Shown here: positions 1 through 64,000 of the stretch, piece after piece | Position numbering within the stretch: position 1 is the stretch's first letter | Layout: every line of letters starts with the position of its first letter | Virus record (IMG/VR): IMGVR_UViG_3300024346_000004 | Source of the DNA: a virus | Taxonomy: Duplodnaviria; Caudoviricetes | Reading direction: 5' to 3' (one strand) | Length of the DNA: 64,000 nucleotides | Notes under the pieces: model-generated | The model's input: the letters and a program-made list of their open reading frames with translations, nothing else | Database searches by the model: none | What the model was told of the DNA's origin: nothing | Translations under genes and position numbers: made by a program

Positions 1-401
1 CCGGAAATGATGCCGGGAGAACAAATTATCCTGCTAGATATGATGAAGTTATTGCTGTCGCTGCTTTGGATAGAACTGGTAATTTGGCTCATTTTTCCAG
101 TAGATCTGATGAAGTAGATGCTGTAGCTCCTGGGGTTGATATTTATGCATGTCACTTAAACAAAGGATATGCAAAGTTAAATGGCACTAGTCAAGCATGC
201 CCGTTTATGGCTGGTGTTTGTGCTTTATTATTAGCATGGTCAAGAAAAACACCCGATGTTCCATTGATCAAGAATTACCAAGATATGTTGCAAAGATTAG
301 ATGATGTTTGCGACAAAGATAGTAATAATGTTTCTCTTGGAAGATCTGGTGAATGGGGATTTGGTATTCCATCTTTTGCTAATAATAAATTTAGACCGTA
401 A
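1..401 (+). CDS. Subtilisin-family (S8) serine protease, C-terminal part (5' truncated by window)
   Basis: Frame open from nt 3: GND..YPARYDEVIAVAALD..FSS..APGVDI..NGTSQACP (oxyanion Asn and catalytic Ser motif GTSxA). Confidence 0.9.
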   Translation, partial: GNDAGRTNYPARYDEVIAVAALDRTGNLAHFSSRSDEVDAVAPGVDIYACHLNKGYAKLNGTSQACPFMAGVCALLLAWSRKTPDVPLIKNYQDMLQRLDDVCDKDSNNVSLGRSGEWGFGIPSFANNKFRP

Positions 402-479
402 CTGAGGAAGAGCAAGTCTCAAAATAAAAATGTACTCAGCTCTTCTCCAATGTAACTCATAAAAACTGGAGAAGAGAAT

Positions 480-938
480 ATGAAATTGAAATATAGTTTA
501 ATAATTATATTTTTAGCTATTTCTGTGTATTTATTGGCTTATAGGCCGTTTAGAGTAGTAATGGTTATTGGAGAATCAATGACACCTACTCTAAAACCAT
601 TTCAATTAGTTTTAGCTTATAAAACAGATAAACTAAAAACAGGCGATGTGGTTATTATCGATAGTATTGAAGCAGAAACATTAATAAAAAGAATAAAATA
701 TGCGTCTGGTGATAAATACTCTTATTATATGGATTATTCTGGCATGATTTTGATGCCAGATAATAAAAAAGATCTTTATAATTTCTTACAAAATCATCAT
801 AATTACAATAGAGTTATGACTTTTCAAATAAAAAAAGATTATTATTTTGTTTTGGGTGATAATCTAGAAAATTCTGATGATAGTAGAAGATTTGGCCCAG
901 TAGCTAAATCTTACATAAAATATAAGGTTATTATGTAA
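480..938 (+). CDS. lepB: Signal peptidase I (S26)
   Basis: N-terminal TM segment; GESMTPTL (Ser), LIKRI (Lys), YFVLGDN..NSDDSR.FGPV boxes. Confidence 0.9.
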   Translation: MKLKYSLIIIFLAISVYLLAYRPFRVVMVIGESMTPTLKPFQLVLAYKTDKLKTGDVVIIDSIEAETLIKRIKYASGDKYSYYMDYSGMILMPDNKKDLYNFLQNHHNYNRVMTFQIKKDYYFVLGDNLENSDDSRRFGPVAKSYIKYKVIM

Positions 939-1615
939 TGTCATTTAAGTTAAGTGTTGATTTAATCGAGTGGAATATGAAAGCTGCCCAAAAGGTCAGT
1001 GATCCCATTAAAGAAGTAATCCAGGATGCAATCAAAGCCAGTTGTACTATTTACGTTAAAACAGGTAAAGAACAATGGACAGGTAGTGGTTTTCATTTAG
1101 GTAATGGATATATTGCTACTGCTGGTCATGTTGCTCCAGAAGATCTAAAATCAATGGGAGCTCAGATTATAATCACATTTGACGGACAATCATTATATGA
1201 AGCTAGTGTAGTTTTAAGCAGTGATGAATATGACAGCGCTGTATTGTATTGCCAAGATATTGCTAGAATCGTACCTTCAGTTAATTTAGCAGATTCTGAT
1301 ACAGTGGAAATAGGCGATATAATTGCTGTCATTGGTGCTCCAGAGGGCTGGCAAGACACAGCAACGGTTGGCAGAGTAAGTAATATTCACCAATCTGTTC
1401 CTGGTGATGCTGGCCCTTCTTGGCAAGATATTATTTTTATTGATGCTGATATTCTGCAAGGAGTATCAGGCGGAATGGTTATTGGTACTGACGGTCTCGT
1501 AATAGGACATGTTATAGGTGTAACTGGGCAACACGCAGATGTAGGTGTGGGCGAAAATTCTGTATGCCCTATCAACAAGCTAAAATTATTACTTAATTCA
1601 ATTTCTAGCGTATAA
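938..1615 (+). CDS. Trypsin-like (S1, HtrA-like protease domain without PDZ) serine protease
   Basis: GSGF..TAGHV (His), DSAVL (Asp), [11 protein letters not shown] (Ser); start overlaps upstream stop (TAATG). Confidence 0.88.
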
Positions 1616-1622
1616 TATATGT

Positions 1623-2624
1623 GTGGACTACTATTCAATTTTAGGCGTAGATAAAAACGCATCTCAAGACGATATCAAAGCTTCATATCGCAAATTAGCA
1701 AGACAATTTCACCCAGACGTAAATAAAGAATCTGGTGCTGAAGAAAAGTTTAAGCAATTGGGTGAAGCATATTCTGTATTATCTGACCCAAATAAAAGAC
1801 AACAGTACGATAATCCTCAGCAGTTTAGACCTCAACAATCTGGGTTTGATCCATTCGGTTTTGATCCATTCTCAAATCCATTTCAAAGACAGCCACAACA
1901 AAATAATAGAAATATGCCTGTGTCAGTAAACATAGGACTATCATTAAAAGAAATTTATAATTCTGTTGAAAAAACAATTAATTATTCTAGAAATGTATGT
2001 TGCCATGATTGTTCTGGAAAAGGTGGATCTGGGTCTAAAAATATATGTCAACAATGCCAAGGTAGGGGCAGAAACATACAACAGATTCATGAGGGTATGT
2101 ATGTTCATGTAGTTGATTCTGGACCTTGTCAAGTTTGTAATGGTAATGGAATGATGTATTCATCTCCATGTTTAAAATGTAATGGAGCGGGATTCAAAAA
2201 TGAGAATTCATCCGTTACAGTTACTACAAAACATGGTATTTTATTTGATAATATTATTTTATCTGGTAAAGGTAATCATGTAGATCCAAACCAACAACCT
2301 GCTCCATTAATTATAGAATTTTATTTGGCTGATAATTCATTCCAATTTGATCAACAAGGTAATGGGATTAAGGAATATTTTATTAATCCAATTGAAGCTT
2401 TATTGGGCGACGAAATGGAAGTTGTTATGCCCGATGAAACACAATCTAAAATGAGAATACCTGCACACACCGCAAATAATCATATGTTTAGATTTGCAAA
2501 TAAAGGGTTACCAAGACCTAATGGATTTGGTGATTTCTTCGTCAAAATTTTGTATAAAAACCCTGATAGTATAACCGATAAGCAGAAAGAAATATTACAA
2601 AGTTATCTTGAGACTTTGAAGTGA
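1623..2624 (+). CDS. dnaJ: DnaJ chaperone (class A)
   Basis: J domain [11 protein letters not shown]; four CxxCxGxG motifs; C-terminal domain; GTG start. Confidence 0.95.
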
Positions 2625-2634
2625 GGATAAAATT

Positions 2635-2850
2635 ATGTCAATGATTAAGCGAGCTACTGGATCTATTCAGTCTTTTACATCTGAAGAGGGCGTAGAAGAA
2701 GAGATTAAGGTTGTAGAATCTGATGAAACACAGCCAGCTCCACAATCTATTATTGTTAAAGATGTATTGGACATTCCATTAGTAACATCTATGGATTTAG
2801 ATATCAATGCTACTGATGAAAGTGATGATGTAGTAGCTAAGGACTGCTAA
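2635..2850 (+). CDS. Small acidic hypothetical protein
   Basis: 71-aa ORF with SD GAGGA; abuts next gene. Confidence 0.6.
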   Translation: MSMIKRATGSIQSFTSEEGVEEEIKVVESDETQPAPQSIIVKDVLDIPLVTSMDLDINATDESDDVVAKDC

Positions 2851-3321
2851 ATGGATATACTTCAGCGAGCAGGTGTTCTTGATAAAATTATGAACACCTT
2901 ATATCATGTTGGTAAAGATCATATTATTTTAGTAATCAGCTTTATTTTAGCTGTTTTACTTCTTCCATTTATTGCAAAAAGATTTAAAACAGAATCTGAT
3001 TACGTATACAAAGTGTTATTGTTAGTCAAAAGTGTATTGGGTTCAAAACTTGGTACTAAAGGTCAAGTAATTTTAGATGCTTGGGCTGAAGGTATCAAAC
3101 GAGCTTCTGATGGTACATTTGATGGTGCTGACAAAGTTGATCAACTAATTAGATTTCTCAAAATCGTTGCATCTCAAAATAATATTGAATTATCAGAGAC
3201 AGATGTAGCTATTATTACTGAATTAGCGGAAACATCTCTTAGTATGCTTCAAGGCCAGAAAAAGATTGATATTGCAGTGGGTGTGGATAAATTTCAATCA
3301 ATGTCTCATGTAATTGCATAA
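2851..3321 (+). CDS. Membrane protein, possible LL-H-type holin
   Basis: Single N-terminal TM (IILVISFILAVLLLPFIA); GADK..LIRFLK..NIELSETDVAIITE resembles the LL-H holin pattern. Confidence 0.45.
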   Translation: MDILQRAGVLDKIMNTLYHVGKDHIILVISFILAVLLLPFIAKRFKTESDYVYKVLLLVKSVLGSKLGTKGQVILDAWAEGIKRASDGTFDGADKVDQLIRFLKIVASQNNIELSETDVAIITELAETSLSMLQGQKKIDIAVGVDKFQSMSHVIA

Positions 3322-3342
3322 ATCGCATGAGCATGATATTAT
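3314..3342 (+). promoter_or_regulatory. sigma70-type promoter of the helicase gene (near-leaderless)
   Basis: TTGCAT-17 nt-TATTAT with extended TG; ATG 9 nt downstream; no SD. Confidence 0.55.
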
Positions 3343-3351
3343 TATTGTGAA

Positions 3352-5163
3352 ATGGTTGAAATTCACGTAAACAATCACGCATGCTTTATTGTAGGGTCAT
3401 TTTCGGATGACCCTTTTTATTCTAATTCTGTACATAATGAAATCAAAAAAGCATTATCTTACAAAGTACCGAATCATGAATGGTCTGAAAAATATAAGCA
3501 AGGCATTTGGGATGGTACGATTTCAATTTATAATCGTAAGCTAAGTCAATTTCCAACAGGATTGCTTTATAGGGTTATTGGATTATTAGATGAGCTCAAT
3601 GTTGAGCATAAAATTATAGATAATCGTAAAAGACCTAAAAAGGTTTACCCTTTAACATTAGATTTAGGTAATCGTACATTAAGAGATTACCAAAAACTCT
3701 CAGCAGAAAAATTTGCAGAAACTGGCACTGGTATTCTTGCTTTAGCTACTGGTGCTGGTAAAACATTAACTTCTTGCTACTTGTTTACCCAAATACAAAC
3801 TTACCCTGTTGTATTTATTGTTCCAGCCTTAGAATTGCTTAATCAAACTCAAAAAGAATTTGAAAAGTATTTAAGATTAGATGGTAAACCAGTTAAGGTA
3901 GGGAAAATTGGTGGTGGTGTAGTTGATATCAATATGGAAGGTATCAATGTCTGCACTTATCAAACTATTCTTACAGCATACAATAAAAAATATAATGAAA
4001 AGCAATATAAGATTGTTGAATCTAAAGATGGCGATGGTCCTAAATCTACCGAACAACTTCAAAAAGAATTTGATTTAGCTACAAAAAAGTGGAAGATTTC
4101 AGAAAATAATGCAAAAAGAGATTTATCTACATTATCATTAAGTATAGAGAATACTCAAAAGCAGATAGAAATAGAACAAGATCCCAAAAAGAAGAAAACA
4201 TTAACTACTTCATTAGCTAATCTTGAAAAACAATATAATAAAGATTTCGCTTCTAAAGTTAAAGTTGATTTAGCAGCATATAAAAAAGCTCAAACTGCAT
4301 GGGATAATAGACAAAAGATATTATATGAAAAATCACAAGTAAGAGATCTTATTTCTTCATGTAAAGGCTTTATTGTAGATGAAGCGCATTTGGCTGCAGT
4401 AGTTGTAGAAGAATTAAGATCTTTTGCACAAGAAGCTTTTTATTGTGGCGGAATGTCAGCAACTCCATATCGAACAGACAATCAAGAAATTCGTATAGAA
4501 GGTGCTTTAGGCGGGAAAATATACGAAGTAAGTAATAGTGATTTAATCGATAGGAAGTTCTTAGTACCTCCCAAAATCTTTATGGTTGAGATAGAAGAAT
4601 TTTCAACACCTCAAACATATGCTGACGCTTATGAGCAAAATATTGTAAATTCTTGGGAAAGAAACTATAGAATTAAACAATTTGCCGAATCTTTCAAAGA
4701 GGCTGGTTTACCTGTATTAATTTTAGTTGAAAGAAGAGAACATGGATTTATATTAGAATCTATGATTGAAGATGCAGTATTTGTTCCTGGTGGTGATAAG
4801 GGTGAAATAGACCCAACAGATGAAGAAAAGAATTACCGCAGAAGAATGCTTAATTCTGTGGAAAATAATGAAATAGTATTGATAGCTACACAATGGGCCA
4901 ATACAGGTGTAGATGCCCCTAAAATAGCCACTTTAATCATAGCTGGATCTTGCGCTTCTCCAGTTACAACATATCAGCAAGTAGGTAGAGTTCTAAGATG
5001 TGTAGGGCGAGATGCTAATGAATCTACACTAAACGGTAAACCATATGCTGTAGTGATAGATTTTTATGATCAACACAAGAATCTTAAAACCCATTCTAAT
5101 ATGAGGAAAAGGGTTTATAGATACGAAAGATCATGGGATTTTAAAATGATAAAGGCTACATAG
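3352..5163 (+). CDS. SF2 DEAH-box helicase (UvsW/ResIII-like) with a ~130-aa insertion
   Basis: LRDYQ, ATGAGKT, DEAH, SATP, TGVD, QQVGRVLR motifs. Confidence 0.9.
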   Translation: MVEIHVNNHACFIVGSFSDDPFYSNSVHNEIKKALSYKVPNHEWSEKYKQGIWDGTISIYNRKLSQFPTGLLYRVIGLLDELNVEHKIIDNRKRPKKVYPLTLDLGNRTLRDYQKLSAEKFAETGTGILALATGAGKTLTSCYLFTQIQTYPVVFIVPALELLNQTQKEFEKYLRLDGKPVKVGKIGGGVVDINMEGINVCTYQTILTAYNKKYNEKQYKIVESKDGDGPKSTEQLQKEFDLATKKWKISENNAKRDLSTLSLSIENTQKQIEIEQDPKKKKTLTTSLANLEKQYNKDFASKVKVDLAAYKKAQTAWDNRQKILYEKSQVRDLISSCKGFIVDEAHLAAVVVEELRSFAQEAFYCGGMSATPYRTDNQEIRIEGALGGKIYEVSNSDLIDRKFLVPPKIFMVEIEEFSTPQTYADAYEQNIVNSWERNYRIKQFAESFKEAGLPVLILVERREHGFILESMIEDAVFVPGGDKGEIDPTDEEKNYRRRMLNSVENNEIVLIATQWANTGVDAPKIATLIIAGSCASPVTTYQQVGRVLRCVGRDANESTLNGKPYAVVIDFYDQHKNLKTHSNMRKRVYRYERSWDFKMIKAT

Positions 5164-5175
5164 AGTAGCCTTTAT
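5149..5175. terminator. Probable bidirectional intrinsic terminator
   Basis: 11-bp perfect stem ATAAAGGCTAC/GTAGCCTTTAT, 5-nt loop containing the helicase stop; lies between convergent ORFs. Confidence 0.65.
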
Positions 5176-5177
5176 TG

Positions 5178-5282
5178 TTAGTCAACCTTGAAATTGAATA
5201 CAGCACTATATACTGCTTCAAGCAATTCTTCAAATTCTTTTAAGAATCTCAATGTCTTTCTCCTTCTTATATTATTTCCCAT
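5178..5282 (-). CDS. Unannotated small ORF (34 aa from ATG 5282, or 24 aa from TTG 5252)
   Basis: (MGNNIRRRKT)LRFLKEFEELLEAVYSAVFNFKVD; SD AAGGAG 7 nt before the TTG; stop abuts the terminator. Confidence 0.5.
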   Translation of the reverse strand: MGNNIRRRKTLRFLKEFEELLEAVYSAVFNFKVD

Positions 5283-5410
5283 CAACGGAATATAAGATTC
5301 GACATTGAAACTTACATATGATTATACTGTACTGAATAGCATAACACCTAGAGGAAGCTATCTATTTTCTTAAAGAATATTACTCTTATCAACAAAAAAA
5401 GGCATATATC

Positions 5411-5761
5411 ATGAGAACACAGACTATTGTTGGAAAACCTAAATCATGCTTAAACCGTAATTGTCATTCTCCATTTTATAAAGAGTCCCATTTAGGCTGG
5501 CTTCCGAAATCAGAAGTGGAAGCTTATGCAATTATGAGATGTCCGAAATGTAAGGATACTTTTGCTGTTGTCCAATTAATGTCCATGGTATATGAATATA
5601 AAAATTCATTACCTAAAGACCCTAATAATGAGTTTAATCCTTCTTCTATATCATCAACAGAAATCAATAATTTCAGAAAGAAATTAGATGATTCTGATGC
5701 TTTAAAGAAAATATTTGAAGGCTTATATCCTGGTGGTAGCCTTTTTGATCCTGAAGAATAG
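5411..5761 (+). CDS. Hypothetical Zn-ribbon protein
   Basis: CLNRNC..CPKC cysteine pairs. Confidence 0.6.
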   Translation: MRTQTIVGKPKSCLNRNCHSPFYKESHLGWLPKSEVEAYAIMRCPKCKDTFAVVQLMSMVYEYKNSLPKDPNNEFNPSSISSTEINNFRKKLDDSDALKKIFEGLYPGGSLFDPEE

Positions 5762-5791
5762 CTTGTATAATTGCCATAGAGGGTAATTATT

Positions 5792-7516
5792 ATGGCAGTA
5801 GTAGGCATTGATTTAGGAACAACAAATTCATTAATTTCTTATATTAACAAGAATGGCATCCCTGAAGTAATCCCAAATTCAATTGGTTTTCGCACTACCC
5901 CATCTATTATCAGCTTTACTCCTGAGGGCGAAATATTTGTCGGTAGGGAAGCTGTAGATAACGAAACTTATTATCCAGAAACTACTTTTAGATCTGTTAA
6001 AAGATTCATGGGTACTAATCATAGATTTAATGTCTATGAAAAGATATATTCCCCCGAAGAATTATCTGCAGAAATACTAAAGAAATTAAAACAAGACGCA
6101 GAAACATTTTTAGGCGAATCTATTGAAGGAGCTGTCATAACGGTACCAGCTTATTTTAACAATGATCAACGACAATCTACAAAAATAGCTGGTGAATTAG
6201 CGGGTTTAAAGGTTATGAGAATTATTAATGAACCTACAGCTGCTTCTTTATCTTATGGATTAGATAAAAGTATAAATCAAACTGTTTTAGTATATGATCT
6301 TGGCGGTGGTACTTTTGATGTAACTATTCTCAAGATTTCTGATGGTATGGATTTTCATGTATTATCAACTTCAGGAGATACAAATTTAGGTGGAGATGAT
6401 TTTGATATCGCAATTATTGAAATGATTGCTGATAAATGTAATATCAATAGTTCTGACCTAAACACTGAACAATATGTAAGAATTAGAGATGCAGCAGAAA
6501 AAGCTAAAAAAGATCTTACATTCAAGGACAGTACGAGAATCAATCTTCATTATTTTCATTTTGTAGATGACCGCCCACAAGATATTAGATGTATTATTAC
6601 TAGAGAAGAATTTAATGAAAAAATTGCACCATTTGTAGATAAAACAAAAAAATGTGTGTCTTCTGCAATTTTTGATGCGGGATTGAAATTTGCAGATATT
6701 AATGAAGTGGTATTTGTCGGAGGATCAACTAGAGTTCCCTTTATTACAGAAGAAATTAAAAAGCTTACTGGCAAAAATCCTAATAAAACAATTAATCCCG
6801 ATGAAGCTGTTTCTGTAGGAGCCTGTATTCAAGCTGATGTTCTTACTGGTAAATCCGATAAGATGGTATTTCTTTTAGACGTAACTCCATTATCTTTAGG
6901 CGTAGAAATACAGGGCGGATTAATGAATAAGATGATTAGTAGAAATACATCTATTCCAGCCAAGTATACAGAAGTATTTACTACAGCATACGATAATCAA
7001 GAAGAAGTAGATGTCAAAGTGTTTCAAGGAGAAAGACCTAGAACAGAAGACAATATTCTTTTAGGTGAATTCAAGTTAGACAATTTAAAGAAACAACCTA
7101 GAGGCGTTACTAAAATTGAAGTGACATTTGAATTAGATTCGGATGGTATTTTATCTGTCAAAGCCCAAGATGAAACTACAGGGAATCAAAAGGATATTGT
7201 ATTAACTGGACAATCTTCATTATCGTCAGACCAAATTAAAAAACTGTTAGAAGATTCAGAAAAATTCAAAGCAGAAGATGAAGAATTTATTTATCATAAA
7301 AATCTTGAATACACAATTAATGATTTGATTATGCAAGTGGAAGAATTAATTAGAGTTCAAAAAAATAATGATGAATTAAAAGATATTTTGAAATCCTTAC
7401 AAGAAGTATCTGATTTTAAGAATAAAGAATTTATTAACGGATTGATAGAATCTGTAAAGGAGGATATATTAGAGATAAGCGATTTAATTTACAAGAAAGC
7501 AAAATCTTTAGTATGA
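5792..7516 (+). CDS. dnaK: Hsp70 chaperone DnaK
   Basis: GIDLGTTNS, TVPAYFN, INEPTAA, DLGGGTFDV, VGGSTRVP, LLDVTPLSLG. Confidence 0.96.
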   Translation: MAVVGIDLGTTNSLISYINKNGIPEVIPNSIGFRTTPSIISFTPEGEIFVGREAVDNETYYPETTFRSVKRFMGTNHRFNVYEKIYSPEELSAEILKKLKQDAETFLGESIEGAVITVPAYFNNDQRQSTKIAGELAGLKVMRIINEPTAASLSYGLDKSINQTVLVYDLGGGTFDVTILKISDGMDFHVLSTSGDTNLGGDDFDIAIIEMIADKCNINSSDLNTEQYVRIRDAAEKAKKDLTFKDSTRINLHYFHFVDDRPQDIRCIITREEFNEKIAPFVDKTKKCVSSAIFDAGLKFADINEVVFVGGSTRVPFITEEIKKLTGKNPNKTINPDEAVSVGACIQADVLTGKSDKMVFLLDVTPLSLGVEIQGGLMNKMISRNTSIPAKYTEVFTTAYDNQEEVDVKVFQGERPRTEDNILLGEFKLDNLKKQPRGVTKIEVTFELDSDGILSVKAQDETTGNQKDIVLTGQSSLSSDQIKKLLEDSEKFKAEDEEFIYHKNLEYTINDLIMQVEELIRVQKNNDELKDILKSLQEVSDFKNKEFINGLIESVKEDILEISDLIYKKAKSLV

Positions 7517-8097
7517 CCTCTTATGAATATGATAACAATTTAAGAACACAATATGGACCTTTAGTATGTGGCACTGATGAATGTGGTAGAGGTTCTTGGG
7601 TTTATTCTATTGTTGCAGCTAGTGTTGTAATGAAACCTGATTATTACAATGCTAAAATAAAAGATTCAAAGTTACTCTCGGAAAAATTGAGATCTCAATT
7701 ATATCAGGAAATTATTGATAATAGCCTATATTATAAAATAGTAGAAGCAGATAATCATTATATTGATAAATGGGGCATAAATAAAGCAAATATATATGTT
7801 ATGGAAGAATCTGCAAAAGAATCTAAAGCAAATATTTATGTAGTAGATCAATCACCGGCTTTTAGTTTAAATCCTTATCTTATGATGCCTAAAGCTGACA
7901 GTATTAGTTTTACTGTTTCATGTGCAAGTATTTTAGCTAAACATTATCATGACAGTAATTTAATAGAAATTGCAAAATCATATCCAGAATATAACTGGCA
8001 TAAAAATAAGGGTTATATTACAAAAGATCATAAAGAAGCTGTGATAAAATATGGTTTGTCCGATTTACATAGAAAGTCATATAAACTAAAATCATGA
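7513..8097 (+). CDS. rnhB: Ribonuclease HII
   Basis: GTDECGRG, KDSKLLS, KADS, ASILAK, NKGY, HRKSY; ATGA overlap with dnaK. Confidence 0.9.
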   Translation: MTSYEYDNNLRTQYGPLVCGTDECGRGSWVYSIVAASVVMKPDYYNAKIKDSKLLSEKLRSQLYQEIIDNSLYYKIVEADNHYIDKWGINKANIYVMEESAKESKANIYVVDQSPAFSLNPYLMMPKADSISFTVSCASILAKHYHDSNLIEIAKSYPEYNWHKNKGYITKDHKEAVIKYGLSDLHRKSYKLKS

Positions 8098-8498
8098 AGT
8101 TGTTTAATAATATTGGCATAGTATCTTCTTTTATTTGTGCAGTTCATTGTGCTATTACACCTTTACTATTAACTTTTTTACCGTTGTGGGGATTATCATT
8201 ATTAGCAGATAAAACATTTGAAGTTATTATGTTATGTTTATCTGGAATATTTGGAATACTTAATCTCTGTTTTGGTATTAAAAAACATAAATCATATAAA
8301 GCTTTAAGTTTATTTTCAATTGGATTCGGTCTGTCTGCAATTGGAAATATGTTTCACAGTCATATAGAAAATCATAAACATCACGAAATATTTGAACCAT
8401 ATATTCTTTTTCTAGTATTAGGCGGGATATTGATATGTATTTCTTATATTGTTAATTCTAAGCTTTGTAATTCTTGCAAGGTCTGTCATGTCAGATAA
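8094..8498 (+). CDS. MerC-domain membrane protein
   Basis: GIVSSFICAVHCAITPLL motif, four TM segments, His-rich loop, C-terminal CNSCKVCH. Confidence 0.75.
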   Translation: MKLFNNIGIVSSFICAVHCAITPLLLTFLPLWGLSLLADKTFEVIMLCLSGIFGILNLCFGIKKHKSYKALSLFSIGFGLSAIGNMFHSHIENHKHHEIFEPYILFLVLGGILICISYIVNSKLCNSCKVCHVR

Positions 8499-8994
8499 TA
8501 TTCCATCTAAATCTTTTAAAGAAAAAACCAACTCAGTAAATGAACTTGAGTTGGTTGATATAAGATTAGAAAAAATATTAATAGGTCCTAATGATAAGGC
8601 ATATGTGTTAATTGGTGATACTGAAAAAACAGTATGCTTTGAATTAAATTCTTTTGAAGGCAGTATGTTGTCTTTTGTTTATAAAGGCTTGCATACTAAT
8701 TCACATATACAAACAATACATCAGTTGTATATTAGATATTTGAAAGATCAGGGAACTAATCTTGAAAGGGTGGTAATTGAATCTAGAGCGGGAGATATTA
8801 CTTATGCTAGCTTAAGATTCGTTGATATCAAGCATAGAAGATATTATGCCATTTGTTCTTTAGGAGATGCTTTGATTCTTTCTTATTTAACAAAGTGCTC
8901 ACTCTCAGCAGTCAAAAAACCGTGGCTTACCTACGATCCTTATGATGACACCAATTATGAGCACTTTATTATAGATTTGTCCCCTGAAGACTAG
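8488..8994 (+). CDS. Divergent bifunctional-nuclease (DUF151/BFN)-like protein
   Basis: TIHQLY..LERVVIES..ITYASL..SLGDALILS matches the THDL/V.I/fya/PSDAia pattern; ATG 8488 preferred over TTG 8449. Confidence 0.6.
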   Translation: MSDNIPSKSFKEKTNSVNELELVDIRLEKILIGPNDKAYVLIGDTEKTVCFELNSFEGSMLSFVYKGLHTNSHIQTIHQLYIRYLKDQGTNLERVVIESRAGDITYASLRFVDIKHRRYYAICSLGDALILSYLTKCSLSAVKKPWLTYDPYDDTNYEHFIIDLSPED

Positions 8995-9001
8995 CGCTAA
9001 A

Positions 9002-10018
9002 TTAAGAAGTAGCGATCCAGCAGTAGAAGTCGAAGTCAACGGTTAATAACTGGTTAGTAACGTTGAATGCAGACTTTGTAACAACAGACTTGGAAAGGTT
9101 AACTGATGGAAGAAGGTTGGTCCATGTATTGTTCGAAGCATTATAGATTTCGAAGGTAAATGGAACGTTTTCTGAAACAGCAGCACCAGGAGTCTGAAGA
9201 GTAAGGTCTCCAGCAGTTGGTTCGTTAGTACCATAGGAAAGGTTGACAGATTCGTCAATACCTGCACCGTACTGGCTGAAGTAGTAGTCTCCGCCTCTGT
9301 CTTCAAGAAGAACAGCAGCTTTACCGGAACCTGAGATTTCTACACCAGTAATACCAAGGAATGGGAACTGAGCACCGAAGCGATAGGTCTTATTAGTACC
9401 TGGAACTTGGATTAATTCACCCTGTCCATCAGATGGCATACCATCGTCAGTTGCAGCAGCCTTAGGAATCAAGAAGAATGTTTCTTGAGTCTTTGACTGA
9501 ACCTTGAGGTTAGCTTCCATGATAAAGAATGTTCTACCACCAATGCTAACACGGAAGTCATAGAATCTTGCAACTCTTGTAGGACCACCAGCACTCAATG
9601 GGTTTAATTCATTGATTGGTAGGTTGGTTACCTGGAAGTAGTTAGCAAGAGTGGAGTCTGTAGAACCGTCCGATTTAAGGGTAAGGTCCACAGTAGCACC
9701 GGATTCTGAAACCTGGAAGTTTGCAGATTCAAGAATTGGTAATGTCGCAGTGGCTGGGGATAAGATTTCTGCAATCTTTGTGTTTGCGAGAGCTCTTCCG
9801 TCTTTGCCAGCTGCGCCACCAACAAGAATAGGAGCCTTAACTGTAATACTTTCAGATACACCACCAATGTCAAGAATTCTTGAAAGTGGAGTACCCTGAA
9901 TGAAGTTTTTGGCTTCTACTTGCATCGATCTATTTCTGTTTGCAGATTCTGCTACGTACTGCGAACCAGAAATCAAGAGCGACTTATAAACACCATATAG
10001 GTTGTTATTTAGAGGCAT
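9002..10018 (-). CDS. Putative major structural (tail-tube-like) protein
   Basis: Beta-rich; marked use of TTC/AAC/TAC/GAC codons unlike neighbours; SD AGGAG; paralogous to 10120-11064. Confidence 0.5.
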   Translation of the reverse strand: MPLNNNLYGVYKSLLISGSQYVAESANRNRSMQVEAKNFIQGTPLSRILDIGGVSESITVKAPILVGGAAGKDGRALANTKIAEILSPATATLPILESANFQVSESGATVDLTLKSDGSTDSTLANYFQVTNLPINELNPLSAGGPTRVARFYDFRVSIGGRTFFIMEANLKVQSKTQETFFLIPKAAATDDGMPSDGQGELIQVPGTNKTYRFGAQFPFLGITGVEISGSGKAAVLLEDRGGDYYFSQYGAGIDESVNLSYGTNEPTAGDLTLQTPGAAVSENVPFTFEIYNASNNTWTNLLPSVNLSKSVVTKSAFNVTNQLLTVDFDFYCWIATS

Positions 10019-10119
10019 AATACTATCTCCTGATTTATTTCATTGTAATCATTTACAACGTCTTATTTTTATTTTTCTTCGAATATGTTTTTTTACCCTT
10101 TGTCGGTACTTTCATATTC

Positions 10120-11064
10120 TCAAATAGTGAATAAATTTCCTTGCATTAATGGAGCCCAAGGTGTTGTCATAGCGGTCCATTTTGTTTTTCTCATCAAAGT
10201 TTTTGCAGAAAGTGGAACTTCTGCTATATTAAACAATGGAGTGTTAAATCTAACCGATAGTGGACCTATATTAAAAATCATGTTTTCATTCACAATCCAT
10301 CCACCATGAATATGAGCATGTTGTTCCATTCCAACTCTCATTATTTCTTGTATATTCCCGCCCCACTTGACTGATTTTACACCTATCAAACCAATTTGAT
10401 CATTTCTAGTAGCAACAGTAGTAGTAATTGGCATTAAAAATGTTGGTGTGTCAATTTCATTTTCAATAGTCAATTCAAATGAGTTTAAAGTACGCATTTC
10501 TGATTGGAATCTATTAGCGTCAGTATCAACCCAACTTATAGCTCTTCCTAATAAAGTGTTTGAAGCTGGTGCAATATAATTCAAAGCACTTCTAACATCT
10601 ATCATTCCAATAAAAGAAATATTTAATTTTATATCTGTATTATCTGATGATCCTGATATTGTTAAACTTTTAATAACACAACTATCCAAAGATAATAATT
10701 CGTTATTGTTAGATCCACCATCTTCGCCTGTTGTAGAAAAGTGAGAAATAATATGATTAGTATCTATTCTCAAAGCAGTAGTAGGTTTTTCAGCATGTCT
10801 AAGTAGCTCAATCATTGCTGGCTCTAAAGCATTATTTCTATCTACTCGAATAGGGCATGTGATATTACCCTCAAATTTCTTAGCTCCTATATTAGCTATT
10901 GCACTCCCAGGACCACTTTGTATATATTGATGAGAAACATCTATATCCTGTGTTTGATTAATATTACATTCTTCTACAAAAAGATAATAATTATTTATAT
11001 TTAAGCTTCTTAGTAATAAACCTGTTGCAACTTCTAATCTATTTAAATTACCAGGATATGGCAT
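10120..11064 (-). CDS. Tail-tube-like paralog
   Basis: YIQSGPGSAIANIGA..GNITCPIRV aligns with FIQGTPLSRILDIGG..ITVKAPILV of 9002-10018; ATG 11064 has SD AGGTGG. Confidence 0.45.
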   Translation of the reverse strand: MPYPGNLNRLEVATGLLLRSLNINNYYLFVEECNINQTQDIDVSHQYIQSGPGSAIANIGAKKFEGNITCPIRVDRNNALEPAMIELLRHAEKPTTALRIDTNHIISHFSTTGEDGGSNNNELLSLDSCVIKSLTISGSSDNTDIKLNISFIGMIDVRSALNYIAPASNTLLGRAISWVDTDANRFQSEMRTLNSFELTIENEIDTPTFLMPITTTVATRNDQIGLIGVKSVKWGGNIQEIMRVGMEQHAHIHGGWIVNENMIFNIGPLSVRFNTPLFNIAEVPLSAKTLMRKTKWTAMTTPWAPLMQGNLFTI

Positions 11065-11066
11065 AT

Positions 11067-11366
11067 TTACCACCTAGAATTTTCAGCTTCGAAAATACCC
11101 TTCTGTGAGATAGCTATATCGCCGTAAGATTCCCATGTATATTTATATTTTCCAGTTTTATCAGCAAACCATTCAACATAAAAAATACCAGTAGCGCCAT
11201 TATTATGCTTTAATTCAGCATTTGTACCCCACGTATACTGTGTCAAAATTCCATCCGGGTCTGTCATAAAAAATCTTATGCCAATAGGATCAACTAATTC
11301 ACCAGTACGAAGTCTAATTTGTGCTTCAATTCTTACTGTTGAATTTGTATATATTTTTTGATTCAT
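11067..11366 (-). CDS. Small Ig-like/beta-sandwich virion-type protein
   Basis: LVDP..DPDG..TGIFYVEW..GKYKYTW pattern; SD GGAGG. Confidence 0.5.
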   Translation of the reverse strand: MNQKIYTNSTVRIEAQIRLRTGELVDPIGIRFFMTDPDGILTQYTWGTNAELKHNNGATGIFYVEWFADKTGKYKYTWESYGDIAISQKGIFEAENSRW

Positions 11367-11415
11367 TCTTTGCTACCTCCATTCTTATATTTCTAGAGAT
11401 TTAAGCTTATGTCCT

Positions 11416-11445
11416 AAAAAGAAAAAACCCATCCTAAGATGGGTT
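11416..11445 (-). terminator. Intrinsic terminator
   Basis: 8-bp stem AACCCATC/GATGGGTT, 4-nt loop, followed on the - strand by TTTTCTTTTT. Confidence 0.75.
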
Positions 11446-11466
11446 ATAATAATGAAAGATTATTTA

Positions 11467-11721
11467 TTATGACCAACCAGCTTTTTCTTCAGATTCAATT
11501 GATCCTGTAGACATTGATTGAACTGGTGATTGCATGTTCTTGATTACTTCTAATTCTTCAGGAGTAATACCACCAATTTTTCTTACTACTTCCTGCTCAA
11601 TTAGTCTCTTCTTTACTTCACCCGCAACTTCATCTAGTTCTGCTGTAGCTGTTTCTACCGCTACTTGTTTTTCAAACCAGAGAGCTTGCAAATCTTCAAA
11701 TGATAATGCTGAATAATCCAT
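11467..11721 (-). CDS. Small acidic helical hypothetical protein
   Basis: 84-aa ORF with SD AAGGA. Confidence 0.65.
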   Translation of the reverse strand: MDYSALSFEDLQALWFEKQVAVETATAELDEVAGEVKKRLIEQEVVRKIGGITPEELEVIKNMQSPVQSMSTGSIESEEKAGWS

Positions 11722-11722
11722 G

Positions 11723-12487
11723 TTAATTGTCCTTAAAAATAATATTCTGAAGTTTTTCTAATGCTTCCTCTTCGTCAAATAAATCAAATTCTATCATAAT
11801 TCTGTGAAGTAAATCTTCTTTAATATCTGACACTCTACTGCCTGGAGGATCTTTTGTATGAATGGCCCATAATTCTAAATTTTCAATACGATTATCAGAT
11901 CTAATACCGTTCTTATGATGAACTCTTTCTTCTTTGTGTAATGGTCTTCCTAAAGATTGTTCTATCATATACCTATGTTCTAATCGCCATTTACTATCTA
12001 CTTTTAAATAAATGTAACCTTGTGGGTGTGTTTTTTTATCACCATTTTGATATTTACTATATTTTATCTGATATGATTTAGATGAACATGATCTAGAGCA
12101 ATATTTAGTACCTGGTTTCTTATCTAGCAAAGATTTTTCACAGGCAAGGCATTTTACATCTTTTTCTCTGTTTCTCATCCTTACATATTTATAACCGCAC
12201 TCTGCCCCGCATGTAAGAGTATTCCCATGGTATGTTTTTTCGCATACTGGACAAATTTTAGATTCCTTACCATGTTCTTTATAGAATTCATACCAACATT
12301 CAGAAGAACAAAGCTCTCCAGTTGTATTGGATTTGATAGGAAAATCTTTTCCACATTGTTTACATGCAGAAGTTCCCAATCTATTCAGTTTACATTCTGG
12401 AGAGCAATATTTTTGACGATAATTAATTGTTGTAAATGCTTTGTCACATATAGCACAACTTTTTTCAATAGATTTTTGTGTAAACAT
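11723..12487 (-). mobile_element. Free-standing HNH homing endonuclease with four Zn-finger repeats
   Basis: Four CxxCxK.F/Y..CSxxC-type repeats, then EHRYM..LGRPL..ERVHHKNG.RSDNRIENLELW; ATG 12487 avoids overlap with the upstream gene. Confidence 0.85.
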
Positions 12488-12551
12488 GTTAGTATTATAC
12501 CGCAAAATATGCCTAATGAAAACAATATATGACTTCAAGTAATGGTTCAGC

Positions 12552-12956
12552 TTAAAGCTTGAACACCTTCGAGGCTCCTGTATCCCACTGTACAGTAATG
12601 TCACCGCCGTTTGGTTGAATCGGCAAGTTTGTTGCAGTATCGAAATAAGCAATAAGTTGGGAGGTAGATTCTGTACCTGTATCCCTATAAATAACGAATT
12701 GAGTAATTTGTGATCCAGAAACAGCAGTCATTGTAATATTGGATGCATTTGCTACACCAGCTCCAGGAGTGGATGTTGTTAATGCTGCAGATGTTGATAC
12801 TCTAGCACCAGCTGAAATATCTGATAAATATTGATGAGTAGAAAGGTTTACAGAATAAGCGCTAGAAAGTAAAACAACTTTAAATGTGTTACTTGCCCAG
12901 TTAATCTGTCCTAATAAGAATGCGTTTCTGCCAGTGTCGTAAAGAGCATTAGCCAT
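12552..12956 (-). CDS. Small conserved phage fibre/tail-associated structural protein
   Basis: MANALYD.GR..FL.G.I.W..VIYRDTG..TS.LIAYFDTAT.LP..PNGGDITVQWD.G..K.FKL family pattern; SD GGAG. Confidence 0.7.
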   Translation of the reverse strand: MANALYDTGRNAFLLGQINWASNTFKVVLLSSAYSVNLSTHQYLSDISAGARVSTSAALTTSTPGAGVANASNITMTAVSGSQITQFVIYRDTGTESTSQLIAYFDTATNLPIQPNGGDITVQWDTGASKVFKL

Positions 12957-13021
12957 TATAAATCTCCAAAGAAGTGATTATTATATTATTTAGGTAATCA
13001 AATACCTTTATACCTTCTTTT

Positions 13022-16000
13022 TTATATGTTCGGTGGTGTTTTCCCGCTTGTATCTAATTTGATAGTCATTATATATTTATTATCTACTACTGTTCTTATG
13101 TAGTCAATAGTAGTAATTTCTGTATCTATCTTTCTCAATAATGTTACATCTAATCCTATTTCGCCAAGATCTCCTGTTAATGTATCGATAGATCCGAGTG
13201 TTAATACAAATACTCTTAGTAGACCGAATCTTTGTACGAATATAAACTTAGGAGTGCCAACAACAGTTACTTCGCCTAATGTTGGAACGTTTACATAATT
13301 AACATTACGTAGTCTATGAGATCCTAAAGCTTCAGCAGATAAGATAGTTTGTGGTGATGTATTTATATTTAGATAGAAATTAACATTACCAATAGATTCA
13401 GCCGTAGGAATAGAAGTAGGTCTAGTTTTATTTTCGTTATATAATCTATTAGCATTGGATAGAGCTTCAAGACTTTCCACAGTATTAGGATTGATAAATA
13501 TTGGTCCAGGAACTACTGTATGAGAACCTAATAAATGAGGCACTACAAACGTATCTGGATATATTCTTACTACTCCAGGCTGTAATTTCTGATTACCAAA
13601 TATATTTACATTATTCAACGACTGATGTGAAATATTTACTGCACCTGGTTTTAATATATGTGTTCCTAATATATTTTGATTATTTAATGAAGCATGGAAT
13701 ATTGTTGCTATACCAGGTTTGATAATATGTAAACCAAATCTAGTAAGTGATCTAAATGTTTCTGGGAATAATCTTACTTCTCCAGGGCTTAATCTAGGTG
13801 TTCCATGAGCATTAGCATCAATGAATGTGCTAGGACTAATATTTACTCTTCCAGGTTGTATGAACTGAGATGTTAATATTTCAGAAGATAATATTGATAC
13901 AGGTAAGAATTTATTACCTTCAGGCTTAATAAAATGAATACCCAAAGCTTCTAATGTTGAAATATTAGAAGGATATAATCTTACAGGACCAGGGTCTAAT
14001 TTATGTATTCCTAAAGTTTCTGCTGTTTGAATAGTAGTAATATTAGTGATTCTGTTATCGATAATATTAGTAAAGTTATCAAATAAGGAATTGGAATATG
14101 AAGTCAATCCCATATAGCCAGAAGTATATGTATTATCTGTAGTTGTTAATGTTGCTATTAACTCTCCAGTTTGTTGATATAATTTAGCTATTATTACTCC
14201 ATTTGTATTCCATGAAGTAGTGATTCTATACCACTTATCAGCTTGTAATGCTAATCCAGATATATAAGATAATGGCACAGTGTTATTTATGCCATTTCTA
14301 AGCTGGAATGAAGCTGTATCTGGGGTTGAACCATTTCTTACATCTATAACAGCATAGTATCCATTATATATATTATTAGGCTGTATAGCTATTCCAATTC
14401 CAGATAAGCCGGTGGTGGTATAGTCGAAATATGTTTTGACGAATCCTGACCAGAAGAATGTGGGTGATCTCTTATATACCGCTTTATATACTAGAACTTT
14501 ATTACTACTACCACCCTCTATTCTCTTCATACCAAAGCCAAATAAACCAGTGTATTTGACATATGGTTTAAGTAGAGGCCCCATAGTAAACCAATATAAA
14601 CCAAATCCAGTAGCTCCAGCATTAATTCCTGGGGGTAGATTATAATTTGCTATACCATATATTTCAGATGTTGTTTCTGATTTAGTATAATCTACTACAT
14701 CTCCAAAGTCTAATGAGCTAGCCGTTTCAAATTCTTCATAGAACAGGTTAGTGAATTCATGTGTAGTGGTTAATAATTCTGAAGAAATAATACCAGTAGG
14801 GAAAGTAGTGTTAAGATTCTTTAAGGTATGTTTAGGAAGAATATAAGATCTTCCATATCTTTGAACATCTGCTTCATAGTTTTGTTTTACTTGTGCGGGT
14901 AATAAAGCAGCTGAATATAATCTAACCTGTGAAATTCTACCAAAGAATCTGTATGATCCTGGTAAATATGCACCTATATGAAGAGTACTCGTGCTATTAT
15001 CTGGAGAAGGTCCACCATTAACTAAATATTCTGCATCTAATTCTCCGTCTAAGTATATCCTTACATATTGTCCACTATATGTTGCTACACAGTGATGCCA
15101 TGTGTTAGCTTTGACGGTTGTTACACCATTATAAGCTTGCCATCCTGTAGCTCCCAATCTTGTGGAAACTGTAGATGTAAATACTTCAGATACTAGTAAT
15201 CTATACAAACCTTCTTTATTATATGGAATACCTGAGAATGGTACTGTTGGGAATTTTAACCACATTTCTAAGGTAAAGTATTGTGGATTTAATGATGGGT
15301 TACTAGTTATAGCTCCTTCATATGTACCATTGAATACAAAAGTACCACCGCCATCTGTTGGATCATATATGGTAGTATATGATCCAAAGGATAGGTTATT
15401 ATTATTACCTGATATATCGTTCCAAGCATTACCTGAACCACTATATGATGTTGTTTTACCAGCATCTAAATAAAGATTTAGATTAGTTTTGACAATGGAT
15501 TTTTCTGTTACATTAGAGATAAATACAGGGCCAGGCTTTACGACATGAAGACCTAATGATTCTAAAGATGTAATATTACCAACATTATTAATTCTTAGTG
15601 ATTGGAAGTTAGTAAAATTATCGAAAGAGCTGTTAGAATAAGATACTAAACCACAATAACCAGAGCTATATAAATAACTTGTTGAAGATATAGTTGCTAA
15701 TTCTGCGCCATAAGAATCATATAATACTGCAGTTACTAAACCAGCAGTAGTCCAATACATGTTAATTCTGTACCATGTATCTACAGTTATATTAAGTCCA
15801 GTGGCAGAAGCGATAGGAGCATTATATATACCTGCTTTTAATTGGAAAGAAGCTGCTGCCCCAGAACCATTATTTACATCTATAATCGCAAAGTAACCAG
15901 AATATTTATCTGATGGTTGTATTCCTATCCCAATACCTGAGTGACCAGTAGTAATATAATTAGGATTTGTTTTTACCCAACCAGACCAGAAGAAATTAGA

Positions 16001-19000
16001 TCCTGGAACATACGCAGCAGGATACGCAGCTACTTTATAATCATATCCTGGTACTCTTGATAGTCCTAACCCAGATACACCAGCTTGAACAACAGAAGTA
16101 GCCAAAGCAGGAGGCATGAATAATTGAGTAATACCAAAACCTGGGCCATATTCTGACATTGGAAGATAATAATCTGCATCTCCGAATGTAAAGAAATCTC
16201 CATTATTAATCTGATCATAGAATTGATTGAATAATGAGCTGTTGTTATACCTTTCTCTTAGTGCATCATAGTTCTGTTTTATTTCCGTAGAAGATAAAGC
16301 TCTATTGAAAGCATGAATATGAGCTATTTTGCCACTTAAGAATTCACTCGTTCCGTTATTACTACCAATTATGAAATTGTTAATTGGCTCATAATTACTA
16401 CTATCATTAACAGAAGCTACAAGATCTCCATCAACATAGACAGATTTTGTATTAGCACCATTTACAACAGATATTTGGTACCATGTATTAAATTTAAAGC
16501 TAAATGAGAATGGCAGGTTATAAGAGGATACATTTTTGTACCAGAACTGTCCACCACCACTATTCATTAGCATTCCAGAATATTGGCTATCGAATAAATC
16601 TTGGTATCTATTATTTGGTTGGACATGTAACATAAACCAAGCAGAAATGGTATATCTTGTACTTAGGATATCTTTTCCTAATGTTACAAAATCATTTACT
16701 CCATCAAATACAATAGCCCCATAGTTTGACGTTGTGTATGTTGGATTATTTGTTAAAGTACCATTATTTGCGCTAGCTGATAAATCTGTCCATATTGTTG
16801 ATCCGCTATAATTTGCTCCATCTAATCTTAATATTTCTCCAGTAGTGATTAGGGATGTAGTGTATGATGGTGGATATATTTTTACTTCGCCCGGTTGTAT
16901 ATAATTTAGATTACTTAAAGATTCTCCAGATGCAATATTTCCAGCATTAGTAGTAAACTGTGCTGCTAAGTTTGATAAGTTGTCGAATGAACTTAATGAG
17001 AAGCTAGTGATACCTAAATAGCCTGTAGTATAGGAAGTATCAGTAACAGTAATTGTAGACAGTAATGGACCAACACCATCGTACAATTTAGCGGTAATTA
17101 ATCCAGCTGAGGACCATGTTATTGTTATTCTATACCATCTATCGGTTTGTATTGTAATTGCTGTATCTGTGGCTATAGGTACTGTATTATTGATATCTTT
17201 TCTTAATTGGAATGCAGCAGTTTCTCCCGTTCCATTTCTAACATCAATAACAGCAAAATAACCTAATTTTACATCACCTTGAAGACCAAAGCCTATACCT
17301 GTCAAGCCTGTTGTTTCGTAGTATAAGTTAGTTTTTAAGTAACCTGAATAGAAGAATGTAGTACCTCTTGGATAAAGAACATTATAAGCTATTACTTTAT
17401 TACCTGGAGTACTTGGAGCTCTATATATACCATTTCTTTCAAAGCTAGCTGTATTTGTTATTGGCGCACCTGGATAATCTAAGAAAGAGTTTAATCCAAT
17501 GTTGAAAGAATATTTTGCACCTGGGTCACTGTTAAAGCCTATAGGATAAATCCAAGAGTTGAACATACCAAATTGTTGAATTCCATAATCTGATGCGAAT
17601 TCATAGAAATTTGTATCTCCAATTGTTAAGTTTAATCCATAATCGAATTTGTCATAGAACATATTATTAAATGTATGTGATGGCAAATTCTCTGCGGATA
17701 TAATAGATACTGGTAATGGGGTATTTAAATTTCTTAGGCCTGTTGTTCCTAATAAGAATCCCACCCCTTGTTTACCGAATTTAGTTGCATATGCTGTGTA
17801 ATTTTCTTGTATTTCAGAGAAGGATAAGGCTCTGTTGTATACTTGGATGTTTGATAATGAAAAATTACCAAATGCTCTATTACCTATAAATAAATTTGTA
17901 TTATCAAAATTATTTGTGTTATTGTTAATAAATGTTATAAGTGGTGTTCTTAAAATTCCATCAATATATAGAGATACTTCTAATCCAGATTGGCTTTTAT
18001 CTAGTATACATACCCAATGATGCCAATCTAAATCATTCACTAATGTTTTAGAAAATGTAGCAAAATTATAACCTGCATTGCCTTTTATAGCTAATGTAAT
18101 AGGATATACACCACCAAAACTTACGGCAGAATCGTCTCCGTAAGATATGTTAAACCCGCCTGAAGTGTTATTGTAGTTACTGCTAAATTCTATAATACAA
18201 TTACTATTACCAACAACTTGTCTATAATTTTCTATTTTAGCCCAAAAAGATACAGTTACAATATTAGTCGATGATAAATTTATAGTATCCGTAGATATAT
18301 AATCATTCGTACCATCGAAAGTTAAAATACCTTCGTAATTAGAAGTAAAAGCTACACCATTTACAAGAGTCCCGTTTCTTGTGTTTCCTGATATGTCTAA
18401 GATAGATGTACCAGAACCAGAGTATGAATTATTATTACCAGCATCAAGATATAATTGTTGACCAGATTTTATTTGTGTGTTATATCTATCATAAAGAGCT
18501 AGATAATTTTGTCTTATATCTCTAGCTGATAATATTGTAGTGTAAATTTTAATATTACCTAGATTGATAGAAGAAAAAGAATTGTAATATGCTGGGTTAG
18601 AAGGTGTATAGTAATGACCAATTCTTATATTATTTATGTCTGTATTATAGTTGATTGCTCTTTTAGTTGAATTATTCCACCATGTAGTATTCTTTTGTAT
18701 ACCATCTATGTAAAATATAACTGTAGGATTATTTGTATTTATATTTAATGCTGTCACTACTATATGATGAAAATTATTATCAGTTATAGAATTAGTATCT
18801 GATGAATAAATATTCCATGCAAAAGCTTCAACACCAAATTGCAGCATTATGCTTTTTCCATTAATTCCATATGCTGCATCTCTATACCAACCAAATGTAA
18901 AGCCTTTAGTCGCAGAAGTAATATCTAGTGTATTAATGAAAGACTGAAATAAATTATTTACTAAATCATTAATCCTAACCCATGCAGAAATAGTAAAACT

Positions 19001-20863
19001 GTTTCCAAGATTTAAAAGATCTGCATTTGGGATACTTACATAGTCGTTAGTTCCGTCAAAAACTAATTGGCCCTTATTCTTCGCTAAATACCCTACACCG
19101 TTATTAAGAGTGCCAGTGTAATTGTTAACTAAAGAATTGATAGTTGTCCCGGATCCAATGTAAGATTTATAATATCCAGGGTCAATATTTAAAAGTAATC
19201 CAGTTTGAACAATATCTGGATACATTTCTTTAGCTGGTAGATAGTTTACATTATTTAAAGCTTGTACTTGGAATCTTGGAGACAAAGCATCATAATTGAA
19301 TTTTCTTTCTCCTTCAGTTAATACTCTTGAATAGAATCTTAAGTTGCTTATTTGACCGTTAAGAGTAAAGCTACCTTGTCTATATCTGCCTAATAATAAA
19401 GTTAAACTGGAAGGTATGAAAGTATGATTTGCAGTTCCAGCAGATACATTGTTAACATAATAATTAATAGAACCATTGCTATATGTGACAGAAAGAAAAT
19501 ACCAAACATTAGATTGTAAAGTTACAGTAGAAAATGTAAATTGCTGAGAAGGGAAAACCTGCAAAATCATTTTAGATTGGTATATTTCTATATGATATCC
19601 TCTCTCAGGGCTTTGTCCATAATTATTTGTATTGAAAATTACTTGTTCTAAAGCTATATTGTTAGATTTAAACCAACATTCGAAAGTAAAGTTATCAGCA
19701 TTATTTACTGCACTATTATAAGGAAATTCGATATAGTCATTCGCTCCATCAAAATTCCAAACACCGCCAAAGTTTGTAGAGAACCCAACTCCATTATATA
19801 ATACACCTTCAACATCTCCACCAATATAATTTGTTGAGAGACCTAGAGGCATAATCATAGATCTTAGAATAGAAGGATTATCATTTGGCTTAGGTGATAT
19901 TACTTTAGTTCCAGAGCTAGGGTATGAATAAAGATTTCCAGCATCAATATCTAATACTAAATCTTGTGTTATTTTTTCTGGAGCACTTGGGTTTGTAAAG
20001 AATGGATAAAAGATCTTTGTTGACCAGATATAATTTTGTGTAACTTCTGCTTGGGCTAATTCTTTGTTGTAGATTCTTAAATAGCATACACGGACATTAG
20101 CATTATAATCGTTCCAAAATAATAAAGATGCACCTATTGTGAAAGAACCATTATTGAAAACAGCATTAGTATTATTATATGGACTTATTCTGTTTGATAA
20201 AGTTTGAAGATTGCCATTGATATACATTTTGCAATTTTCAACTTGATTACGTTTAAATACAAATGTAAAATGATTATATTCATTTTCATATGGTGCAGAT
20301 GTAACACCGTAAATATCATCTGCAACTGTATTAAAACCTACAAATCCATTCTTACAATAAATGCCATAACTATAACCATTAAAAACAAATGGAACAGTAT
20401 ATCCGGCTAAATCTCCAAAAAGTAAAATTTCAACAGTAACAGTATCTCCAGCAGTTGTGTCATTTATAGCAACAGTTCCAGTGGCATAATCTGTAGTACC
20501 AGAAAAATCAAAAGAATATGGAGATTTGACAGGACTGTTAAATAAAGTTATATTTGCATTATTTCCCGAAAGATCATACCAAGTGTTTCCTGTTCCTGGG
20601 TAAGAATCTTTTGAGAATGCATTTACATATAATTTTAATCCATCAGTAGTATATGTGTAAAATGGATTAGCGGATTTAGGTGAAAATGATTGAGCTACTG
20701 AGTATATTAATTCATTGTCAGATATGCTGTAAGTTAAGGCTGTTTGTACATAAGGGGTAGACGAAGTTAAGCTTACATTCCCGTTAAAATTTAGAGAAGT
20801 TGATGTTTGACTTGATGTGCTCGTGTAAATCGAAAATGAGCCATCTGAAATTATATCAGCTAT
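13022..20863 (-). CDS. Giant (~2613 aa) multi-LamG virion appendage protein, probable ATA start
   Basis: Frame open 212 codons upstream of ATG 20227; six LamG-like domains (L.LD.G...SY.G.G..W.D.S pattern), three copies of a second beta-sandwich module, C-terminal 23-aa repeats. Confidence 0.75.
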   Translation of the reverse strand: MADIISDGSFSIYTSTSSQTSTSLNFNGNVSLTSSTPYVQTALTYSISDNELIYSVAQSFSPKSANPFYTYTTDGLKLYVNAFSKDSYPGTGNTWYDLSGNNANITLFNSPVKSPYSFDFSGTTDYATGTVAINDTTAGDTVTVEILLFGDLAGYTVPFVFNGYSYGIYCKNGFVGFNTVADDIYGVTSAPYENEYNHFTFVFKRNQVENCKMYINGNLQTLSNRISPYNNTNAVFNNGSFTIGASLLFWNDYNANVRVCYLRIYNKELAQAEVTQNYIWSTKIFYPFFTNPSAPEKITQDLVLDIDAGNLYSYPSSGTKVISPKPNDNPSILRSMIMPLGLSTNYIGGDVEGVLYNGVGFSTNFGGVWNFDGANDYIEFPYNSAVNNADNFTFECWFKSNNIALEQVIFNTNNYGQSPERGYHIEIYQSKMILQVFPSQQFTFSTVTLQSNVWYFLSVTYSNGSINYYVNNVSAGTANHTFIPSSLTLLLGRYRQGSFTLNGQISNLRFYSRVLTEGERKFNYDALSPRFQVQALNNVNYLPAKEMYPDIVQTGLLLNIDPGYYKSYIGSGTTINSLVNNYTGTLNNGVGYLAKNKGQLVFDGTNDYVSIPNADLLNLGNSFTISAWVRINDLVNNLFQSFINTLDITSATKGFTFGWYRDAAYGINGKSIMLQFGVEAFAWNIYSSDTNSITDNNFHHIVVTALNINTNNPTVIFYIDGIQKNTTWWNNSTKRAINYNTDINNIRIGHYYTPSNPAYYNSFSSINLGNIKIYTTILSARDIRQNYLALYDRYNTQIKSGQQLYLDAGNNNSYSGSGTSILDISGNTRNGTLVNGVAFTSNYEGILTFDGTNDYISTDTINLSSTNIVTVSFWAKIENYRQVVGNSNCIIEFSSNYNNTSGGFNISYGDDSAVSFGGVYPITLAIKGNAGYNFATFSKTLVNDLDWHHWVCILDKSQSGLEVSLYIDGILRTPLITFINNNTNNFDNTNLFIGNRAFGNFSLSNIQVYNRALSFSEIQENYTAYATKFGKQGVGFLLGTTGLRNLNTPLPVSIISAENLPSHTFNNMFYDKFDYGLNLTIGDTNFYEFASDYGIQQFGMFNSWIYPIGFNSDPGAKYSFNIGLNSFLDYPGAPITNTASFERNGIYRAPSTPGNKVIAYNVLYPRGTTFFYSGYLKTNLYYETTGLTGIGFGLQGDVKLGYFAVIDVRNGTGETAAFQLRKDINNTVPIATDTAITIQTDRWYRITITWSSAGLITAKLYDGVGPLLSTITVTDTSYTTGYLGITSFSLSSFDNLSNLAAQFTTNAGNIASGESLSNLNYIQPGEVKIYPPSYTTSLITTGEILRLDGANYSGSTIWTDLSASANNGTLTNNPTYTTSNYGAIVFDGVNDFVTLGKDILSTRYTISAWFMLHVQPNNRYQDLFDSQYSGMLMNSGGGQFWYKNVSSYNLPFSFSFKFNTWYQISVVNGANTKSVYVDGDLVASVNDSSNYEPINNFIIGSNNGTSEFLSGKIAHIHAFNRALSSTEIKQNYDALRERYNNSSLFNQFYDQINNGDFFTFGDADYYLPMSEYGPGFGITQLFMPPALATSVVQAGVSGLGLSRVPGYDYKVAAYPAAYVPGSNFFWSGWVKTNPNYITTGHSGIGIGIQPSDKYSGYFAIIDVNNGSGAAASFQLKAGIYNAPIASATGLNITVDTWYRINMYWTTAGLVTAVLYDSYGAELATISSTSYLYSSGYCGLVSYSNSSFDNFTNFQSLRINNVGNITSLESLGLHVVKPGPVFISNVTEKSIVKTNLNLYLDAGKTTSYSGSGNAWNDISGNNNNLSFGSYTTIYDPTDGGGTFVFNGTYEGAITSNPSLNPQYFTLEMWLKFPTVPFSGIPYNKEGLYRLLVSEVFTSTVSTRLGATGWQAYNGVTTVKANTWHHCVATYSGQYVRIYLDGELDAEYLVNGGPSPDNSTSTLHIGAYLPGSYRFFGRISQVRLYSAALLPAQVKQNYEADVQRYGRSYILPKHTLKNLNTTFPTGIISSELLTTTHEFTNLFYEEFETASSLDFGDVVDYTKSETTSEIYGIANYNLPPGINAGATGFGLYWFTMGPLLKPYVKYTGLFGFGMKRIEGGSSNKVLVYKAVYKRSPTFFWSGFVKTYFDYTTTGLSGIGIAIQPNNIYNGYYAVIDVRNGSTPDTASFQLRNGINNTVPLSYISGLALQADKWYRITTSWNTNGVIIAKLYQQTGELIATLTTTDNTYTSGYMGLTSYSNSLFDNFTNIIDNRITNITTIQTAETLGIHKLDPGPVRLYPSNISTLEALGIHFIKPEGNKFLPVSILSSEILTSQFIQPGRVNISPSTFIDANAHGTPRLSPGEVRLFPETFRSLTRFGLHIIKPGIATIFHASLNNQNILGTHILKPGAVNISHQSLNNVNIFGNQKLQPGVVRIYPDTFVVPHLLGSHTVVPGPIFINPNTVESLEALSNANRLYNENKTRPTSIPTAESIGNVNFYLNINTSPQTILSAEALGSHRLRNVNYVNVPTLGEVTVVGTPKFIFVQRFGLLRVFVLTLGSIDTLTGDLGEIGLDVTLLRKIDTEITTIDYIRTVVDNKYIMTIKLDTSGKTPPNI
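13240..14035 (-). repeat. About 12 degenerate ~23-aa protein repeats (I.S.E.LG.H.I.PG.V.I.P)
   Basis: e.g. ISTLEALGIHFIKPEG, LNNQNILGTHILKPGAVNI, ILSAEALGSHRL. Confidence 0.75.
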
Positions 20864-20873
20864 TTTCTTATCC

Positions 20874-23279
20874 TCAGACTAAAGTAATTTTAGCATATAC
20901 ATCAGTACTTGGTAAATAATGAGAAGCTGTAAATCTTCTTTTAGCACCTAACATATTAGGCCCGACACCATTTATCCAAGATGATCCATTCCAATATTGA
21001 AAAGAACCATTTATATTTTCTGTGCTGTATGCTGTAAATACTTCTTCATCTGATTCTGATAGGTAATATGTTATCTTTAAATTACCCAAAGTATTTAGTA
21101 CACTTGTTTGTTCAAATCCTATAATTGATGATGAAGAATTAGAATCATATAAATTCCATTCAAAACCAGTTGGCAAATCATCATCTACAAAATAAGATAT
21201 TGATAATCCATATATTCTATTAGGCACGGATGCTTTACCTAATACTCTAAATTCAAACATGAATTGTATATTATCTTTAGGCATTATAAATGACATGTCA
21301 AAGCTATCATTTAACAGACTCCAATCACCAGTATCATCAGATATACCTTCTGTTCTAAAGTATACTCTAAAAGGTTCTGGCATAGATCCTAAATCATGAC
21401 TACCTAATATTTCTGGATGATGCACTAATAATTTATTGAATTTAGTTATATGACTTGTATCAATAGAATGAGTAATAATTCTGGCATTATTTCTCGAAGC
21501 AAATCTCCAATCAGCTTCTCCTGGGAATACGCCTAATTTATATTGATTTGCTACATAATACCAAAGGCCATCTGATATATTGAAGTTTAAACTTTCTCTA
21601 AGATGCGAAACAGTATCTTTTGATGGCATTCTATAATCTGAATTTTCACCATTAATTTCTCCAAATTCAGTATAGTAATAGGGGTAATTTGTGTCATATG
21701 GCAATACCGCATTTGTAGATCCAGAAAATAACATTTGTTCTAGGTTTGGTATATATCTTGCATTAGATGGCCCTACATTATTATAGCCTCTATAAGCATT
21801 CCCTAGAGACCTTACATAACCATGATCTTGGCCAAATAAATCAGCATCTTGTTTTAAATCATTTAAATCTATTCTTTGTAATACTGTAGCACTTCCACTT
21901 CTAAAATAAATATTATGTTTATTTCTTCCTGGACCAGTTGGTAAGCAAAACATTCTTAAAGTATCAGCTCCATTGATGCAGTCATAACTTTTAGTTATAA
22001 ATTTAAAAGCACTAGTTGATTCTCCAGCTGTAAGAGTAAGAGGAGCTTCAGCATCAAAACAAGCAATTCTGATTGTGTTACCTTGGTCTATTAAAACATA
22101 AAATATATGTTCATCATTAGATGTCTTTGGTAATGCAGCTAATGACCAACCATTTATTATAAGATTAGTTCCTGGATTTATTATTCTGTAAGTGGCTCTA
22201 ATTCTATCAACAGTAGTAGCAAATGGAACAGTATTATTGTGTTTCATGAATGTAAAATTCATGCCTTTTGTTATATAAACTCCACCTAAATTATAAGGGC
22301 TTGTATTCCAATAATTTGCGCTTATCATACTTACTTCTTCAATAATGTATGGTGAATTTTGAGGATATGTTTTACTCAATGTTTCAGTAAGTGTTAATGA
22401 TGTATCTGAAATAATAGATGCTACTTCATACCATTCTGTAATAGTTTCCGGATTAGTAGATCCAAACCCAATTCTACTTCCTATGCTAAATTTTAAAGAA
22501 CTAAATTTAGTATTTGTACCTGTTACAGTATTACCCGAAACTGTAACATATCCATCAGATGAGGAATCTACAAATATATTAGCATCATATATATACATAT
22601 TATTAGAGACTCTAAAAAATATATTTACTACTCCGCCTTGATAGAATTTATTTTCTTTACGATTATAGATCATATATAGTATATTTTGAGTACTGGATAC
22701 ATTTGTCATAAATATATAATCTAAATTTTTTGTGTATCTTATAACTTTAAACATAAAATTAAATGCATTGTTATAATAGTTTGCTGCATTAAAAATATGT
22801 TCTAATCTTAATGGTGATACATAATTATCATATTTATTTGCACCTGAATATCTATTCATAAGATATCCAAGATTTACATAAGATGAATCATAACCTGTAG
22901 AATTATAACCTTGATGAGTGATAGAAGTGGGTGCTGTACCAATATCGTCATAATGAAAATGATCGTATATATTAGCTAAAAATACATAAGATCCATTCAC
23001 TAATTTATATAGTTTATAATAATTAGTTAGTTCAGATTGATTCCAAAATATTCTGACATAATTGGATGAAGATAAGGATGAATTTGAATTATATGTAATA
23101 ATTTCATCAGATAAATCAGATTCACCATCATTTGTTACGATTGATAATTTATAACTATATGATGTATTACCAGGTGTTCCAATATTATCATATCTACTAA
23201 ATACAGGAGCTTTTACAGGAATATAATTTCTATAATTTAAGCTTGAATCAAATGTAAAATCTATACTTTCAATAGCCAT
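20874..23279 (-). CDS. Array paralog 6 (801 aa; core scaffold only)
   Basis: FN3-like YSYKLS..YDDIG; GSRIGFGSTNP..PYIIEE; PEPFRVYFRT.GI.DD.G.W..IQFMFEF; C-terminal GAKRRF. Confidence 0.7.
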   Translation of the reverse strand: MAIESIDFTFDSSLNYRNYIPVKAPVFSRYDNIGTPGNTSYSYKLSIVTNDGESDLSDEIITYNSNSSLSSSNYVRIFWNQSELTNYYKLYKLVNGSYVFLANIYDHFHYDDIGTAPTSITHQGYNSTGYDSSYVNLGYLMNRYSGANKYDNYVSPLRLEHIFNAANYYNNAFNFMFKVIRYTKNLDYIFMTNVSSTQNILYMIYNRKENKFYQGGVVNIFFRVSNNMYIYDANIFVDSSSDGYVTVSGNTVTGTNTKFSSLKFSIGSRIGFGSTNPETITEWYEVASIISDTSLTLTETLSKTYPQNSPYIIEEVSMISANYWNTSPYNLGGVYITKGMNFTFMKHNNTVPFATTVDRIRATYRIINPGTNLIINGWSLAALPKTSNDEHIFYVLIDQGNTIRIACFDAEAPLTLTAGESTSAFKFITKSYDCINGADTLRMFCLPTGPGRNKHNIYFRSGSATVLQRIDLNDLKQDADLFGQDHGYVRSLGNAYRGYNNVGPSNARYIPNLEQMLFSGSTNAVLPYDTNYPYYYTEFGEINGENSDYRMPSKDTVSHLRESLNFNISDGLWYYVANQYKLGVFPGEADWRFASRNNARIITHSIDTSHITKFNKLLVHHPEILGSHDLGSMPEPFRVYFRTEGISDDTGDWSLLNDSFDMSFIMPKDNIQFMFEFRVLGKASVPNRIYGLSISYFVDDDLPTGFEWNLYDSNSSSSIIGFEQTSVLNTLGNLKITYYLSESDEEVFTAYSTENINGSFQYWNGSSWINGVGPNMLGAKRRFTASHYLPSTDVYAKITLV

Positions 23280-26200
23280 TATATTCCCCTGTAAATTTTG
23301 ATATTATATGAAGTAACAGGCATAGATGAGGTTACTACAAATCTTCTTCTAGTTCCGATAATATTAGCTCCTATACCGTTGACCCAGCCATTATTATAAT
23401 ATTGGAAATAACCATATGTTGATTCTGTACTTAATTGCTTAAATATTAAATAATCATTTTGTTTGTCATATATTTCTATAGCTAAATAATTTAATGATTC
23501 AAATAAAAATTTCTGTTTGAATCCTATAATATTGTTATTTAAATCAGTGTCTTGTAAACTAAAAGTTAGTTCTTTTGGTAAATATTCATCTGTTTCATAT
23601 GATAATGACAATGAATATAATCTAGCAAAAACCATGATTTTTTTCATGATTTTAAATTCGAACATGAACTGAATATTATCAGCTGGTTGAATAGCGGACA
23701 TATCATTATTTTCTATAAGAGTCCATTTACCAGAATCATCATCGATACCCATAGTTCTTACATATATTTTATATGGGTCTGGTCTAATGCCATATGCTTC
23801 ATCATATAAATTTAATGAATTCTGGACATACACTTTTTTATATAAAGTGGCATTCATAGTAGAAAGCTTAGGTAATACTAATCTATTTTTTGTGAGCTCT
23901 GCAATACACGCCTCTGCATATTGGGGCCATATTAATACACTGTTTTTACGACCTTGTAGATGAACGTTAAAATAATGTAAACCTTCGTCAGAATTTTGAT
24001 ATATAGGTAAATTCCAAACGTAATTGTAATCACCGTTTAAAGGGAACTTATAAATAGGTGATTCATGTGAGCTTCCAGCTATATTTGAAGAATATTTATC
24101 TGTAATACCTATATTTATAAGACCTTCAAATCTATATAAAAAAGATTGTCTATTGACAGTAGCAAAATATAAATCTAAATTATTATCATAGCAGTTTTGG
24201 TCAGGTGTTGTTCTAGATTCCAATATAGCATAGTTTTCTCCACCTTGTCGCATAAATTTCATTTTATCTAAATAAATATCAGTGGCATTATTTTTAATCT
24301 TATCTACATCAACTATATAATTCCATGAGTTATCTACAGTGATCATAATATTTCTATTAGCATAAGGTCCAGATTTAGGTGTATGCACTCTTGATAAGAA
24401 ATATGTTTGACTATTTTGAGCAAAGACATTAGCTGTCATTGCTAAAGCTGCTATTGTAGACGTTCCTGCGACAAGATCAGTGAGAGAAGCTCTTACATTA
24501 AATTTATAAAATCTATTTGTACGACTGGCTATGTAATTATTTCCATAAACAAAATGAGTAGTATTTGTATACTTTTCATCTGTTCCTATATACATATCAT
24601 TAGGCGGTGTAGTAGGATGGGTCAACCTATAAACAGCTCTTTGGTTATCTACAGTAGTTGCCATAGGAATCGAATTTCCTAAATTAATTCTAAATAACCC
24701 AAAATGTAATCCTTTAGCAACGTATAATCCAGCTTGATTAAATGGAGATACTGTCTGTCTAGAGGATGCCATAATCCTTAGTTCCTCAATGACATAAGGT
24801 GTATTTGAATTAATAGTACCAGCTGAGGCATTTATTGTTATCGAGGTGTTAGAATTTATAGCTGTGATATCATACCAAGTTGTAATAAATCTTGCTTCTG
24901 TAGAGCCAAACCCTATTCTAGCTCCTACAGCTATTCTGTCTGACACCCAAGAAGTATTGACACCTGTTACTGATGTTCCAGATACGGAAACAGTACCATT
25001 ATTATGATAATATAATTCTGCTAATGGACCACCATAAACAGTCATATTAGATGTAGGACTTAAATTTAAATCTAATCTACCAACATATAAGAATTCATCT
25101 ATCTTTTTAAAATGTTTGAATAAATATAATTGTCTTATTTGTCCAGCAGAAGAAGAATAATATACCAGTACATAATTGAAGTCATCATTATATTCAAATA
25201 CTCTAATTAAATCTGTCCAGTTCCCAACATAATCTAATGGAATATGATATACTTTTTTAGGTCCAACAAAATTATCATAATGTTTTTCGCCCGTGTATTT
25301 CTTGATTAATGGACCTAAATTAAGTTTGTTTGGGTTGTATCCTGATGTATTTATTGAGGGAAATAATGTTGTTGGAGTAGCAGAGCCAATATCATCATAA
25401 TAATTTGTATTAGTAACACTAGCTAATAATCTTTCGTTATCTTTTGTTCTTCCGTATATTTTATATCCAGTAACATTTCTTAATGATTTCCATGTTATTC
25501 TGTTAAAATTAGACGAATTTAAAGTGCTATTTCCATTATTGATGATTATTTGATTTGATGTAGATTCACCAAAGCTATCGTATGCTGTAACTCTGTATGA
25601 ATATGTCGTAGATCCTGAAGTACCAAATACTGTCACTGATGATATAGGATTATCTAATGATTTATAATTTGCAAATTGTGTTTCTTTGTTAAAATCATAT
25701 TCTATAATTTTTGATTTTTTATTAGATAGCTTTAGAACATTATTCTTTTTGATATTTATATTTTGTGGAACTGTTGGAGCTTGTATTGAATTTAAATAAA
25801 ATCTAATAGGCCCATTCAGATAATTATTTCCAAAAGATTCTCCCGTGCTAATTGCTGGAGCTCCCAATGTTCTGTAATTAGTAACAGGCAAGCTATAAGA
25901 AATAGGTTCAGCATATACAGATTTCGGATTATCATATAAGCTCTGTATTTCATCGATATTTAAAGCTCTATCAAATATTAAAAAATCTCTTACCGTACCG
26001 TTAAAATATTCTCCGCCGTATCCATAGCCTACTCTTAAGGGATAATTTCTATATCCTCCGGGCCAAATTCCAGTATTATTTCCTTGAGCTTGAAGTTTTC
26101 CGTTGACATATAATCTAACTACAGAACCATTCCATGTGCCAACTAAATGATACCAAGTATTTCCTAAAAGCCCTGTATTATATATTGGATTTGTTTGTCC

Positions 26201-26605
26201 AGCTGTAGTACCTACACCAAAATACAGCCTTTCAGATCCTCCACCTTGCGAAAGATAAACAGAAATATTATGGCCAGCATCACCAATAACAAAAATCTTT
26301 TTATATGTGGCTTCAAATGCTACAGTTTTATATACCCAAATAGAAAATGTAAGAGAATTAAATGGAATAAAAATTCTTGTATTTTCACTATAGTCATTAC
26401 TTCCATCAAAAGTAAGCCCTCCTCCATTAGAGGCAGACCATGTAGGACCATTAATTAAAGTTAAATTTCTTTGTGAAACTAAATCGTGAGCAATATTACC
26501 CATTTGATCATTAAAAGGATAACAAGCAATTAATCCATGCGTAACTGGGTTATTGTAATTGATTGTAGATCCAATGGGCGGTCTATATGATGGGTATGTG
26601 CTCAT
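23279..26605 (-). CDS. Array paralog 5 (1108 aa; N-terminal LamG + core)
   Basis: YRPPIGS..GLIACYPFN LamG start followed by the shared core motifs. Confidence 0.72.
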   Translation of the reverse strand: MSTYPSYRPPIGSTINYNNPVTHGLIACYPFNDQMGNIAHDLVSQRNLTLINGPTWSASNGGGLTFDGSNDYSENTRIFIPFNSLTFSIWVYKTVAFEATYKKIFVIGDAGHNISVYLSQGGGSERLYFGVGTTAGQTNPIYNTGLLGNTWYHLVGTWNGSVVRLYVNGKLQAQGNNTGIWPGGYRNYPLRVGYGYGGEYFNGTVRDFLIFDRALNIDEIQSLYDNPKSVYAEPISYSLPVTNYRTLGAPAISTGESFGNNYLNGPIRFYLNSIQAPTVPQNINIKKNNVLKLSNKKSKIIEYDFNKETQFANYKSLDNPISSVTVFGTSGSTTYSYRVTAYDSFGESTSNQIIINNGNSTLNSSNFNRITWKSLRNVTGYKIYGRTKDNERLLASVTNTNYYDDIGSATPTTLFPSINTSGYNPNKLNLGPLIKKYTGEKHYDNFVGPKKVYHIPLDYVGNWTDLIRVFEYNDDFNYVLVYYSSSAGQIRQLYLFKHFKKIDEFLYVGRLDLNLSPTSNMTVYGGPLAELYYHNNGTVSVSGTSVTGVNTSWVSDRIAVGARIGFGSTEARFITTWYDITAINSNTSITINASAGTINSNTPYVIEELRIMASSRQTVSPFNQAGLYVAKGLHFGLFRINLGNSIPMATTVDNQRAVYRLTHPTTPPNDMYIGTDEKYTNTTHFVYGNNYIASRTNRFYKFNVRASLTDLVAGTSTIAALAMTANVFAQNSQTYFLSRVHTPKSGPYANRNIMITVDNSWNYIVDVDKIKNNATDIYLDKMKFMRQGGENYAILESRTTPDQNCYDNNLDLYFATVNRQSFLYRFEGLINIGITDKYSSNIAGSSHESPIYKFPLNGDYNYVWNLPIYQNSDEGLHYFNVHLQGRKNSVLIWPQYAEACIAELTKNRLVLPKLSTMNATLYKKVYVQNSLNLYDEAYGIRPDPYKIYVRTMGIDDDSGKWTLIENNDMSAIQPADNIQFMFEFKIMKKIMVFARLYSLSLSYETDEYLPKELTFSLQDTDLNNNIIGFKQKFLFESLNYLAIEIYDKQNDYLIFKQLSTESTYGYFQYYNNGWVNGIGANIIGTRRRFVVTSSMPVTSYNIKIYRGI

Positions 26606-29600
26606 CTTATTTTAATTTTTACTTTCCCTAAAGAATCTAAAACTCCTGTATTAAATACAAATCTTCTCTTTACACCAGTATAATTCGTTTCATCCTTAAA
26701 ATCTAAATGTAATACACAATATTTACTATAAGAATTATTTCTGAAATTATTCCATTGTGTGTATATTTTTGTATCTAGTAAATAAATATCAGTCACACCT
26801 ATTGCTTGAGATGTGTAAATATAATTAGATACATCATTAAATCCATTAATAGCTAAGATACAATATCCAGGACCAGGACTGTTACCCGTAAGTATTCTGA
26901 ACGGATGATAACCAGCTGTAGCATAATATGTTGCAACTACTGGTGTACTAGAGGCTGATGCAAAATATATTAAAGAGTTTGCTGCTGAATAATTTTCTTC
27001 TAATGCAGCAGATCCGACATATAATCTACCTTCATCATCATTAGCTAAAGAAATAGAAACTGTTTGATCAGTAGTAACATATAAATATCCGAAAAATTCA
27101 TAACTTGTATATTCTGGTACAGCACTATTATTCATATTAGTTACAACAGTAGTTGCAGTAGGTGCATTCGTTTTGAAATATGATAAATTACCACCCCAAT
27201 AGCTTCCAAATGTTTTTCTTGTAAATCCAACAAGACTACTTCCATCCGGAGCTGAAGTTGCTGTTTGTATTGAATTTAATGCATATCCTTTTAAAATAAA
27301 TAAATTATCTAGATATCCTTTCATATAAGAATTTACATTTGAAATATTTCCACATCCAATATTTAATGTATTAGTAGTGTTATTAAATATTGTAGTATTT
27401 GTAACTTTATTTTTTCTTGTCCCATTTAAAAAGGTACATATTTCTCCATTTTTTCTAAAAACAGAAATCCTATTCCAATCATTTAATAATTCTGATAAAT
27501 TGCAGATTTCAATAAATGTATTAGCACTACTATTCCCAATATAAAATACTAACTTATCTACACTAGAATTTGTTTCTTTCCCAATTTCCCAACCACTATC
27601 TCTACCTGCTCCCCCAAAACTCAAAATTCTAAAAGATGATCCGCCAAAATCAGATAATGAGAATGGTTTATAGAAAAATTCAATATGAAAATCTGTGTCA
27701 AAATTATAATCCCTAGAATTACCAGTTGATATATAACTGTTATTGAAATAAACTGAATTTGCACTGTTTTTCTTTTGTGATGAAATAAATGTATTATTAG
27801 AATTAATTATTTTTTTACTACTTGACTTGTCTGAAATTTGTCCAGTAGTCCATAAGTTCATGTATGTTTCTAATTTTCCATACGTAACATTTTCAGAAGA
27901 TTGACTAGCATAAAGAGTATCATTGTTGTAAATATCAATAGTATATGGTAATCCTGTATTTAGCATATGATTTTGGTTTAAATAAATTGTATTACTATTA
28001 CTAATTGTGTTTTTAGTATCAAAATCAAAATCAATAGCTGTGTCACGATTATAAATAACGGTCAGGCTATGAATTCTTGCATAAATTCCTGATCCTCCAA
28101 TAGTTTTGAACATGATCTTGAATTGAATTTTATCAGTTGCAGTAAAAGATGATAAATTCTTTGCATCAGATATTAATGTCCAAGATCCTGAATCATCGAC
28201 CATACCAGTGTTTCTAGCATATATTTTAAAAGTATCAGCTGTTATTCCTTGTTCCAAATCTCCAAGATAATCATCATATTCTATAAATAATTTATCAAAT
28301 CCAATATTATCTGGGCATGAAATTATCGGAGTTATTGCAAAACATTTAAATTTATCCGCTAAGGTATAATCTGCACAATAGATTTCAGGATAAATAGCAT
28401 TATTGTCTGTTCTATAGTATATGCCTTCAACACATACACCATATTGTCTAACTTGGTTTCTTAATGTTGAGTATGAGTTTGGGCGAATAGTGTTATCCAT
28501 TGAGTCTCTATAAAGACCATACCCACCTCCGAAACCTATAAATCCATCTGAAGGTCTATTTGTAACACTGAATTCTAATATTTCACATTTATTGCCCTGC
28601 CTATAAGAAAGATATCTACCCATCCCAAATTTATCAGTGAACGGGTCATAGGACATATCCATATAGGAAGTTAGACCAATAGACTCGTCATTCATATTAG
28701 TAACGACATTTGCTCTTTCATAAATGTAACTTTTCCCATTCTCGATCGAATATTCTGGGACTCTAAATAAATAACGATAATCATAATGATAATAAAGTGA
28801 ATTTACGCCTTTGCCTGTACTGTGATTGACATTAGCAAAACATCCTACTCTACTATCTCTACCCATGACATTTAAGGGACTATGATCCACTTCTAATGTT
28901 TTGAATAAATAAGCAGATGTTGATCTTCCTGATGATAAACCTGTGAGAGGCGCTCTAATATTAAATTTGTAAATAGAGCCACGTAAGTTACTTGATATGT
29001 TTGATATCATAGTATACATATATTGTGTCTGATTATCAATTTTTGGGCCTAAAAATGCGAAAGCAGAATTATACATAGTAGATGTCATAGCATCTGATAA
29101 TATGTATGTAGCTCTTTGGTTATCTACAGTAGTAGCCATTGGTACTGTAAAGTTATTTAAATCAAAGAAATTGTAATTAATTCCTTTAGTTATAAAAATA
29201 CCGTTGTTAGCAGCAACGTAATTTGTTTGAACAAGATTTTGAATAAATCTGATTTCTTCAATTACGTAAGGTGTATTAGCTGGTACATTATTTTGTAAAG
29301 CTTCTGTTATAGTAATATTTGTATTTGAATTAATTGCAGTAATTTGATACCATGTTTTAATCAAACTAGCATCTTTAGAACCAAAACCAATTCTAGCCCC
29401 TACTGCAATTTGATCAGTCACCCAAAGAGTGTTAGTTCCTGTTACAGTAGATCCAGTGGCAGATATCGTTCCAATGTTATGTCTGTCTACAGTCACTTTG
29501 AAAAAATCATCAAAATAGTTGTTTGGTCTCGGTAAATAGATTCTTCCTTTATAATACTTGTCATCTGTTTTTGTATTATGTTCATATAAACCTATTGTAT

Positions 29601-31086
29601 TGTAGTTGCTATTTGTGTTTTGATTTGTAAACAACCAAGTTATGTCATTACTATACTTAAAAGCATCAATCATCCAAGAACCAACTGCAGAATAGTAATA
29701 AGCACTATATAAAGCTTGATTACTCATTGTGGATAGATAATTTTTTGATCTACTTGTTTTATCAGTATAGAGTTTAATATATTTGCCTAAATTGAGTTTA
29801 TTAGGGTGATATCCTGTTGAGTTAAAACTTTTAGGTTCTTCGTTTAATGTTGTTTGTCCTATATCGTCAAAATGATTAGCATCTCTCAATACATATAGTA
29901 ACTGATATTTATTGTCTACATATTTATAAATTTTGTAATATGTTGCAAAATCATACATATCCCATGTCAATCTAACAAAATTACTAGATGATAAGGTTAT
30001 ATTTCCATTAGAAACAGTTATTGTATTTGATGGTAAAGATTCTCCATCATCATTACAGGAAGATATTTTATATAAATATTGAGTACTGCCTGTTGTGCCA
30101 AAGACTTCACTTGTAATATTACTAGGTGATAGTATTGGAATATAATTAGTTGTCTTGATATTCGCATCAAAATCAATTCTAGAAGATAGTTTTGGTTCTA
30201 ATAAATTATTTAAATTCAGTTTACTATTACCAAAATTTTCTGCTGATGAAATTGAAGGTGAAGAAATAGTAATTCTACCGGGAAAAATATGGCTTCCTAA
30301 TGATTCAGCTGATGTGATACTTGGAACTTTTATTTGATTTCTTAAGGATACATAATATTTATAAGCTGGAGGAGATTCGATTAATTGGTAAGGATTTTCA
30401 TGTAAGGATTTAATTTCAGAATCAGTTAATACTTTATTAAAAATCATTACATAATCAATATAACCTTTAAAAGTTCTTGAACTAGGATCAGAGTTGTACC
30501 ATCTCTTACCTATAGTTAACGGATATGCATTAGGCGTGACATTAAATTGAAAATTTCCACTTTGCCATAATGTTCTTAAATTGCCATCATAAGCCATTCG
30601 CATTATAGCACTAGATGATGTTTTTTGGTATGTATTAGTAAATGTGTACCATATATTATTGTAATAGTTAATGTTAGTAGCAGCATATGGATAACCAACA
30701 TCAAACCATGACTGTGTGTTTATATACCAGAATGCTAATTCTTCATCTGTATCACTAACACCCTTGCCTAAAACATCATTCCACCTAGATTGAATGTCTA
30801 ATGAGTTTACTCTTACAAACATAGATACAGCATTTGGTGAGCTTAGGGTATTAGAATCAGGGACTTCAACATAATCATTAACTCCATCTAAGAATAATGC
30901 ATTATTAAGGAATGAAGCACCATTTTTGAGAACTCCATGATTCCCATTTCCACTCAAATCATAGGCAACATTTCCTCCTTGTTCATTAAATAGATAACAA
31001 GCCATTACATGTGTAGCTAATGGGTGATTTAAATTTAAAGTGGAGCCTAATGGTGGCTTATAATTATATTGTGAGTAATCTAACAT
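26602..31086 (-). CDS. Array paralog 4 (1494 aa; LamG + core with nested LamG/PA14)
   Basis: Shared core; PA14-like FGYLY..LANDDEGRLYVG..GYHPFRI inserted near the C-terminus. Confidence 0.72.
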   Translation of the reverse strand: MLDYSQYNYKPPLGSTLNLNHPLATHVMACYLFNEQGGNVAYDLSGNGNHGVLKNGASFLNNALFLDGVNDYVEVPDSNTLSSPNAVSMFVRVNSLDIQSRWNDVLGKGVSDTDEELAFWYINTQSWFDVGYPYAATNINYYNNIWYTFTNTYQKTSSSAIMRMAYDGNLRTLWQSGNFQFNVTPNAYPLTIGKRWYNSDPSSRTFKGYIDYVMIFNKVLTDSEIKSLHENPYQLIESPPAYKYYVSLRNQIKVPSITSAESLGSHIFPGRITISSPSISSAENFGNSKLNLNNLLEPKLSSRIDFDANIKTTNYIPILSPSNITSEVFGTTGSTQYLYKISSCNDDGESLPSNTITVSNGNITLSSSNFVRLTWDMYDFATYYKIYKYVDNKYQLLYVLRDANHFDDIGQTTLNEEPKSFNSTGYHPNKLNLGKYIKLYTDKTSRSKNYLSTMSNQALYSAYYYSAVGSWMIDAFKYSNDITWLFTNQNTNSNYNTIGLYEHNTKTDDKYYKGRIYLPRPNNYFDDFFKVTVDRHNIGTISATGSTVTGTNTLWVTDQIAVGARIGFGSKDASLIKTWYQITAINSNTNITITEALQNNVPANTPYVIEEIRFIQNLVQTNYVAANNGIFITKGINYNFFDLNNFTVPMATTVDNQRATYILSDAMTSTMYNSAFAFLGPKIDNQTQYMYTMISNISSNLRGSIYKFNIRAPLTGLSSGRSTSAYLFKTLEVDHSPLNVMGRDSRVGCFANVNHSTGKGVNSLYYHYDYRYLFRVPEYSIENGKSYIYERANVVTNMNDESIGLTSYMDMSYDPFTDKFGMGRYLSYRQGNKCEILEFSVTNRPSDGFIGFGGGYGLYRDSMDNTIRPNSYSTLRNQVRQYGVCVEGIYYRTDNNAIYPEIYCADYTLADKFKCFAITPIISCPDNIGFDKLFIEYDDYLGDLEQGITADTFKIYARNTGMVDDSGSWTLISDAKNLSSFTATDKIQFKIMFKTIGGSGIYARIHSLTVIYNRDTAIDFDFDTKNTISNSNTIYLNQNHMLNTGLPYTIDIYNNDTLYASQSSENVTYGKLETYMNLWTTGQISDKSSSKKIINSNNTFISSQKKNSANSVYFNNSYISTGNSRDYNFDTDFHIEFFYKPFSLSDFGGSSFRILSFGGAGRDSGWEIGKETNSSVDKLVFYIGNSSANTFIEICNLSELLNDWNRISVFRKNGEICTFLNGTRKNKVTNTTIFNNTTNTLNIGCGNISNVNSYMKGYLDNLFILKGYALNSIQTATSAPDGSSLVGFTRKTFGSYWGGNLSYFKTNAPTATTVVTNMNNSAVPEYTSYEFFGYLYVTTDQTVSISLANDDEGRLYVGSAALEENYSAANSLIYFASASSTPVVATYYATAGYHPFRILTGNSPGPGYCILAINGFNDVSNYIYTSQAIGVTDIYLLDTKIYTQWNNFRNNSYSKYCVLHLDFKDETNYTGVKRRFVFNTGVLDSLGKVKIKIR

Positions 31087-31511
31087 TATAGGTGAATAAC
31101 TAGTCTCTTAGTTCCTGAAGTAGTGAATAAAATATCGCCTAAAATCTGCCCTAAACCAGCATCAGTCCATGTAGCCCCACCGTCTACAGATCTTTCTAAA
31201 TATAAAATTACATTACCATTAGAAGATACTGGTGCTGTTACTGTTAACTCAACTTCAGCTCCGATATATGCATTAGCTAAATTATCAATAATGTTAGAAT
31301 ATAAATACCCAAGATTTCCCACTGATGTTGCTCCACCTAAAGGAACAAATGAAAGGTTTAATATTGTTGAGAAAGATGAATCAAAAATTATTTCACCCGC
31401 ACTACTAATCTTCCATGGTCTGATTCTAAGTACTACCCCACCCGCAGTACTAATTGTTTGACCAGTTCTATTTTCTACTGCAAATCTATATGTAGGTCCT
31501 AAAATACTCAT
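31086..31511 (-). CDS. Small beta-sandwich cassette protein (paralog of 40618-41037)
   Basis: MS.LGP..RF.V.N.TGQTI..G.VILY.ERS.D.G.T..D.GLGQ..FTTSG.KR..HL shared between the two. Confidence 0.7.
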   Translation of the reverse strand: MSILGPTYRFAVENRTGQTISTAGGVVLRIRPWKISSAGEIIFDSSFSTILNLSFVPLGGATSVGNLGYLYSNIIDNLANAYIGAEVELTVTAPVSSNGNVILYLERSVDGGATWTDAGLGQILGDILFTTSGTKRLVIHL

Positions 31512-34500
31512 TATTTAACCTCTAGCTCAACGTCATATTCTATATTTTTTTGTAAAGAAGTTGAAGGTACAAATCTTCTTCTTAATCCAATTTGGTTTGG
31601 ACCATAACCTTTTTGCCATCCCGCTGAGTAATATTCAAAATCTCCAGTAGAAGATCTATCTGAATTTTGTATTAAATACAATTTATTATTATTCTTATTG
31701 TAGTATTTAATAGTAAAAGAAGGAATGGTTTTATATAATTCATTTTGTACAAATCCTACAATTGCAGAAGATGTATTACTGTCAGATAAGTTCCATGAGA
31801 ATCCTTTGGAAATAGTTTCCTTATTATCATATTCTATACTAAATCCATAAATCTTTTTTGTTTTACAATAGTGCAAAAATAAAGATGATTCAATTCTTAC
31901 TTGTAATTTCCCATTATTTTGAATTCCACTTATATTTCCTAAAGAATCTATCAACGTCCATTTGCCTGAATCATCTTCAATTCCATTATTTCTTACATAT
32001 AATCTAATTGGTTCTGGGGAAAATGAATTTGTATTATCTCCATATAAAACATTAGTATTTAAATGTATTCTTTTAAGTAAAGTATTTCTATCTAAATAAA
32101 TAATTGGAGATATGCAATAGTTCTTGAATTTATCTGCAAATGTCCAGTGAGCAACATGTGGGAATGCAAAAATAGTATTAGCACTTCTGATACTATTTGA
32201 TCTTAATAGATATGACCAACCATTTAAACTTCTAATAAAATTTTCAGCACACTGTATTGCGTCTACTAAATCATCAGGTTTTGCTAATGGATTACTAATT
32301 CCCGAAAAACTAAACATATTAGTGTCAATAAATTTATCAATATTTCCTAATGTTGAAATATATCCTTTTAACAAATAAAGTGCAGAAGGTGGATAAATTA
32401 CTCTGTCTAATAAAGAATCATATCCAATATTATCTTGATAATTCCTACTTTGATATAATAATACATCTATGTTTGGTATCATGATTAGTAGTGGAGTACT
32501 GTGAGTAAATAATTCTATATTGTTTGCATATATATCAGAATCTTTAATAACTGTCACTCCACTTGTAGATGTAAATATGATAATAGGAGTATCTTTATAA
32601 ATACCATGTCTAGGTGTACAGAATTCCCCATTCATTAAAGATCTATCACGGTTAATAATAGGTATCGTTCCACCACATGTTAACACTAATGAATCTACAA
32701 ATGTTGATACAGTAGAGTTTACACCTAATAAAGAAAAGTCAAAAGTTCTAGCAATACCCGGACCTGAATATTCTAGAAAAATTCCACCACCATAACCATT
32801 ATCACCACATATTAATCTTAAGAATATAGGCCCAGCAGATAAAGTAATGCTTGCACTTACTTCATAAAATCCATGACTACCAGGTTCTGATAAAAAGGCA
32901 TTAGCAGTAGTAAATCCACTCTCTGCATTTGCTCCGATCCAAAAATAACTAGCGTCATCAGATCTTAAATAAAATGTATATGAACCTGGTGTTGTTATAT
33001 TTATATAACCATAATAATGATATGTCCATGCTGGTATAGATATATTTAAATTAATTGTATTAAAATTTCCACCATAAGTGGGGACATTACTATTTATAAA
33101 ATTTATATTATCAGCAAAATAACCAGAAAATTCGTACTTAACGAAACCAGGTAATGTTTGTGATGAAATAGTCATGGTTTGTCTAATGTTATATTTTTTA
33201 ATACCTATGACATTAGACGTTCCGATATAGTATACACAATAAACATATTGTGTATTGTAATCATCCATAGGCTTTAGCGGCATTGCAAAAATAGTACCAA
33301 CTATAGAAGGATTGGATAAATTGTAGATATTTGCGCCAATTGGGTCTGTTAATGTTGATAAGTATGTTTTGCCTAAGAAAAAATCATTTTCAGTAACACC
33401 TTTGACCAAATAGAGGTTTGTTGTTGTATGAAAAATAATTCTTACTTCTTCTATAACATAAGGTGTATTATTAGTTATATTTTCTGTAACTGTTTGTGAT
33501 AATGTTAAAGATGTGTCTGATGGTAAATCTGTAATGTAATACCATTTATCTACAAGATGTGGTTCTGTAGTACCAAAGCCTATTCTTGAATTTTTAGAAA
33601 AGTTAGATGTTCTCCAAGATGTATTAGTTCCAGTGACAGTTGTACCAGTGGCAGAAATAGTACCAGTAGAATATCTGGTAATAGCCATTTTGATATTTGT
33701 AATACCGTAGGATCCCGTTATACCAATATCCCCTACAAATGTCATTTTTCCTGTTGACTTAAAATGTTTATATAATGCAAATCTTCTTGGATTACCTGTA
33801 GATGGTCTATCTAAAACAATATAGTTGATATCATCTGACCAAGCAGCTACATCCATAATATAAGCATAAACATCTTGAGCTTGATAAATACTGTCATATT
33901 TAGGTCTAGCTATATCAAAATCTTTTAATTTGACATAATTATCTTCTTTATTAGCTCCTGTAAATAAAGAATAATATGTCCCTAATGATAATTTCTTGTA
34001 ATCGTATCCACCTGAAGCATTTGTTACAAGAGTTCCATTAGGGGTTATAGTTCCAGTGTCATCAAAATGGGTATAGATTGTAGTTGTTAATAATTGTTCA
34101 CTACCATTTATTCTTCCATATATTTTATAACTTGCGGCTCCATCAACCCAATTCCATTTGATTCTATTAAAATTATTTGATGATAAAGTTGAATTACCAG
34201 TAGTTGTTATTACTGCATCTGTGGCTATAGATTCACTAAATTCATCCACAGCTTTTATTCTGTATGAGTAAGATGTAGAACCAGAAGTGCCAAAATTTGT
34301 GATTGTTACATTTGATGGTTTATCTATTACAGTATATCTTGTATATTGTGTTGATTGATTGAATTCAAAATCTTTTACATATTTAACTATGCTTGATACA
34401 TTTTTATAAGGTGCTGGATTAAATGTACTTAATATTGGTAGTTTTTCTTCTGATGTAATACTTGAAGCTGATAAAGATCTGTTTTGTGAATAAGAATAAT

Positions 34501-35191
34501 AGTTTAAAGCTGCTGGAGGATTGATAAATTGATAAGGTTGTTCATATAGCGACAATACTTCTTCAGCAGATAAAGCACGATTGTATATTTGAATAAGACC
34601 TAGATTAAAGCTGGCATATACTGAGCTAGCTTTAGCAATACGAAGGTTAGGAAACGGATTTGAAAGTGTGGAATTATTTGAAGAGCCAAAATAAATTCCA
34701 TTTTTATAAGCCAAACTAACACCCGAACCATTATCTCTAATTAAGGTATAATTTATCCAAACTCCCAATGGCGGAACTTCATAAAAATCAGCAAAGTTTC
34801 CAGGGTTTGCTCTGAAATAAAACACACCGTTATATGTAAAAAAACTCCAGCTCCACGAGCCAGAACCATAAACGTCATTTCCTACATATACAAGAGGGCC
34901 ATTTTGTAAACTATTGAATTTAACCCAAATACTAACAGTATTTGCCTCTGGTGTGTATGAAGAAAAATCTACATAATCGTTAGTTCCGTCAAACTTAAGT
35001 GACCCCAAATTTTCAGGAGTTATTAAAACCCCATTTAATAAATTTCCATTATTATCTTTAGCCAAATCATAAATCTTATTTCCGGCTTGTTCATTAAATA
35101 GCCAGCATCCCACCAGTCCTTGAGAGAGAGGATGATTGAAATCTATTGTGGATCCTAAAGCAGGTTTGATTTGTGATTTATTATTAAACAT
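31511..35191 (-). CDS. Array paralog 3 (1226 aa; LamG + core with internal PA14)
   Basis: KPALGS..HPLSQGLVGCWLFNE; PA14 GSYTFYLRSDDASYFWIG inside the core. Confidence 0.72.
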   Translation of the reverse strand: MFNNKSQIKPALGSTIDFNHPLSQGLVGCWLFNEQAGNKIYDLAKDNNGNLLNGVLITPENLGSLKFDGTNDYVDFSSYTPEANTVSIWVKFNSLQNGPLVYVGNDVYGSGSWSWSFFTYNGVFYFRANPGNFADFYEVPPLGVWINYTLIRDNGSGVSLAYKNGIYFGSSNNSTLSNPFPNLRIAKASSVYASFNLGLIQIYNRALSAEEVLSLYEQPYQFINPPAALNYYSYSQNRSLSASSITSEEKLPILSTFNPAPYKNVSSIVKYVKDFEFNQSTQYTRYTVIDKPSNVTITNFGTSGSTSYSYRIKAVDEFSESIATDAVITTTGNSTLSSNNFNRIKWNWVDGAASYKIYGRINGSEQLLTTTIYTHFDDTGTITPNGTLVTNASGGYDYKKLSLGTYYSLFTGANKEDNYVKLKDFDIARPKYDSIYQAQDVYAYIMDVAAWSDDINYIVLDRPSTGNPRRFALYKHFKSTGKMTFVGDIGITGSYGITNIKMAITRYSTGTISATGTTVTGTNTSWRTSNFSKNSRIGFGTTEPHLVDKWYYITDLPSDTSLTLSQTVTENITNNTPYVIEEVRIIFHTTTNLYLVKGVTENDFFLGKTYLSTLTDPIGANIYNLSNPSIVGTIFAMPLKPMDDYNTQYVYCVYYIGTSNVIGIKKYNIRQTMTISSQTLPGFVKYEFSGYFADNINFINSNVPTYGGNFNTINLNISIPAWTYHYYGYINITTPGSYTFYLRSDDASYFWIGANAESGFTTANAFLSEPGSHGFYEVSASITLSAGPIFLRLICGDNGYGGGIFLEYSGPGIARTFDFSLLGVNSTVSTFVDSLVLTCGGTIPIINRDRSLMNGEFCTPRHGIYKDTPIIIFTSTSGVTVIKDSDIYANNIELFTHSTPLLIMIPNIDVLLYQSRNYQDNIGYDSLLDRVIYPPSALYLLKGYISTLGNIDKFIDTNMFSFSGISNPLAKPDDLVDAIQCAENFIRSLNGWSYLLRSNSIRSANTIFAFPHVAHWTFADKFKNYCISPIIYLDRNTLLKRIHLNTNVLYGDNTNSFSPEPIRLYVRNNGIEDDSGKWTLIDSLGNISGIQNNGKLQVRIESSLFLHYCKTKKIYGFSIEYDNKETISKGFSWNLSDSNTSSAIVGFVQNELYKTIPSFTIKYYNKNNNKLYLIQNSDRSSTGDFEYYSAGWQKGYGPNQIGLRRRFVPSTSLQKNIEYDVELEVK

Positions 35192-35193
35192 AA

Positions 35194-38100
35194 CTAAAAA
35201 TTAAATTTATCTCTAAAGTAGTTTGACATTTCTAATACTTCTGCATCTGACATAGTTCTATTAACAACCATCATCGCATATATTCTTCCATCTGAAAATG
35301 GATATAAAGGATAGTTTGATGAATTCCCAATAGAGAAAAACCCAAATAATGTTTCCAATGTAGCATTAACTCTATTAGTTATAAAAAATTTCTGACCATC
35401 TTTGTACATTCTAAATCTTTCATATCCATAAATAGTAGAAGAGTTAGACGTATTACTGTAAGAAAAAGTCATTACTGTATTTTCATCATAATTTTCTACA
35501 TAAAATCTCGGTGCTGAGTATGTACTTTGCCAGTTATCAGAAGTATAATAATATCTACTATTACAGTTATAAGTTAATTCTGTACCTCTCCCATAATATC
35601 CATATACAGGAGTAGCAGATCCATGGTATAAAAGCATACAGTTGTCAGAAACACCATATTGATTAGGCACAGTTTGATTTCTGATAACAAAAAATATTGT
35701 AAAATCTTGATTATAAAATGGATATGATTTAGCCAGTGTATTTGCCGCTACTGGAGTAAAGAAATCATTTACAGAAAATGTTGTAAAATATCCAGCTTTA
35801 TTCCATTCAACATGTCCTTGAGATTGGAAATGATTACCATATCCACTTAAGTCATACCAAATATTTCCAGACTCAGGATAAGATTTCTTTTCTGAAGCAT
35901 CCAAATATAATACTACATTTTTTAATATAGCATAATCTATATTTGAAGAATATATTCTATTAGGTAAAGTATTAAAAGCTAATTTGGTATCTGACAATGC
36001 TTTCGTAACTTCTACTACTTCCACATCATCGTATATAGATTTAGAACCCAAAAATAATGTGTTTCTTGAAAAAGGTACATTATTTATAAAATTAGTACTT
36101 GTACCTGTTAAAGTTTTCCTATTAGTGTAAGGAGTATATACATAACCATATAAGTTTGAAGTAGATGTAATACCAGGCCCAGATACAGTAAATAAAGTTC
36201 TTCGATCTCCAGCACAAGAGTTCATAATACGTATACTATGATATTCTCCACCATTTAAATTTACAGAATAAGAAACTATTCCAGTGTTAGTGTATATATT
36301 TCTATTAATTTTAGTAAAACCAGAATCTGCAGTATTGCCTATCCACATATATCCAGTTGTCCAAGCTTGATATGTAAAAGTATATGAACCAGTTGTTGGC
36401 GCATAAAATTTCCCATAAAAATCAATTGTATATCCATTTATGCTAGCATGATAAGGTATATCAAAGTTGGTTACATGCTCATAATCTTTCATTAATTCAC
36501 CATTATTATGATCAAAATCTCTATTCTGATCATAAAAACGATAAAATCTTTCTCTCAAACCTGGCACATTAATATTTGAAGTACCAGGATCGATACTGAT
36601 TGTTCCTTCACTATAATAAATAGAGGACGGTAAAGTTTTTCTTACAAGCCCAGTAATTTCATTATCTAGTTTTAAATTAACATCACTATAGATACGAGAT
36701 ATTTCATTATTTGTAACTGATTTGCCGATAATTCTTACTTCATAAATTTTCCCATAAAAACCATAGTTCGAATAACCAGAATTTCCAATTTTAAAACTAC
36801 TAGAAGCTAAAGATAAAGTTGGTGAAATATTTTGTGTTTTATTTAATTTCCCATTTATATATAATGAATAATTTGTTCCTGTAAAGTTTATTATAATATT
36901 GTAAATATATCCAGGTTTAATATTTCCATCAGATATAATAACGCTTGAATTTCCAATCCAGAAGTTAACCTTATAATCACTTGAAATATATAAATGATAA
37001 AAATTATTACCTGTAGATCCATTATTTCTAGATAATAAACTCATATTACTAAAGCTAATGTTTTCATCAACCATAAAAGTAATACTCATACATAAACCAT
37101 TACTATAAAGCTTATTGAATAATGTTGATGTAGCGGTTATAGAAGAATTACCAGATAATACCCATGGTCTATCTATTCCTGTGCTTCTTGTCACATTATC
37201 TAGTATTAAAGTATTGTTATAATCAGATAGATCGTTATCATTAAATCTATCTAATCTTAATAAATCCCATTTTGCAGTATATATGTTATAAATTATTTTT
37301 GCTGTTGAATTAAAAGAATAAGTATTAACATATCTCATTCTCTTTTCAATAGCTTGAGAACCTAATCCATTGACCCATGCGTTATTATAGTATTGAAATT
37401 GTCCATATGTATTATCATCACTTCTTTGTGTGTAGATAGTATTACCAGATATTGCATCTTTAGCTTCAATTACTACTAAGGGTTCAGATTCATATAATAC
37501 ATAATTTTTTTTATATAATTCTTTTTGTTTAAATCCTACTACATTATATAAAGTATTAGAGTCAGACAAATTCCATTTAAATTCTGGGGAAATTATATTT
37601 TTTGTCTCATAAAATAAATCTAAATTATATATTTTACGAGGTATAGCAGAATGTGCCATCATAACAAATTCAAATCTAAATTGACATTTATCTGTAGCTT
37701 TAATATCTGATAAATCATGCATTCGATTTAAAGGTATCCAAATGCCTGTGTTGTCTTCTATACCTTCCGTTCTTATATATAAATTATATTCAGCTGGTAA
37801 TTTAGTAAATCTATCGTCACCTTCGCAAAAATTATCTGATAACATTATTTTAGATAATTTTCTAGCATTATATGTAGAAATGACAGGTGTTATTACAAAC
37901 GCATTATATTTTTTCGCAAACAATTCATCAGCTTTGTAACTTATAACTTGCAATGGATTGAATTGGTCTGTGCTTTCACGGGTAATAAATATTAATCCAT
38001 TTGCAATGTGTGTAAGAGGAGCTAAAGACCAGTTGTAATCGTATGCTACATCATATACTAACTTATTTTGAGGATATGAATAGTGAGCAGATAAATATCT

Positions 38101-40617
38101 TCTTTTGAGTTTAATCGCATCTCTTAAACCTGGCTTATATCTATAAAAACAAAATTGTCCATAGCTATATTCCATGCCATAAAACATATCTTCTTCAGGT
38201 AAATATCTCTGATGTCTCAAACTCCACCATCCGCCACCTACTGTAAAGCCTCCATTACCGAATACACCTGAATATTCGTAAATTATCACATTATTGTTTG
38301 GTTCTAAAAGTGGTTTTGTTGGAAATCTAAAATTTCTTCCATAGATAGCTAAATATAAACATTCTGTATCTTTACCAGCACCAGAAATAGTTGTTGCTAA
38401 AATTAATTTACCCGTATTTGCTGGAGGCGCATTTATAGTAGCAAATGTATTACTTCTAGCAATGAAAGCTGATGTTGTTGTTCCACTGCTTAATGATGTC
38501 AAATCAGCTCTTAAATTAAATACTAATAAATGATTACCTGTGGATATATTATTCTGCAAACTTACTACATAGACATATTGAGTATTGTTATCTATCCTCG
38601 GTCCACATACAAAATTAGGATAATAATAAGATTGATTAACACTATCATCTAAATAATATGAAGCTTTTATTCTGTCAACCGTGGTAGCAGCTGGAATAAA
38701 TGCTATTTTTTCATTAGCAAAATCAAAATAACTTAGGCCTTTTACGACAAATAATCCTCCTTTTGTTAAGTCAGAACCATTAAATCTAGCTGTAACTATC
38801 ATCAATTCTTCGATTACGTAAGGAGTGTTTGCTGGATAAGAGTTTGCAGTATTTGTTAGAGTAATTGAAGTATTAGAATTGATTGCTCCAATTTCATACC
38901 AATCTGTGACAAATTGAGGAGTATCTGAACCAAATCCAATTCTGTATCCAACACATAATTTTTGATCATTCCATGTAGTAGATGATCCAGTAACGGTTGT
39001 TCCTGAAACAGTTACAGTCCCATTATTTATAACATTATAACTAGCATAAGGCTTGTCGTATGGTTGTAAATTTTGATTATTAGGAAAATTAACATATGCA
39101 TTTCCAGCATAGTCTATAGTATTTGTTCTTTTGTCGTAAATGTGTAAGTGAAACCTAGCAATAGTCCAGTTTCGCCATTCATCTGTAATAATCCATGTTA
39201 TATCATCAGACCAAGCAAAAGCTTCTCCTAAACCAGGATACAACTGAAGTACACCATGGTTATAATCATATCTATGTTTGATAGATATGTAATTATCTAG
39301 GTATTTAGGGCCTGAGAATAAAAAATGTTCTTCTGAAACATTTAATTTTTTATGATCATATCCCGATGTATTTCTCGTTACAGGAATTATATTTTGTAAA
39401 GTGATGCCAATATCATCATAATAATTATTGTATATATCAGTAATTAATTTGATATTATTTCCTGTCCGACCATATAATCTATAACCTGTTGCTTTTGGTA
39501 CTTTAGTCCATTTTACTCTATTATAATTTGTTGTATCTAAAGTGCTATTGCCATTTGATATTTTAACAACAGATGATGGTAATGTTTCTCCATATTTGTT
39601 ATATGCGCTTATTTGGTATGCATATTCAGTGGATCCTGTTGTTCCAAATGGTGTAACAGAAGATATTGAGGGAGATAATATAGGATTTAAATCTGTTACA
39701 GGTAAATTGCTATCAAATCTAATACTCTCTGCTAATAAACCACTCTCTGGTGTATCTAAAGAATTATAGGGTTTACCAAAAGACTCTGTTGATAAAATAG
39801 AATTTACACCTAATGTTACAGGTCCAGGCATAATAGCAGATCCCATAGATTCCGCTGATGTAATAGAAGGAGCGTATAAAATCCCTTGTTGTCTATATGA
39901 ATAATATTTTAAGGATGCTGGTGGATTGATAAATGCAAATGGATTCTCGTCTAAAAGTCTAATTTCTTCATCTGACAAAGCTCTGTTATATATATAAATT
40001 TGATATATATGACCTGAAAAGTTGTCAATACCTCCGCCTCTTCTGCCAATTCTTAGGTTATGTGCTGGAGAATTGATAACAGAAGGCACGGATGCTGTAA
40101 CTTCCATAGCTAAATTTGCATTTACATATGTCCTTACAAAATTACTAGGACTCCAAGTACCACATGCAAAATTTAAATTGCCATCACAAACATTTTGAGC
40201 AGAATAGGATTGGGCAGAGTTAACAGTAAAACCGACCCCACCAACACTACCACAAGATAGATTATATCCATAAGAATATGTTCCACTTGATTTATCTATT
40301 ATCCATTTGTCAGCAACAGTAGTTTTAAACCAAGCTAATACCGATAATCCAGTAGTTGGTAAAGTATAATTATCATTGGTAAGTTCAATATAATCATTAG
40401 ATCCATCAAAAAATATCGACCCATAATCTTTTGGAAAAAATGCCGGTCCATTAATTAAAGTTCCAAAAGTCGGCCTATCACAAAGGTCATATACTCTTAA
40501 CCCAGATCGTTCATTAAATAAAAAACAATGCACTAAGCCTTCACTTAATGGATGATTCCAATTAATTGAAGACCCATGTGCTGGTTTGTAATTATATTCT
40601 GAACTTCCTGGGAACAT
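35194..40617 (-). CDS. Array paralog 2 (1807 aa; LamG + core + LamG + PA14 + LamG)
   Basis: YKPAHGS..HPLSEGLVHCFLFNE; shared core; C-terminal extension with FYAPTTGSYTF and LYLDAS..SYP..WYDLSG. Confidence 0.72.
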   Translation of the reverse strand: MFPGSSEYNYKPAHGSSINWNHPLSEGLVHCFLFNERSGLRVYDLCDRPTFGTLINGPAFFPKDYGSIFFDGSNDYIELTNDNYTLPTTGLSVLAWFKTTVADKWIIDKSSGTYSYGYNLSCGSVGGVGFTVNSAQSYSAQNVCDGNLNFACGTWSPSNFVRTYVNANLAMEVTASVPSVINSPAHNLRIGRRGGGIDNFSGHIYQIYIYNRALSDEEIRLLDENPFAFINPPASLKYYSYRQQGILYAPSITSAESMGSAIMPGPVTLGVNSILSTESFGKPYNSLDTPESGLLAESIRFDSNLPVTDLNPILSPSISSVTPFGTTGSTEYAYQISAYNKYGETLPSSVVKISNGNSTLDTTNYNRVKWTKVPKATGYRLYGRTGNNIKLITDIYNNYYDDIGITLQNIIPVTRNTSGYDHKKLNVSEEHFLFSGPKYLDNYISIKHRYDYNHGVLQLYPGLGEAFAWSDDITWIITDEWRNWTIARFHLHIYDKRTNTIDYAGNAYVNFPNNQNLQPYDKPYASYNVINNGTVTVSGTTVTGSSTTWNDQKLCVGYRIGFGSDTPQFVTDWYEIGAINSNTSITLTNTANSYPANTPYVIEELMIVTARFNGSDLTKGGLFVVKGLSYFDFANEKIAFIPAATTVDRIKASYYLDDSVNQSYYYPNFVCGPRIDNNTQYVYVVSLQNNISTGNHLLVFNLRADLTSLSSGTTTSAFIARSNTFATINAPPANTGKLILATTISGAGKDTECLYLAIYGRNFRFPTKPLLEPNNNVIIYEYSGVFGNGGFTVGGGWWSLRHQRYLPEEDMFYGMEYSYGQFCFYRYKPGLRDAIKLKRRYLSAHYSYPQNKLVYDVAYDYNWSLAPLTHIANGLIFITRESTDQFNPLQVISYKADELFAKKYNAFVITPVISTYNARKLSKIMLSDNFCEGDDRFTKLPAEYNLYIRTEGIEDNTGIWIPLNRMHDLSDIKATDKCQFRFEFVMMAHSAIPRKIYNLDLFYETKNIISPEFKWNLSDSNTLYNVVGFKQKELYKKNYVLYESEPLVVIEAKDAISGNTIYTQRSDDNTYGQFQYYNNAWVNGLGSQAIEKRMRYVNTYSFNSTAKIIYNIYTAKWDLLRLDRFNDNDLSDYNNTLILDNVTRSTGIDRPWVLSGNSSITATSTLFNKLYSNGLCMSITFMVDENISFSNMSLLSRNNGSTGNNFYHLYISSDYKVNFWIGNSSVIISDGNIKPGYIYNIIINFTGTNYSLYINGKLNKTQNISPTLSLASSSFKIGNSGYSNYGFYGKIYEVRIIGKSVTNNEISRIYSDVNLKLDNEITGLVRKTLPSSIYYSEGTISIDPGTSNINVPGLRERFYRFYDQNRDFDHNNGELMKDYEHVTNFDIPYHASINGYTIDFYGKFYAPTTGSYTFTYQAWTTGYMWIGNTADSGFTKINRNIYTNTGIVSYSVNLNGGEYHSIRIMNSCAGDRRTLFTVSGPGITSTSNLYGYVYTPYTNRKTLTGTSTNFINNVPFSRNTLFLGSKSIYDDVEVVEVTKALSDTKLAFNTLPNRIYSSNIDYAILKNVVLYLDASEKKSYPESGNIWYDLSGYGNHFQSQGHVEWNKAGYFTTFSVNDFFTPVAANTLAKSYPFYNQDFTIFFVIRNQTVPNQYGVSDNCMLLYHGSATPVYGYYGRGTELTYNCNSRYYYTSDNWQSTYSAPRFYVENYDENTVMTFSYSNTSNSSTIYGYERFRMYKDGQKFFITNRVNATLETLFGFFSIGNSSNYPLYPFSDGRIYAMMVVNRTMSDAEVLEMSNYFRDKFNF

Positions 40618-41037
40618 TTATAGATGTACGATTCTTCTTTTAAGTCCAGAAGTTGTGAAGTTTAATATAGCAATAACTTGACCTAATCCATTATCAGGAA
40701 AAGTTGTACCGTCATCTAGAGATCTTTCAATATAAAGAATTACATCACCATTTGCAGATGCGGGAGCAGATACAGTAAATTCAATAGTAGCACCAATTAA
40801 TTTAGCAGTACTATTATCAATTGCAGCTGAGTTAAGATAAGCTGTATTAATTAAAGTAGTAGGAGAAGCTGGAGTTGTACCAAGGTTTAAAGGTACTGTG
40901 GCACTTCCATCAAATGTGACAGAAGCATCATTAGCATATTTCCATCCTCTATATTTGACAACAATACCACCAGAAGCAATTGTTTGTCCAGTTCCATTAT
41001 AAACAGAAAATCTAAAATCGGGTCCTAAAGCACTCAT
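40618..41037 (-). CDS. Small beta-sandwich cassette protein
   Basis: Clear paralog of 31086-31511; directly precedes a LamG-start paralog. Confidence 0.7.
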   Translation of the reverse strand: MSALGPDFRFSVYNGTGQTIASGGIVVKYRGWKYANDASVTFDGSATVPLNLGTTPASPTTLINTAYLNSAAIDNSTAKLIGATIEFTVSAPASANGDVILYIERSLDDGTTFPDNGLGQVIAILNFTTSGLKRRIVHL

Positions 41038-41039
41038 AT

Positions 41040-41504
41040 TTATCTCCTAAAAGCATTACCAATATCAATATGTGTAATGCTGGTATTTTTTCCAAATAAA
41101 ATTTCAGCTCTTGATAACATTTCTTTCGGGGCTAAATTTGAAATATCAATTTTATCCTGTTCAGAAATTACTTCGTTTTCTATGAGCGTATCTAAAACAT
41201 TTTGTACAGCTGGTTCTTCATATTTAAATGTTTGCAATCTAGATGACAATAATCTAAGTATTAAAAGAGCTGCATTCTGAGCTGGATTATCTGTTTTAGA
41301 AACAGATTCAATTAATAATATTTTTCCAGTAGTTAACATATAATCTTCTAATTTATCAATGCTAATTACTGTTTCTCCATCAATATACTTGTTATTTAAT
41401 AAATCAGCTATTCCTACATGATTACCCATTTCAAGTAATATAGAATATCCTAAATTTTCAGGATCTAAATTAATTTCATTACTGAGCTCACCATAACTTA
41501 TCAT
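41040..41504 (-). CDS. Helical phage protein (L..EI..DP..LGY motif)
   Basis: ELSNEINLDPENLGY..IADLLN..SRAEILFG. Confidence 0.55.
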   Translation of the reverse strand: MISYGELSNEINLDPENLGYSILLEMGNHVGIADLLNNKYIDGETVISIDKLEDYMLTTGKILLIESVSKTDNPAQNAALLILRLLSSRLQTFKYEEPAVQNVLDTLIENEVISEQDKIDISNLAPKEMLSRAEILFGKNTSITHIDIGNAFRR

Positions 41505-41513
41505 TATTTCACC

Positions 41514-44009
41514 TTACACTATTTCTATTTTTAATTTAACTTCTTCAGACATTAATATATTTGCGGTTAATACAAATCTTCTTAATGTTCCTACTGTATT
41601 TGTACCAATACCATTTGTCCAAATATTACCTTGAGCTAAATATTGGAAATTACCAAAAGTAGTTTCTGAAGAAGTTTGACTAAATACCAATTTATTATCT
41701 TTTTTTCTAATGTATGATATTTTTAAAGTAAGATTATTCGAATATACTTTACTTTGCTCAAAACCATATATATTTTGTGAAAGATCAGTTATATTACTAT
41801 TAAATTTAAAATATTTAGGAAGCAATTCTTCTTTTTCTGCCAATAACGTATATGAATGAATTCTAGCTGGACACATTGTTAATCCAAATATTTTAAAATT
41901 AAACATGAACTGTATAGAATCTTGTGCTCTAACAGTAGATAAATCATATGGGAAATTCAATCTTGTCCATACACCCGAATTATCTTTTATTCCTGTAGTT
42001 CTGTAAAATACTCTAAATGGATCAGGCTGTACTGGGAAATCTTCAGACGCTACTTCTTCAGCATAGTTAACTAATAACTTATTAAATTTACTAACTGAAT
42101 ATGTGTCTATTTCAGGACAAATTACTCTGTTTTCATATTCCATAGGTGAATCATTTTCTCCACCCACAGGCATTGCAAAAATATTATTGTGTATTGCATC
42201 TTGAATATTTGTAACTGTATTAAAAGTATATATTATTCCATTTTTGACTGTGTATGTTTTATTATAGCCATTGTAAGGATGGTTGAATGTATTCTTGGGA
42301 TTCCATTTTCCTGGAGTATATAAAAATTGTCCACCTATTGCATAAACTCCTTGCAACTCATTTCCGAATTGAAATTTAAAAGCTGTAAATCCATACCCGC
42401 TGCTTGCCGTGTAAAAAAAATCACTATAATCATCATAAACAATTTCAAATGAATTTCTTATATCATATATTCTATGGCCAAAATTAATAATTGGGAAAAA
42501 AAATGTTTCACCAGGCAAATTCAATGCGTTTTTAACAATATAACTTTCTTCTGTTCTGATAAAAAAGTCCACGCCTCTATAAATGAATGAAGTTTTATTT
42601 GCATATGGTCCAGATTTCATTACGACAGGAAACAATCCTCCATATCCATTACCCCATGAATTTACTAATAATTGACCAGTAGTAAAATCATAGCAACTAT
42701 AGTCTGTACCAGCATCTAATAATAAATCTTTACGAATGTTATATCTTAATATTCTTGTTCTATTATTTACATTACTATTATCAACCTGTTTGACATATAA
42801 ATATTGTGTATTATTATCTTTTTGAGGAGTCACACACATGCCAAAGTAAGTATTTGTTGATGTAGGTACAAAAGATTCTTTAATATTGTAAGTGGCTTTT
42901 TGCCCATCTGTTCTATTAGCAAAAGGAATTGTAACAGAACCATTTATCTTAAAATCATCAATATTAAGCCCTTTGACAATATTGATACCATATTGTGCTA
43001 CAGGTAAAATTATCAATCTGATTTCTTCAATTATATAAGGAACATTAGTTTGATTAGCAGACGGTAACCTATCAATTGTAATACTTGAATTACTATTAAT
43101 TCTATTTACATAATACCAGGTAGTAATTTTTTCAGGATCTGTAGACCCAAAACCAATTCTAGCTCCAACAGAAATTTTCTTATCAAAAAAAGTAGTATTT
43201 ATTCCTGTAACTTCAGCAGTAGATGTTGATAGATTGACTAATCCATCTGTTGTTTTATCCATAGATGCGATAAGGTCATAATCATAAGCAGATTGCCCAA
43301 TAGGAGTGAATGTAATATTGATAAAACCTTTGTGCGTAAATGTCCAAGTAAATCTATCAAAAATTACTAAGTGATATTTTCTTATCTGGCTTCCGCTCAT
43401 TTCATTTCTTTGAAATATTAGTAAATCATATCTTTCTGTGTAACTAATAACATCATTGGCGTAATACGTATAAAGAGCTGGCGGTGAAGTTGAATTATAA
43501 ATAACTCTGAATTCATCAAATATATGAAACATCTCATGAGGTTGATTTGAAATATAATTGTTTTCAGGGGTTGTGTTACTTGTGAATAATTTCTGGAATC
43601 TACCTATATTTAATTTACTAGGGTCATATCCAGTAGTGTCTTTTACAGGTAAAGATCCACTAGGTGAAACAGTACCGATATCATCATAATAATTGTTGTT
43701 TACAGTAGCTATAAGTTGCTCTGAATTAACAGTTCTTCCATACACTTTATAACTTGTAGCATAACTACTTGATGTCCAGGATATTCTGATGAAATTATTA
43801 CTACTTAGCGTTGCATTTCCAGTTATTACTACAGGATCGCTAGCTAATGTCTCACCAAATTCACTAACAGCACTTACTCTATAGGAATAAATAGTAGACC
43901 CTGAAGCTCCAAAAGCCTGTAATGAAATTACAGGCTTCGGAACGGAATTTAGTTGTGTTATTGTGCAGCTTGAATCAAAGTTATATTCAAACGCTTGTGT
44001 TGTTGCCAT
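41514..44009 (-). CDS. Array paralog 1 (831 aa; core scaffold only)
   Basis: YSYRVSA..YYDDIG; VGARIGFGSTDP..PYIIEEIR; PDPFRVFYRT.GI.D..G.W; GTLRRFV. Confidence 0.7.
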   Translation of the reverse strand: MATTQAFEYNFDSSCTITQLNSVPKPVISLQAFGASGSTIYSYRVSAVSEFGETLASDPVVITGNATLSSNNFIRISWTSSSYATSYKVYGRTVNSEQLIATVNNNYYDDIGTVSPSGSLPVKDTTGYDPSKLNIGRFQKLFTSNTTPENNYISNQPHEMFHIFDEFRVIYNSTSPPALYTYYANDVISYTERYDLLIFQRNEMSGSQIRKYHLVIFDRFTWTFTHKGFINITFTPIGQSAYDYDLIASMDKTTDGLVNLSTSTAEVTGINTTFFDKKISVGARIGFGSTDPEKITTWYYVNRINSNSSITIDRLPSANQTNVPYIIEEIRLIILPVAQYGINIVKGLNIDDFKINGSVTIPFANRTDGQKATYNIKESFVPTSTNTYFGMCVTPQKDNNTQYLYVKQVDNSNVNNRTRILRYNIRKDLLLDAGTDYSCYDFTTGQLLVNSWGNGYGGLFPVVMKSGPYANKTSFIYRGVDFFIRTEESYIVKNALNLPGETFFFPIINFGHRIYDIRNSFEIVYDDYSDFFYTASSGYGFTAFKFQFGNELQGVYAIGGQFLYTPGKWNPKNTFNHPYNGYNKTYTVKNGIIYTFNTVTNIQDAIHNNIFAMPVGGENDSPMEYENRVICPEIDTYSVSKFNKLLVNYAEEVASEDFPVQPDPFRVFYRTTGIKDNSGVWTRLNFPYDLSTVRAQDSIQFMFNFKIFGLTMCPARIHSYTLLAEKEELLPKYFKFNSNITDLSQNIYGFEQSKVYSNNLTLKISYIRKKDNKLVFSQTSSETTFGNFQYLAQGNIWTNGIGTNTVGTLRRFVLTANILMSEEVKLKIEIV

Positions 44010-44223
44010 CCATCTCTTCCAGTGTACGATTTCCAGTAGCTACAAAAAATGCAGGAAAAGCAGCTATAGGAAATTGAGTAGCGTCTCTCTTTAGATATAC
44101 TTCTACCATATCTAAGGCTTTATAATCTCCAGTATATTTCACACAATATTCAGTTTGTGTTAATACTGGTGTGTCAGCCTCAAGATGGTAAATCACATCT
44201 TCAGGTTTTACATCTTCATTCAT
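43987..44223 (-). CDS. Small hypothetical protein linking gyrA to the array
   Basis: ATGA overlap with the gyrA stop; SD GAGG; overlaps the next gene by 23 nt. Confidence 0.55.
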   Translation of the reverse strand: MNEDVKPEDVIYHLEADTPVLTQTEYCVKYTGDYKALDMVEVYLKRDATQFPIAAFPAFFVATGNRTLEEMDGNNTSV

Positions 44224-47200
44224 ACATTTACCTCTATATTTTCTTCATTATCAGAGTTAAAATCCTCTGTCTTATCTACTTTTATAACAGATTGAACAGC
44301 ATCTCCATCATTAACTGTGATGACCTTTACTCCCATACCTGCTCTTCCTTTAAGTCTAAGGTCAGATACACGAGTTCTTTGTACTAATCCCTTGGTAGTG
44401 AGAACAAGAATTTCATCATCTTCGGTTACAGATACAGCACAGACAATATTTCCATTTCTAGTTGTAATACTATCAATGGTCTTAATACCCTTTACTGCTC
44501 TACCACCGGACGATCTATAAAGGCTAGCATCTGTTCTTTTACCATATCCCATAGAAGTGATAATTAATACAGAAGGATCAGCATCTTTGTCAAATGTAAT
44601 CATCGAAGCAATTGAATCTCTATCTCTAAGAATCATAGCCTTGACACCTTGAGAATTCTTTCCTACTGCACGAACTAAATCTTCTGAATATCTTACAGCC
44701 ATACCGTTAGTAGTGATTAGCATTACATCTTCAGTACCAGAAGTAGTTGATACAAATTTCAGCTCATCGCCTTCATTTATAATAATTGCTTTAGTACCCT
44801 TTTTACGAAGATTGATATTATATTCTCTAATCTCACTTCTCTTAATCAAACCATTCTTAGTGATCATAATAAAATAACCATCTACGTCTAATGATTTGAT
44901 ATTTAAAGTACAGGCAATTTCATCCCCTTGAGGCAATTCCAAAAGATTGTTAAGATGAATACCCTTTGATGTACGAGAACCTACTGGAATTTCATAGCCC
45001 TTCTTTTTGTATAGATTGCCACACTTTGAGAAGAACAAGAAATAATCATGTGTAGAACCATAGAAGATATCAGAAGCTTCATCTTCTTCACGACCCTTAA
45101 CACCAATTACTCCCTTACCACCACGATTTTGTGCTTTAAAAGTACCTGAAGGAACTCTCTTTACATATCCATCTTTACTTAGGGATACAACAATTTGCTC
45201 TTCTCGAATCATATCTTCTGTTGACATAGAAACTGCTGACTCGACAATTTCACATCGTCTATCGTCACCAATTTTCTCAGCTAGCTCTAATTGCTCACGG
45301 GAAACTAGATTAGACAGTTTACGATCAGATCCGAGAATATCAACAAGCCATTCATTTCTCTTTGTAAGCTTGTCAAATTCATCTTTCATACCAGCGGTAT
45401 CAAGCTTTGTAAGATTACCCAATGTAATTCTAAGAACAGCATCAGATTGCTCTAAAGAGGTTACAAATCCTTGCGTGATGAGTTCTTGCTGTGCCACATT
45501 CCTATCATCAGCTTCACGTATGAGCTTGATAACCGAATCAATTTTAGCGGTAATGCCAATGAGACCATCAAGGATATGGATTCTTCTATTGTTTTTATCA
45601 AGTTCTGCATTGAATTTTCTTGTTAATACTTCTTTACGATGAATTACAAATGTATCAACTAGCTTGAGCATTGGTACATTTTCAACAACTTTTTTACCAT
45701 CTAAAAGTACTGTTGAATTAATTGAAAAATTAGTTCTCAAGCATGTATGTTTTAGAATTAGATTCAAAATAAGATTAGAATTGGTTGTTTTATGAATCCA
45801 TACTCTAATGTCCATACCTCTCTTATTAGTAAGGTTCTTTAGATTTGTAATACCATCTAACTTCTTAGATTCTACAAGCTCTTTAATTTCTCTACAAAAA
45901 CCTTCAGCAGAGCCACCATAAGGAAGAGCTGTTACTTTGATATAATGTTGGCCATTTTTCTCTTGTTCCATAGAATAATAGCCTTCAATTTGAACAGAAC
46001 CACGTCCAGTTGTAAAGTAATTCTTGACACCTTCATTACCAAGAATCTTACACTTTAGCGGAAAGTCTGGTCCTGGCATAATTTCCATCATTTCAGCGAG
46101 AGAAATATTAGGATTTTTAATATATGCTGCAATCAGATTAGCAGTTTCACGAAGATTATGCGGAGCCATACTAGTAGCCCAACCAACAGCAATACCAGAA
46201 CATCCATTCACAATAAGATTAGGTAGTAAAGAAGGAAGAACTGTAGGCTCCATCATCTCATCGTTATAGTTAGAAATATAATCTACAACTTGATTTGATA
46301 GTTCTGAAACCATCTGATCACCAAATACAGAAAATTTAGATTCCGTGTTATGGTTCACAATTCCATTTGCTACAAAAGAGTGACAATCAGAATCTACTTT
46401 AACTGAATATACATTTTGAATTCCAGCGTCTTCGATTTTGACAACCTTTTGATAGAAATAATTATCATTATCAAGCTCTTCCACAACCTTAAATAATTCT
46501 TCTGAAAGATTTTGCTTAAGTTGAGGAACACTCTGCTTGAAATTATTATATCTATCAAAGTTATTGCTAACAACCCATCTATTTCTAGTATTATCTCTCA
46601 AATAATTAGATACATGAGGAATATAATCTCCATGAACAGCTGAATTGTTCTTTTCACTTAGACTATCAATAATAATATTTAAAAGAGATTGCTTTCTTGC
46701 AGATACAAAATTAATCTCACTTCGGAAATTATTAATGTCATTCTTTCCAGTAATGAGAACCTTGTAAATATCTTTTGATTCAGAATAAGATAGTTTTGTG
46801 GTGATTCCAAATCCTAAAAGAACAACCTGAAGTTGATTACAAAGAATCTTACTTTTTGTATTATAAGAGACTACATTGGTATTGATTTCTGCACTGCCAT
46901 CTCCCTCATACAAAGCAGACAGGAATGAAGATACTACACTTTTCGGAGATTGAAGGATAACCCATGGAATAGACTTATCCTTAGATTTAATACCTAGATC
47001 AAAACCCAATTTAGAGAACATTTCGCATATCTTGGCGTTGTGCATTTCAATTGTTACATAAGGATTTTTAGACCAACCAACAGGCTCACGCTCAAATTTG
47101 TGATATGCATCTTGTCCAAAAGTATTATCTAATGCAAAAGTAAATGCGTCAAGAAGATCACCATGAAGATTTGCAAAACCAAATCTCTTAGAATCAATCC

Positions 47201-48038
47201 ATCCCTCAGATACGATACTTCCCATGATTGTAGCGATATTTTCATCAATCACATCAGGAACATTTACAATCTTATTATTAGGTCCAAACTCTGGCTTATA
47301 AGGCGTTAGATCAAAATACTCTGTTGGATAAATACTCTTACGTGAAAGAACAATATAATCATTTTCCTTAATTTCACTTAGCAATTTCCAATCATAGCCA
47401 ACTTTACCATTCTCGTAATTATATGTAAGAACGGGGTGGTTATGAGTACCAGTAACTGAAAAATTATCAGTAGTTGTGATTTTAATAGTAGGGTGAGGAC
47501 CACAATCAAACCACTTAGAAGATTTGTTAAGTTTATTACCAGCAGAAAGAACAGTGATATCAATATCTTCTTGCGATGAAATTTTATCAATTCTGACAAG
47601 ACCTTTATTGGTATAAACAAGAGCATCTGCAGTAAGACAATATCTCATGGCCGCCGGTTTGTCTTCTGGTGCGGGAGATCCGAAGTTTCCTTGGGGTGAA
47701 ATTAATGGATATCTTAGAGACCAATCTTGTGCCATACGAACAAGTGTAGGATAAACAACAGCTTCTCCGTGTGGGTGATAATTACCAGAAACATCACCAC
47801 AAATCTTTGCGCACTTTTTTGTCTTACCTGTAGAACGAAGATTAAGATCATCCATAGCTACAAGAGTACGGCGTTGAGATGGCTTTAGGCCATCTCTAGC
47901 ATCAGGAAGAGCACGATCTTCCATGACAGCAAAAGCATAATTTGTAAATCTTTCATCAAGAAGATCTGTGAATTCTTTATCTATAACATGATCAGTAAGA
48001 GTGCTGGCCTCTACTTCTACGGTTTTATTTTTTCTCAT
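44220..48038 (-). CDS. gyrA: DNA gyrase subunit A with intein
   Basis: RALPDARDGLKP, YHPHG, AAMRY, GyrA-box QNRGGKG, C-terminal pinwheel repeats; ~841-aa extein. Confidence 0.95.
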   Translation of the reverse strand: MRKNKTVEVEASTLTDHVIDKEFTDLLDERFTNYAFAVMEDRALPDARDGLKPSQRRTLVAMDDLNLRSTGKTKKCAKICGDVSGNYHPHGEAVVYPTLVRMAQDWSLRYPLISPQGNFGSPAPEDKPAAMRYCLTADALVYTNKGLVRIDKISSQEDIDITVLSAGNKLNKSSKWFDCGPHPTIKITTTDNFSVTGTHNHPVLTYNYENGKVGYDWKLLSEIKENDYIVLSRKSIYPTEYFDLTPYKPEFGPNNKIVNVPDVIDENIATIMGSIVSEGWIDSKRFGFANLHGDLLDAFTFALDNTFGQDAYHKFEREPVGWSKNPYVTIEMHNAKICEMFSKLGFDLGIKSKDKSIPWVILQSPKSVVSSFLSALYEGDGSAEINTNVVSYNTKSKILCNQLQVVLLGFGITTKLSYSESKDIYKVLITGKNDINNFRSEINFVSARKQSLLNIIIDSLSEKNNSAVHGDYIPHVSNYLRDNTRNRWVVSNNFDRYNNFKQSVPQLKQNLSEELFKVVEELDNDNYFYQKVVKIEDAGIQNVYSVKVDSDCHSFVANGIVNHNTESKFSVFGDQMVSELSNQVVDYISNYNDEMMEPTVLPSLLPNLIVNGCSGIAVGWATSMAPHNLRETANLIAAYIKNPNISLAEMMEIMPGPDFPLKCKILGNEGVKNYFTTGRGSVQIEGYYSMEQEKNGQHYIKVTALPYGGSAEGFCREIKELVESKKLDGITNLKNLTNKRGMDIRVWIHKTTNSNLILNLILKHTCLRTNFSINSTVLLDGKKVVENVPMLKLVDTFVIHRKEVLTRKFNAELDKNNRRIHILDGLIGITAKIDSVIKLIREADDRNVAQQELITQGFVTSLEQSDAVLRITLGNLTKLDTAGMKDEFDKLTKRNEWLVDILGSDRKLSNLVSREQLELAEKIGDDRRCEIVESAVSMSTEDMIREEQIVVSLSKDGYVKRVPSGTFKAQNRGGKGVIGVKGREEDEASDIFYGSTHDYFLFFSKCGNLYKKKGYEIPVGSRTSKGIHLNNLLELPQGDEIACTLNIKSLDVDGYFIMITKNGLIKRSEIREYNINLRKKGTKAIIINEGDELKFVSTTSGTEDVMLITTNGMAVRYSEDLVRAVGKNSQGVKAMILRDRDSIASMITFDKDADPSVLIITSMGYGKRTDASLYRSSGGRAVKGIKTIDSITTRNGNIVCAVSVTEDDEILVLTTKGLVQRTRVSDLRLKGRAGMGVKVITVNDGDAVQSVIKVDKTEDFNSDNEENIEVNV
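46347..47639 (-). mobile_element. Intein (431 aa) with LAGLIDADG homing endonuclease
   Basis: AAMRY|CLTADA..GTHNHP..IMGSIVSEG..FLSALYEGDG..FVANGIVNHN|TES; inserted directly after catalytic Tyr133. Confidence 0.93.
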
Positions 48039-51000
48039 ACATTTTCCTCACTTGCTCGGATAGCTGATTTCTTGATGATGTGTTCTTTTCTAGGGGCTAC
48101 TTCACTACCCATCAACGTAGAAATCAAATCAGACGCATCTTCTGCATTTTCCACATTTACTTTAATGATATGTCTAGTGCCAATTTCCATAGTAGTGACA
48201 CCTAGTTCATCGCCATCCATTTCGCCAAGACCTTTAAATCTGGTTACTTCTATTTTATCACCATATTTCTTACGATAGGTTTCAAGCTCTTCATTAGAAT
48301 GGATATAGAATTTTTGGTTCTTTACATTCACACGATATAGAGGTGGCTTCGCTAAATACAATTTCCCTGCTAATACTAGAGGACGCATAAATCTATAGAA
48401 GAATGTCATAAGAAGGGCAGCAATATGAGCTCCATCGTCATCAGCATCAGTCATAATAACGATTTTGCCATATCTCAAATCTTCAATTTTAAACTCGTCT
48501 CGAATACCAGTACCAAGAGCAGAAATAATTGATGCTACTTCCTCATTTTGCATAAGTCTTGCATAATCGTTCTTTTCTGGGTTGATAATCTTTCCACGAA
48601 TAGGCATAACAGCTTGAAATTCAGGGTCTCTACCAAATTTGCTACTATTGTGAACAAAAACACCACAACTTAATGCAAAGTTATGTGACTCAGGTACTTC
48701 TATGTCATAAACATCTTCAGTATAATTGAGTTTTTCGATAGAAACAATTTTATGATTTTGCAATTTACATGCTTCTTTAGCTTTATCTTTGTCATTATCA
48801 AAGAATTTTTTCACTAATCTTTGAAAACATTGATATAAAGCACTTTCTTGTGATGGAATAGTATCTTTTTGTGTTTCATACAAATAAGCACCAATTTTTG
48901 CAATCATTTTTTTCATATTTGTATTATCAAGAGTAGCTTTTCTTTTCATCTTAAATTCTTCTGTCATCTGTTCTTTTGTTTTCTCAGATCGCCATTTACG
49001 CAAAGATTCATCAGACCATTGCTCAATTGCTTTTTTTCTATTGTTTTCTTTAGCTTCAGGATTATTTTGAAAATATTCTTTAACTCTAATTGATTGAGCT
49101 AAGCGATTTTCTTCTAAAGACCAATATTTTTGCTGTTCCTCATTCAAGGTTTTAAGAACTTCTTGTCGATAAGTTTCATTCGAAAGATAAAAGTTTTTCC
49201 AGGCTGTTCTCATAAATTTTTTATATTCAGGATCAGCCCAAATTTTAGCATTATGTTCAACTAATCTTTTCTGGTTTTCTGGTTCGAGCATTTGATTTCT
49301 AGCTTTCAATCTGAAATCTTCAGTTCTCTTAGCTTCTGCAGATTTTCTTTTTGATTCTTCGCTATGTAAAAACAAAGAAGCATGATCTCTATGCAATTTT
49401 AAATGTTCATCTTTATTCATTCTAACCAAATTATTAGGGTTATTATTTCTCTTATTAAAATCTACATGATGACAATGTGTTGTTTTATCATATGTATATA
49501 CACCCTTCCATAGATTCCACCAATCAGCCATTTTATGAGTAAATACCCAAGTTAAAGCGTTTGGCATCCAAGTCATTTCATATCCATCGATTGTTATACT
49601 TTTTTCTTTTTTGGATGAAATTTTTCTATACAAGGGGTAAAGAGACAAACCCTCACTCATTTCATCTGCTCTGATATAAGAACCATCAGATTTCATCCAT
49701 TTGTGGTCAGGGGTACATATAACAGATTCTCCATTATCAAGAGTAACTTTAATTAGCTCTGCATTCTTCTTAGTCAATCTAGCATGCTTAATCTCAGCTA
49801 AACCAATCTGTCCATCATTTCTAACAGTGTAGCAGAAATTTTGAATTCCTTTTTCTTGTTCTTCTATAAGTTCAATGAATGAAATTTCTCTTCCATCTGC
49901 TAAAGAAATTCTAGTAGAACCAACAAAACATCCCGCTGCGCTATCGCCTTCCACAATAAATAGCTCTGTATTTACATTATCTTCGGAGTTACAATCAGAC
50001 AACTTTCCTGGTAAAGAACCTGAACGGCCTAAGAAACTCTGTCTCTTAATATTTTCTGATGCTCTTTTTGCTGCTGCTCTTGCTTTCGCTGCTCTAAAAG
50101 CTCTGTCAGCAATATTCTTGACAATGGTCGGATTCTTTTCAAAATATTCTGTTACAGCTTCTGAAAATAGTCGATTAACTACACTTTCAACTTCTTGAGA
50201 GCCTAATTTACCCTTTGTCTGCCCTTCAAATTGTGGTTGTGGTAGTCGGACAGAAATAATACCAACAATACCTTCACGAATATCATCTCCGGTAAGGTTG
50301 GGTTCTTTTTCTTTAATTACACCAGATGATCTAGCGAATTGATTTACTACTCTTGTGATAGATGTTTTAAAGCCACTAAGATGAGTACCACCATCAGCGG
50401 TATTAATATTATTAGCATAGGTATATAGAGTTTCATCATCTTCTTCTCCATATTGAAAAGCTACTTGAACATTAATCTTACCTAGCTTATTTTCAAAAAA
50501 GAATGGTTTTGATGGATAAACATTTGTACGTGATTTAGTAAGATAAGATACATAATCAGAAATACCACCCTCAAAATAAAAATCTTCTTTTATACCAGTG
50601 GAATCATTCTTATAGCAAATCTTCAACCCACCATTTAAATAAGCAGTTTCACGTAGACGGCGTAGTAATATCGCTTCATCAAAGTGAATATTGTCATTGC
50701 TTCTCTTATGCCAAATCCTATAAATGACATATAAGGATTGCTCACTAACATTAATTGGTTTAAAAATATCATAAAACATTGCGCCATTAACTTCGCCATT
50801 AATCAAAGCTTTGCGCCATTTTCCAGAGCATTCAGCAAAAACTTCATCAATTTCAAAATCATCAATCAAATGCTCACGAAAAGCATCTTCCACTGCAAAT
50901 TGACCAAAAATGTTATAGTCTGGTGTGAATGTGATTTTTGTGCCTGTAGAAGATGAATTTCCTACCTCTTCTACTTTACCAGCGGGAATACCACGATCAA

Positions 51001-51445
51001 AACTAAGGAGATATTTTTTCTTATCACGAGAAACTTCAACATCAAGTCTTAAAGAAAGAAAGTTTACACAAGAAGCTCCTACTCCATGCAAACCACCTGA
51101 TGCTTCATATCCAGAACCATCATCACCAAACTTACCACCTGCATGAAGTTCCGTAAGTACAATTTCAAGAGTACTACGCTTCTTAGGATCTTCTTGTTTT
51201 ACTGCTACAGGGATACCACGTCCATTATCGATAATAGTTACGGAGCGATTGTCTTTAGAAATAATAACATCAATTTTAGAACAATGACCCGCCATATGTT
51301 CATCTACAGAGTTATCTAAAATCTCCCATACTAAGTGATGTAGTCCTTTCTTACCAGTATCACCAATATACATAGCAGGACGAGTACGTACTGCTTCTTG
51401 ACTTTCTAGAATCTGGATAGAATCTTCGTTGTATTGACTTGCCAT
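48035..51445 (-). CDS. gyrB: DNA gyrase subunit B with intein
   Basis: RPAMYIG, EILDNSVDE, DNGRGIP, LHAGGKF, GLHGVG, EGDSA, MTDADDDG, RFKGLGEM; ~708-aa extein. Confidence 0.95.
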   Translation of the reverse strand: MASQYNEDSIQILESQEAVRTRPAMYIGDTGKKGLHHLVWEILDNSVDEHMAGHCSKIDVIISKDNRSVTIIDNGRGIPVAVKQEDPKKRSTLEIVLTELHAGGKFGDDGSGYEASGGLHGVGASCVNFLSLRLDVEVSRDKKKYLLSFDRGIPAGKVEEVGNSSSTGTKITFTPDYNIFGQFAVEDAFREHLIDDFEIDEVFAECSGKWRKALINGEVNGAMFYDIFKPINVSEQSLYVIYRIWHKRSNDNIHFDEAILLRRLRETAYLNGGLKICYKNDSTGIKEDFYFEGGISDYVSYLTKSRTNVYPSKPFFFENKLGKINVQVAFQYGEEDDETLYTYANNINTADGGTHLSGFKTSITRVVNQFARSSGVIKEKEPNLTGDDIREGIVGIISVRLPQPQFEGQTKGKLGSQEVESVVNRLFSEAVTEYFEKNPTIVKNIADRAFRAAKARAAAKRASENIKRQSFLGRSGSLPGKLSDCNSEDNVNTELFIVEGDSAAGCFVGSTRISLADGREISFIELIEEQEKGIQNFCYTVRNDGQIGLAEIKHARLTKKNAELIKVTLDNGESVICTPDHKWMKSDGSYIRADEMSEGLSLYPLYRKISSKKEKSITIDGYEMTWMPNALTWVFTHKMADWWNLWKGVYTYDKTTHCHHVDFNKRNNNPNNLVRMNKDEHLKLHRDHASLFLHSEESKRKSAEAKRTEDFRLKARNQMLEPENQKRLVEHNAKIWADPEYKKFMRTAWKNFYLSNETYRQEVLKTLNEEQQKYWSLEENRLAQSIRVKEYFQNNPEAKENNRKKAIEQWSDESLRKWRSEKTKEQMTEEFKMKRKATLDNTNMKKMIAKIGAYLYETQKDTIPSQESALYQCFQRLVKKFFDNDKDKAKEACKLQNHKIVSIEKLNYTEDVYDIEVPESHNFALSCGVFVHNSSKFGRDPEFQAVMPIRGKIINPEKNDYARLMQNEEVASIISALGTGIRDEFKIEDLRYGKIVIMTDADDDGAHIAALLMTFFYRFMRPLVLAGKLYLAKPPLYRVNVKNQKFYIHSNEELETYRKKYGDKIEVTRFKGLGEMDGDELGVTTMEIGTRHIIKVNVENAEDASDLISTLMGSEVAPRKEHIIKKSAIRASEENV
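48647..49930 (-). mobile_element. Intein (428 aa) with HNH endonuclease
   Basis: EGDSAAG|CFVGST..CTPDHKW..HHVDFNKRNNNPNNL..VYDIEVP..HNFAL..VFVHN|SSK. Confidence 0.92.
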
Positions 51446-51464
51446 TATTTTTCCTTTTAGGCAT

Positions 51465-51523
51465 AAAAAAATGCTGTGATTTAGTTACCACAGCATTCTA
51501 CCCCAAATACAGCTTATTTACAA
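51465..51523 (-). promoter_or_regulatory. gyrB sigma70 promoter overlapping an intrinsic terminator
   Basis: TTGTAA-17-TAGAAT; stem AATGCTGTG/CACAGCATT followed by a T-run; the -10 box overlaps the 5' arm. Confidence 0.65.
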
Positions 51524-51527
51524 TATT

Positions 51528-52169
51528 TTAGCTTGGATCTAACAAGTCTACCAAGTAATGTTTTCCTTGTTTATCTAATATCTCAGCTGTTTTGACAAAT
51601 CTAATATATCTCGATGCCATTCCACCCATACCGGGAGGTCCACCACCTTGCGCTTTGCCTACATTTTTAGCAACATTAAGTGCAATACCCTTAATAGTAT
51701 CTGATAATTCTTCCAAAGATGTTATATCACCAATAGTTTGATCTTTAGGTAATCTTTCCCATCTGCTATCTTCTGTTCTTTTTTGTTCTTTTTCTTCGTC
51801 TTCAGGAGATACATCTTTTCTAGGGATTCTTTTACCAATATGAAGATCGTTAACTGTTCCAGTTTCTTCTCCACCATATGTAGTCCAAACGTATAAAGCG
51901 ATATCTTCAGCAGATTCACCAAGCTTATCAAAAATAATTGTTTGAATATCGATATCGTATAGAATTTTACCTAGTTCATTTAAAGGAGAACCGATTTCTT
52001 CTCTTTGCCCAACAGGAGCTCCGGGGGCTGACATAGGAGCAGTAGGAGCACCACCCATGCCCATCATAGGATCCATACCCATCCCGCCACCCATACCCAT
52101 ATCACCACCCATAGGAGGTGCTGGCGGGGCTGCAGGAGGCATTTCTTGAGCGAATCTATATTTTGACAT
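51528..52169 (-). CDS. Hypothetical protein with P/G/M-rich low-complexity ends
   Basis: MSKYRFAQEMPPAAPP..GGGMGM; C-terminal FVKTAEILDKQG. Confidence 0.7.
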   Translation of the reverse strand: MSKYRFAQEMPPAAPPAPPMGGDMGMGGGMGMDPMMGMGGAPTAPMSAPGAPVGQREEIGSPLNELGKILYDIDIQTIIFDKLGESAEDIALYVWTTYGGEETGTVNDLHIGKRIPRKDVSPEDEEKEQKRTEDSRWERLPKDQTIGDITSLEELSDTIKGIALNVAKNVGKAQGGGPPGMGGMASRYIRFVKTAEILDKQGKHYLVDLLDPS

Positions 52170-52171
52170 TA

Positions 52172-52624
52172 TTAGCTTGTTCTACTTAAAAAGTCAGACC
52201 AGTGGGAACCTCTACCTGGTGTATGAAATGCTGTAGTTTCGTGCATAGTATCATCAATGACAACTTCAGGCTCTTCTGTTTCTGAAAATAAATCATCTAA
52301 TAATTTAGGGTTGAGAACATTCATGCCATTCCAGTCATTTTGTACCGCTGAGGCTTTTCTTACGATTTGCTCATGACTTAATCCTTGAGCATCAATAAAT
52401 TCATTGGATGAGTCCATCTCAGAGACATTACTCATCGCAATCAAGATAGCATCAGTCATTTTTGATTCTACTAATCTAGAATTATCTGAAGCAGTTTTGG
52501 TCATTTTTGAAGCTGTTTTCTTGAATATATCAGATGCTTCAGCTATAATTACTGCTTGCTCATCGTTCCCTAAATTAGGAACGATTTCTTCTAAAAGTAA
52601 ATGTAAACTAGACTCGATTGACAT
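52172..52624 (-). CDS. Acidic hypothetical protein with KxAS motifs
   Basis: ATG 52624 preceded by AGGGTG; FKKTASKMTKTAS, IVRKAS. Confidence 0.65.
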   Translation of the reverse strand: MSIESSLHLLLEEIVPNLGNDEQAVIIAEASDIFKKTASKMTKTASDNSRLVESKMTDAILIAMSNVSEMDSSNEFIDAQGLSHEQIVRKASAVQNDWNGMNVLNPKLLDDLFSETEEPEVVIDDTMHETTAFHTPGRGSHWSDFLSRTS

Positions 52625-52690
52625 TATTATCACCCTACTGATATTTCTTGATATATTATATTTTGTTCTTTAAACATTTTACACCTTCCT

Positions 52691-55600
52691 TTAATGTAAC
52701 ACTGATGGATAAACTGCAACAGCCAGAGTATCAGCACCAGTTTCTTTTACTGGATAGGAGAATGTTCTTAATTTAGTTAATGAAGCGTTATATACTTCTA
52801 TTTGACTTAGTAATGTAGCATCTTTACCTGCTACAAATATTTCACCAGCTTTGTTAATACATATAGCATTAGGTGATGACATTATGATGACTTCACTTTG
52901 CAATAAACCACTTGTATTATATTTTCTTAGTAATCCGTTAGAAGTTGTTACATAAATGTTTCCACTAATATCTACACTTACTGATTGAGCATTAGTACAT
53001 GTAAAATGAGTGACATATACTCCGCTACTATTAAATTTGATAATTTTGTTATTATTTTCTGCTATATAAATATTATTATTTATATCCAGGCAAATACTCG
53101 TGACATTGTACATAAGAACATTTGTATTATATTCATTTATCCAAGTAGTTACAGTATTGGTACTATTTAGTTTATTTATATTATAAACAAACACAGATGA
53201 TACAAATGTTTTATAGACTACATATTTATTATTACTACTGTCTAAGGCTATTGATGTTGGTATAGAATTTGTATTCAACGAAGAAATATTAATTTCATTT
53301 GTAATTGTAATATTTGTTTCTAGAATCCAAGCATTATTAGCTTTGTCATATGATCTTTGTCTTAAATTCCTATTTGATGATACTTCCCAAATTTTTCCAT
53401 TTGAATCTACATCAAAAGCATCATATGTATTAATATTATTTACTGAAAGATTTGAAATTGTATCGCCTATGGAATTCTTTAGAACAATACCTGTCGGCTG
53501 AATCATGTTGGTTGGGCCAGAGACAAAATTCAAATACATTAATTGTTCATTAGAAACAATAGTAGTATCTTGTGGAGTTTCAACTACAGTAGATTCACAA
53601 TTAGCACTAGGATTTTTACCATCATAAGGCTTGAACTGTGTAACAAATCTCATATTTCTAATAAGACTAGGATTTTGCCCAGATGGAACATATACAGCCA
53701 AACCTATTTTAGTAGATTTTGCGATATTATTTTTACTTAGGTTTGATCTACCTAAAGATATAGCATTAGTTGATAATGTTGGTAAATCATTCCAAGCTGA
53801 AGGATCTGAATTATATACAGCTAATCCATCTGCTAAATTCCATGTAATATTAGAAGATCCAATAGTATAATAAGGAACTGTAGATGCTGGTTGTGGTAAA
53901 GATATTAAATAATCTTTATTTTCACTAGCTATTCCTGCGATTACTTTAGTTACTGCTCCAGGGAATATTTCAGTATTTTCGTTAAAATCTGTAGCTCTAA
54001 CCCATCTACCGTCTGAACCAGTGCCAGCGAATTCTACAGAATATATACCATTAGCAGAACTTGTTGATTGATTCTTTACTAATATTCTATCCCCAGCTAA
54101 TACTTCTAATCCATCAACTGTTATTGGAGCTCCGCCATATAAAGTAGCTATATTTGTGGTTGTGGCTAATCTACAATCATTAAATCTTACTGTATTAGGT
54201 TGTTTAGCCCAATAAATATTTGTGGAATTTAATACAGGTGAAGATGAACTTAACCATATACCATACCAGCTATTCCCATCTACAATTCCACCAGTTACGC
54301 TTACTCTCAAATAGGGATTTAATTCAGAAGTAGAATTCATCTTAGAATGTCTTACTAACTTAACACTTCTAGAATAACCTAAAGTATATAATCCATTTTG
54401 AGTAGCAGATGTTTGATCTTTAACAATAACAGTAATACCATCTGCTAATGCAACACCATTTAAAGTACCTGATGCTAATGCTGATAAGTCTATATTTGAT
54501 CCAACAGAAATAGTATCTGCATTTGGAAAATTAGAGCTCCATGTATTAGAATTCATAAAATACACATCAGAAGATCCAACTGTTGTAGAAGCAGAATCAA
54601 AATAAGATTCCCATACAGTATCTAAACCTGTTGCACTATTTAACACAGATACAGTTAATGGTTCAATTGAGAATTGATCTGCTGTAGCATTTCCTGAAGT
54701 TACTCTCGAATAAATAGGTTTTTTAGCAGCTCTTACAAATGTTCCTAAATAACGGTCAGCAGCTGTTGTTTGTCCACGAAGTAAAACTCTATTTGAAGTT
54801 GATGATGTTAAATCTACACCATCAATAGTATCTGGTACCGCATTTGTAAGATTAGAAATATTAGTAGCAGTAACAGCATTTGCTTGATAATAATACTTTA
54901 ATGAACTTACAATTCTAAAATATTTATCTACAGTATTAAAAGTATAAGAAGTAGCAGGTGGTAGATGCAATTCATATTCTTGATTTAAAGTACTACCATC
55001 ATTAACTAATACTTTACCATAAGCAAATAATTCATTATCAGCATCAAAATATGGTGCTCTTGCTAATGTAAAATTATTTGTAGCTTTATATAAATAAATT
55101 CCATTTTGAGATGGATTTGTTATTTGGTTCTTTACTAATATTACATCATTAGCTGCTAAGAACGTACCATCTATAAAGTTTGGAGGTGATGCAAGATTGA
55201 TATTTTGTGCAGATCCATTTGTAGCTAATCTGGCAGTAAAATCAGTTAATAATGATTCATCTAAGAAATCTATTCCAGACGTTCCTAATGTTGTAGAAGC
55301 TGGATCATAATAAGATCTGAATGTTTTTGCGCTTGGTAATGTAGTAGAAACATATATTGGCGATATTCCTACTGACTGATATGTTGTGTCTCTTGTTAAT
55401 GTGTAAGAATATTTAGAAATAGCAAAATCATAAATACCATTACCAGGAACATTTGAAGCCAAGTTAGCTGTTAATAAAACAGTATCAAAATTAGCCAGAT
55501 TATAAGAATCTACAATCATAGGCATAGATGTTAATGATGCGACAGATGTATTATATCTAACTGTTACTGTTTGAGCTACATGATATGATTCTGGAATAAA

Positions 55601-58498
55601 ATTTAAACTTCCAAAATCTTGATCTAATAAATAATAAGATACAGTTGGAGTAAGAGTTAAAACAGTATTACTTGGAGTGTATTTAGGTCCAACATATGGT
55701 GCTCTTACTCTACATCCAAATCTAGTATAGTTTTCTGCACCTACTCTTTGTAATGTAATAATTCCAGAACCTACAGAAGCTATACTCCAAATACCTGTTT
55801 CAGGGCTACCATCTGTGTTTGGATAATCATAATATGGCTGAGGATAACCATAATTTACTAATACTCTTTGACCAACTGTAGGAGTGCCATTACCAATTAG
55901 CTTACTCGTTAGAACATTAGAAGTTCCAGTTTCATATAAACTTTCTTGATATCCTAAAGTAACAACCCATTGGCATGTTTGTAATGTATCAATTCCGTTT
56001 ATTGTACTAGAGGTTCCGCCAGCATCAGATAAACTGCTATAAACATGAATATTATGTGTGCCTAGAACAAATGTGTTAGCAGTTGTATATCCAGAAGGAG
56101 TGGTTTCTGCTTGCATATAAAAATGAGCATATCCTGAAGGTAATACTTGGATTCTTACTAATGTAGGCTTAATTAATTCAGAAGTAGTATCAAAGCTTGA
56201 ATGTCTACTCCATGAATTAGCAGATCCAATTTGATAGATACCATTTTTTGTTTTATCAGTATCATAATCTACAAGAATAGTATCTCCTGAGACTAATGCT
56301 CTTGAGATACCAAAACCGTCAGTGATGATAGCTGTACCACTTACTGGATTACCTGTGAAATAATATGTACTGGTAAATTTAGTCCAGGTTGCTGTTTGTT
56401 CTTTCCATGTTTGAGTAAAATCGTATGACAGATAATTTGATTGGAACTTATAGGATGGAATATAAATTTCTCCATGATTTGTTCCTTTCATTGTTTCTAC
56501 AGATATATGAGAATATCTAGCATCTAAATTTACTGTGTTAATATTTGAAGTGTAAGTGATATTATTGGAAATTGTAGATTCATAAGGTGCAGGGGATCCA
56601 TTAACATAATAGATACCATTTTCATTTTTATTCGTTTGTGTTCTTACTACAATCTTATCATTATTCAGCAATTCCGAAGCTATAACCCCATTAATTGATG
56701 CTGTGATTGTTGGAAATGAATTAACAGAATATCCAGATAAATTTTCTGTTGTGTAATATTTAGCAGAAATATTTGTAAATGAAGAATAATTAAAGAAAGT
56801 GACGTTAGCCGAACCCAAAGCAACACTAGTACCAGGAGCATATAACATCCAAGGAGTAGGTTGTGTGCCAGCGGTTAATGTAACTTTTGCTCCTCTAATA
56901 ATCTGGTTATATCCAGAAACAGGATTGAATTGATATGTAAAACTACTAAGAGTAGAAAGATAAATTCCATTTTCTATTGGATTTGTTTGTCCTGTTACTA
57001 AAATAGCCTCACTATCAATAGGTGCTTTACTAAATTGTGTTTCAGGAATTTCGCCAGCCAGATTGACATTAATTATAGTAAGATTAGTACATGGTCTATA
57101 AATATATGGAGTATTTAATCTATCTTCTACTACAATTGCTCCATTTGTTACTGAATTAATTGAGAAAAGATTATTTTGTATACCTCTTGTCATATAGTAG
57201 AAATTTCCACCATATGAGTTGGTACCATTTTGCAAGAAGACTATTGTACTTACTAGTTCATTTGTTGTATCAAAACTTGTTGATCTAGCCCATACACCAT
57301 TGCTTCCTGTACCAGCGCTTGTAACAGAATATATACCATTTTGATATGTTGCTGTCTGATTTTTGACTAGTACTAAATCCCCATTAATAAGGGTGATTCC
57401 ATTAACAACATTCGGAGCTGCTGAAAGATTGATATTAGAAGATGTGGCAACTTTAACTGTTGTAGTTCCAAAATAATGTGTAGCATCAGTCCATTGTAGA
57501 TTCGTATTTGATAAAGTAGCTCCATGATAATATCGGAATACTTTACCCTTGTTTATTGTTCCACTTAAAGAGTAGATGCCAATTTGTCTATTATTTGTGC
57601 TATTACGTAATAAGAAATCAATATTATTCCATTGAGAATCTTTATTTACAGCATTTTGATTTACAGGATATAAACTACTGACATTATAAACACCATTTTG
57701 TGATGCGGTAGTTTGTTTTCTTACTAAAATCCTGTCATTTAAGTTTAATGTATATCCATCTAAAATATCAGGAGCATTAGTGAAATCTGATATATTATTA
57801 GTAGAAGCAACTGCACAAGATGAAAGAGCTCTTCTTGTCGTTCTTTCTACCCATTTAATTGATAATCCAGCATCATAAGTAGCTGTAGTACCAGGCTCTC
57901 CTCCTGATGCATACATAAAATATGACTTTCCTACATCAGGACATGAAGCGTTATCAATAGTGGTAATTCTTCCTCTAAATATAACATTAGCTTGTGTATC
58001 TAATTTATAGTATAGGGAAGATGTGGAGCTAACAGAATCTACAAAATATAATCCATTTTGAGTTTTTGTAGTCTGTGATTTTACTAGTAAATTATCTCCA
58101 GAGTTAAGAACAATACCATCATGTGTATCTGGAGCATTATCTAATATATCACTAGCAAAACCTGATATATTAGTAGTTGTTGATGTAACAGCATTGGGCA
58201 GCACTATTGGATCAACAGTATCTAATAAACAATATTTAAATCTATATCCTAATTGATATAAATCTGATCTTAATGTTGGATTAGTAGGACTTGCTGCTCC
58301 ATAAATATCACCTATAGTTGTGTCAAGCCATAGTTTGACACATTCAACAGAAGAATTTAGCCATTGTAATTGAATAATTTTTTTAGAAGAATATATACCA
58401 TCTTCAATTAAACCAAAATCAAGGCCAGGGAGCTGCGGAGTTGTTATTGTTGATCCGTTAGTGTTGTCTAGTTCTACCCAAATTAAAGCTTGTGACAT
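52691..58498 (-). CDS. Tail-fibre-like protein with about 12 repeats and a C-terminal NHL-type beta-propeller
   Basis: Repeats VATT.NI..DG..L..GD.ILVK.QT...QNGIY; propeller blades PTSIALDSSNNKYV, SICLDINNNIYIA, SVSVDISGNIYVT. Confidence 0.75.
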   Translation of the reverse strand: MSQALIWVELDNTNGSTITTPQLPGLDFGLIEDGIYSSKKIIQLQWLNSSVECVKLWLDTTIGDIYGAASPTNPTLRSDLYQLGYRFKYCLLDTVDPIVLPNAVTSTTTNISGFASDILDNAPDTHDGIVLNSGDNLLVKSQTTKTQNGLYFVDSVSSTSSLYYKLDTQANVIFRGRITTIDNASCPDVGKSYFMYASGGEPGTTATYDAGLSIKWVERTTRRALSSCAVASTNNISDFTNAPDILDGYTLNLNDRILVRKQTTASQNGVYNVSSLYPVNQNAVNKDSQWNNIDFLLRNSTNNRQIGIYSLSGTINKGKVFRYYHGATLSNTNLQWTDATHYFGTTTVKVATSSNINLSAAPNVVNGITLINGDLVLVKNQTATYQNGIYSVTSAGTGSNGVWARSTSFDTTNELVSTIVFLQNGTNSYGGNFYYMTRGIQNNLFSINSVTNGAIVVEDRLNTPYIYRPCTNLTIINVNLAGEIPETQFSKAPIDSEAILVTGQTNPIENGIYLSTLSSFTYQFNPVSGYNQIIRGAKVTLTAGTQPTPWMLYAPGTSVALGSANVTFFNYSSFTNISAKYYTTENLSGYSVNSFPTITASINGVIASELLNNDKIVVRTQTNKNENGIYYVNGSPAPYESTISNNITYTSNINTVNLDARYSHISVETMKGTNHGEIYIPSYKFQSNYLSYDFTQTWKEQTATWTKFTSTYYFTGNPVSGTAIITDGFGISRALVSGDTILVDYDTDKTKNGIYQIGSANSWSRHSSFDTTSELIKPTLVRIQVLPSGYAHFYMQAETTPSGYTTANTFVLGTHNIHVYSSLSDAGGTSSTINGIDTLQTCQWVVTLGYQESLYETGTSNVLTSKLIGNGTPTVGQRVLVNYGYPQPYYDYPNTDGSPETGIWSIASVGSGIITLQRVGAENYTRFGCRVRAPYVGPKYTPSNTVLTLTPTVSYYLLDQDFGSLNFIPESYHVAQTVTVRYNTSVASLTSMPMIVDSYNLANFDTVLLTANLASNVPGNGIYDFAISKYSYTLTRDTTYQSVGISPIYVSTTLPSAKTFRSYYDPASTTLGTSGIDFLDESLLTDFTARLATNGSAQNINLASPPNFIDGTFLAANDVILVKNQITNPSQNGIYLYKATNNFTLARAPYFDADNELFAYGKVLVNDGSTLNQEYELHLPPATSYTFNTVDKYFRIVSSLKYYYQANAVTATNISNLTNAVPDTIDGVDLTSSTSNRVLLRGQTTAADRYLGTFVRAAKKPIYSRVTSGNATADQFSIEPLTVSVLNSATGLDTVWESYFDSASTTVGSSDVYFMNSNTWSSNFPNADTISVGSNIDLSALASGTLNGVALADGITVIVKDQTSATQNGLYTLGYSRSVKLVRHSKMNSTSELNPYLRVSVTGGIVDGNSWYGIWLSSSSPVLNSTNIYWAKQPNTVRFNDCRLATTTNIATLYGGAPITVDGLEVLAGDRILVKNQSTSSANGIYSVEFAGTGSDGRWVRATDFNENTEIFPGAVTKVIAGIASENKDYLISLPQPASTVPYYTIGSSNITWNLADGLAVYNSDPSAWNDLPTLSTNAISLGRSNLSKNNIAKSTKIGLAVYVPSGQNPSLIRNMRFVTQFKPYDGKNPSANCESTVVETPQDTTIVSNEQLMYLNFVSGPTNMIQPTGIVLKNSIGDTISNLSVNNINTYDAFDVDSNGKIWEVSSNRNLRQRSYDKANNAWILETNITITNEINISSLNTNSIPTSIALDSSNNKYVVYKTFVSSVFVYNINKLNSTNTVTTWINEYNTNVLMYNVTSICLDINNNIYIAENNNKIIKFNSSGVYVTHFTCTNAQSVSVDISGNIYVTTSNGLLRKYNTSGLLQSEVIIMSSPNAICINKAGEIFVAGKDATLLSQIEVYNASLTKLRTFSYPVKETGADTLAVAVYPSVLH

Positions 58499-58520
58499 AT
58501 TATAATCCGAAAAGATTTGT

Positions 58521-58552
58521 ACAGGAGGTTATTTTATTTTTCTACCTCCTGT
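58521..58552. other. Inverted repeat between phoH and the fibre gene (possible terminator/regulatory hairpin)
   Basis: ACAGGAGGT-14 nt-ACCTCCTGT. Confidence 0.5.
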
Positions 58553-58557
58553 GTTAA

Positions 58558-59922
58558 TTATCTTCTTTGTGCTTCTGGTTTATTGAAGATTTCACTAGCA
58601 ACAGCTGCTAATTCAGATCTTTCTACCTTAGACAGAGTAATAGAAGCAACTAAATGACTATGTCTACCACCAGAGATAGCATGAGCAAGTCCGTTTGATT
58701 TAGAATCCAAATATGGGTTTTCTACCTGTGATAAATCGCCTAAAAGAATAACTTTAGAGTCTTTACCGCATCTTTCGACAACCATTCTAGCTTCTTTTGG
58801 AGATAAGTTTTCAGCTTCATCTAATAGAATAATGCTTCTTGGTATACTTCTACCTTGAATAAATGCCATTGCTTCTACTTCGATGATTCCTTCTCTAACC
58901 ATCTCTTCAAACATATTATTTGCTGATAATGATTTTGATCCTAAGATCTGATCAATATTATCTCTAATTGGTCCTAACCATGCAGATACTTTTTCAAACT
59001 TATCTCCAGGAAGAGCACCAATATCTTTACCACCTACTGGGATTAAAGGCTTCATAACAACAATCTTGTCATATGTGCCTTCGTTGATTTGCTGTAATGA
59101 TGAAGCTACGGCTAAAAAGCTTTTACCAGTACCAGCTTTACCAGAAATAGTTACTAGAGGTACAGTTTTGTCATAAAGTGCTTCTAATGCACATTTTTGT
59201 TCAAGATTCTTACCCTGAACATTTTGATATGCTTTAACTGTGGAATTTGATTTATCTTTTAATGTTCGTAATAAACCATTTTTATTATATGTTGGGCATT
59301 TAGCTTCTCCATATTCAAAAATGAGAAATTCATTAGGATAATATGTTCCAATGTTATTTCTTAATTCTTCTGATAGATTAGTGATAGGTGTGTCGTCATC
59401 ACTCCATAACATTTTCCAATCAGTTTCAGAAGTACAAGAAATATATTTTAACCCATTATAATCTTTTTCATCTAATTGATCTGATTTATAATTTTCAGAA
59501 AAACAGTTCCAAGAAATAGCACGTATTCTTAAACCTGTATCTTTAGTTACAACACATACTTTTTTTCTAGGATTAGCTGCTTTCAGAGCCAAGCAGCATT
59601 CAATTATAGCGTTATCCGAATGAACTTTTACAATGTTAGGTCTTTCGTTTTTTTGTAAAGGAGACTCTGTATTGTAAACAAACAATCTACCATTTTGTTC
59701 ATTGATTTTGACACCCTTCATTAAGTCTTGGAGGGTGAAAGCTTCCAAATGTCTGAAAACTTCTCTTGCACTCCAACCAATGATGTCACGCTTGGTTTTC
59801 ATGTCATCTAAATCATCAATAACAGCAAGAGGTAAATAGATATCATTATCTGCGAATTTATACAATGAATAAGGATCATGTAAAAGAACACAGGTATCGA
59901 TTATATATATGTGTTTTGCCAA
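58558..59922 (-). CDS. phoH: PIN-PhoH (PhoH2/YlaK-like) protein
   Basis: PIN IIDTCVLLHDP; GKAGTGKS, IGALPG, QGRS, DEAEN, GDLSQ; TTG 59922 has SD AGGAGG. Confidence 0.92.
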   Translation of the reverse strand: MAKHIYIIDTCVLLHDPYSLYKFADNDIYLPLAVIDDLDDMKTKRDIIGWSAREVFRHLEAFTLQDLMKGVKINEQNGRLFVYNTESPLQKNERPNIVKVHSDNAIIECCLALKAANPRKKVCVVTKDTGLRIRAISWNCFSENYKSDQLDEKDYNGLKYISCTSETDWKMLWSDDDTPITNLSEELRNNIGTYYPNEFLIFEYGEAKCPTYNKNGLLRTLKDKSNSTVKAYQNVQGKNLEQKCALEALYDKTVPLVTISGKAGTGKSFLAVASSLQQINEGTYDKIVVMKPLIPVGGKDIGALPGDKFEKVSAWLGPIRDNIDQILGSKSLSANNMFEEMVREGIIEVEAMAFIQGRSIPRSIILLDEAENLSPKEARMVVERCGKDSKVILLGDLSQVENPYLDSKSNGLAHAISGGRHSHLVASITLSKVERSELAAVASEIFNKPEAQRR

Positions 59923-59975
59923 TTTGTTTCCTCCTGGCAATCTAAAAAATGGGGATTAATTTCCCTCACTGCAAT

Positions 59976-60001
59976 ATTCCCTATGTAGCATGTTATGTCC
60001 T
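59976..60001 (-). promoter_or_regulatory. sigmaH-like promoter (representative of a recurrent motif)
   Basis: AGGA-CATAACATGCTACATAGG(18)-GAAT upstream of phoH; similar spaced motif at seven other gene starts. Confidence 0.55.
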
Positions 60002-60036
60002 ATATTGGTTTAAGCAGATCAAGGTTTTGCAATTAT

Positions 60037-61002
60037 TTAATTTTCAGGCAATTTATCAATAAAATCAGCAGCTTTTTCATCAAATTTGGTATTGTGAGAC
60101 CTTAAATTCAAGATCATTTGTAGCTTTTCTTTATCAAATTGCTTCATTTCATCACCTGACATCCATTTGCTTTGTTTATTATCATTCTCAATTTTTGATA
60201 GATTTTTAGTCAATTTGCCATTATGAAGGTCTTGTAGATCATTTTCCAAATTTGTTTTTAAATAATTTTTAGCTGTTTCAAGAGAAGTGGTTTCTAATAA
60301 ATTATAATCGCTATATGAGACTGATGTTAATTCCCCATTAATCATCACTTTATTACCGTCAGGGCTTACTACTTGATTAGATGTATTCCTTCTTAAAAAT
60401 AAATTTGTTCTTGGAATACATATATAAATCTTGAAAGGTAATGACTCTTCAATCTGTTTAGAGTCTGTCAATCTTAGCACTTCGTTTTCATCATTAACGA
60501 TTGACAGAACTAATTTAGATTTTGTGTCTTTGATAAGAAAATCCCATTCATAGTTATGCTCTGATGTTTGTGGGTAAAAAGCAGGAGCTAGATTAAGTTT
60601 ATCTTTCATCTCAGCAACAGTGAAAAATAAAGAAAATCCAATAGAATCTTCTGGTGTTCCTTTGCGATATGTTCCAACTTTATTCCAATCTACAATGAAT
60701 GGATTTTCTGCATCTAAATTGGAATCTTCTGTAAATTCACCTTTATCGTAAATATTTCTCAACAAAGAATCTTCTAGAATTCTTCTTGCTCTAACTAGAT
60801 TTAAGAATTCTTCATTAGTACCACCAAAATCAGGGTGTTTCTTTCTAGCTTGTTTTCTGAATGCTTTATCAATTAAATCAGAAATGAAAATTTTATCATT
60901 TCTAGTATTACCTTTAGGGAAAGCTTCTCTCGCAATATCTAATATCTCATAGTAATCTTGACTAAAATCAATAATCTTTTTTGGATCAAATTCATTGGAC
61001 AT
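60037..61002 (-). CDS. Class C J-domain protein
   Basis: DYYEILDI..KKHPDFGG..ARRILED..RNIYD followed by an unrecognised domain. Confidence 0.85.
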   Translation of the reverse strand: MSNEFDPKKIIDFSQDYYEILDIAREAFPKGNTRNDKIFISDLIDKAFRKQARKKHPDFGGTNEEFLNLVRARRILEDSLLRNIYDKGEFTEDSNLDAENPFIVDWNKVGTYRKGTPEDSIGFSLFFTVAEMKDKLNLAPAFYPQTSEHNYEWDFLIKDTKSKLVLSIVNDENEVLRLTDSKQIEESLPFKIYICIPRTNLFLRRNTSNQVVSPDGNKVMINGELTSVSYSDYNLLETTSLETAKNYLKTNLENDLQDLHNGKLTKNLSKIENDNKQSKWMSGDEMKQFDKEKLQMILNLRSHNTKFDEKAADFIDKLPEN

Positions 61003-61040
61003 ACAGGAATTATAAAAGATAAAGCATTATAATTGTAATT

Positions 61041-61367
61041 ATGTGGTACAGACTCGCTCAAAATTATGATATTGACGGTAATCTTGTAGAGGATCAGATA
61101 TTAGCAGATCCTCCGAAAAATCCCGCCCCACAAAATTTAGAAGAAACAGAACAAGATATACCAGCAGGGACAGATATACCTAAACCTGTCCAAGATCTTA
61201 CAGCTGGAATGAGACTACCACCTATCCATCAGTTTTGTCATTGTTATATTCAAAATCATCCTGGTGGTAAAAAAGTATGGCAATTTAGTGAAAATTGCTG
61301 TGAAGAATGTAAAAGTTTAGCTTTAGATTTTAATTCTAAACAAGATCAGATGTATTCACAGTCCTGA
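61041..61367 (+). CDS. Small protein with Mu gpF/minor-head-like Cys-His motif
   Basis: LPPIHQFCHCYI resembles PP.HP.CRC; CCEEC; starts MWYRLAQ. Confidence 0.5.
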   Translation: MWYRLAQNYDIDGNLVEDQILADPPKNPAPQNLEETEQDIPAGTDIPKPVQDLTAGMRLPPIHQFCHCYIQNHPGGKKVWQFSENCCEECKSLALDFNSKQDQMYSQS

Positions 61368-61920
61368 TTTTAATATTATATCCCAGTAAATTAACATCAA
61401 TCTTTTTATTTAGATATGTTTTGTTTGGACATTTTGCTTTGGATATATAATAATTTATTTTTCTTTTAGATTCAGGTTGGAAAATAGAATTTTTAATTAT
61501 TTTATTAGTATGTTTTTTGATTAAATCCCAAGACATATTAGTATTGAAACATTTGTCAAAGATTTCATTTTCCAGTGATTGCAATTCTTTTTTATATAGA
61601 ATTATTTCATCTACTGATAAACATTTAAATGCATTTGTAAGTAAATATCTAAGCATGCGGAAATTAGGGAGATATTTTATTGTTATATCATTAAGTATAT
61701 GAATATCTAATAATATATCAATATCTCCATAAATTTGATTTACATTACCATTTGAAGCAATCCTGTAAATAGATTTAGCTTCATTGCCTTTTCTAATAAC
61801 GATGACAGGTGCGATGGAATGTATATCTATATTAATATTAATGCCAATACCTATAAGATTTACAACATCTTCGTTATGTAATCTTAAAGCAAAGCATATT
61901 TCTGCATTTAGGTTATCCAC
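61336..61920 (-). CDS. Hypothetical protein
   Basis: 194-aa ORF overlapping the upstream gene; 32-nt convergent overlap with 61041-61367. Confidence 0.5.
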   Translation of the reverse strand: MDNLNAEICFALRLHNEDVVNLIGIGININIDIHSIAPVIVIRKGNEAKSIYRIASNGNVNQIYGDIDILLDIHILNDITIKYLPNFRMLRYLLTNAFKCLSVDEIILYKKELQSLENEIFDKCFNTNMSWDLIKKHTNKIIKNSIFQPESKRKINYYISKAKCPNKTYLNKKIDVNLLGYNIKIRTVNTSDLV

Positions 61921-62513
61921 GATTCTACAACTTTTAAATTCCTGTCTAAATAATAATTTTCTTTATTGCCATAAATTCCTGACCAAAGTAAATATATTTT
62001 TTCTTCAAAAGCTGTATGCCAACAATCTTTCCAACCATAATCTTTTTTTGATAGTATTTGAAAATATTTATGTTTAAATTTATCTGCTATTTCTCCACGT
62101 AATTTTAGCATTGCATATATTTCTTCATCTAAATTACTGGAGCTTGATAAAATGTCATCTTGTGCTAATGGATCAATTCTCAATCCATCATAATATATTT
62201 GCTGATATTCTTCTAATAAATATTCTTCAACAACACTAGCAGCACATATTTTTTTATTTTTCGGCAGATTATATATAAAATTGTATGAAAACGAATTATT
62301 TATGAGCCTAATTCGTTTTCTTTGTAATTCTTTTGTGTCAACATTTATAAGATATGAGATATCTTGATTGGATAAGTTTGTAGTAAATATAATACTGGGT
62401 GTGGAAATATTATTCGATAAAGAAGCGTGTAGAGCGAGTAATATATCTGTGAAATTACTTTTGTTTACAAGCTTCTTTATTTCTTTGTTAAAATATATTT
62501 CAATATTTTCCAA
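61908..62513 (-). CDS. Hypothetical protein
   Basis: 201-aa ORF, TTG start abutting the upstream stop. Confidence 0.55.
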   Translation of the reverse strand: MENIEIYFNKEIKKLVNKSNFTDILLALHASLSNNISTPSIIFTTNLSNQDISYLINVDTKELQRKRIRLINNSFSYNFIYNLPKNKKICAASVVEEYLLEEYQQIYYDGLRIDPLAQDDILSSSSNLDEEIYAMLKLRGEIADKFKHKYFQILSKKDYGWKDCWHTAFEEKIYLLWSGIYGNKENYYLDRNLKVVESWIT

Positions 62514-62780
62514 TTAAACTTTTTTCTTGAACAATGCGTAAGCCATATCTTTAATATAAGGTGTCAATTTCCCTCTTGTATTGTGCCTTATATTATCCAA
62601 ACCATTATTTGCTTCTTCTATTTTTTTAAGCAATATTTTCTTTTTTGCTTCGAGCTCTTTATCAGAAGGGTTATAATTCAATTGCTTGTAGAAAAGATCT
62701 CGTAAAGCTTTGTCAACAATATCCGTAATTACTTTTACTTCATATGATGGATCTGAACCAGAAGCTTTTCTATACCACAT
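62514..62780 (-). CDS. Hypothetical protein (MWYRKAS start)
   Basis: 88-aa ORF in an operon-like run. Confidence 0.6.
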   Translation of the reverse strand: MWYRKASGSDPSYEVKVITDIVDKALRDLFYKQLNYNPSDKELEAKKKILLKKIEEANNGLDNIRHNTRGKLTPYIKDMAYALFKKKV

Positions 62781-62782
62781 AA

Positions 62783-63013
62783 TTAATAATTCTTTCCTTC
62801 AATAACATGATTCTCATTAATTACAAAAGCAACATTTTGAGAAGGAATGTTAAATAAACAAACATTCATCTTATCATCTTTGTAAATAACATGAAAATCT
62901 TTGCCCACAATTAATATGCCATCAATACCACCAACACAGGTGCCAGGGTTATATGTGTAAATTTTCCACTTACCTACACCTCTATTTTGAATACTACTGT
63001 CATTTAATGCCAT
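62783..63013 (-). CDS. Hypothetical protein
   Basis: 76-aa ORF with SD GAGGT. Confidence 0.6.
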   Translation of the reverse strand: MALNDSSIQNRGVGKWKIYTYNPGTCVGGIDGILIVGKDFHVIYKDDKMNVCLFNIPSQNVAFVINENHVIEGKNY

Positions 63014-63106
63014 AGTAATACCTCACTTTCCGTATATTTATATCCTTGATTTATCACGCTATATCCTTTAATTTGCATGTGGATTACTATATGGTAATAT
63101 GAGTTT

Positions 63107-64000
63107 ATGGAACAAAATATGCTCATCAAGTTCTTTTCATCTAAAGAATTTAAAAACATCGGCGAAGCAAAAGCACAAAAAATCATAGATGCATTTGGTG
63201 AAAATAGTATAGATGTTCTGATGGCAAATCCAAAAGCTATCTATGAAATGTCTGATTTAGCTGACACAGATAAATCCACTGTCTACAATTATTTTACCAA
63301 TAAAGATAAAAATACAATCAATAATCTTATCAAATTGGGTTTATCATTTACATTCGCCCAAAAGGTAATGATGTATTTTGGCGTTAACTGCACAAATGAT
63401 ATTAAAGATAACCCATTTTGTATGCTTGAAATTAACGGCATAGGCTTCAAGAAATGTGATCAAATATATCTAGCTAATCATCAAGATATATATAGTCAAC
63501 TTCGTTTCACCGCTGCTGTAACCCATATATTACAAGAATCGACTAATATTGGACACTGTTATTTGGCGAGTAATGAACTTTATAATGAAATAAATAATTT
63601 ATTAATCAACAAACAAAAATATCCAGCACAACAATATAAGCAATATTTGATTGACCTTAATAAAAATCATTCAATCATTATTCAAAACGATAATATATAT
63701 CTTCCATATTTGTATTATGCTGAAAGATCATCAGCTAAATTACTTACAGATTTGGATACATATGAATATGATTTTAACAAAGTAGCAGAACATTGCACTG
63801 AATATAATTTTAAGTCATTGTCTGATGAACAAAACTATGCTATCAATAGTGTTTTGAAGAATAATGTTACTATCATTACTGGTGGACCTGGAGTAGGTAA
63901 AACACACGTAGTAAAAGGTATTGTTCAAGCTTTGAAATACTTTAATGTTAATTATGCGCTTTGTTCTCCCACTGGTAAAGCAGCCGATAGATTGTCTAAA
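63107..64000 (+). CDS. recD2: RecD2-like SF1B helicase (3' truncated; absent from the ORF track)
   Basis: MEQNMLIKFF..KNIGEAKAQKII (HhH), DNPF..GIGFKKCD, GHCYL, LSDEQ, ITGGPGVGKT, SPTGKAADRL. Confidence 0.9.
   Translation, partial: MEQNMLIKFFSSKEFKNIGEAKAQKIIDAFGENSIDVLMANPKAIYEMSDLADTDKSTVYNYFTNKDKNTINNLIKLGLSFTFAQKVMMYFGVNCTNDIKDNPFCMLEINGIGFKKCDQIYLANHQDIYSQLRFTAAVTHILQESTNIGHCYLASNELYNEINNLLINKQKYPAQQYKQYLIDLNKNHSIIIQNDNIYLPYLYYAERSSAKLLTDLDTYEYDFNKVAEHCTEYNFKSLSDEQNYAINSVLKNNVTIITGGPGVGKTHVVKGIVQALKYFNVNYALCSPTGKAADRLSK

Follow-up and report, generated by a model that had tools for sequence, protein, structure and literature searches.

Organization of the Array

The window, i.e., the whole 64,000-nt stretch of caudoviral DNA analyzed here (IMG/VR record IMGVR_UViG_3300024346_000004), harbors a tandem array of six co-directional paralogous genes, all on the minus strand, whose products range in the ORF list from 801 to 1807 aa (Table 1). 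The intergenic junctions in the array span −4 to +9 nt; hence, the array represents one packed operon. Three small ORFs (154, 139, and 141 aa) reside inside it. The 139-aa ORF is 50% identical to the 141-aa ORF, whose nearest clusters in the ESM Atlas are viral hypothetical proteins of 128–155 aa; a TM-score of 0.68 was obtained to a cluster with Bbp16 in 14% of its members. Comparison of the 141-aa ORF with the core of the array proteins and with the arm family (see below) by hhalign revealed no relationship, the profiles of the small-ORF families returned nothing significant from the sequences of solved structures, and neither did a family search with the 154-aa ORF.

The operon extends downstream into a giant LamG-rich gene (Laminin_G_3 7.6e-84, five matched stretches; PHROG “virion structural protein”). 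Its product is outside the core family and is mosaic against a close relative of the phage; the I.S.E.LG linker repeat is common to this protein and the LamG-bearing paralogs. The last gene encodes an arm-like protein (phrog_644, 6e-41). The profile of the arm family matched PDB 9d93 chain Ra (4.5e-17; profile positions 30–134 vs. residues 2–105 of 106), and its Bxb1 homolog, gp31, is a tail-tip accessory subunit (PMC12646305). In 14 other loci, an arm-family gene lies no more than 500 nt from the core gene, upstream of it on the gene maps.

In the window, the array is flanked by gyrase genes and by HNH genes or genes without an assigned function, outside any recognizable tail module; PHROG “head decoration” repeats occur in a 1935-aa protein encoded nearby. 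Promoter and terminator scans of the region displayed no enrichment over shuffles. Metagenome contigs show paralog-to-paralog joints, e.g., from 26415 to 43133 and from 39428 to 43725, with sides of only 21–66 nt at 80% likeness; these may represent relatives, recombinants, or assembly chimeras.

Table 1. Features of the array and the adjoining genes of its operon (positions in the window).
Feature	Coordinates	Strand	Description
Paralog 1, 831 aa	41514..44009	−	FN3-like domain and core, without lectin module (ORF, translation, alignment)
Small ORF, 154 aa	41040..41504	−	Inside the array
Small ORF, 139 aa	40618..41037	−	Paralog of the 141-aa ORF; small beta-sandwich predicted
Paralog 2, 1807 aa	35194..40617	−	N-terminal LamG, linker repeats, FN3, core, C-terminal extension
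Paralog 2, C-terminal extension	about 35197–37350	−	LamG-GLEYA/PA14-LamG
Paralog 3, 1226 aa	31511..35191	−	N-terminal LamG, FN3, core with GLEYA/PA14 in a propeller loop
Paralog 3, LamG body	34574–35071	−	Swapped cassette (comparison with the relative)
Paralog 3, GLEYA/PA14 insertion	about 32789–33097	−	In a propeller loop (Pfam and alignment columns ~811–957)
Small ORF, 141 aa	31086..31511	−	Paralog of the 139-aa ORF
Paralog 4, 1494 aa	26602..31086	−	N-terminal LamG, linker repeats, FN3, core, nested LamG and GLEYA/PA14
Paralog 4, nested LamG and GLEYA/PA14	within 26605–27969	−	Precede the final ~25 residues of the C-terminal sandwich
Paralog 5, 1108 aa	23279..26605	−	N-terminal LamG, linker repeat, FN3, core
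Paralog 6, 801 aa	20874..23279	−	FN3 and core only; the copy used for modeling
Mini-domain (RIGFGS..WY..PY.IEE), paralog 6	22302..22565	−	Inserted in the propeller
Mini-domain equivalents, other five copies	24746–25009, 29221–29484, 33413–33676, 38770–39033, 42987–43250	−	Corresponding segments
Giant LamG-rich protein, 2401 aa from first ATG	13022..20863	−	Downstream, same operon; frame open back to about 20863
Arm-like protein, 134 aa, phrog_644	12552..12956	−	Last gene of the operon; homolog of Bxb1 gp31 “tail wing arm”

The Common Core and Its Predicted Fold

The six genes are true paralogs. Their MAFFT alignment is colinear across the whole core (28–34% identity to the first sequence), and the family profile spans each copy from position ~12–19 to ~688–707 of 708; for the copies in the close relative, the profile E-values amount to 1e-132 to 1e-232, which excludes chance likeness. 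The core of ~800 aa comprises an FN3-like sandwich, a six-bladed beta-propeller with an inserted 80-aa mini-domain, and two C-terminal beta-sandwiches. A previous sequence-only reading of the window described six genes of these lengths sharing ordered blocks; the ORF coordinates proved exact, and the blocks it named (the FN3-like unit, the mini-domain, ATTVD, and the C-terminal R..G..D..G.W..Q...G..W..G) are all found, unchanged or almost unchanged. The multiple alignment proposed there yielded paralogy, block order, and per-segment conservation: the mini-domain is the most conserved segment of the core (50% identity among the six copies), followed by FN3 (45%) and the C-terminal domain (31%), with 19–24% in the remaining propeller. 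The impression that the interiors between the blocks do not align has to be abandoned: they are colinear at the latter identity, covered by the profile, and modeled as blades of one six-bladed propeller.

In the AlphaFold2 model of paralog 6 (pLDDT 85.9, pTM 0.78), the propeller reaches Z 17.8 over residues 155–593 (VIA-align); its superpositions with six-bladed propellers are characterized by Z 16–17.8 and rmsd 3.4–4.0 Å over 260–300 aligned residues. The mini-domain occupies residues ~243–320 of this copy, flanked by propeller segments, both of which align to propellers. The C-terminal part, modeled separately (pLDDT 90.6), consists of two sandwiches; a Foldseek search with the C-terminal domain returned nothing at E ≤ 0.001. 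Unlike classical fibers, the predicted model of paralog 6 contains no trimerizing shaft, coiled coil, or beta-helix. Structure prediction and structural search, also proposed in the sequence-only reading, resolved the supposedly variable interiors as a propeller.

It is conceivable that the propeller operates as a glycosidase or depolymerase (endosialidase-, GH93/GH33-like) with LamG and PA14 as carbohydrate-binding modules, in which case the array would encode six tailspike-like polysaccharide degraders. The structural matches do include GH93 arabinofuranosidase/arabinanase (Z 16.7–17.0) and pseudaminidase/putative neuraminidase (Z 16.4–16.6), but the non-enzymatic six-bladed propellers of NHL and teneurin are their equals (Z 16.6–16.8). 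The phi92 and K1F endosialidases are among the Foldseek matches as well, LamG and PA14 often accompany glycosidases, and the propeller is evolving more rapidly than the putative anchor (see below). On the other hand, few polar propeller residues are invariant in the alignment of the six copies, paralog 6 departs from several positions otherwise nearly invariant in the family, and no Pfam glycosidase match was obtained for the six copies or for 32 family members. Overall, the enzymatic explanation appears rather unlikely.

The top Foldseek matches in PDB were podovirus nozzle proteins (LME-1 9efk_M, 2e-07; Pa223 9nwi_Y, 1e-06; Kp7 7y22_Y, 1.9e-06; and T7 9jyz_P), and the top BFVD matches were designated “stabilization protein” or P22 Gp10-like. 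Accordingly, the core could be thought of as a distant relative of the nozzle/tail hub (P22 gp10, Sf6 gp8, T7 gp12), i.e., a ring-like tail part whose six-fold positions would be filled by one, two, three, or six paralogs. However, the TM-scores of these matches are 0.16–0.28 (Foldseek), no nozzle protein is in the VIA-align top 50 for the whole model, where generic propellers score higher, and the Z of 5.4–5.8 between the first C-terminal sandwich and the nozzle C-termini of Sf6 gp8, Pa223, VP1, and SU10 is at the background level (Z 5–6). The order of the propeller and sandwich is the same, and the observed copy numbers (1, 2, 3, and 6) all divide six; still, PF11134 (Phage_stabilise) matched neither the 32 family members (E 0.01) nor five jumbo genomes even at E 1, and the core gene co-occurs with sheath and tube genes and forms two-, three-, and six-copy arrays instead of a single gene. 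Bulky lectin modules and a fiber-type anchor domain would also misfit a channel-lining ring, so this kinship is considered quite improbable.

The mini-domain is homologous to the N-terminal domain of tail fibers. Of the 22 mini-domains compared from the family, 21 matched phrog_1591, “tail fiber protein”, over its first ~80 positions (best 8.5e-11), and 20 matched phrog_1980 over the equivalent stretch (best 1.6e-09); individual matches were obtained as well, paralog 5 matching phrog_1591 through this domain. Its matches in PDB are weak (E 0.23–0.88) and are all situated at the N-termini of tail proteins, namely the F2-pyocin side fiber, a depolymerase, and a distal tail protein.

Lectin Modules

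The lectin modules are attached at the N-terminus or the C-terminus, inserted into a blade loop, or nested within the last sandwich, i.e., at four positions in all. They were called with the curated Pfam cut-offs (Laminin_G_3 PF13385, 27.6 bits; GLEYA PF10528, 26.2 bits; PA14 PF07691, 24 bits). The N-terminal LamG is found in the 1807-, 1226-, 1494-, and 1108-aa copies; LamG scores above the cut-off were 115.4 bits for paralog 2, 40.7 for the N-terminus of paralog 3, 56.9 for paralog 4, and 79.4 for paralog 5, as well as 33.5 for the paralog 4 insert and 62 for the C-terminal extension of paralog 2. GLEYA attained 36.1–37.7 bits in paralogs 2 and 3 and 28.7 in the paralog 4 insert, all over the cut-off; the PA14 profile itself reached only 16–18 bits, i.e., under its cut-off.

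The corresponding Pfam E-values were 3.4e-33 (Laminin_G_3) and 8.3e-09 (GLEYA) for paralog 2, with 9.2e-17 for LamG in two matched stretches and 2.6e-09 for GLEYA in its C-terminal piece; 3.4e-10 (LamG) and 2.7e-09 (GLEYA at residues 723–801) for paralog 3; 3.6e-15 (LamG in two matched stretches) for paralog 4, with 5.7e-08 for LamG and 1.7e-06 for GLEYA in the insert piece; and 4e-22 (LamG) for paralog 5. The linker motifs of paralog 2 are located at residues 252 and 274, and the KRRF motif of paralog 4 picks up again after the nested insert in the MAFFT alignment. The 831- and 801-aa copies possess neither LamG nor GLEYA/PA14, and the Pfam search with paralog 1 gave no matches at all. The lectin content therefore differs from copy to copy, as had been supposed from the sequence.

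Selection and Module Exchange

The dN/dS ratios were obtained by comparing the array phage with a relative 80–88% identical to it, in which none of the six genes or three small ORFs is disrupted (dN/dS 0.04–0.15). All six genes are under purifying selection. Among the segments, the ratio rose from 0.066 in the mini-domain and C-terminal domain through FN3 (0.08) and the propeller (0.10) to the added lectin modules (0.154); in paralog 1, the segments ranged from 0.05 to 0.18. The 154-aa ORF is 94.8% identical in the relative (dN/dS 0.065), and the ratios for the 139- and 141-aa ORFs were 0.085 and 0.039, respectively. The notion of a fixed scaffold with a variable part thus survives as a difference between the conserved and the faster-evolving segments; it does not hold for the interiors, which constitute one conserved propeller fold.

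A whole module has been replaced: in the relative, residues 41–206 of paralog 3 (the LamG body) give way to a LamG only ~27% identical, with the flanks remaining ~90% identical. This bears out the idea of swappable lectin domains. At the same time, the divergence of the array from the relative does not exceed that of gyrA, which is atypical for receptor-binding proteins engaged in an arms race.

Distribution and Genomic Context of the Core Family

The core family embraces about 590 cluster representatives at 50% identity, most of its members being single 710-aa genes in uncultured phages, often near tail sheath, tube, and fiber genes. A Pfam search (E 0.01) gave no matches in 32 family members, PHROG matched only the mini-domain and contains no whole-protein family, the whole-core and C-terminal-domain profiles retrieved nothing significant from the sequences of solved structures, tblastn of two members against 50,697 GenBank phage records produced no matches, and no members from cultured phages were found. 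The core is thus a sizeable family hitherto without description, in line with the earlier failure to recognize this architecture among described families.

The six copies cluster in a single clade (SH-aLRT 99), and arrays of two and three copies have independent origins in other genomes. The comparison of copy numbers in related contigs, suggested by the sequence-only reading, returned 1, 2, 3, and 6 copies. Within the family, the FN3-like domain is confined to the clade of the array and a sister jumbo-phage clade. A related 379-kb phage features gyrA, the arm gene, and a single 711-aa core gene at the syntenic place. Sheath, Baseplate_J, and gp25 were found neither in the close relative nor in two complete jumbo relatives, which is still compatible with a contractile tail. 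In myovirus contigs, the gene order is as follows: an arm-like gene, the core gene(s), a 219-aa gene, sheath (phrog_23, 8.5e-69), tube, and hub. In other contigs, collagen-like fiber genes are located directly upstream of the core gene. Two families encoded just downstream of the core gene (F4 and F6) displayed no relationship to each other in hhalign.

A part of this context would also suit capsid or neck decoration proteins, such as Hoc-like adhesins or head fibers, instead of tail components. Thus, one 70-kb phage carries the core gene between terminase and portal, and the position just upstream of the sheath gene in the myovirus contigs is one where neck genes often sit. FN3/Ig-like domains combined with lectin modules are typical of capsid decoration, the 1935-aa protein is encoded near the array, and the small paralogous ORFs resemble the cluster including Bbp16-type cement proteins. 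A head or neck location nevertheless seems improbable: the mini-domain matches tail-fiber, not head, families, the Bxb1 counterpart of the arm belongs to the tail tip, and the collagen-like fiber genes adjoin the core gene.

Homologs of the core are also encoded in a conserved operon of Patescibacteria comprising a Tat-signal protein, one or three core genes, a ~210-aa protein, TatC, a dockerin/MG2 giant, and two signal-peptide proteins; the 590-kb contig that carries the operon also encodes ribosomal protein L2. In an ~800-aa Patescibacteria form, the mini-domain is duplicated near the N-terminus. Since these homologs are cellular and linked to TatC, membership in the family does not by itself imply a virion protein. 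Together with the replication genes adjoining the array in the window, this operon could suggest that the array proteins act in or on the infected cell or its partners, e.g., by remodeling or mimicking a cell-surface structure. Such a non-virion role would be highly improbable, however, given that the phage copies lack a signal peptide, no F5 or TatC partners occur in viral loci, and in other genomes the genes of the phage type lie within structural modules.

The array phage itself, a jumbo phage, is near-identical across lake, estuary, and “marine”-labeled metagenomes from 13 studies, and its contig depth attains 40–70x in some of the lakes; its putative adhesion apparatus is therefore relevant to a cosmopolitan freshwater virus.

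Putative Role of the Array

The evidence is best accommodated by virion appendage adhesins combining a shared anchor with diversified lectin modules (probability of about 0.55). Points against it are the position of the array in the window outside a recognizable tail module, the shaftless model, the negative searches for sheath, Baseplate_J, and gp25 in the relatives, the cellular homologs of Patescibacteria, the restriction of the phage members to uncultured phages, and a divergence from the relative no greater than that of gyrA. For these proteins, we infer that they reside on the virion, are anchored by the mini-domain, and bind glycans; attachment to the tail is probable, judging from synteny and domain homology, mostly in other phages. 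The six genes would represent a lineage-specific tandem expansion of one phage structural protein family. Each protein would be held on the virion, probably on its tail, by the mini-domain and the C-terminal sandwiches, possibly via small adaptors, e.g., the gp31-like “arm”. Contacts with cell-surface glycans would be made by the propeller face, which evolves faster, and by the LamG and PA14/GLEYA modules. The six diverged copies and the giant LamG protein would endow one particle with several adhesion specificities, which would be renewed by replacement of whole modules. The core may serve as a docking scaffold, and its propeller could itself bind or cleave glycans.

According to a bolder and rather doubtful extension, the paralogs retain the common anchor because they vie for, or share, one set of symmetric docking sites, so that each virion would carry a mixed combinatorial crown of propeller-lectin adhesins renewed by cassette exchange, and the same core family would also be a surface component of Patescibacteria exported via Tat by hitch-hiking. 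If true, it would imply a new adhesion module common to phage particles and ultra-small bacterial surfaces.

Besides the tail modules of uncultured phages, the core family recurs, unexpectedly, in the TatC operons of Patescibacteria. The array constitutes a natural series of lectin grafting into the loops of a stable fold and of module swaps between close relatives. Should the anchor-plus-modules explanation be correct, the family would be a marker for receptor-binding genes in jumbo-phage metagenomes.

Comparison with Known Systems

The fibers of phrog_1591 and phrog_1980 (~450–480 profile positions) bear the anchor-like domain at the N-terminus, whereas in the array proteins it is inserted inside the propeller, and no shaft is predicted. 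The propellers of GH93, GH33, K1F, and phi92 possess the same central fold (Z 16–17), but the array yielded no family-level sequence match, and few polar propeller residues are invariant among its six copies. The podovirus nozzles (PF11134) resemble the predicted model in that a propeller precedes a small C-terminal sandwich; the array differs in its multiple copies and the inserted fiber-type domain.

The array looks like an accessory appendage, similarly to the tail wing of Bxb1 (gp30 base, gp31 arm, and gp33 brush; PDB 9d93). A Bxb1 derivative without gp30 was readily recovered, and its growth defect was modest (PMC12646305). However, Bxb1 is a 50-kb siphovirus, and the core family has no match to gp30 or gp33 when its profile is compared with the sequences of solved structures.

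As to tandem multi-receptor phages, CBA120 is equipped with four tailspikes and phiK64-1 with many depolymerases; proteins of this type form trimeric beta-helix spikes whose anchor domain is N-terminal. In both these systems and the array, adjacent genes specify paralogous or modular proteins for host binding (putative in the array), a conserved attachment part is combined with variable binding parts, and related phages exchange modules. The array is distinguished by the six-bladed propeller body, by the anchor-like domain inserted in it, and by LamG and PA14/GLEYA placed at four positions.

Organization of the Array and Its Surroundings

Six ORFs on the minus strand, confirmed at 20874-44009, constitute the array and are interleaved with three small ORFs (table); neighbors overlap by up to 4 nt or lie up to 9 nt apart. 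The presence of PhoH, helicase, HNH endonucleases, and several PHROG families identifies the window as phage DNA. A 300.5-kb IMG/VR contig (hereafter, the close relative) displays 80–88% protein identity across the array, with all six array genes and the three small ORFs intact.

Features of the array region and of related loci (window coordinates unless a locus is named)
Feature	Location	Size	Remark
Paralogs 1–6	20874-44009, minus strand	831, 1807, 1226, 1494, 1108, 801 aa	Numbered from 44009 downwards
Small ORF		154 aa	Interleaved in array
Small ORF	40618-41037	139 aa	Interleaved in array
Small ORF	31086-31511	141 aa	Interleaved in array
Giant LamG-rich protein	13022 to ~20863		After array; first ATG at 20227
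Arm-like protein (phrog_644)	12552-12956	134 aa	After giant LamG-rich protein
gyrB			Upstream of array; with gyrA, intein-containing
gyrA	44220-48038		Upstream of array; LAGLIDADG intein
Repeat-rich protein	52691-58498	1935 aa	phrog_2647
Stretch compared with metagenomes	24010-44009	20 kb	
gyrA, close relative	L158, ~6309-8831		No intein
gyrA, 379-kb relative	L082:6617-9157	846 aa	
Mini-domain alone	G001:C1:147269-147544		Close relative, outside window
Second mini-domain copy	L020:9995-10258		Patescibacteria form
Patescibacteria operon	L012:9284-20908		Example
~100-aa downstream domain	L117:12079-12381		Example

The reading frame of the giant LamG protein continues upstream beyond its first ATG, and translation of this extension yields a sequence that can be aligned with the relative starting at residue 1. 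The 139- and 141-aa ORFs encode small beta proteins that are 50% identical; each immediately precedes a LamG-bearing paralog. In the Atlas, they lie closest to clusters of viral hypothetical proteins, and a cluster partly carrying the Bbp16 family is matched at TM 0.68; they may represent adaptors or assembly factors. The 1935-aa protein, matching PHROG “head decoration”, “virion structural”, and “tail fiber” entries (phrog_2647, 3.6e-66), is a candidate for a further large repeat adhesin in the region. The gyrA of the close relative runs through the insertion point of the intein, with exteins 74–84% identical to those of the window, so the presence of the intein is polymorphic between close relatives. 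In a 379-kb relative, gyrA is of ordinary size and matches solved gyrase A chains over the full length; hence, it probably lacks the intein as well.

In 20 metagenome runs (13 studies; lake, freshwater, estuary, and “marine”-labelled), 69–100% of the 31-mers sampled from the gene of paralog 6 were present; five of these runs may themselves be the source of the window DNA. Contigs from four studies span the entire 20-kb stretch compared. Metagenome contigs from several lakes also displayed joints with short sides that connect corresponding positions in different paralogs; recombinants, assembly chimeras, or relatives with a lower copy number could account for them.

Fold of the Shared Core

The six proteins are colinear across a core of ~800 aa, with a mean pairwise identity of 50% in the mini-domain, 45% in the FN3-like unit, 31% in the C-terminal domain, and 19–24% in the remainder of the propeller. 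The AlphaFold2 model of paralog 6, built from a 32-sequence alignment, is all-beta (pLDDT 85.9, pTM 0.78); its residues ~155–594 form a six-bladed propeller, aligned by VIA-align (Z 16–17.8, rmsd 3.4–4.0 Å, 260–300 residues) with DFPase-type scaffolds, NHL domains, GH93, pseudaminidase, and the teneurin NHL domain. Since these alignments continue on both sides of residues ~243–320, the RIGFGS..WY..PY.IEE mini-domain is inserted within the propeller. The C-terminal 205 residues, modelled separately (pLDDT 90.6, pTM 0.55), fold into two small beta-sandwiches, for which the structure search revealed no specific relative (best Z 6.7). Thus, the ordered blocks recognized in the sequence-only reading were recovered in the alignment, but the interiors which it described as non-aligning turned out to be diverged blades of one propeller fold, not unrelated spacers.

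The fold alone would allow a glycosidase, a possible reading of the propeller, but no conserved catalytic set was recognized among the six copies. The core was also considered as a nozzle or tail hub protein, since podovirus nozzle proteins occupied the top Foldseek ranks for its model and the first C-terminal sandwich resembles nozzle C-terminal domains. However, the TM-scores of these proteins are 0.16–0.28, generic propellers outscore them, PF11134 does not match the core family, and this family co-occurs with tail sheath and tube genes.

Extent and History of the Core Family

The architecture of the array proteins is undescribed, as had been surmised from the sequence: the core has no match in Pfam (32 family members), among solved-structure sequences, or in GenBank phages, and PHROG matches are confined to the mini-domain or LamG. 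An exhaustive profile search retrieved 590 cluster representatives at E <= 0.001 (283 at 1e-30), with relatives confirmed in 178 stretches from IMG/VR and 100 from species-representative genomes. The typical (modal) member measures ~710 aa and has neither FN3 nor lectins. The same six copies occur in the close relative, three in a complete 479-kb phage, two in other viral contigs, and one in each of three other jumbo phages.

The maximum-likelihood tree unites the six copies with their orthologs in a single clade (SH-aLRT 99) whose internal branches are long, and places the three-copy arrays in separate clades; the rows concerned were flagged for atypical amino-acid composition and for long branches. 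The expansion thus occurred several times independently and is old in the window lineage. The 379-kb relative harbors gyrA, an arm gene, an 80-aa gene, and a single 711-aa core gene, in an order matching the gyrB–gyrA–array neighborhood of the window, which suggests a single-copy ancestor at the site of the array.

The dN/dS values against the close relative, rough at dS of ~0.7–0.9, were 0.066 for both the mini-domain and the C-terminal domain, 0.08 for FN3, 0.10 for the propeller, and 0.154 for the added lectin modules (gyrA exteins as control, 0.10–0.13).

The family is not restricted to phages: one or three copies reside in a conserved operon on Patescibacteria chromosomes, in Saccharibacteria- and Paceibacterota-labelled genomes (L012, L020, L022, L036, L054, and ~50 other loci), in one case on a 590-kb contig with ribosomal protein L2 21 kb away. 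The operon comprises a twin-arginine-signal protein of ~205 aa, the core gene(s) lacking a signal peptide, a ~210-aa protein, TatC (PF00902, 4.6e-37), a large dockerin/MG2 protein, and two signal-peptide proteins. There, export of the core protein may proceed by hitch-hiking on the Tat substrate.

Genomic Context and a Putative Attachment Domain

Clustering of the neighbor genes of 157 core loci revealed a common order in several myovirus contigs: an arm-like gene of 140 aa (phrog_644) precedes one or two core genes, which are followed by a 219-aa gene, the tail sheath gene (phrog_23, 8.5e-69), a gene of 197 aa, and then those for tail tube and baseplate hub. In other loci, collagen-like fibre genes lie immediately upstream of the core gene; in one 70-kb phage, it is located between terminase and portal. 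A location at the capsid or neck, or a non-virion role, is possible for the array proteins. In 14 loci, no more than 500 nt separate the arm family from the core gene, and the gene maps place it upstream. The profile of the arm family matches the “tail wing arm” gp31 of mycobacteriophage Bxb1 (PDB 9d93, 4.5e-17), which is an accessory subunit of the tail tip (PMC12646305).

The mini-domain corresponds to the ~80 N-terminal positions of two tail-fibre families, phrog_1591 (21 of 22 members match) and phrog_1980 (20 of 22), whereas in the array proteins it is inserted in the propeller; its weak PDB matches (E 0.23–0.88) are all N-termini of tail proteins, i.e., F2-pyocin side fibre, depolymerase, and distal tail protein. 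Collectively, synteny, arm homology, and mini-domain matches point to a probable tail-associated appendage, in which the most conserved piece, the mini-domain, would serve for attachment. The mini-domain was also found alone within a 1284-aa ORF of the close relative and as a second, N-terminal copy in the ~800-aa Patescibacteria form, hence it behaves as a mobile module. A ~100-aa domain (M.L..GG....RD.GT...VQGF), not found in the window, is encoded directly downstream of the core gene in 36 loci (L086, L091, L098, L117, and others), either standalone or at the N-terminus of longer proteins (up to 448 aa); it resembles a docking domain to which variable extensions are attached.

Lectin Modules and Their Exchange

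As anticipated, the LamG/PA14 content differs by copy. According to Pfam, paralogs 2–5 carry an N-terminal LamG, paralog 3 has GLEYA/PA14 within a blade loop, paralog 4 has LamG and GLEYA/PA14 nested ahead of the terminal strands of its last sandwich, paralog 2 ends with a LamG-GLEYA/PA14-LamG add-on, and paralogs 1 and 6 have no lectin module. LamG is joined to the core by a ~22-aa I.S.E.(F/L)G motif in one or two copies; the motif is present again in the tail of the giant LamG neighbor.

Direct evidence was obtained for swappable lectin domains, also proposed earlier. In a scan of the six genes against the close relative by 40-residue windows, the sole low-identity stretch was the body of the paralog 3 LamG (residues 41–206), replaced in the relative by a LamG ~27% identical between flanks ~90% identical; the replacement is equally far from all other LamGs of both genomes. 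The giant LamG neighbor is likewise mosaic, with six stretches below 50% identity. The lectin modules are, therefore, exchangeable.

Functional Interpretation

Most likely, at somewhat better than even odds (about 0.55), the array encodes virion appendage adhesins sharing one anchor and bearing diversified lectin modules. The receptor-binding system initially envisaged is thereby retained in part: the shared core, the copy-specific module content, and the LamG exchange speak for it, but its variable interiors are diverged blades of one propeller fold. Multiple modular receptor-binding proteins are a known theme, and the propeller–lectin array represents a new form of it.
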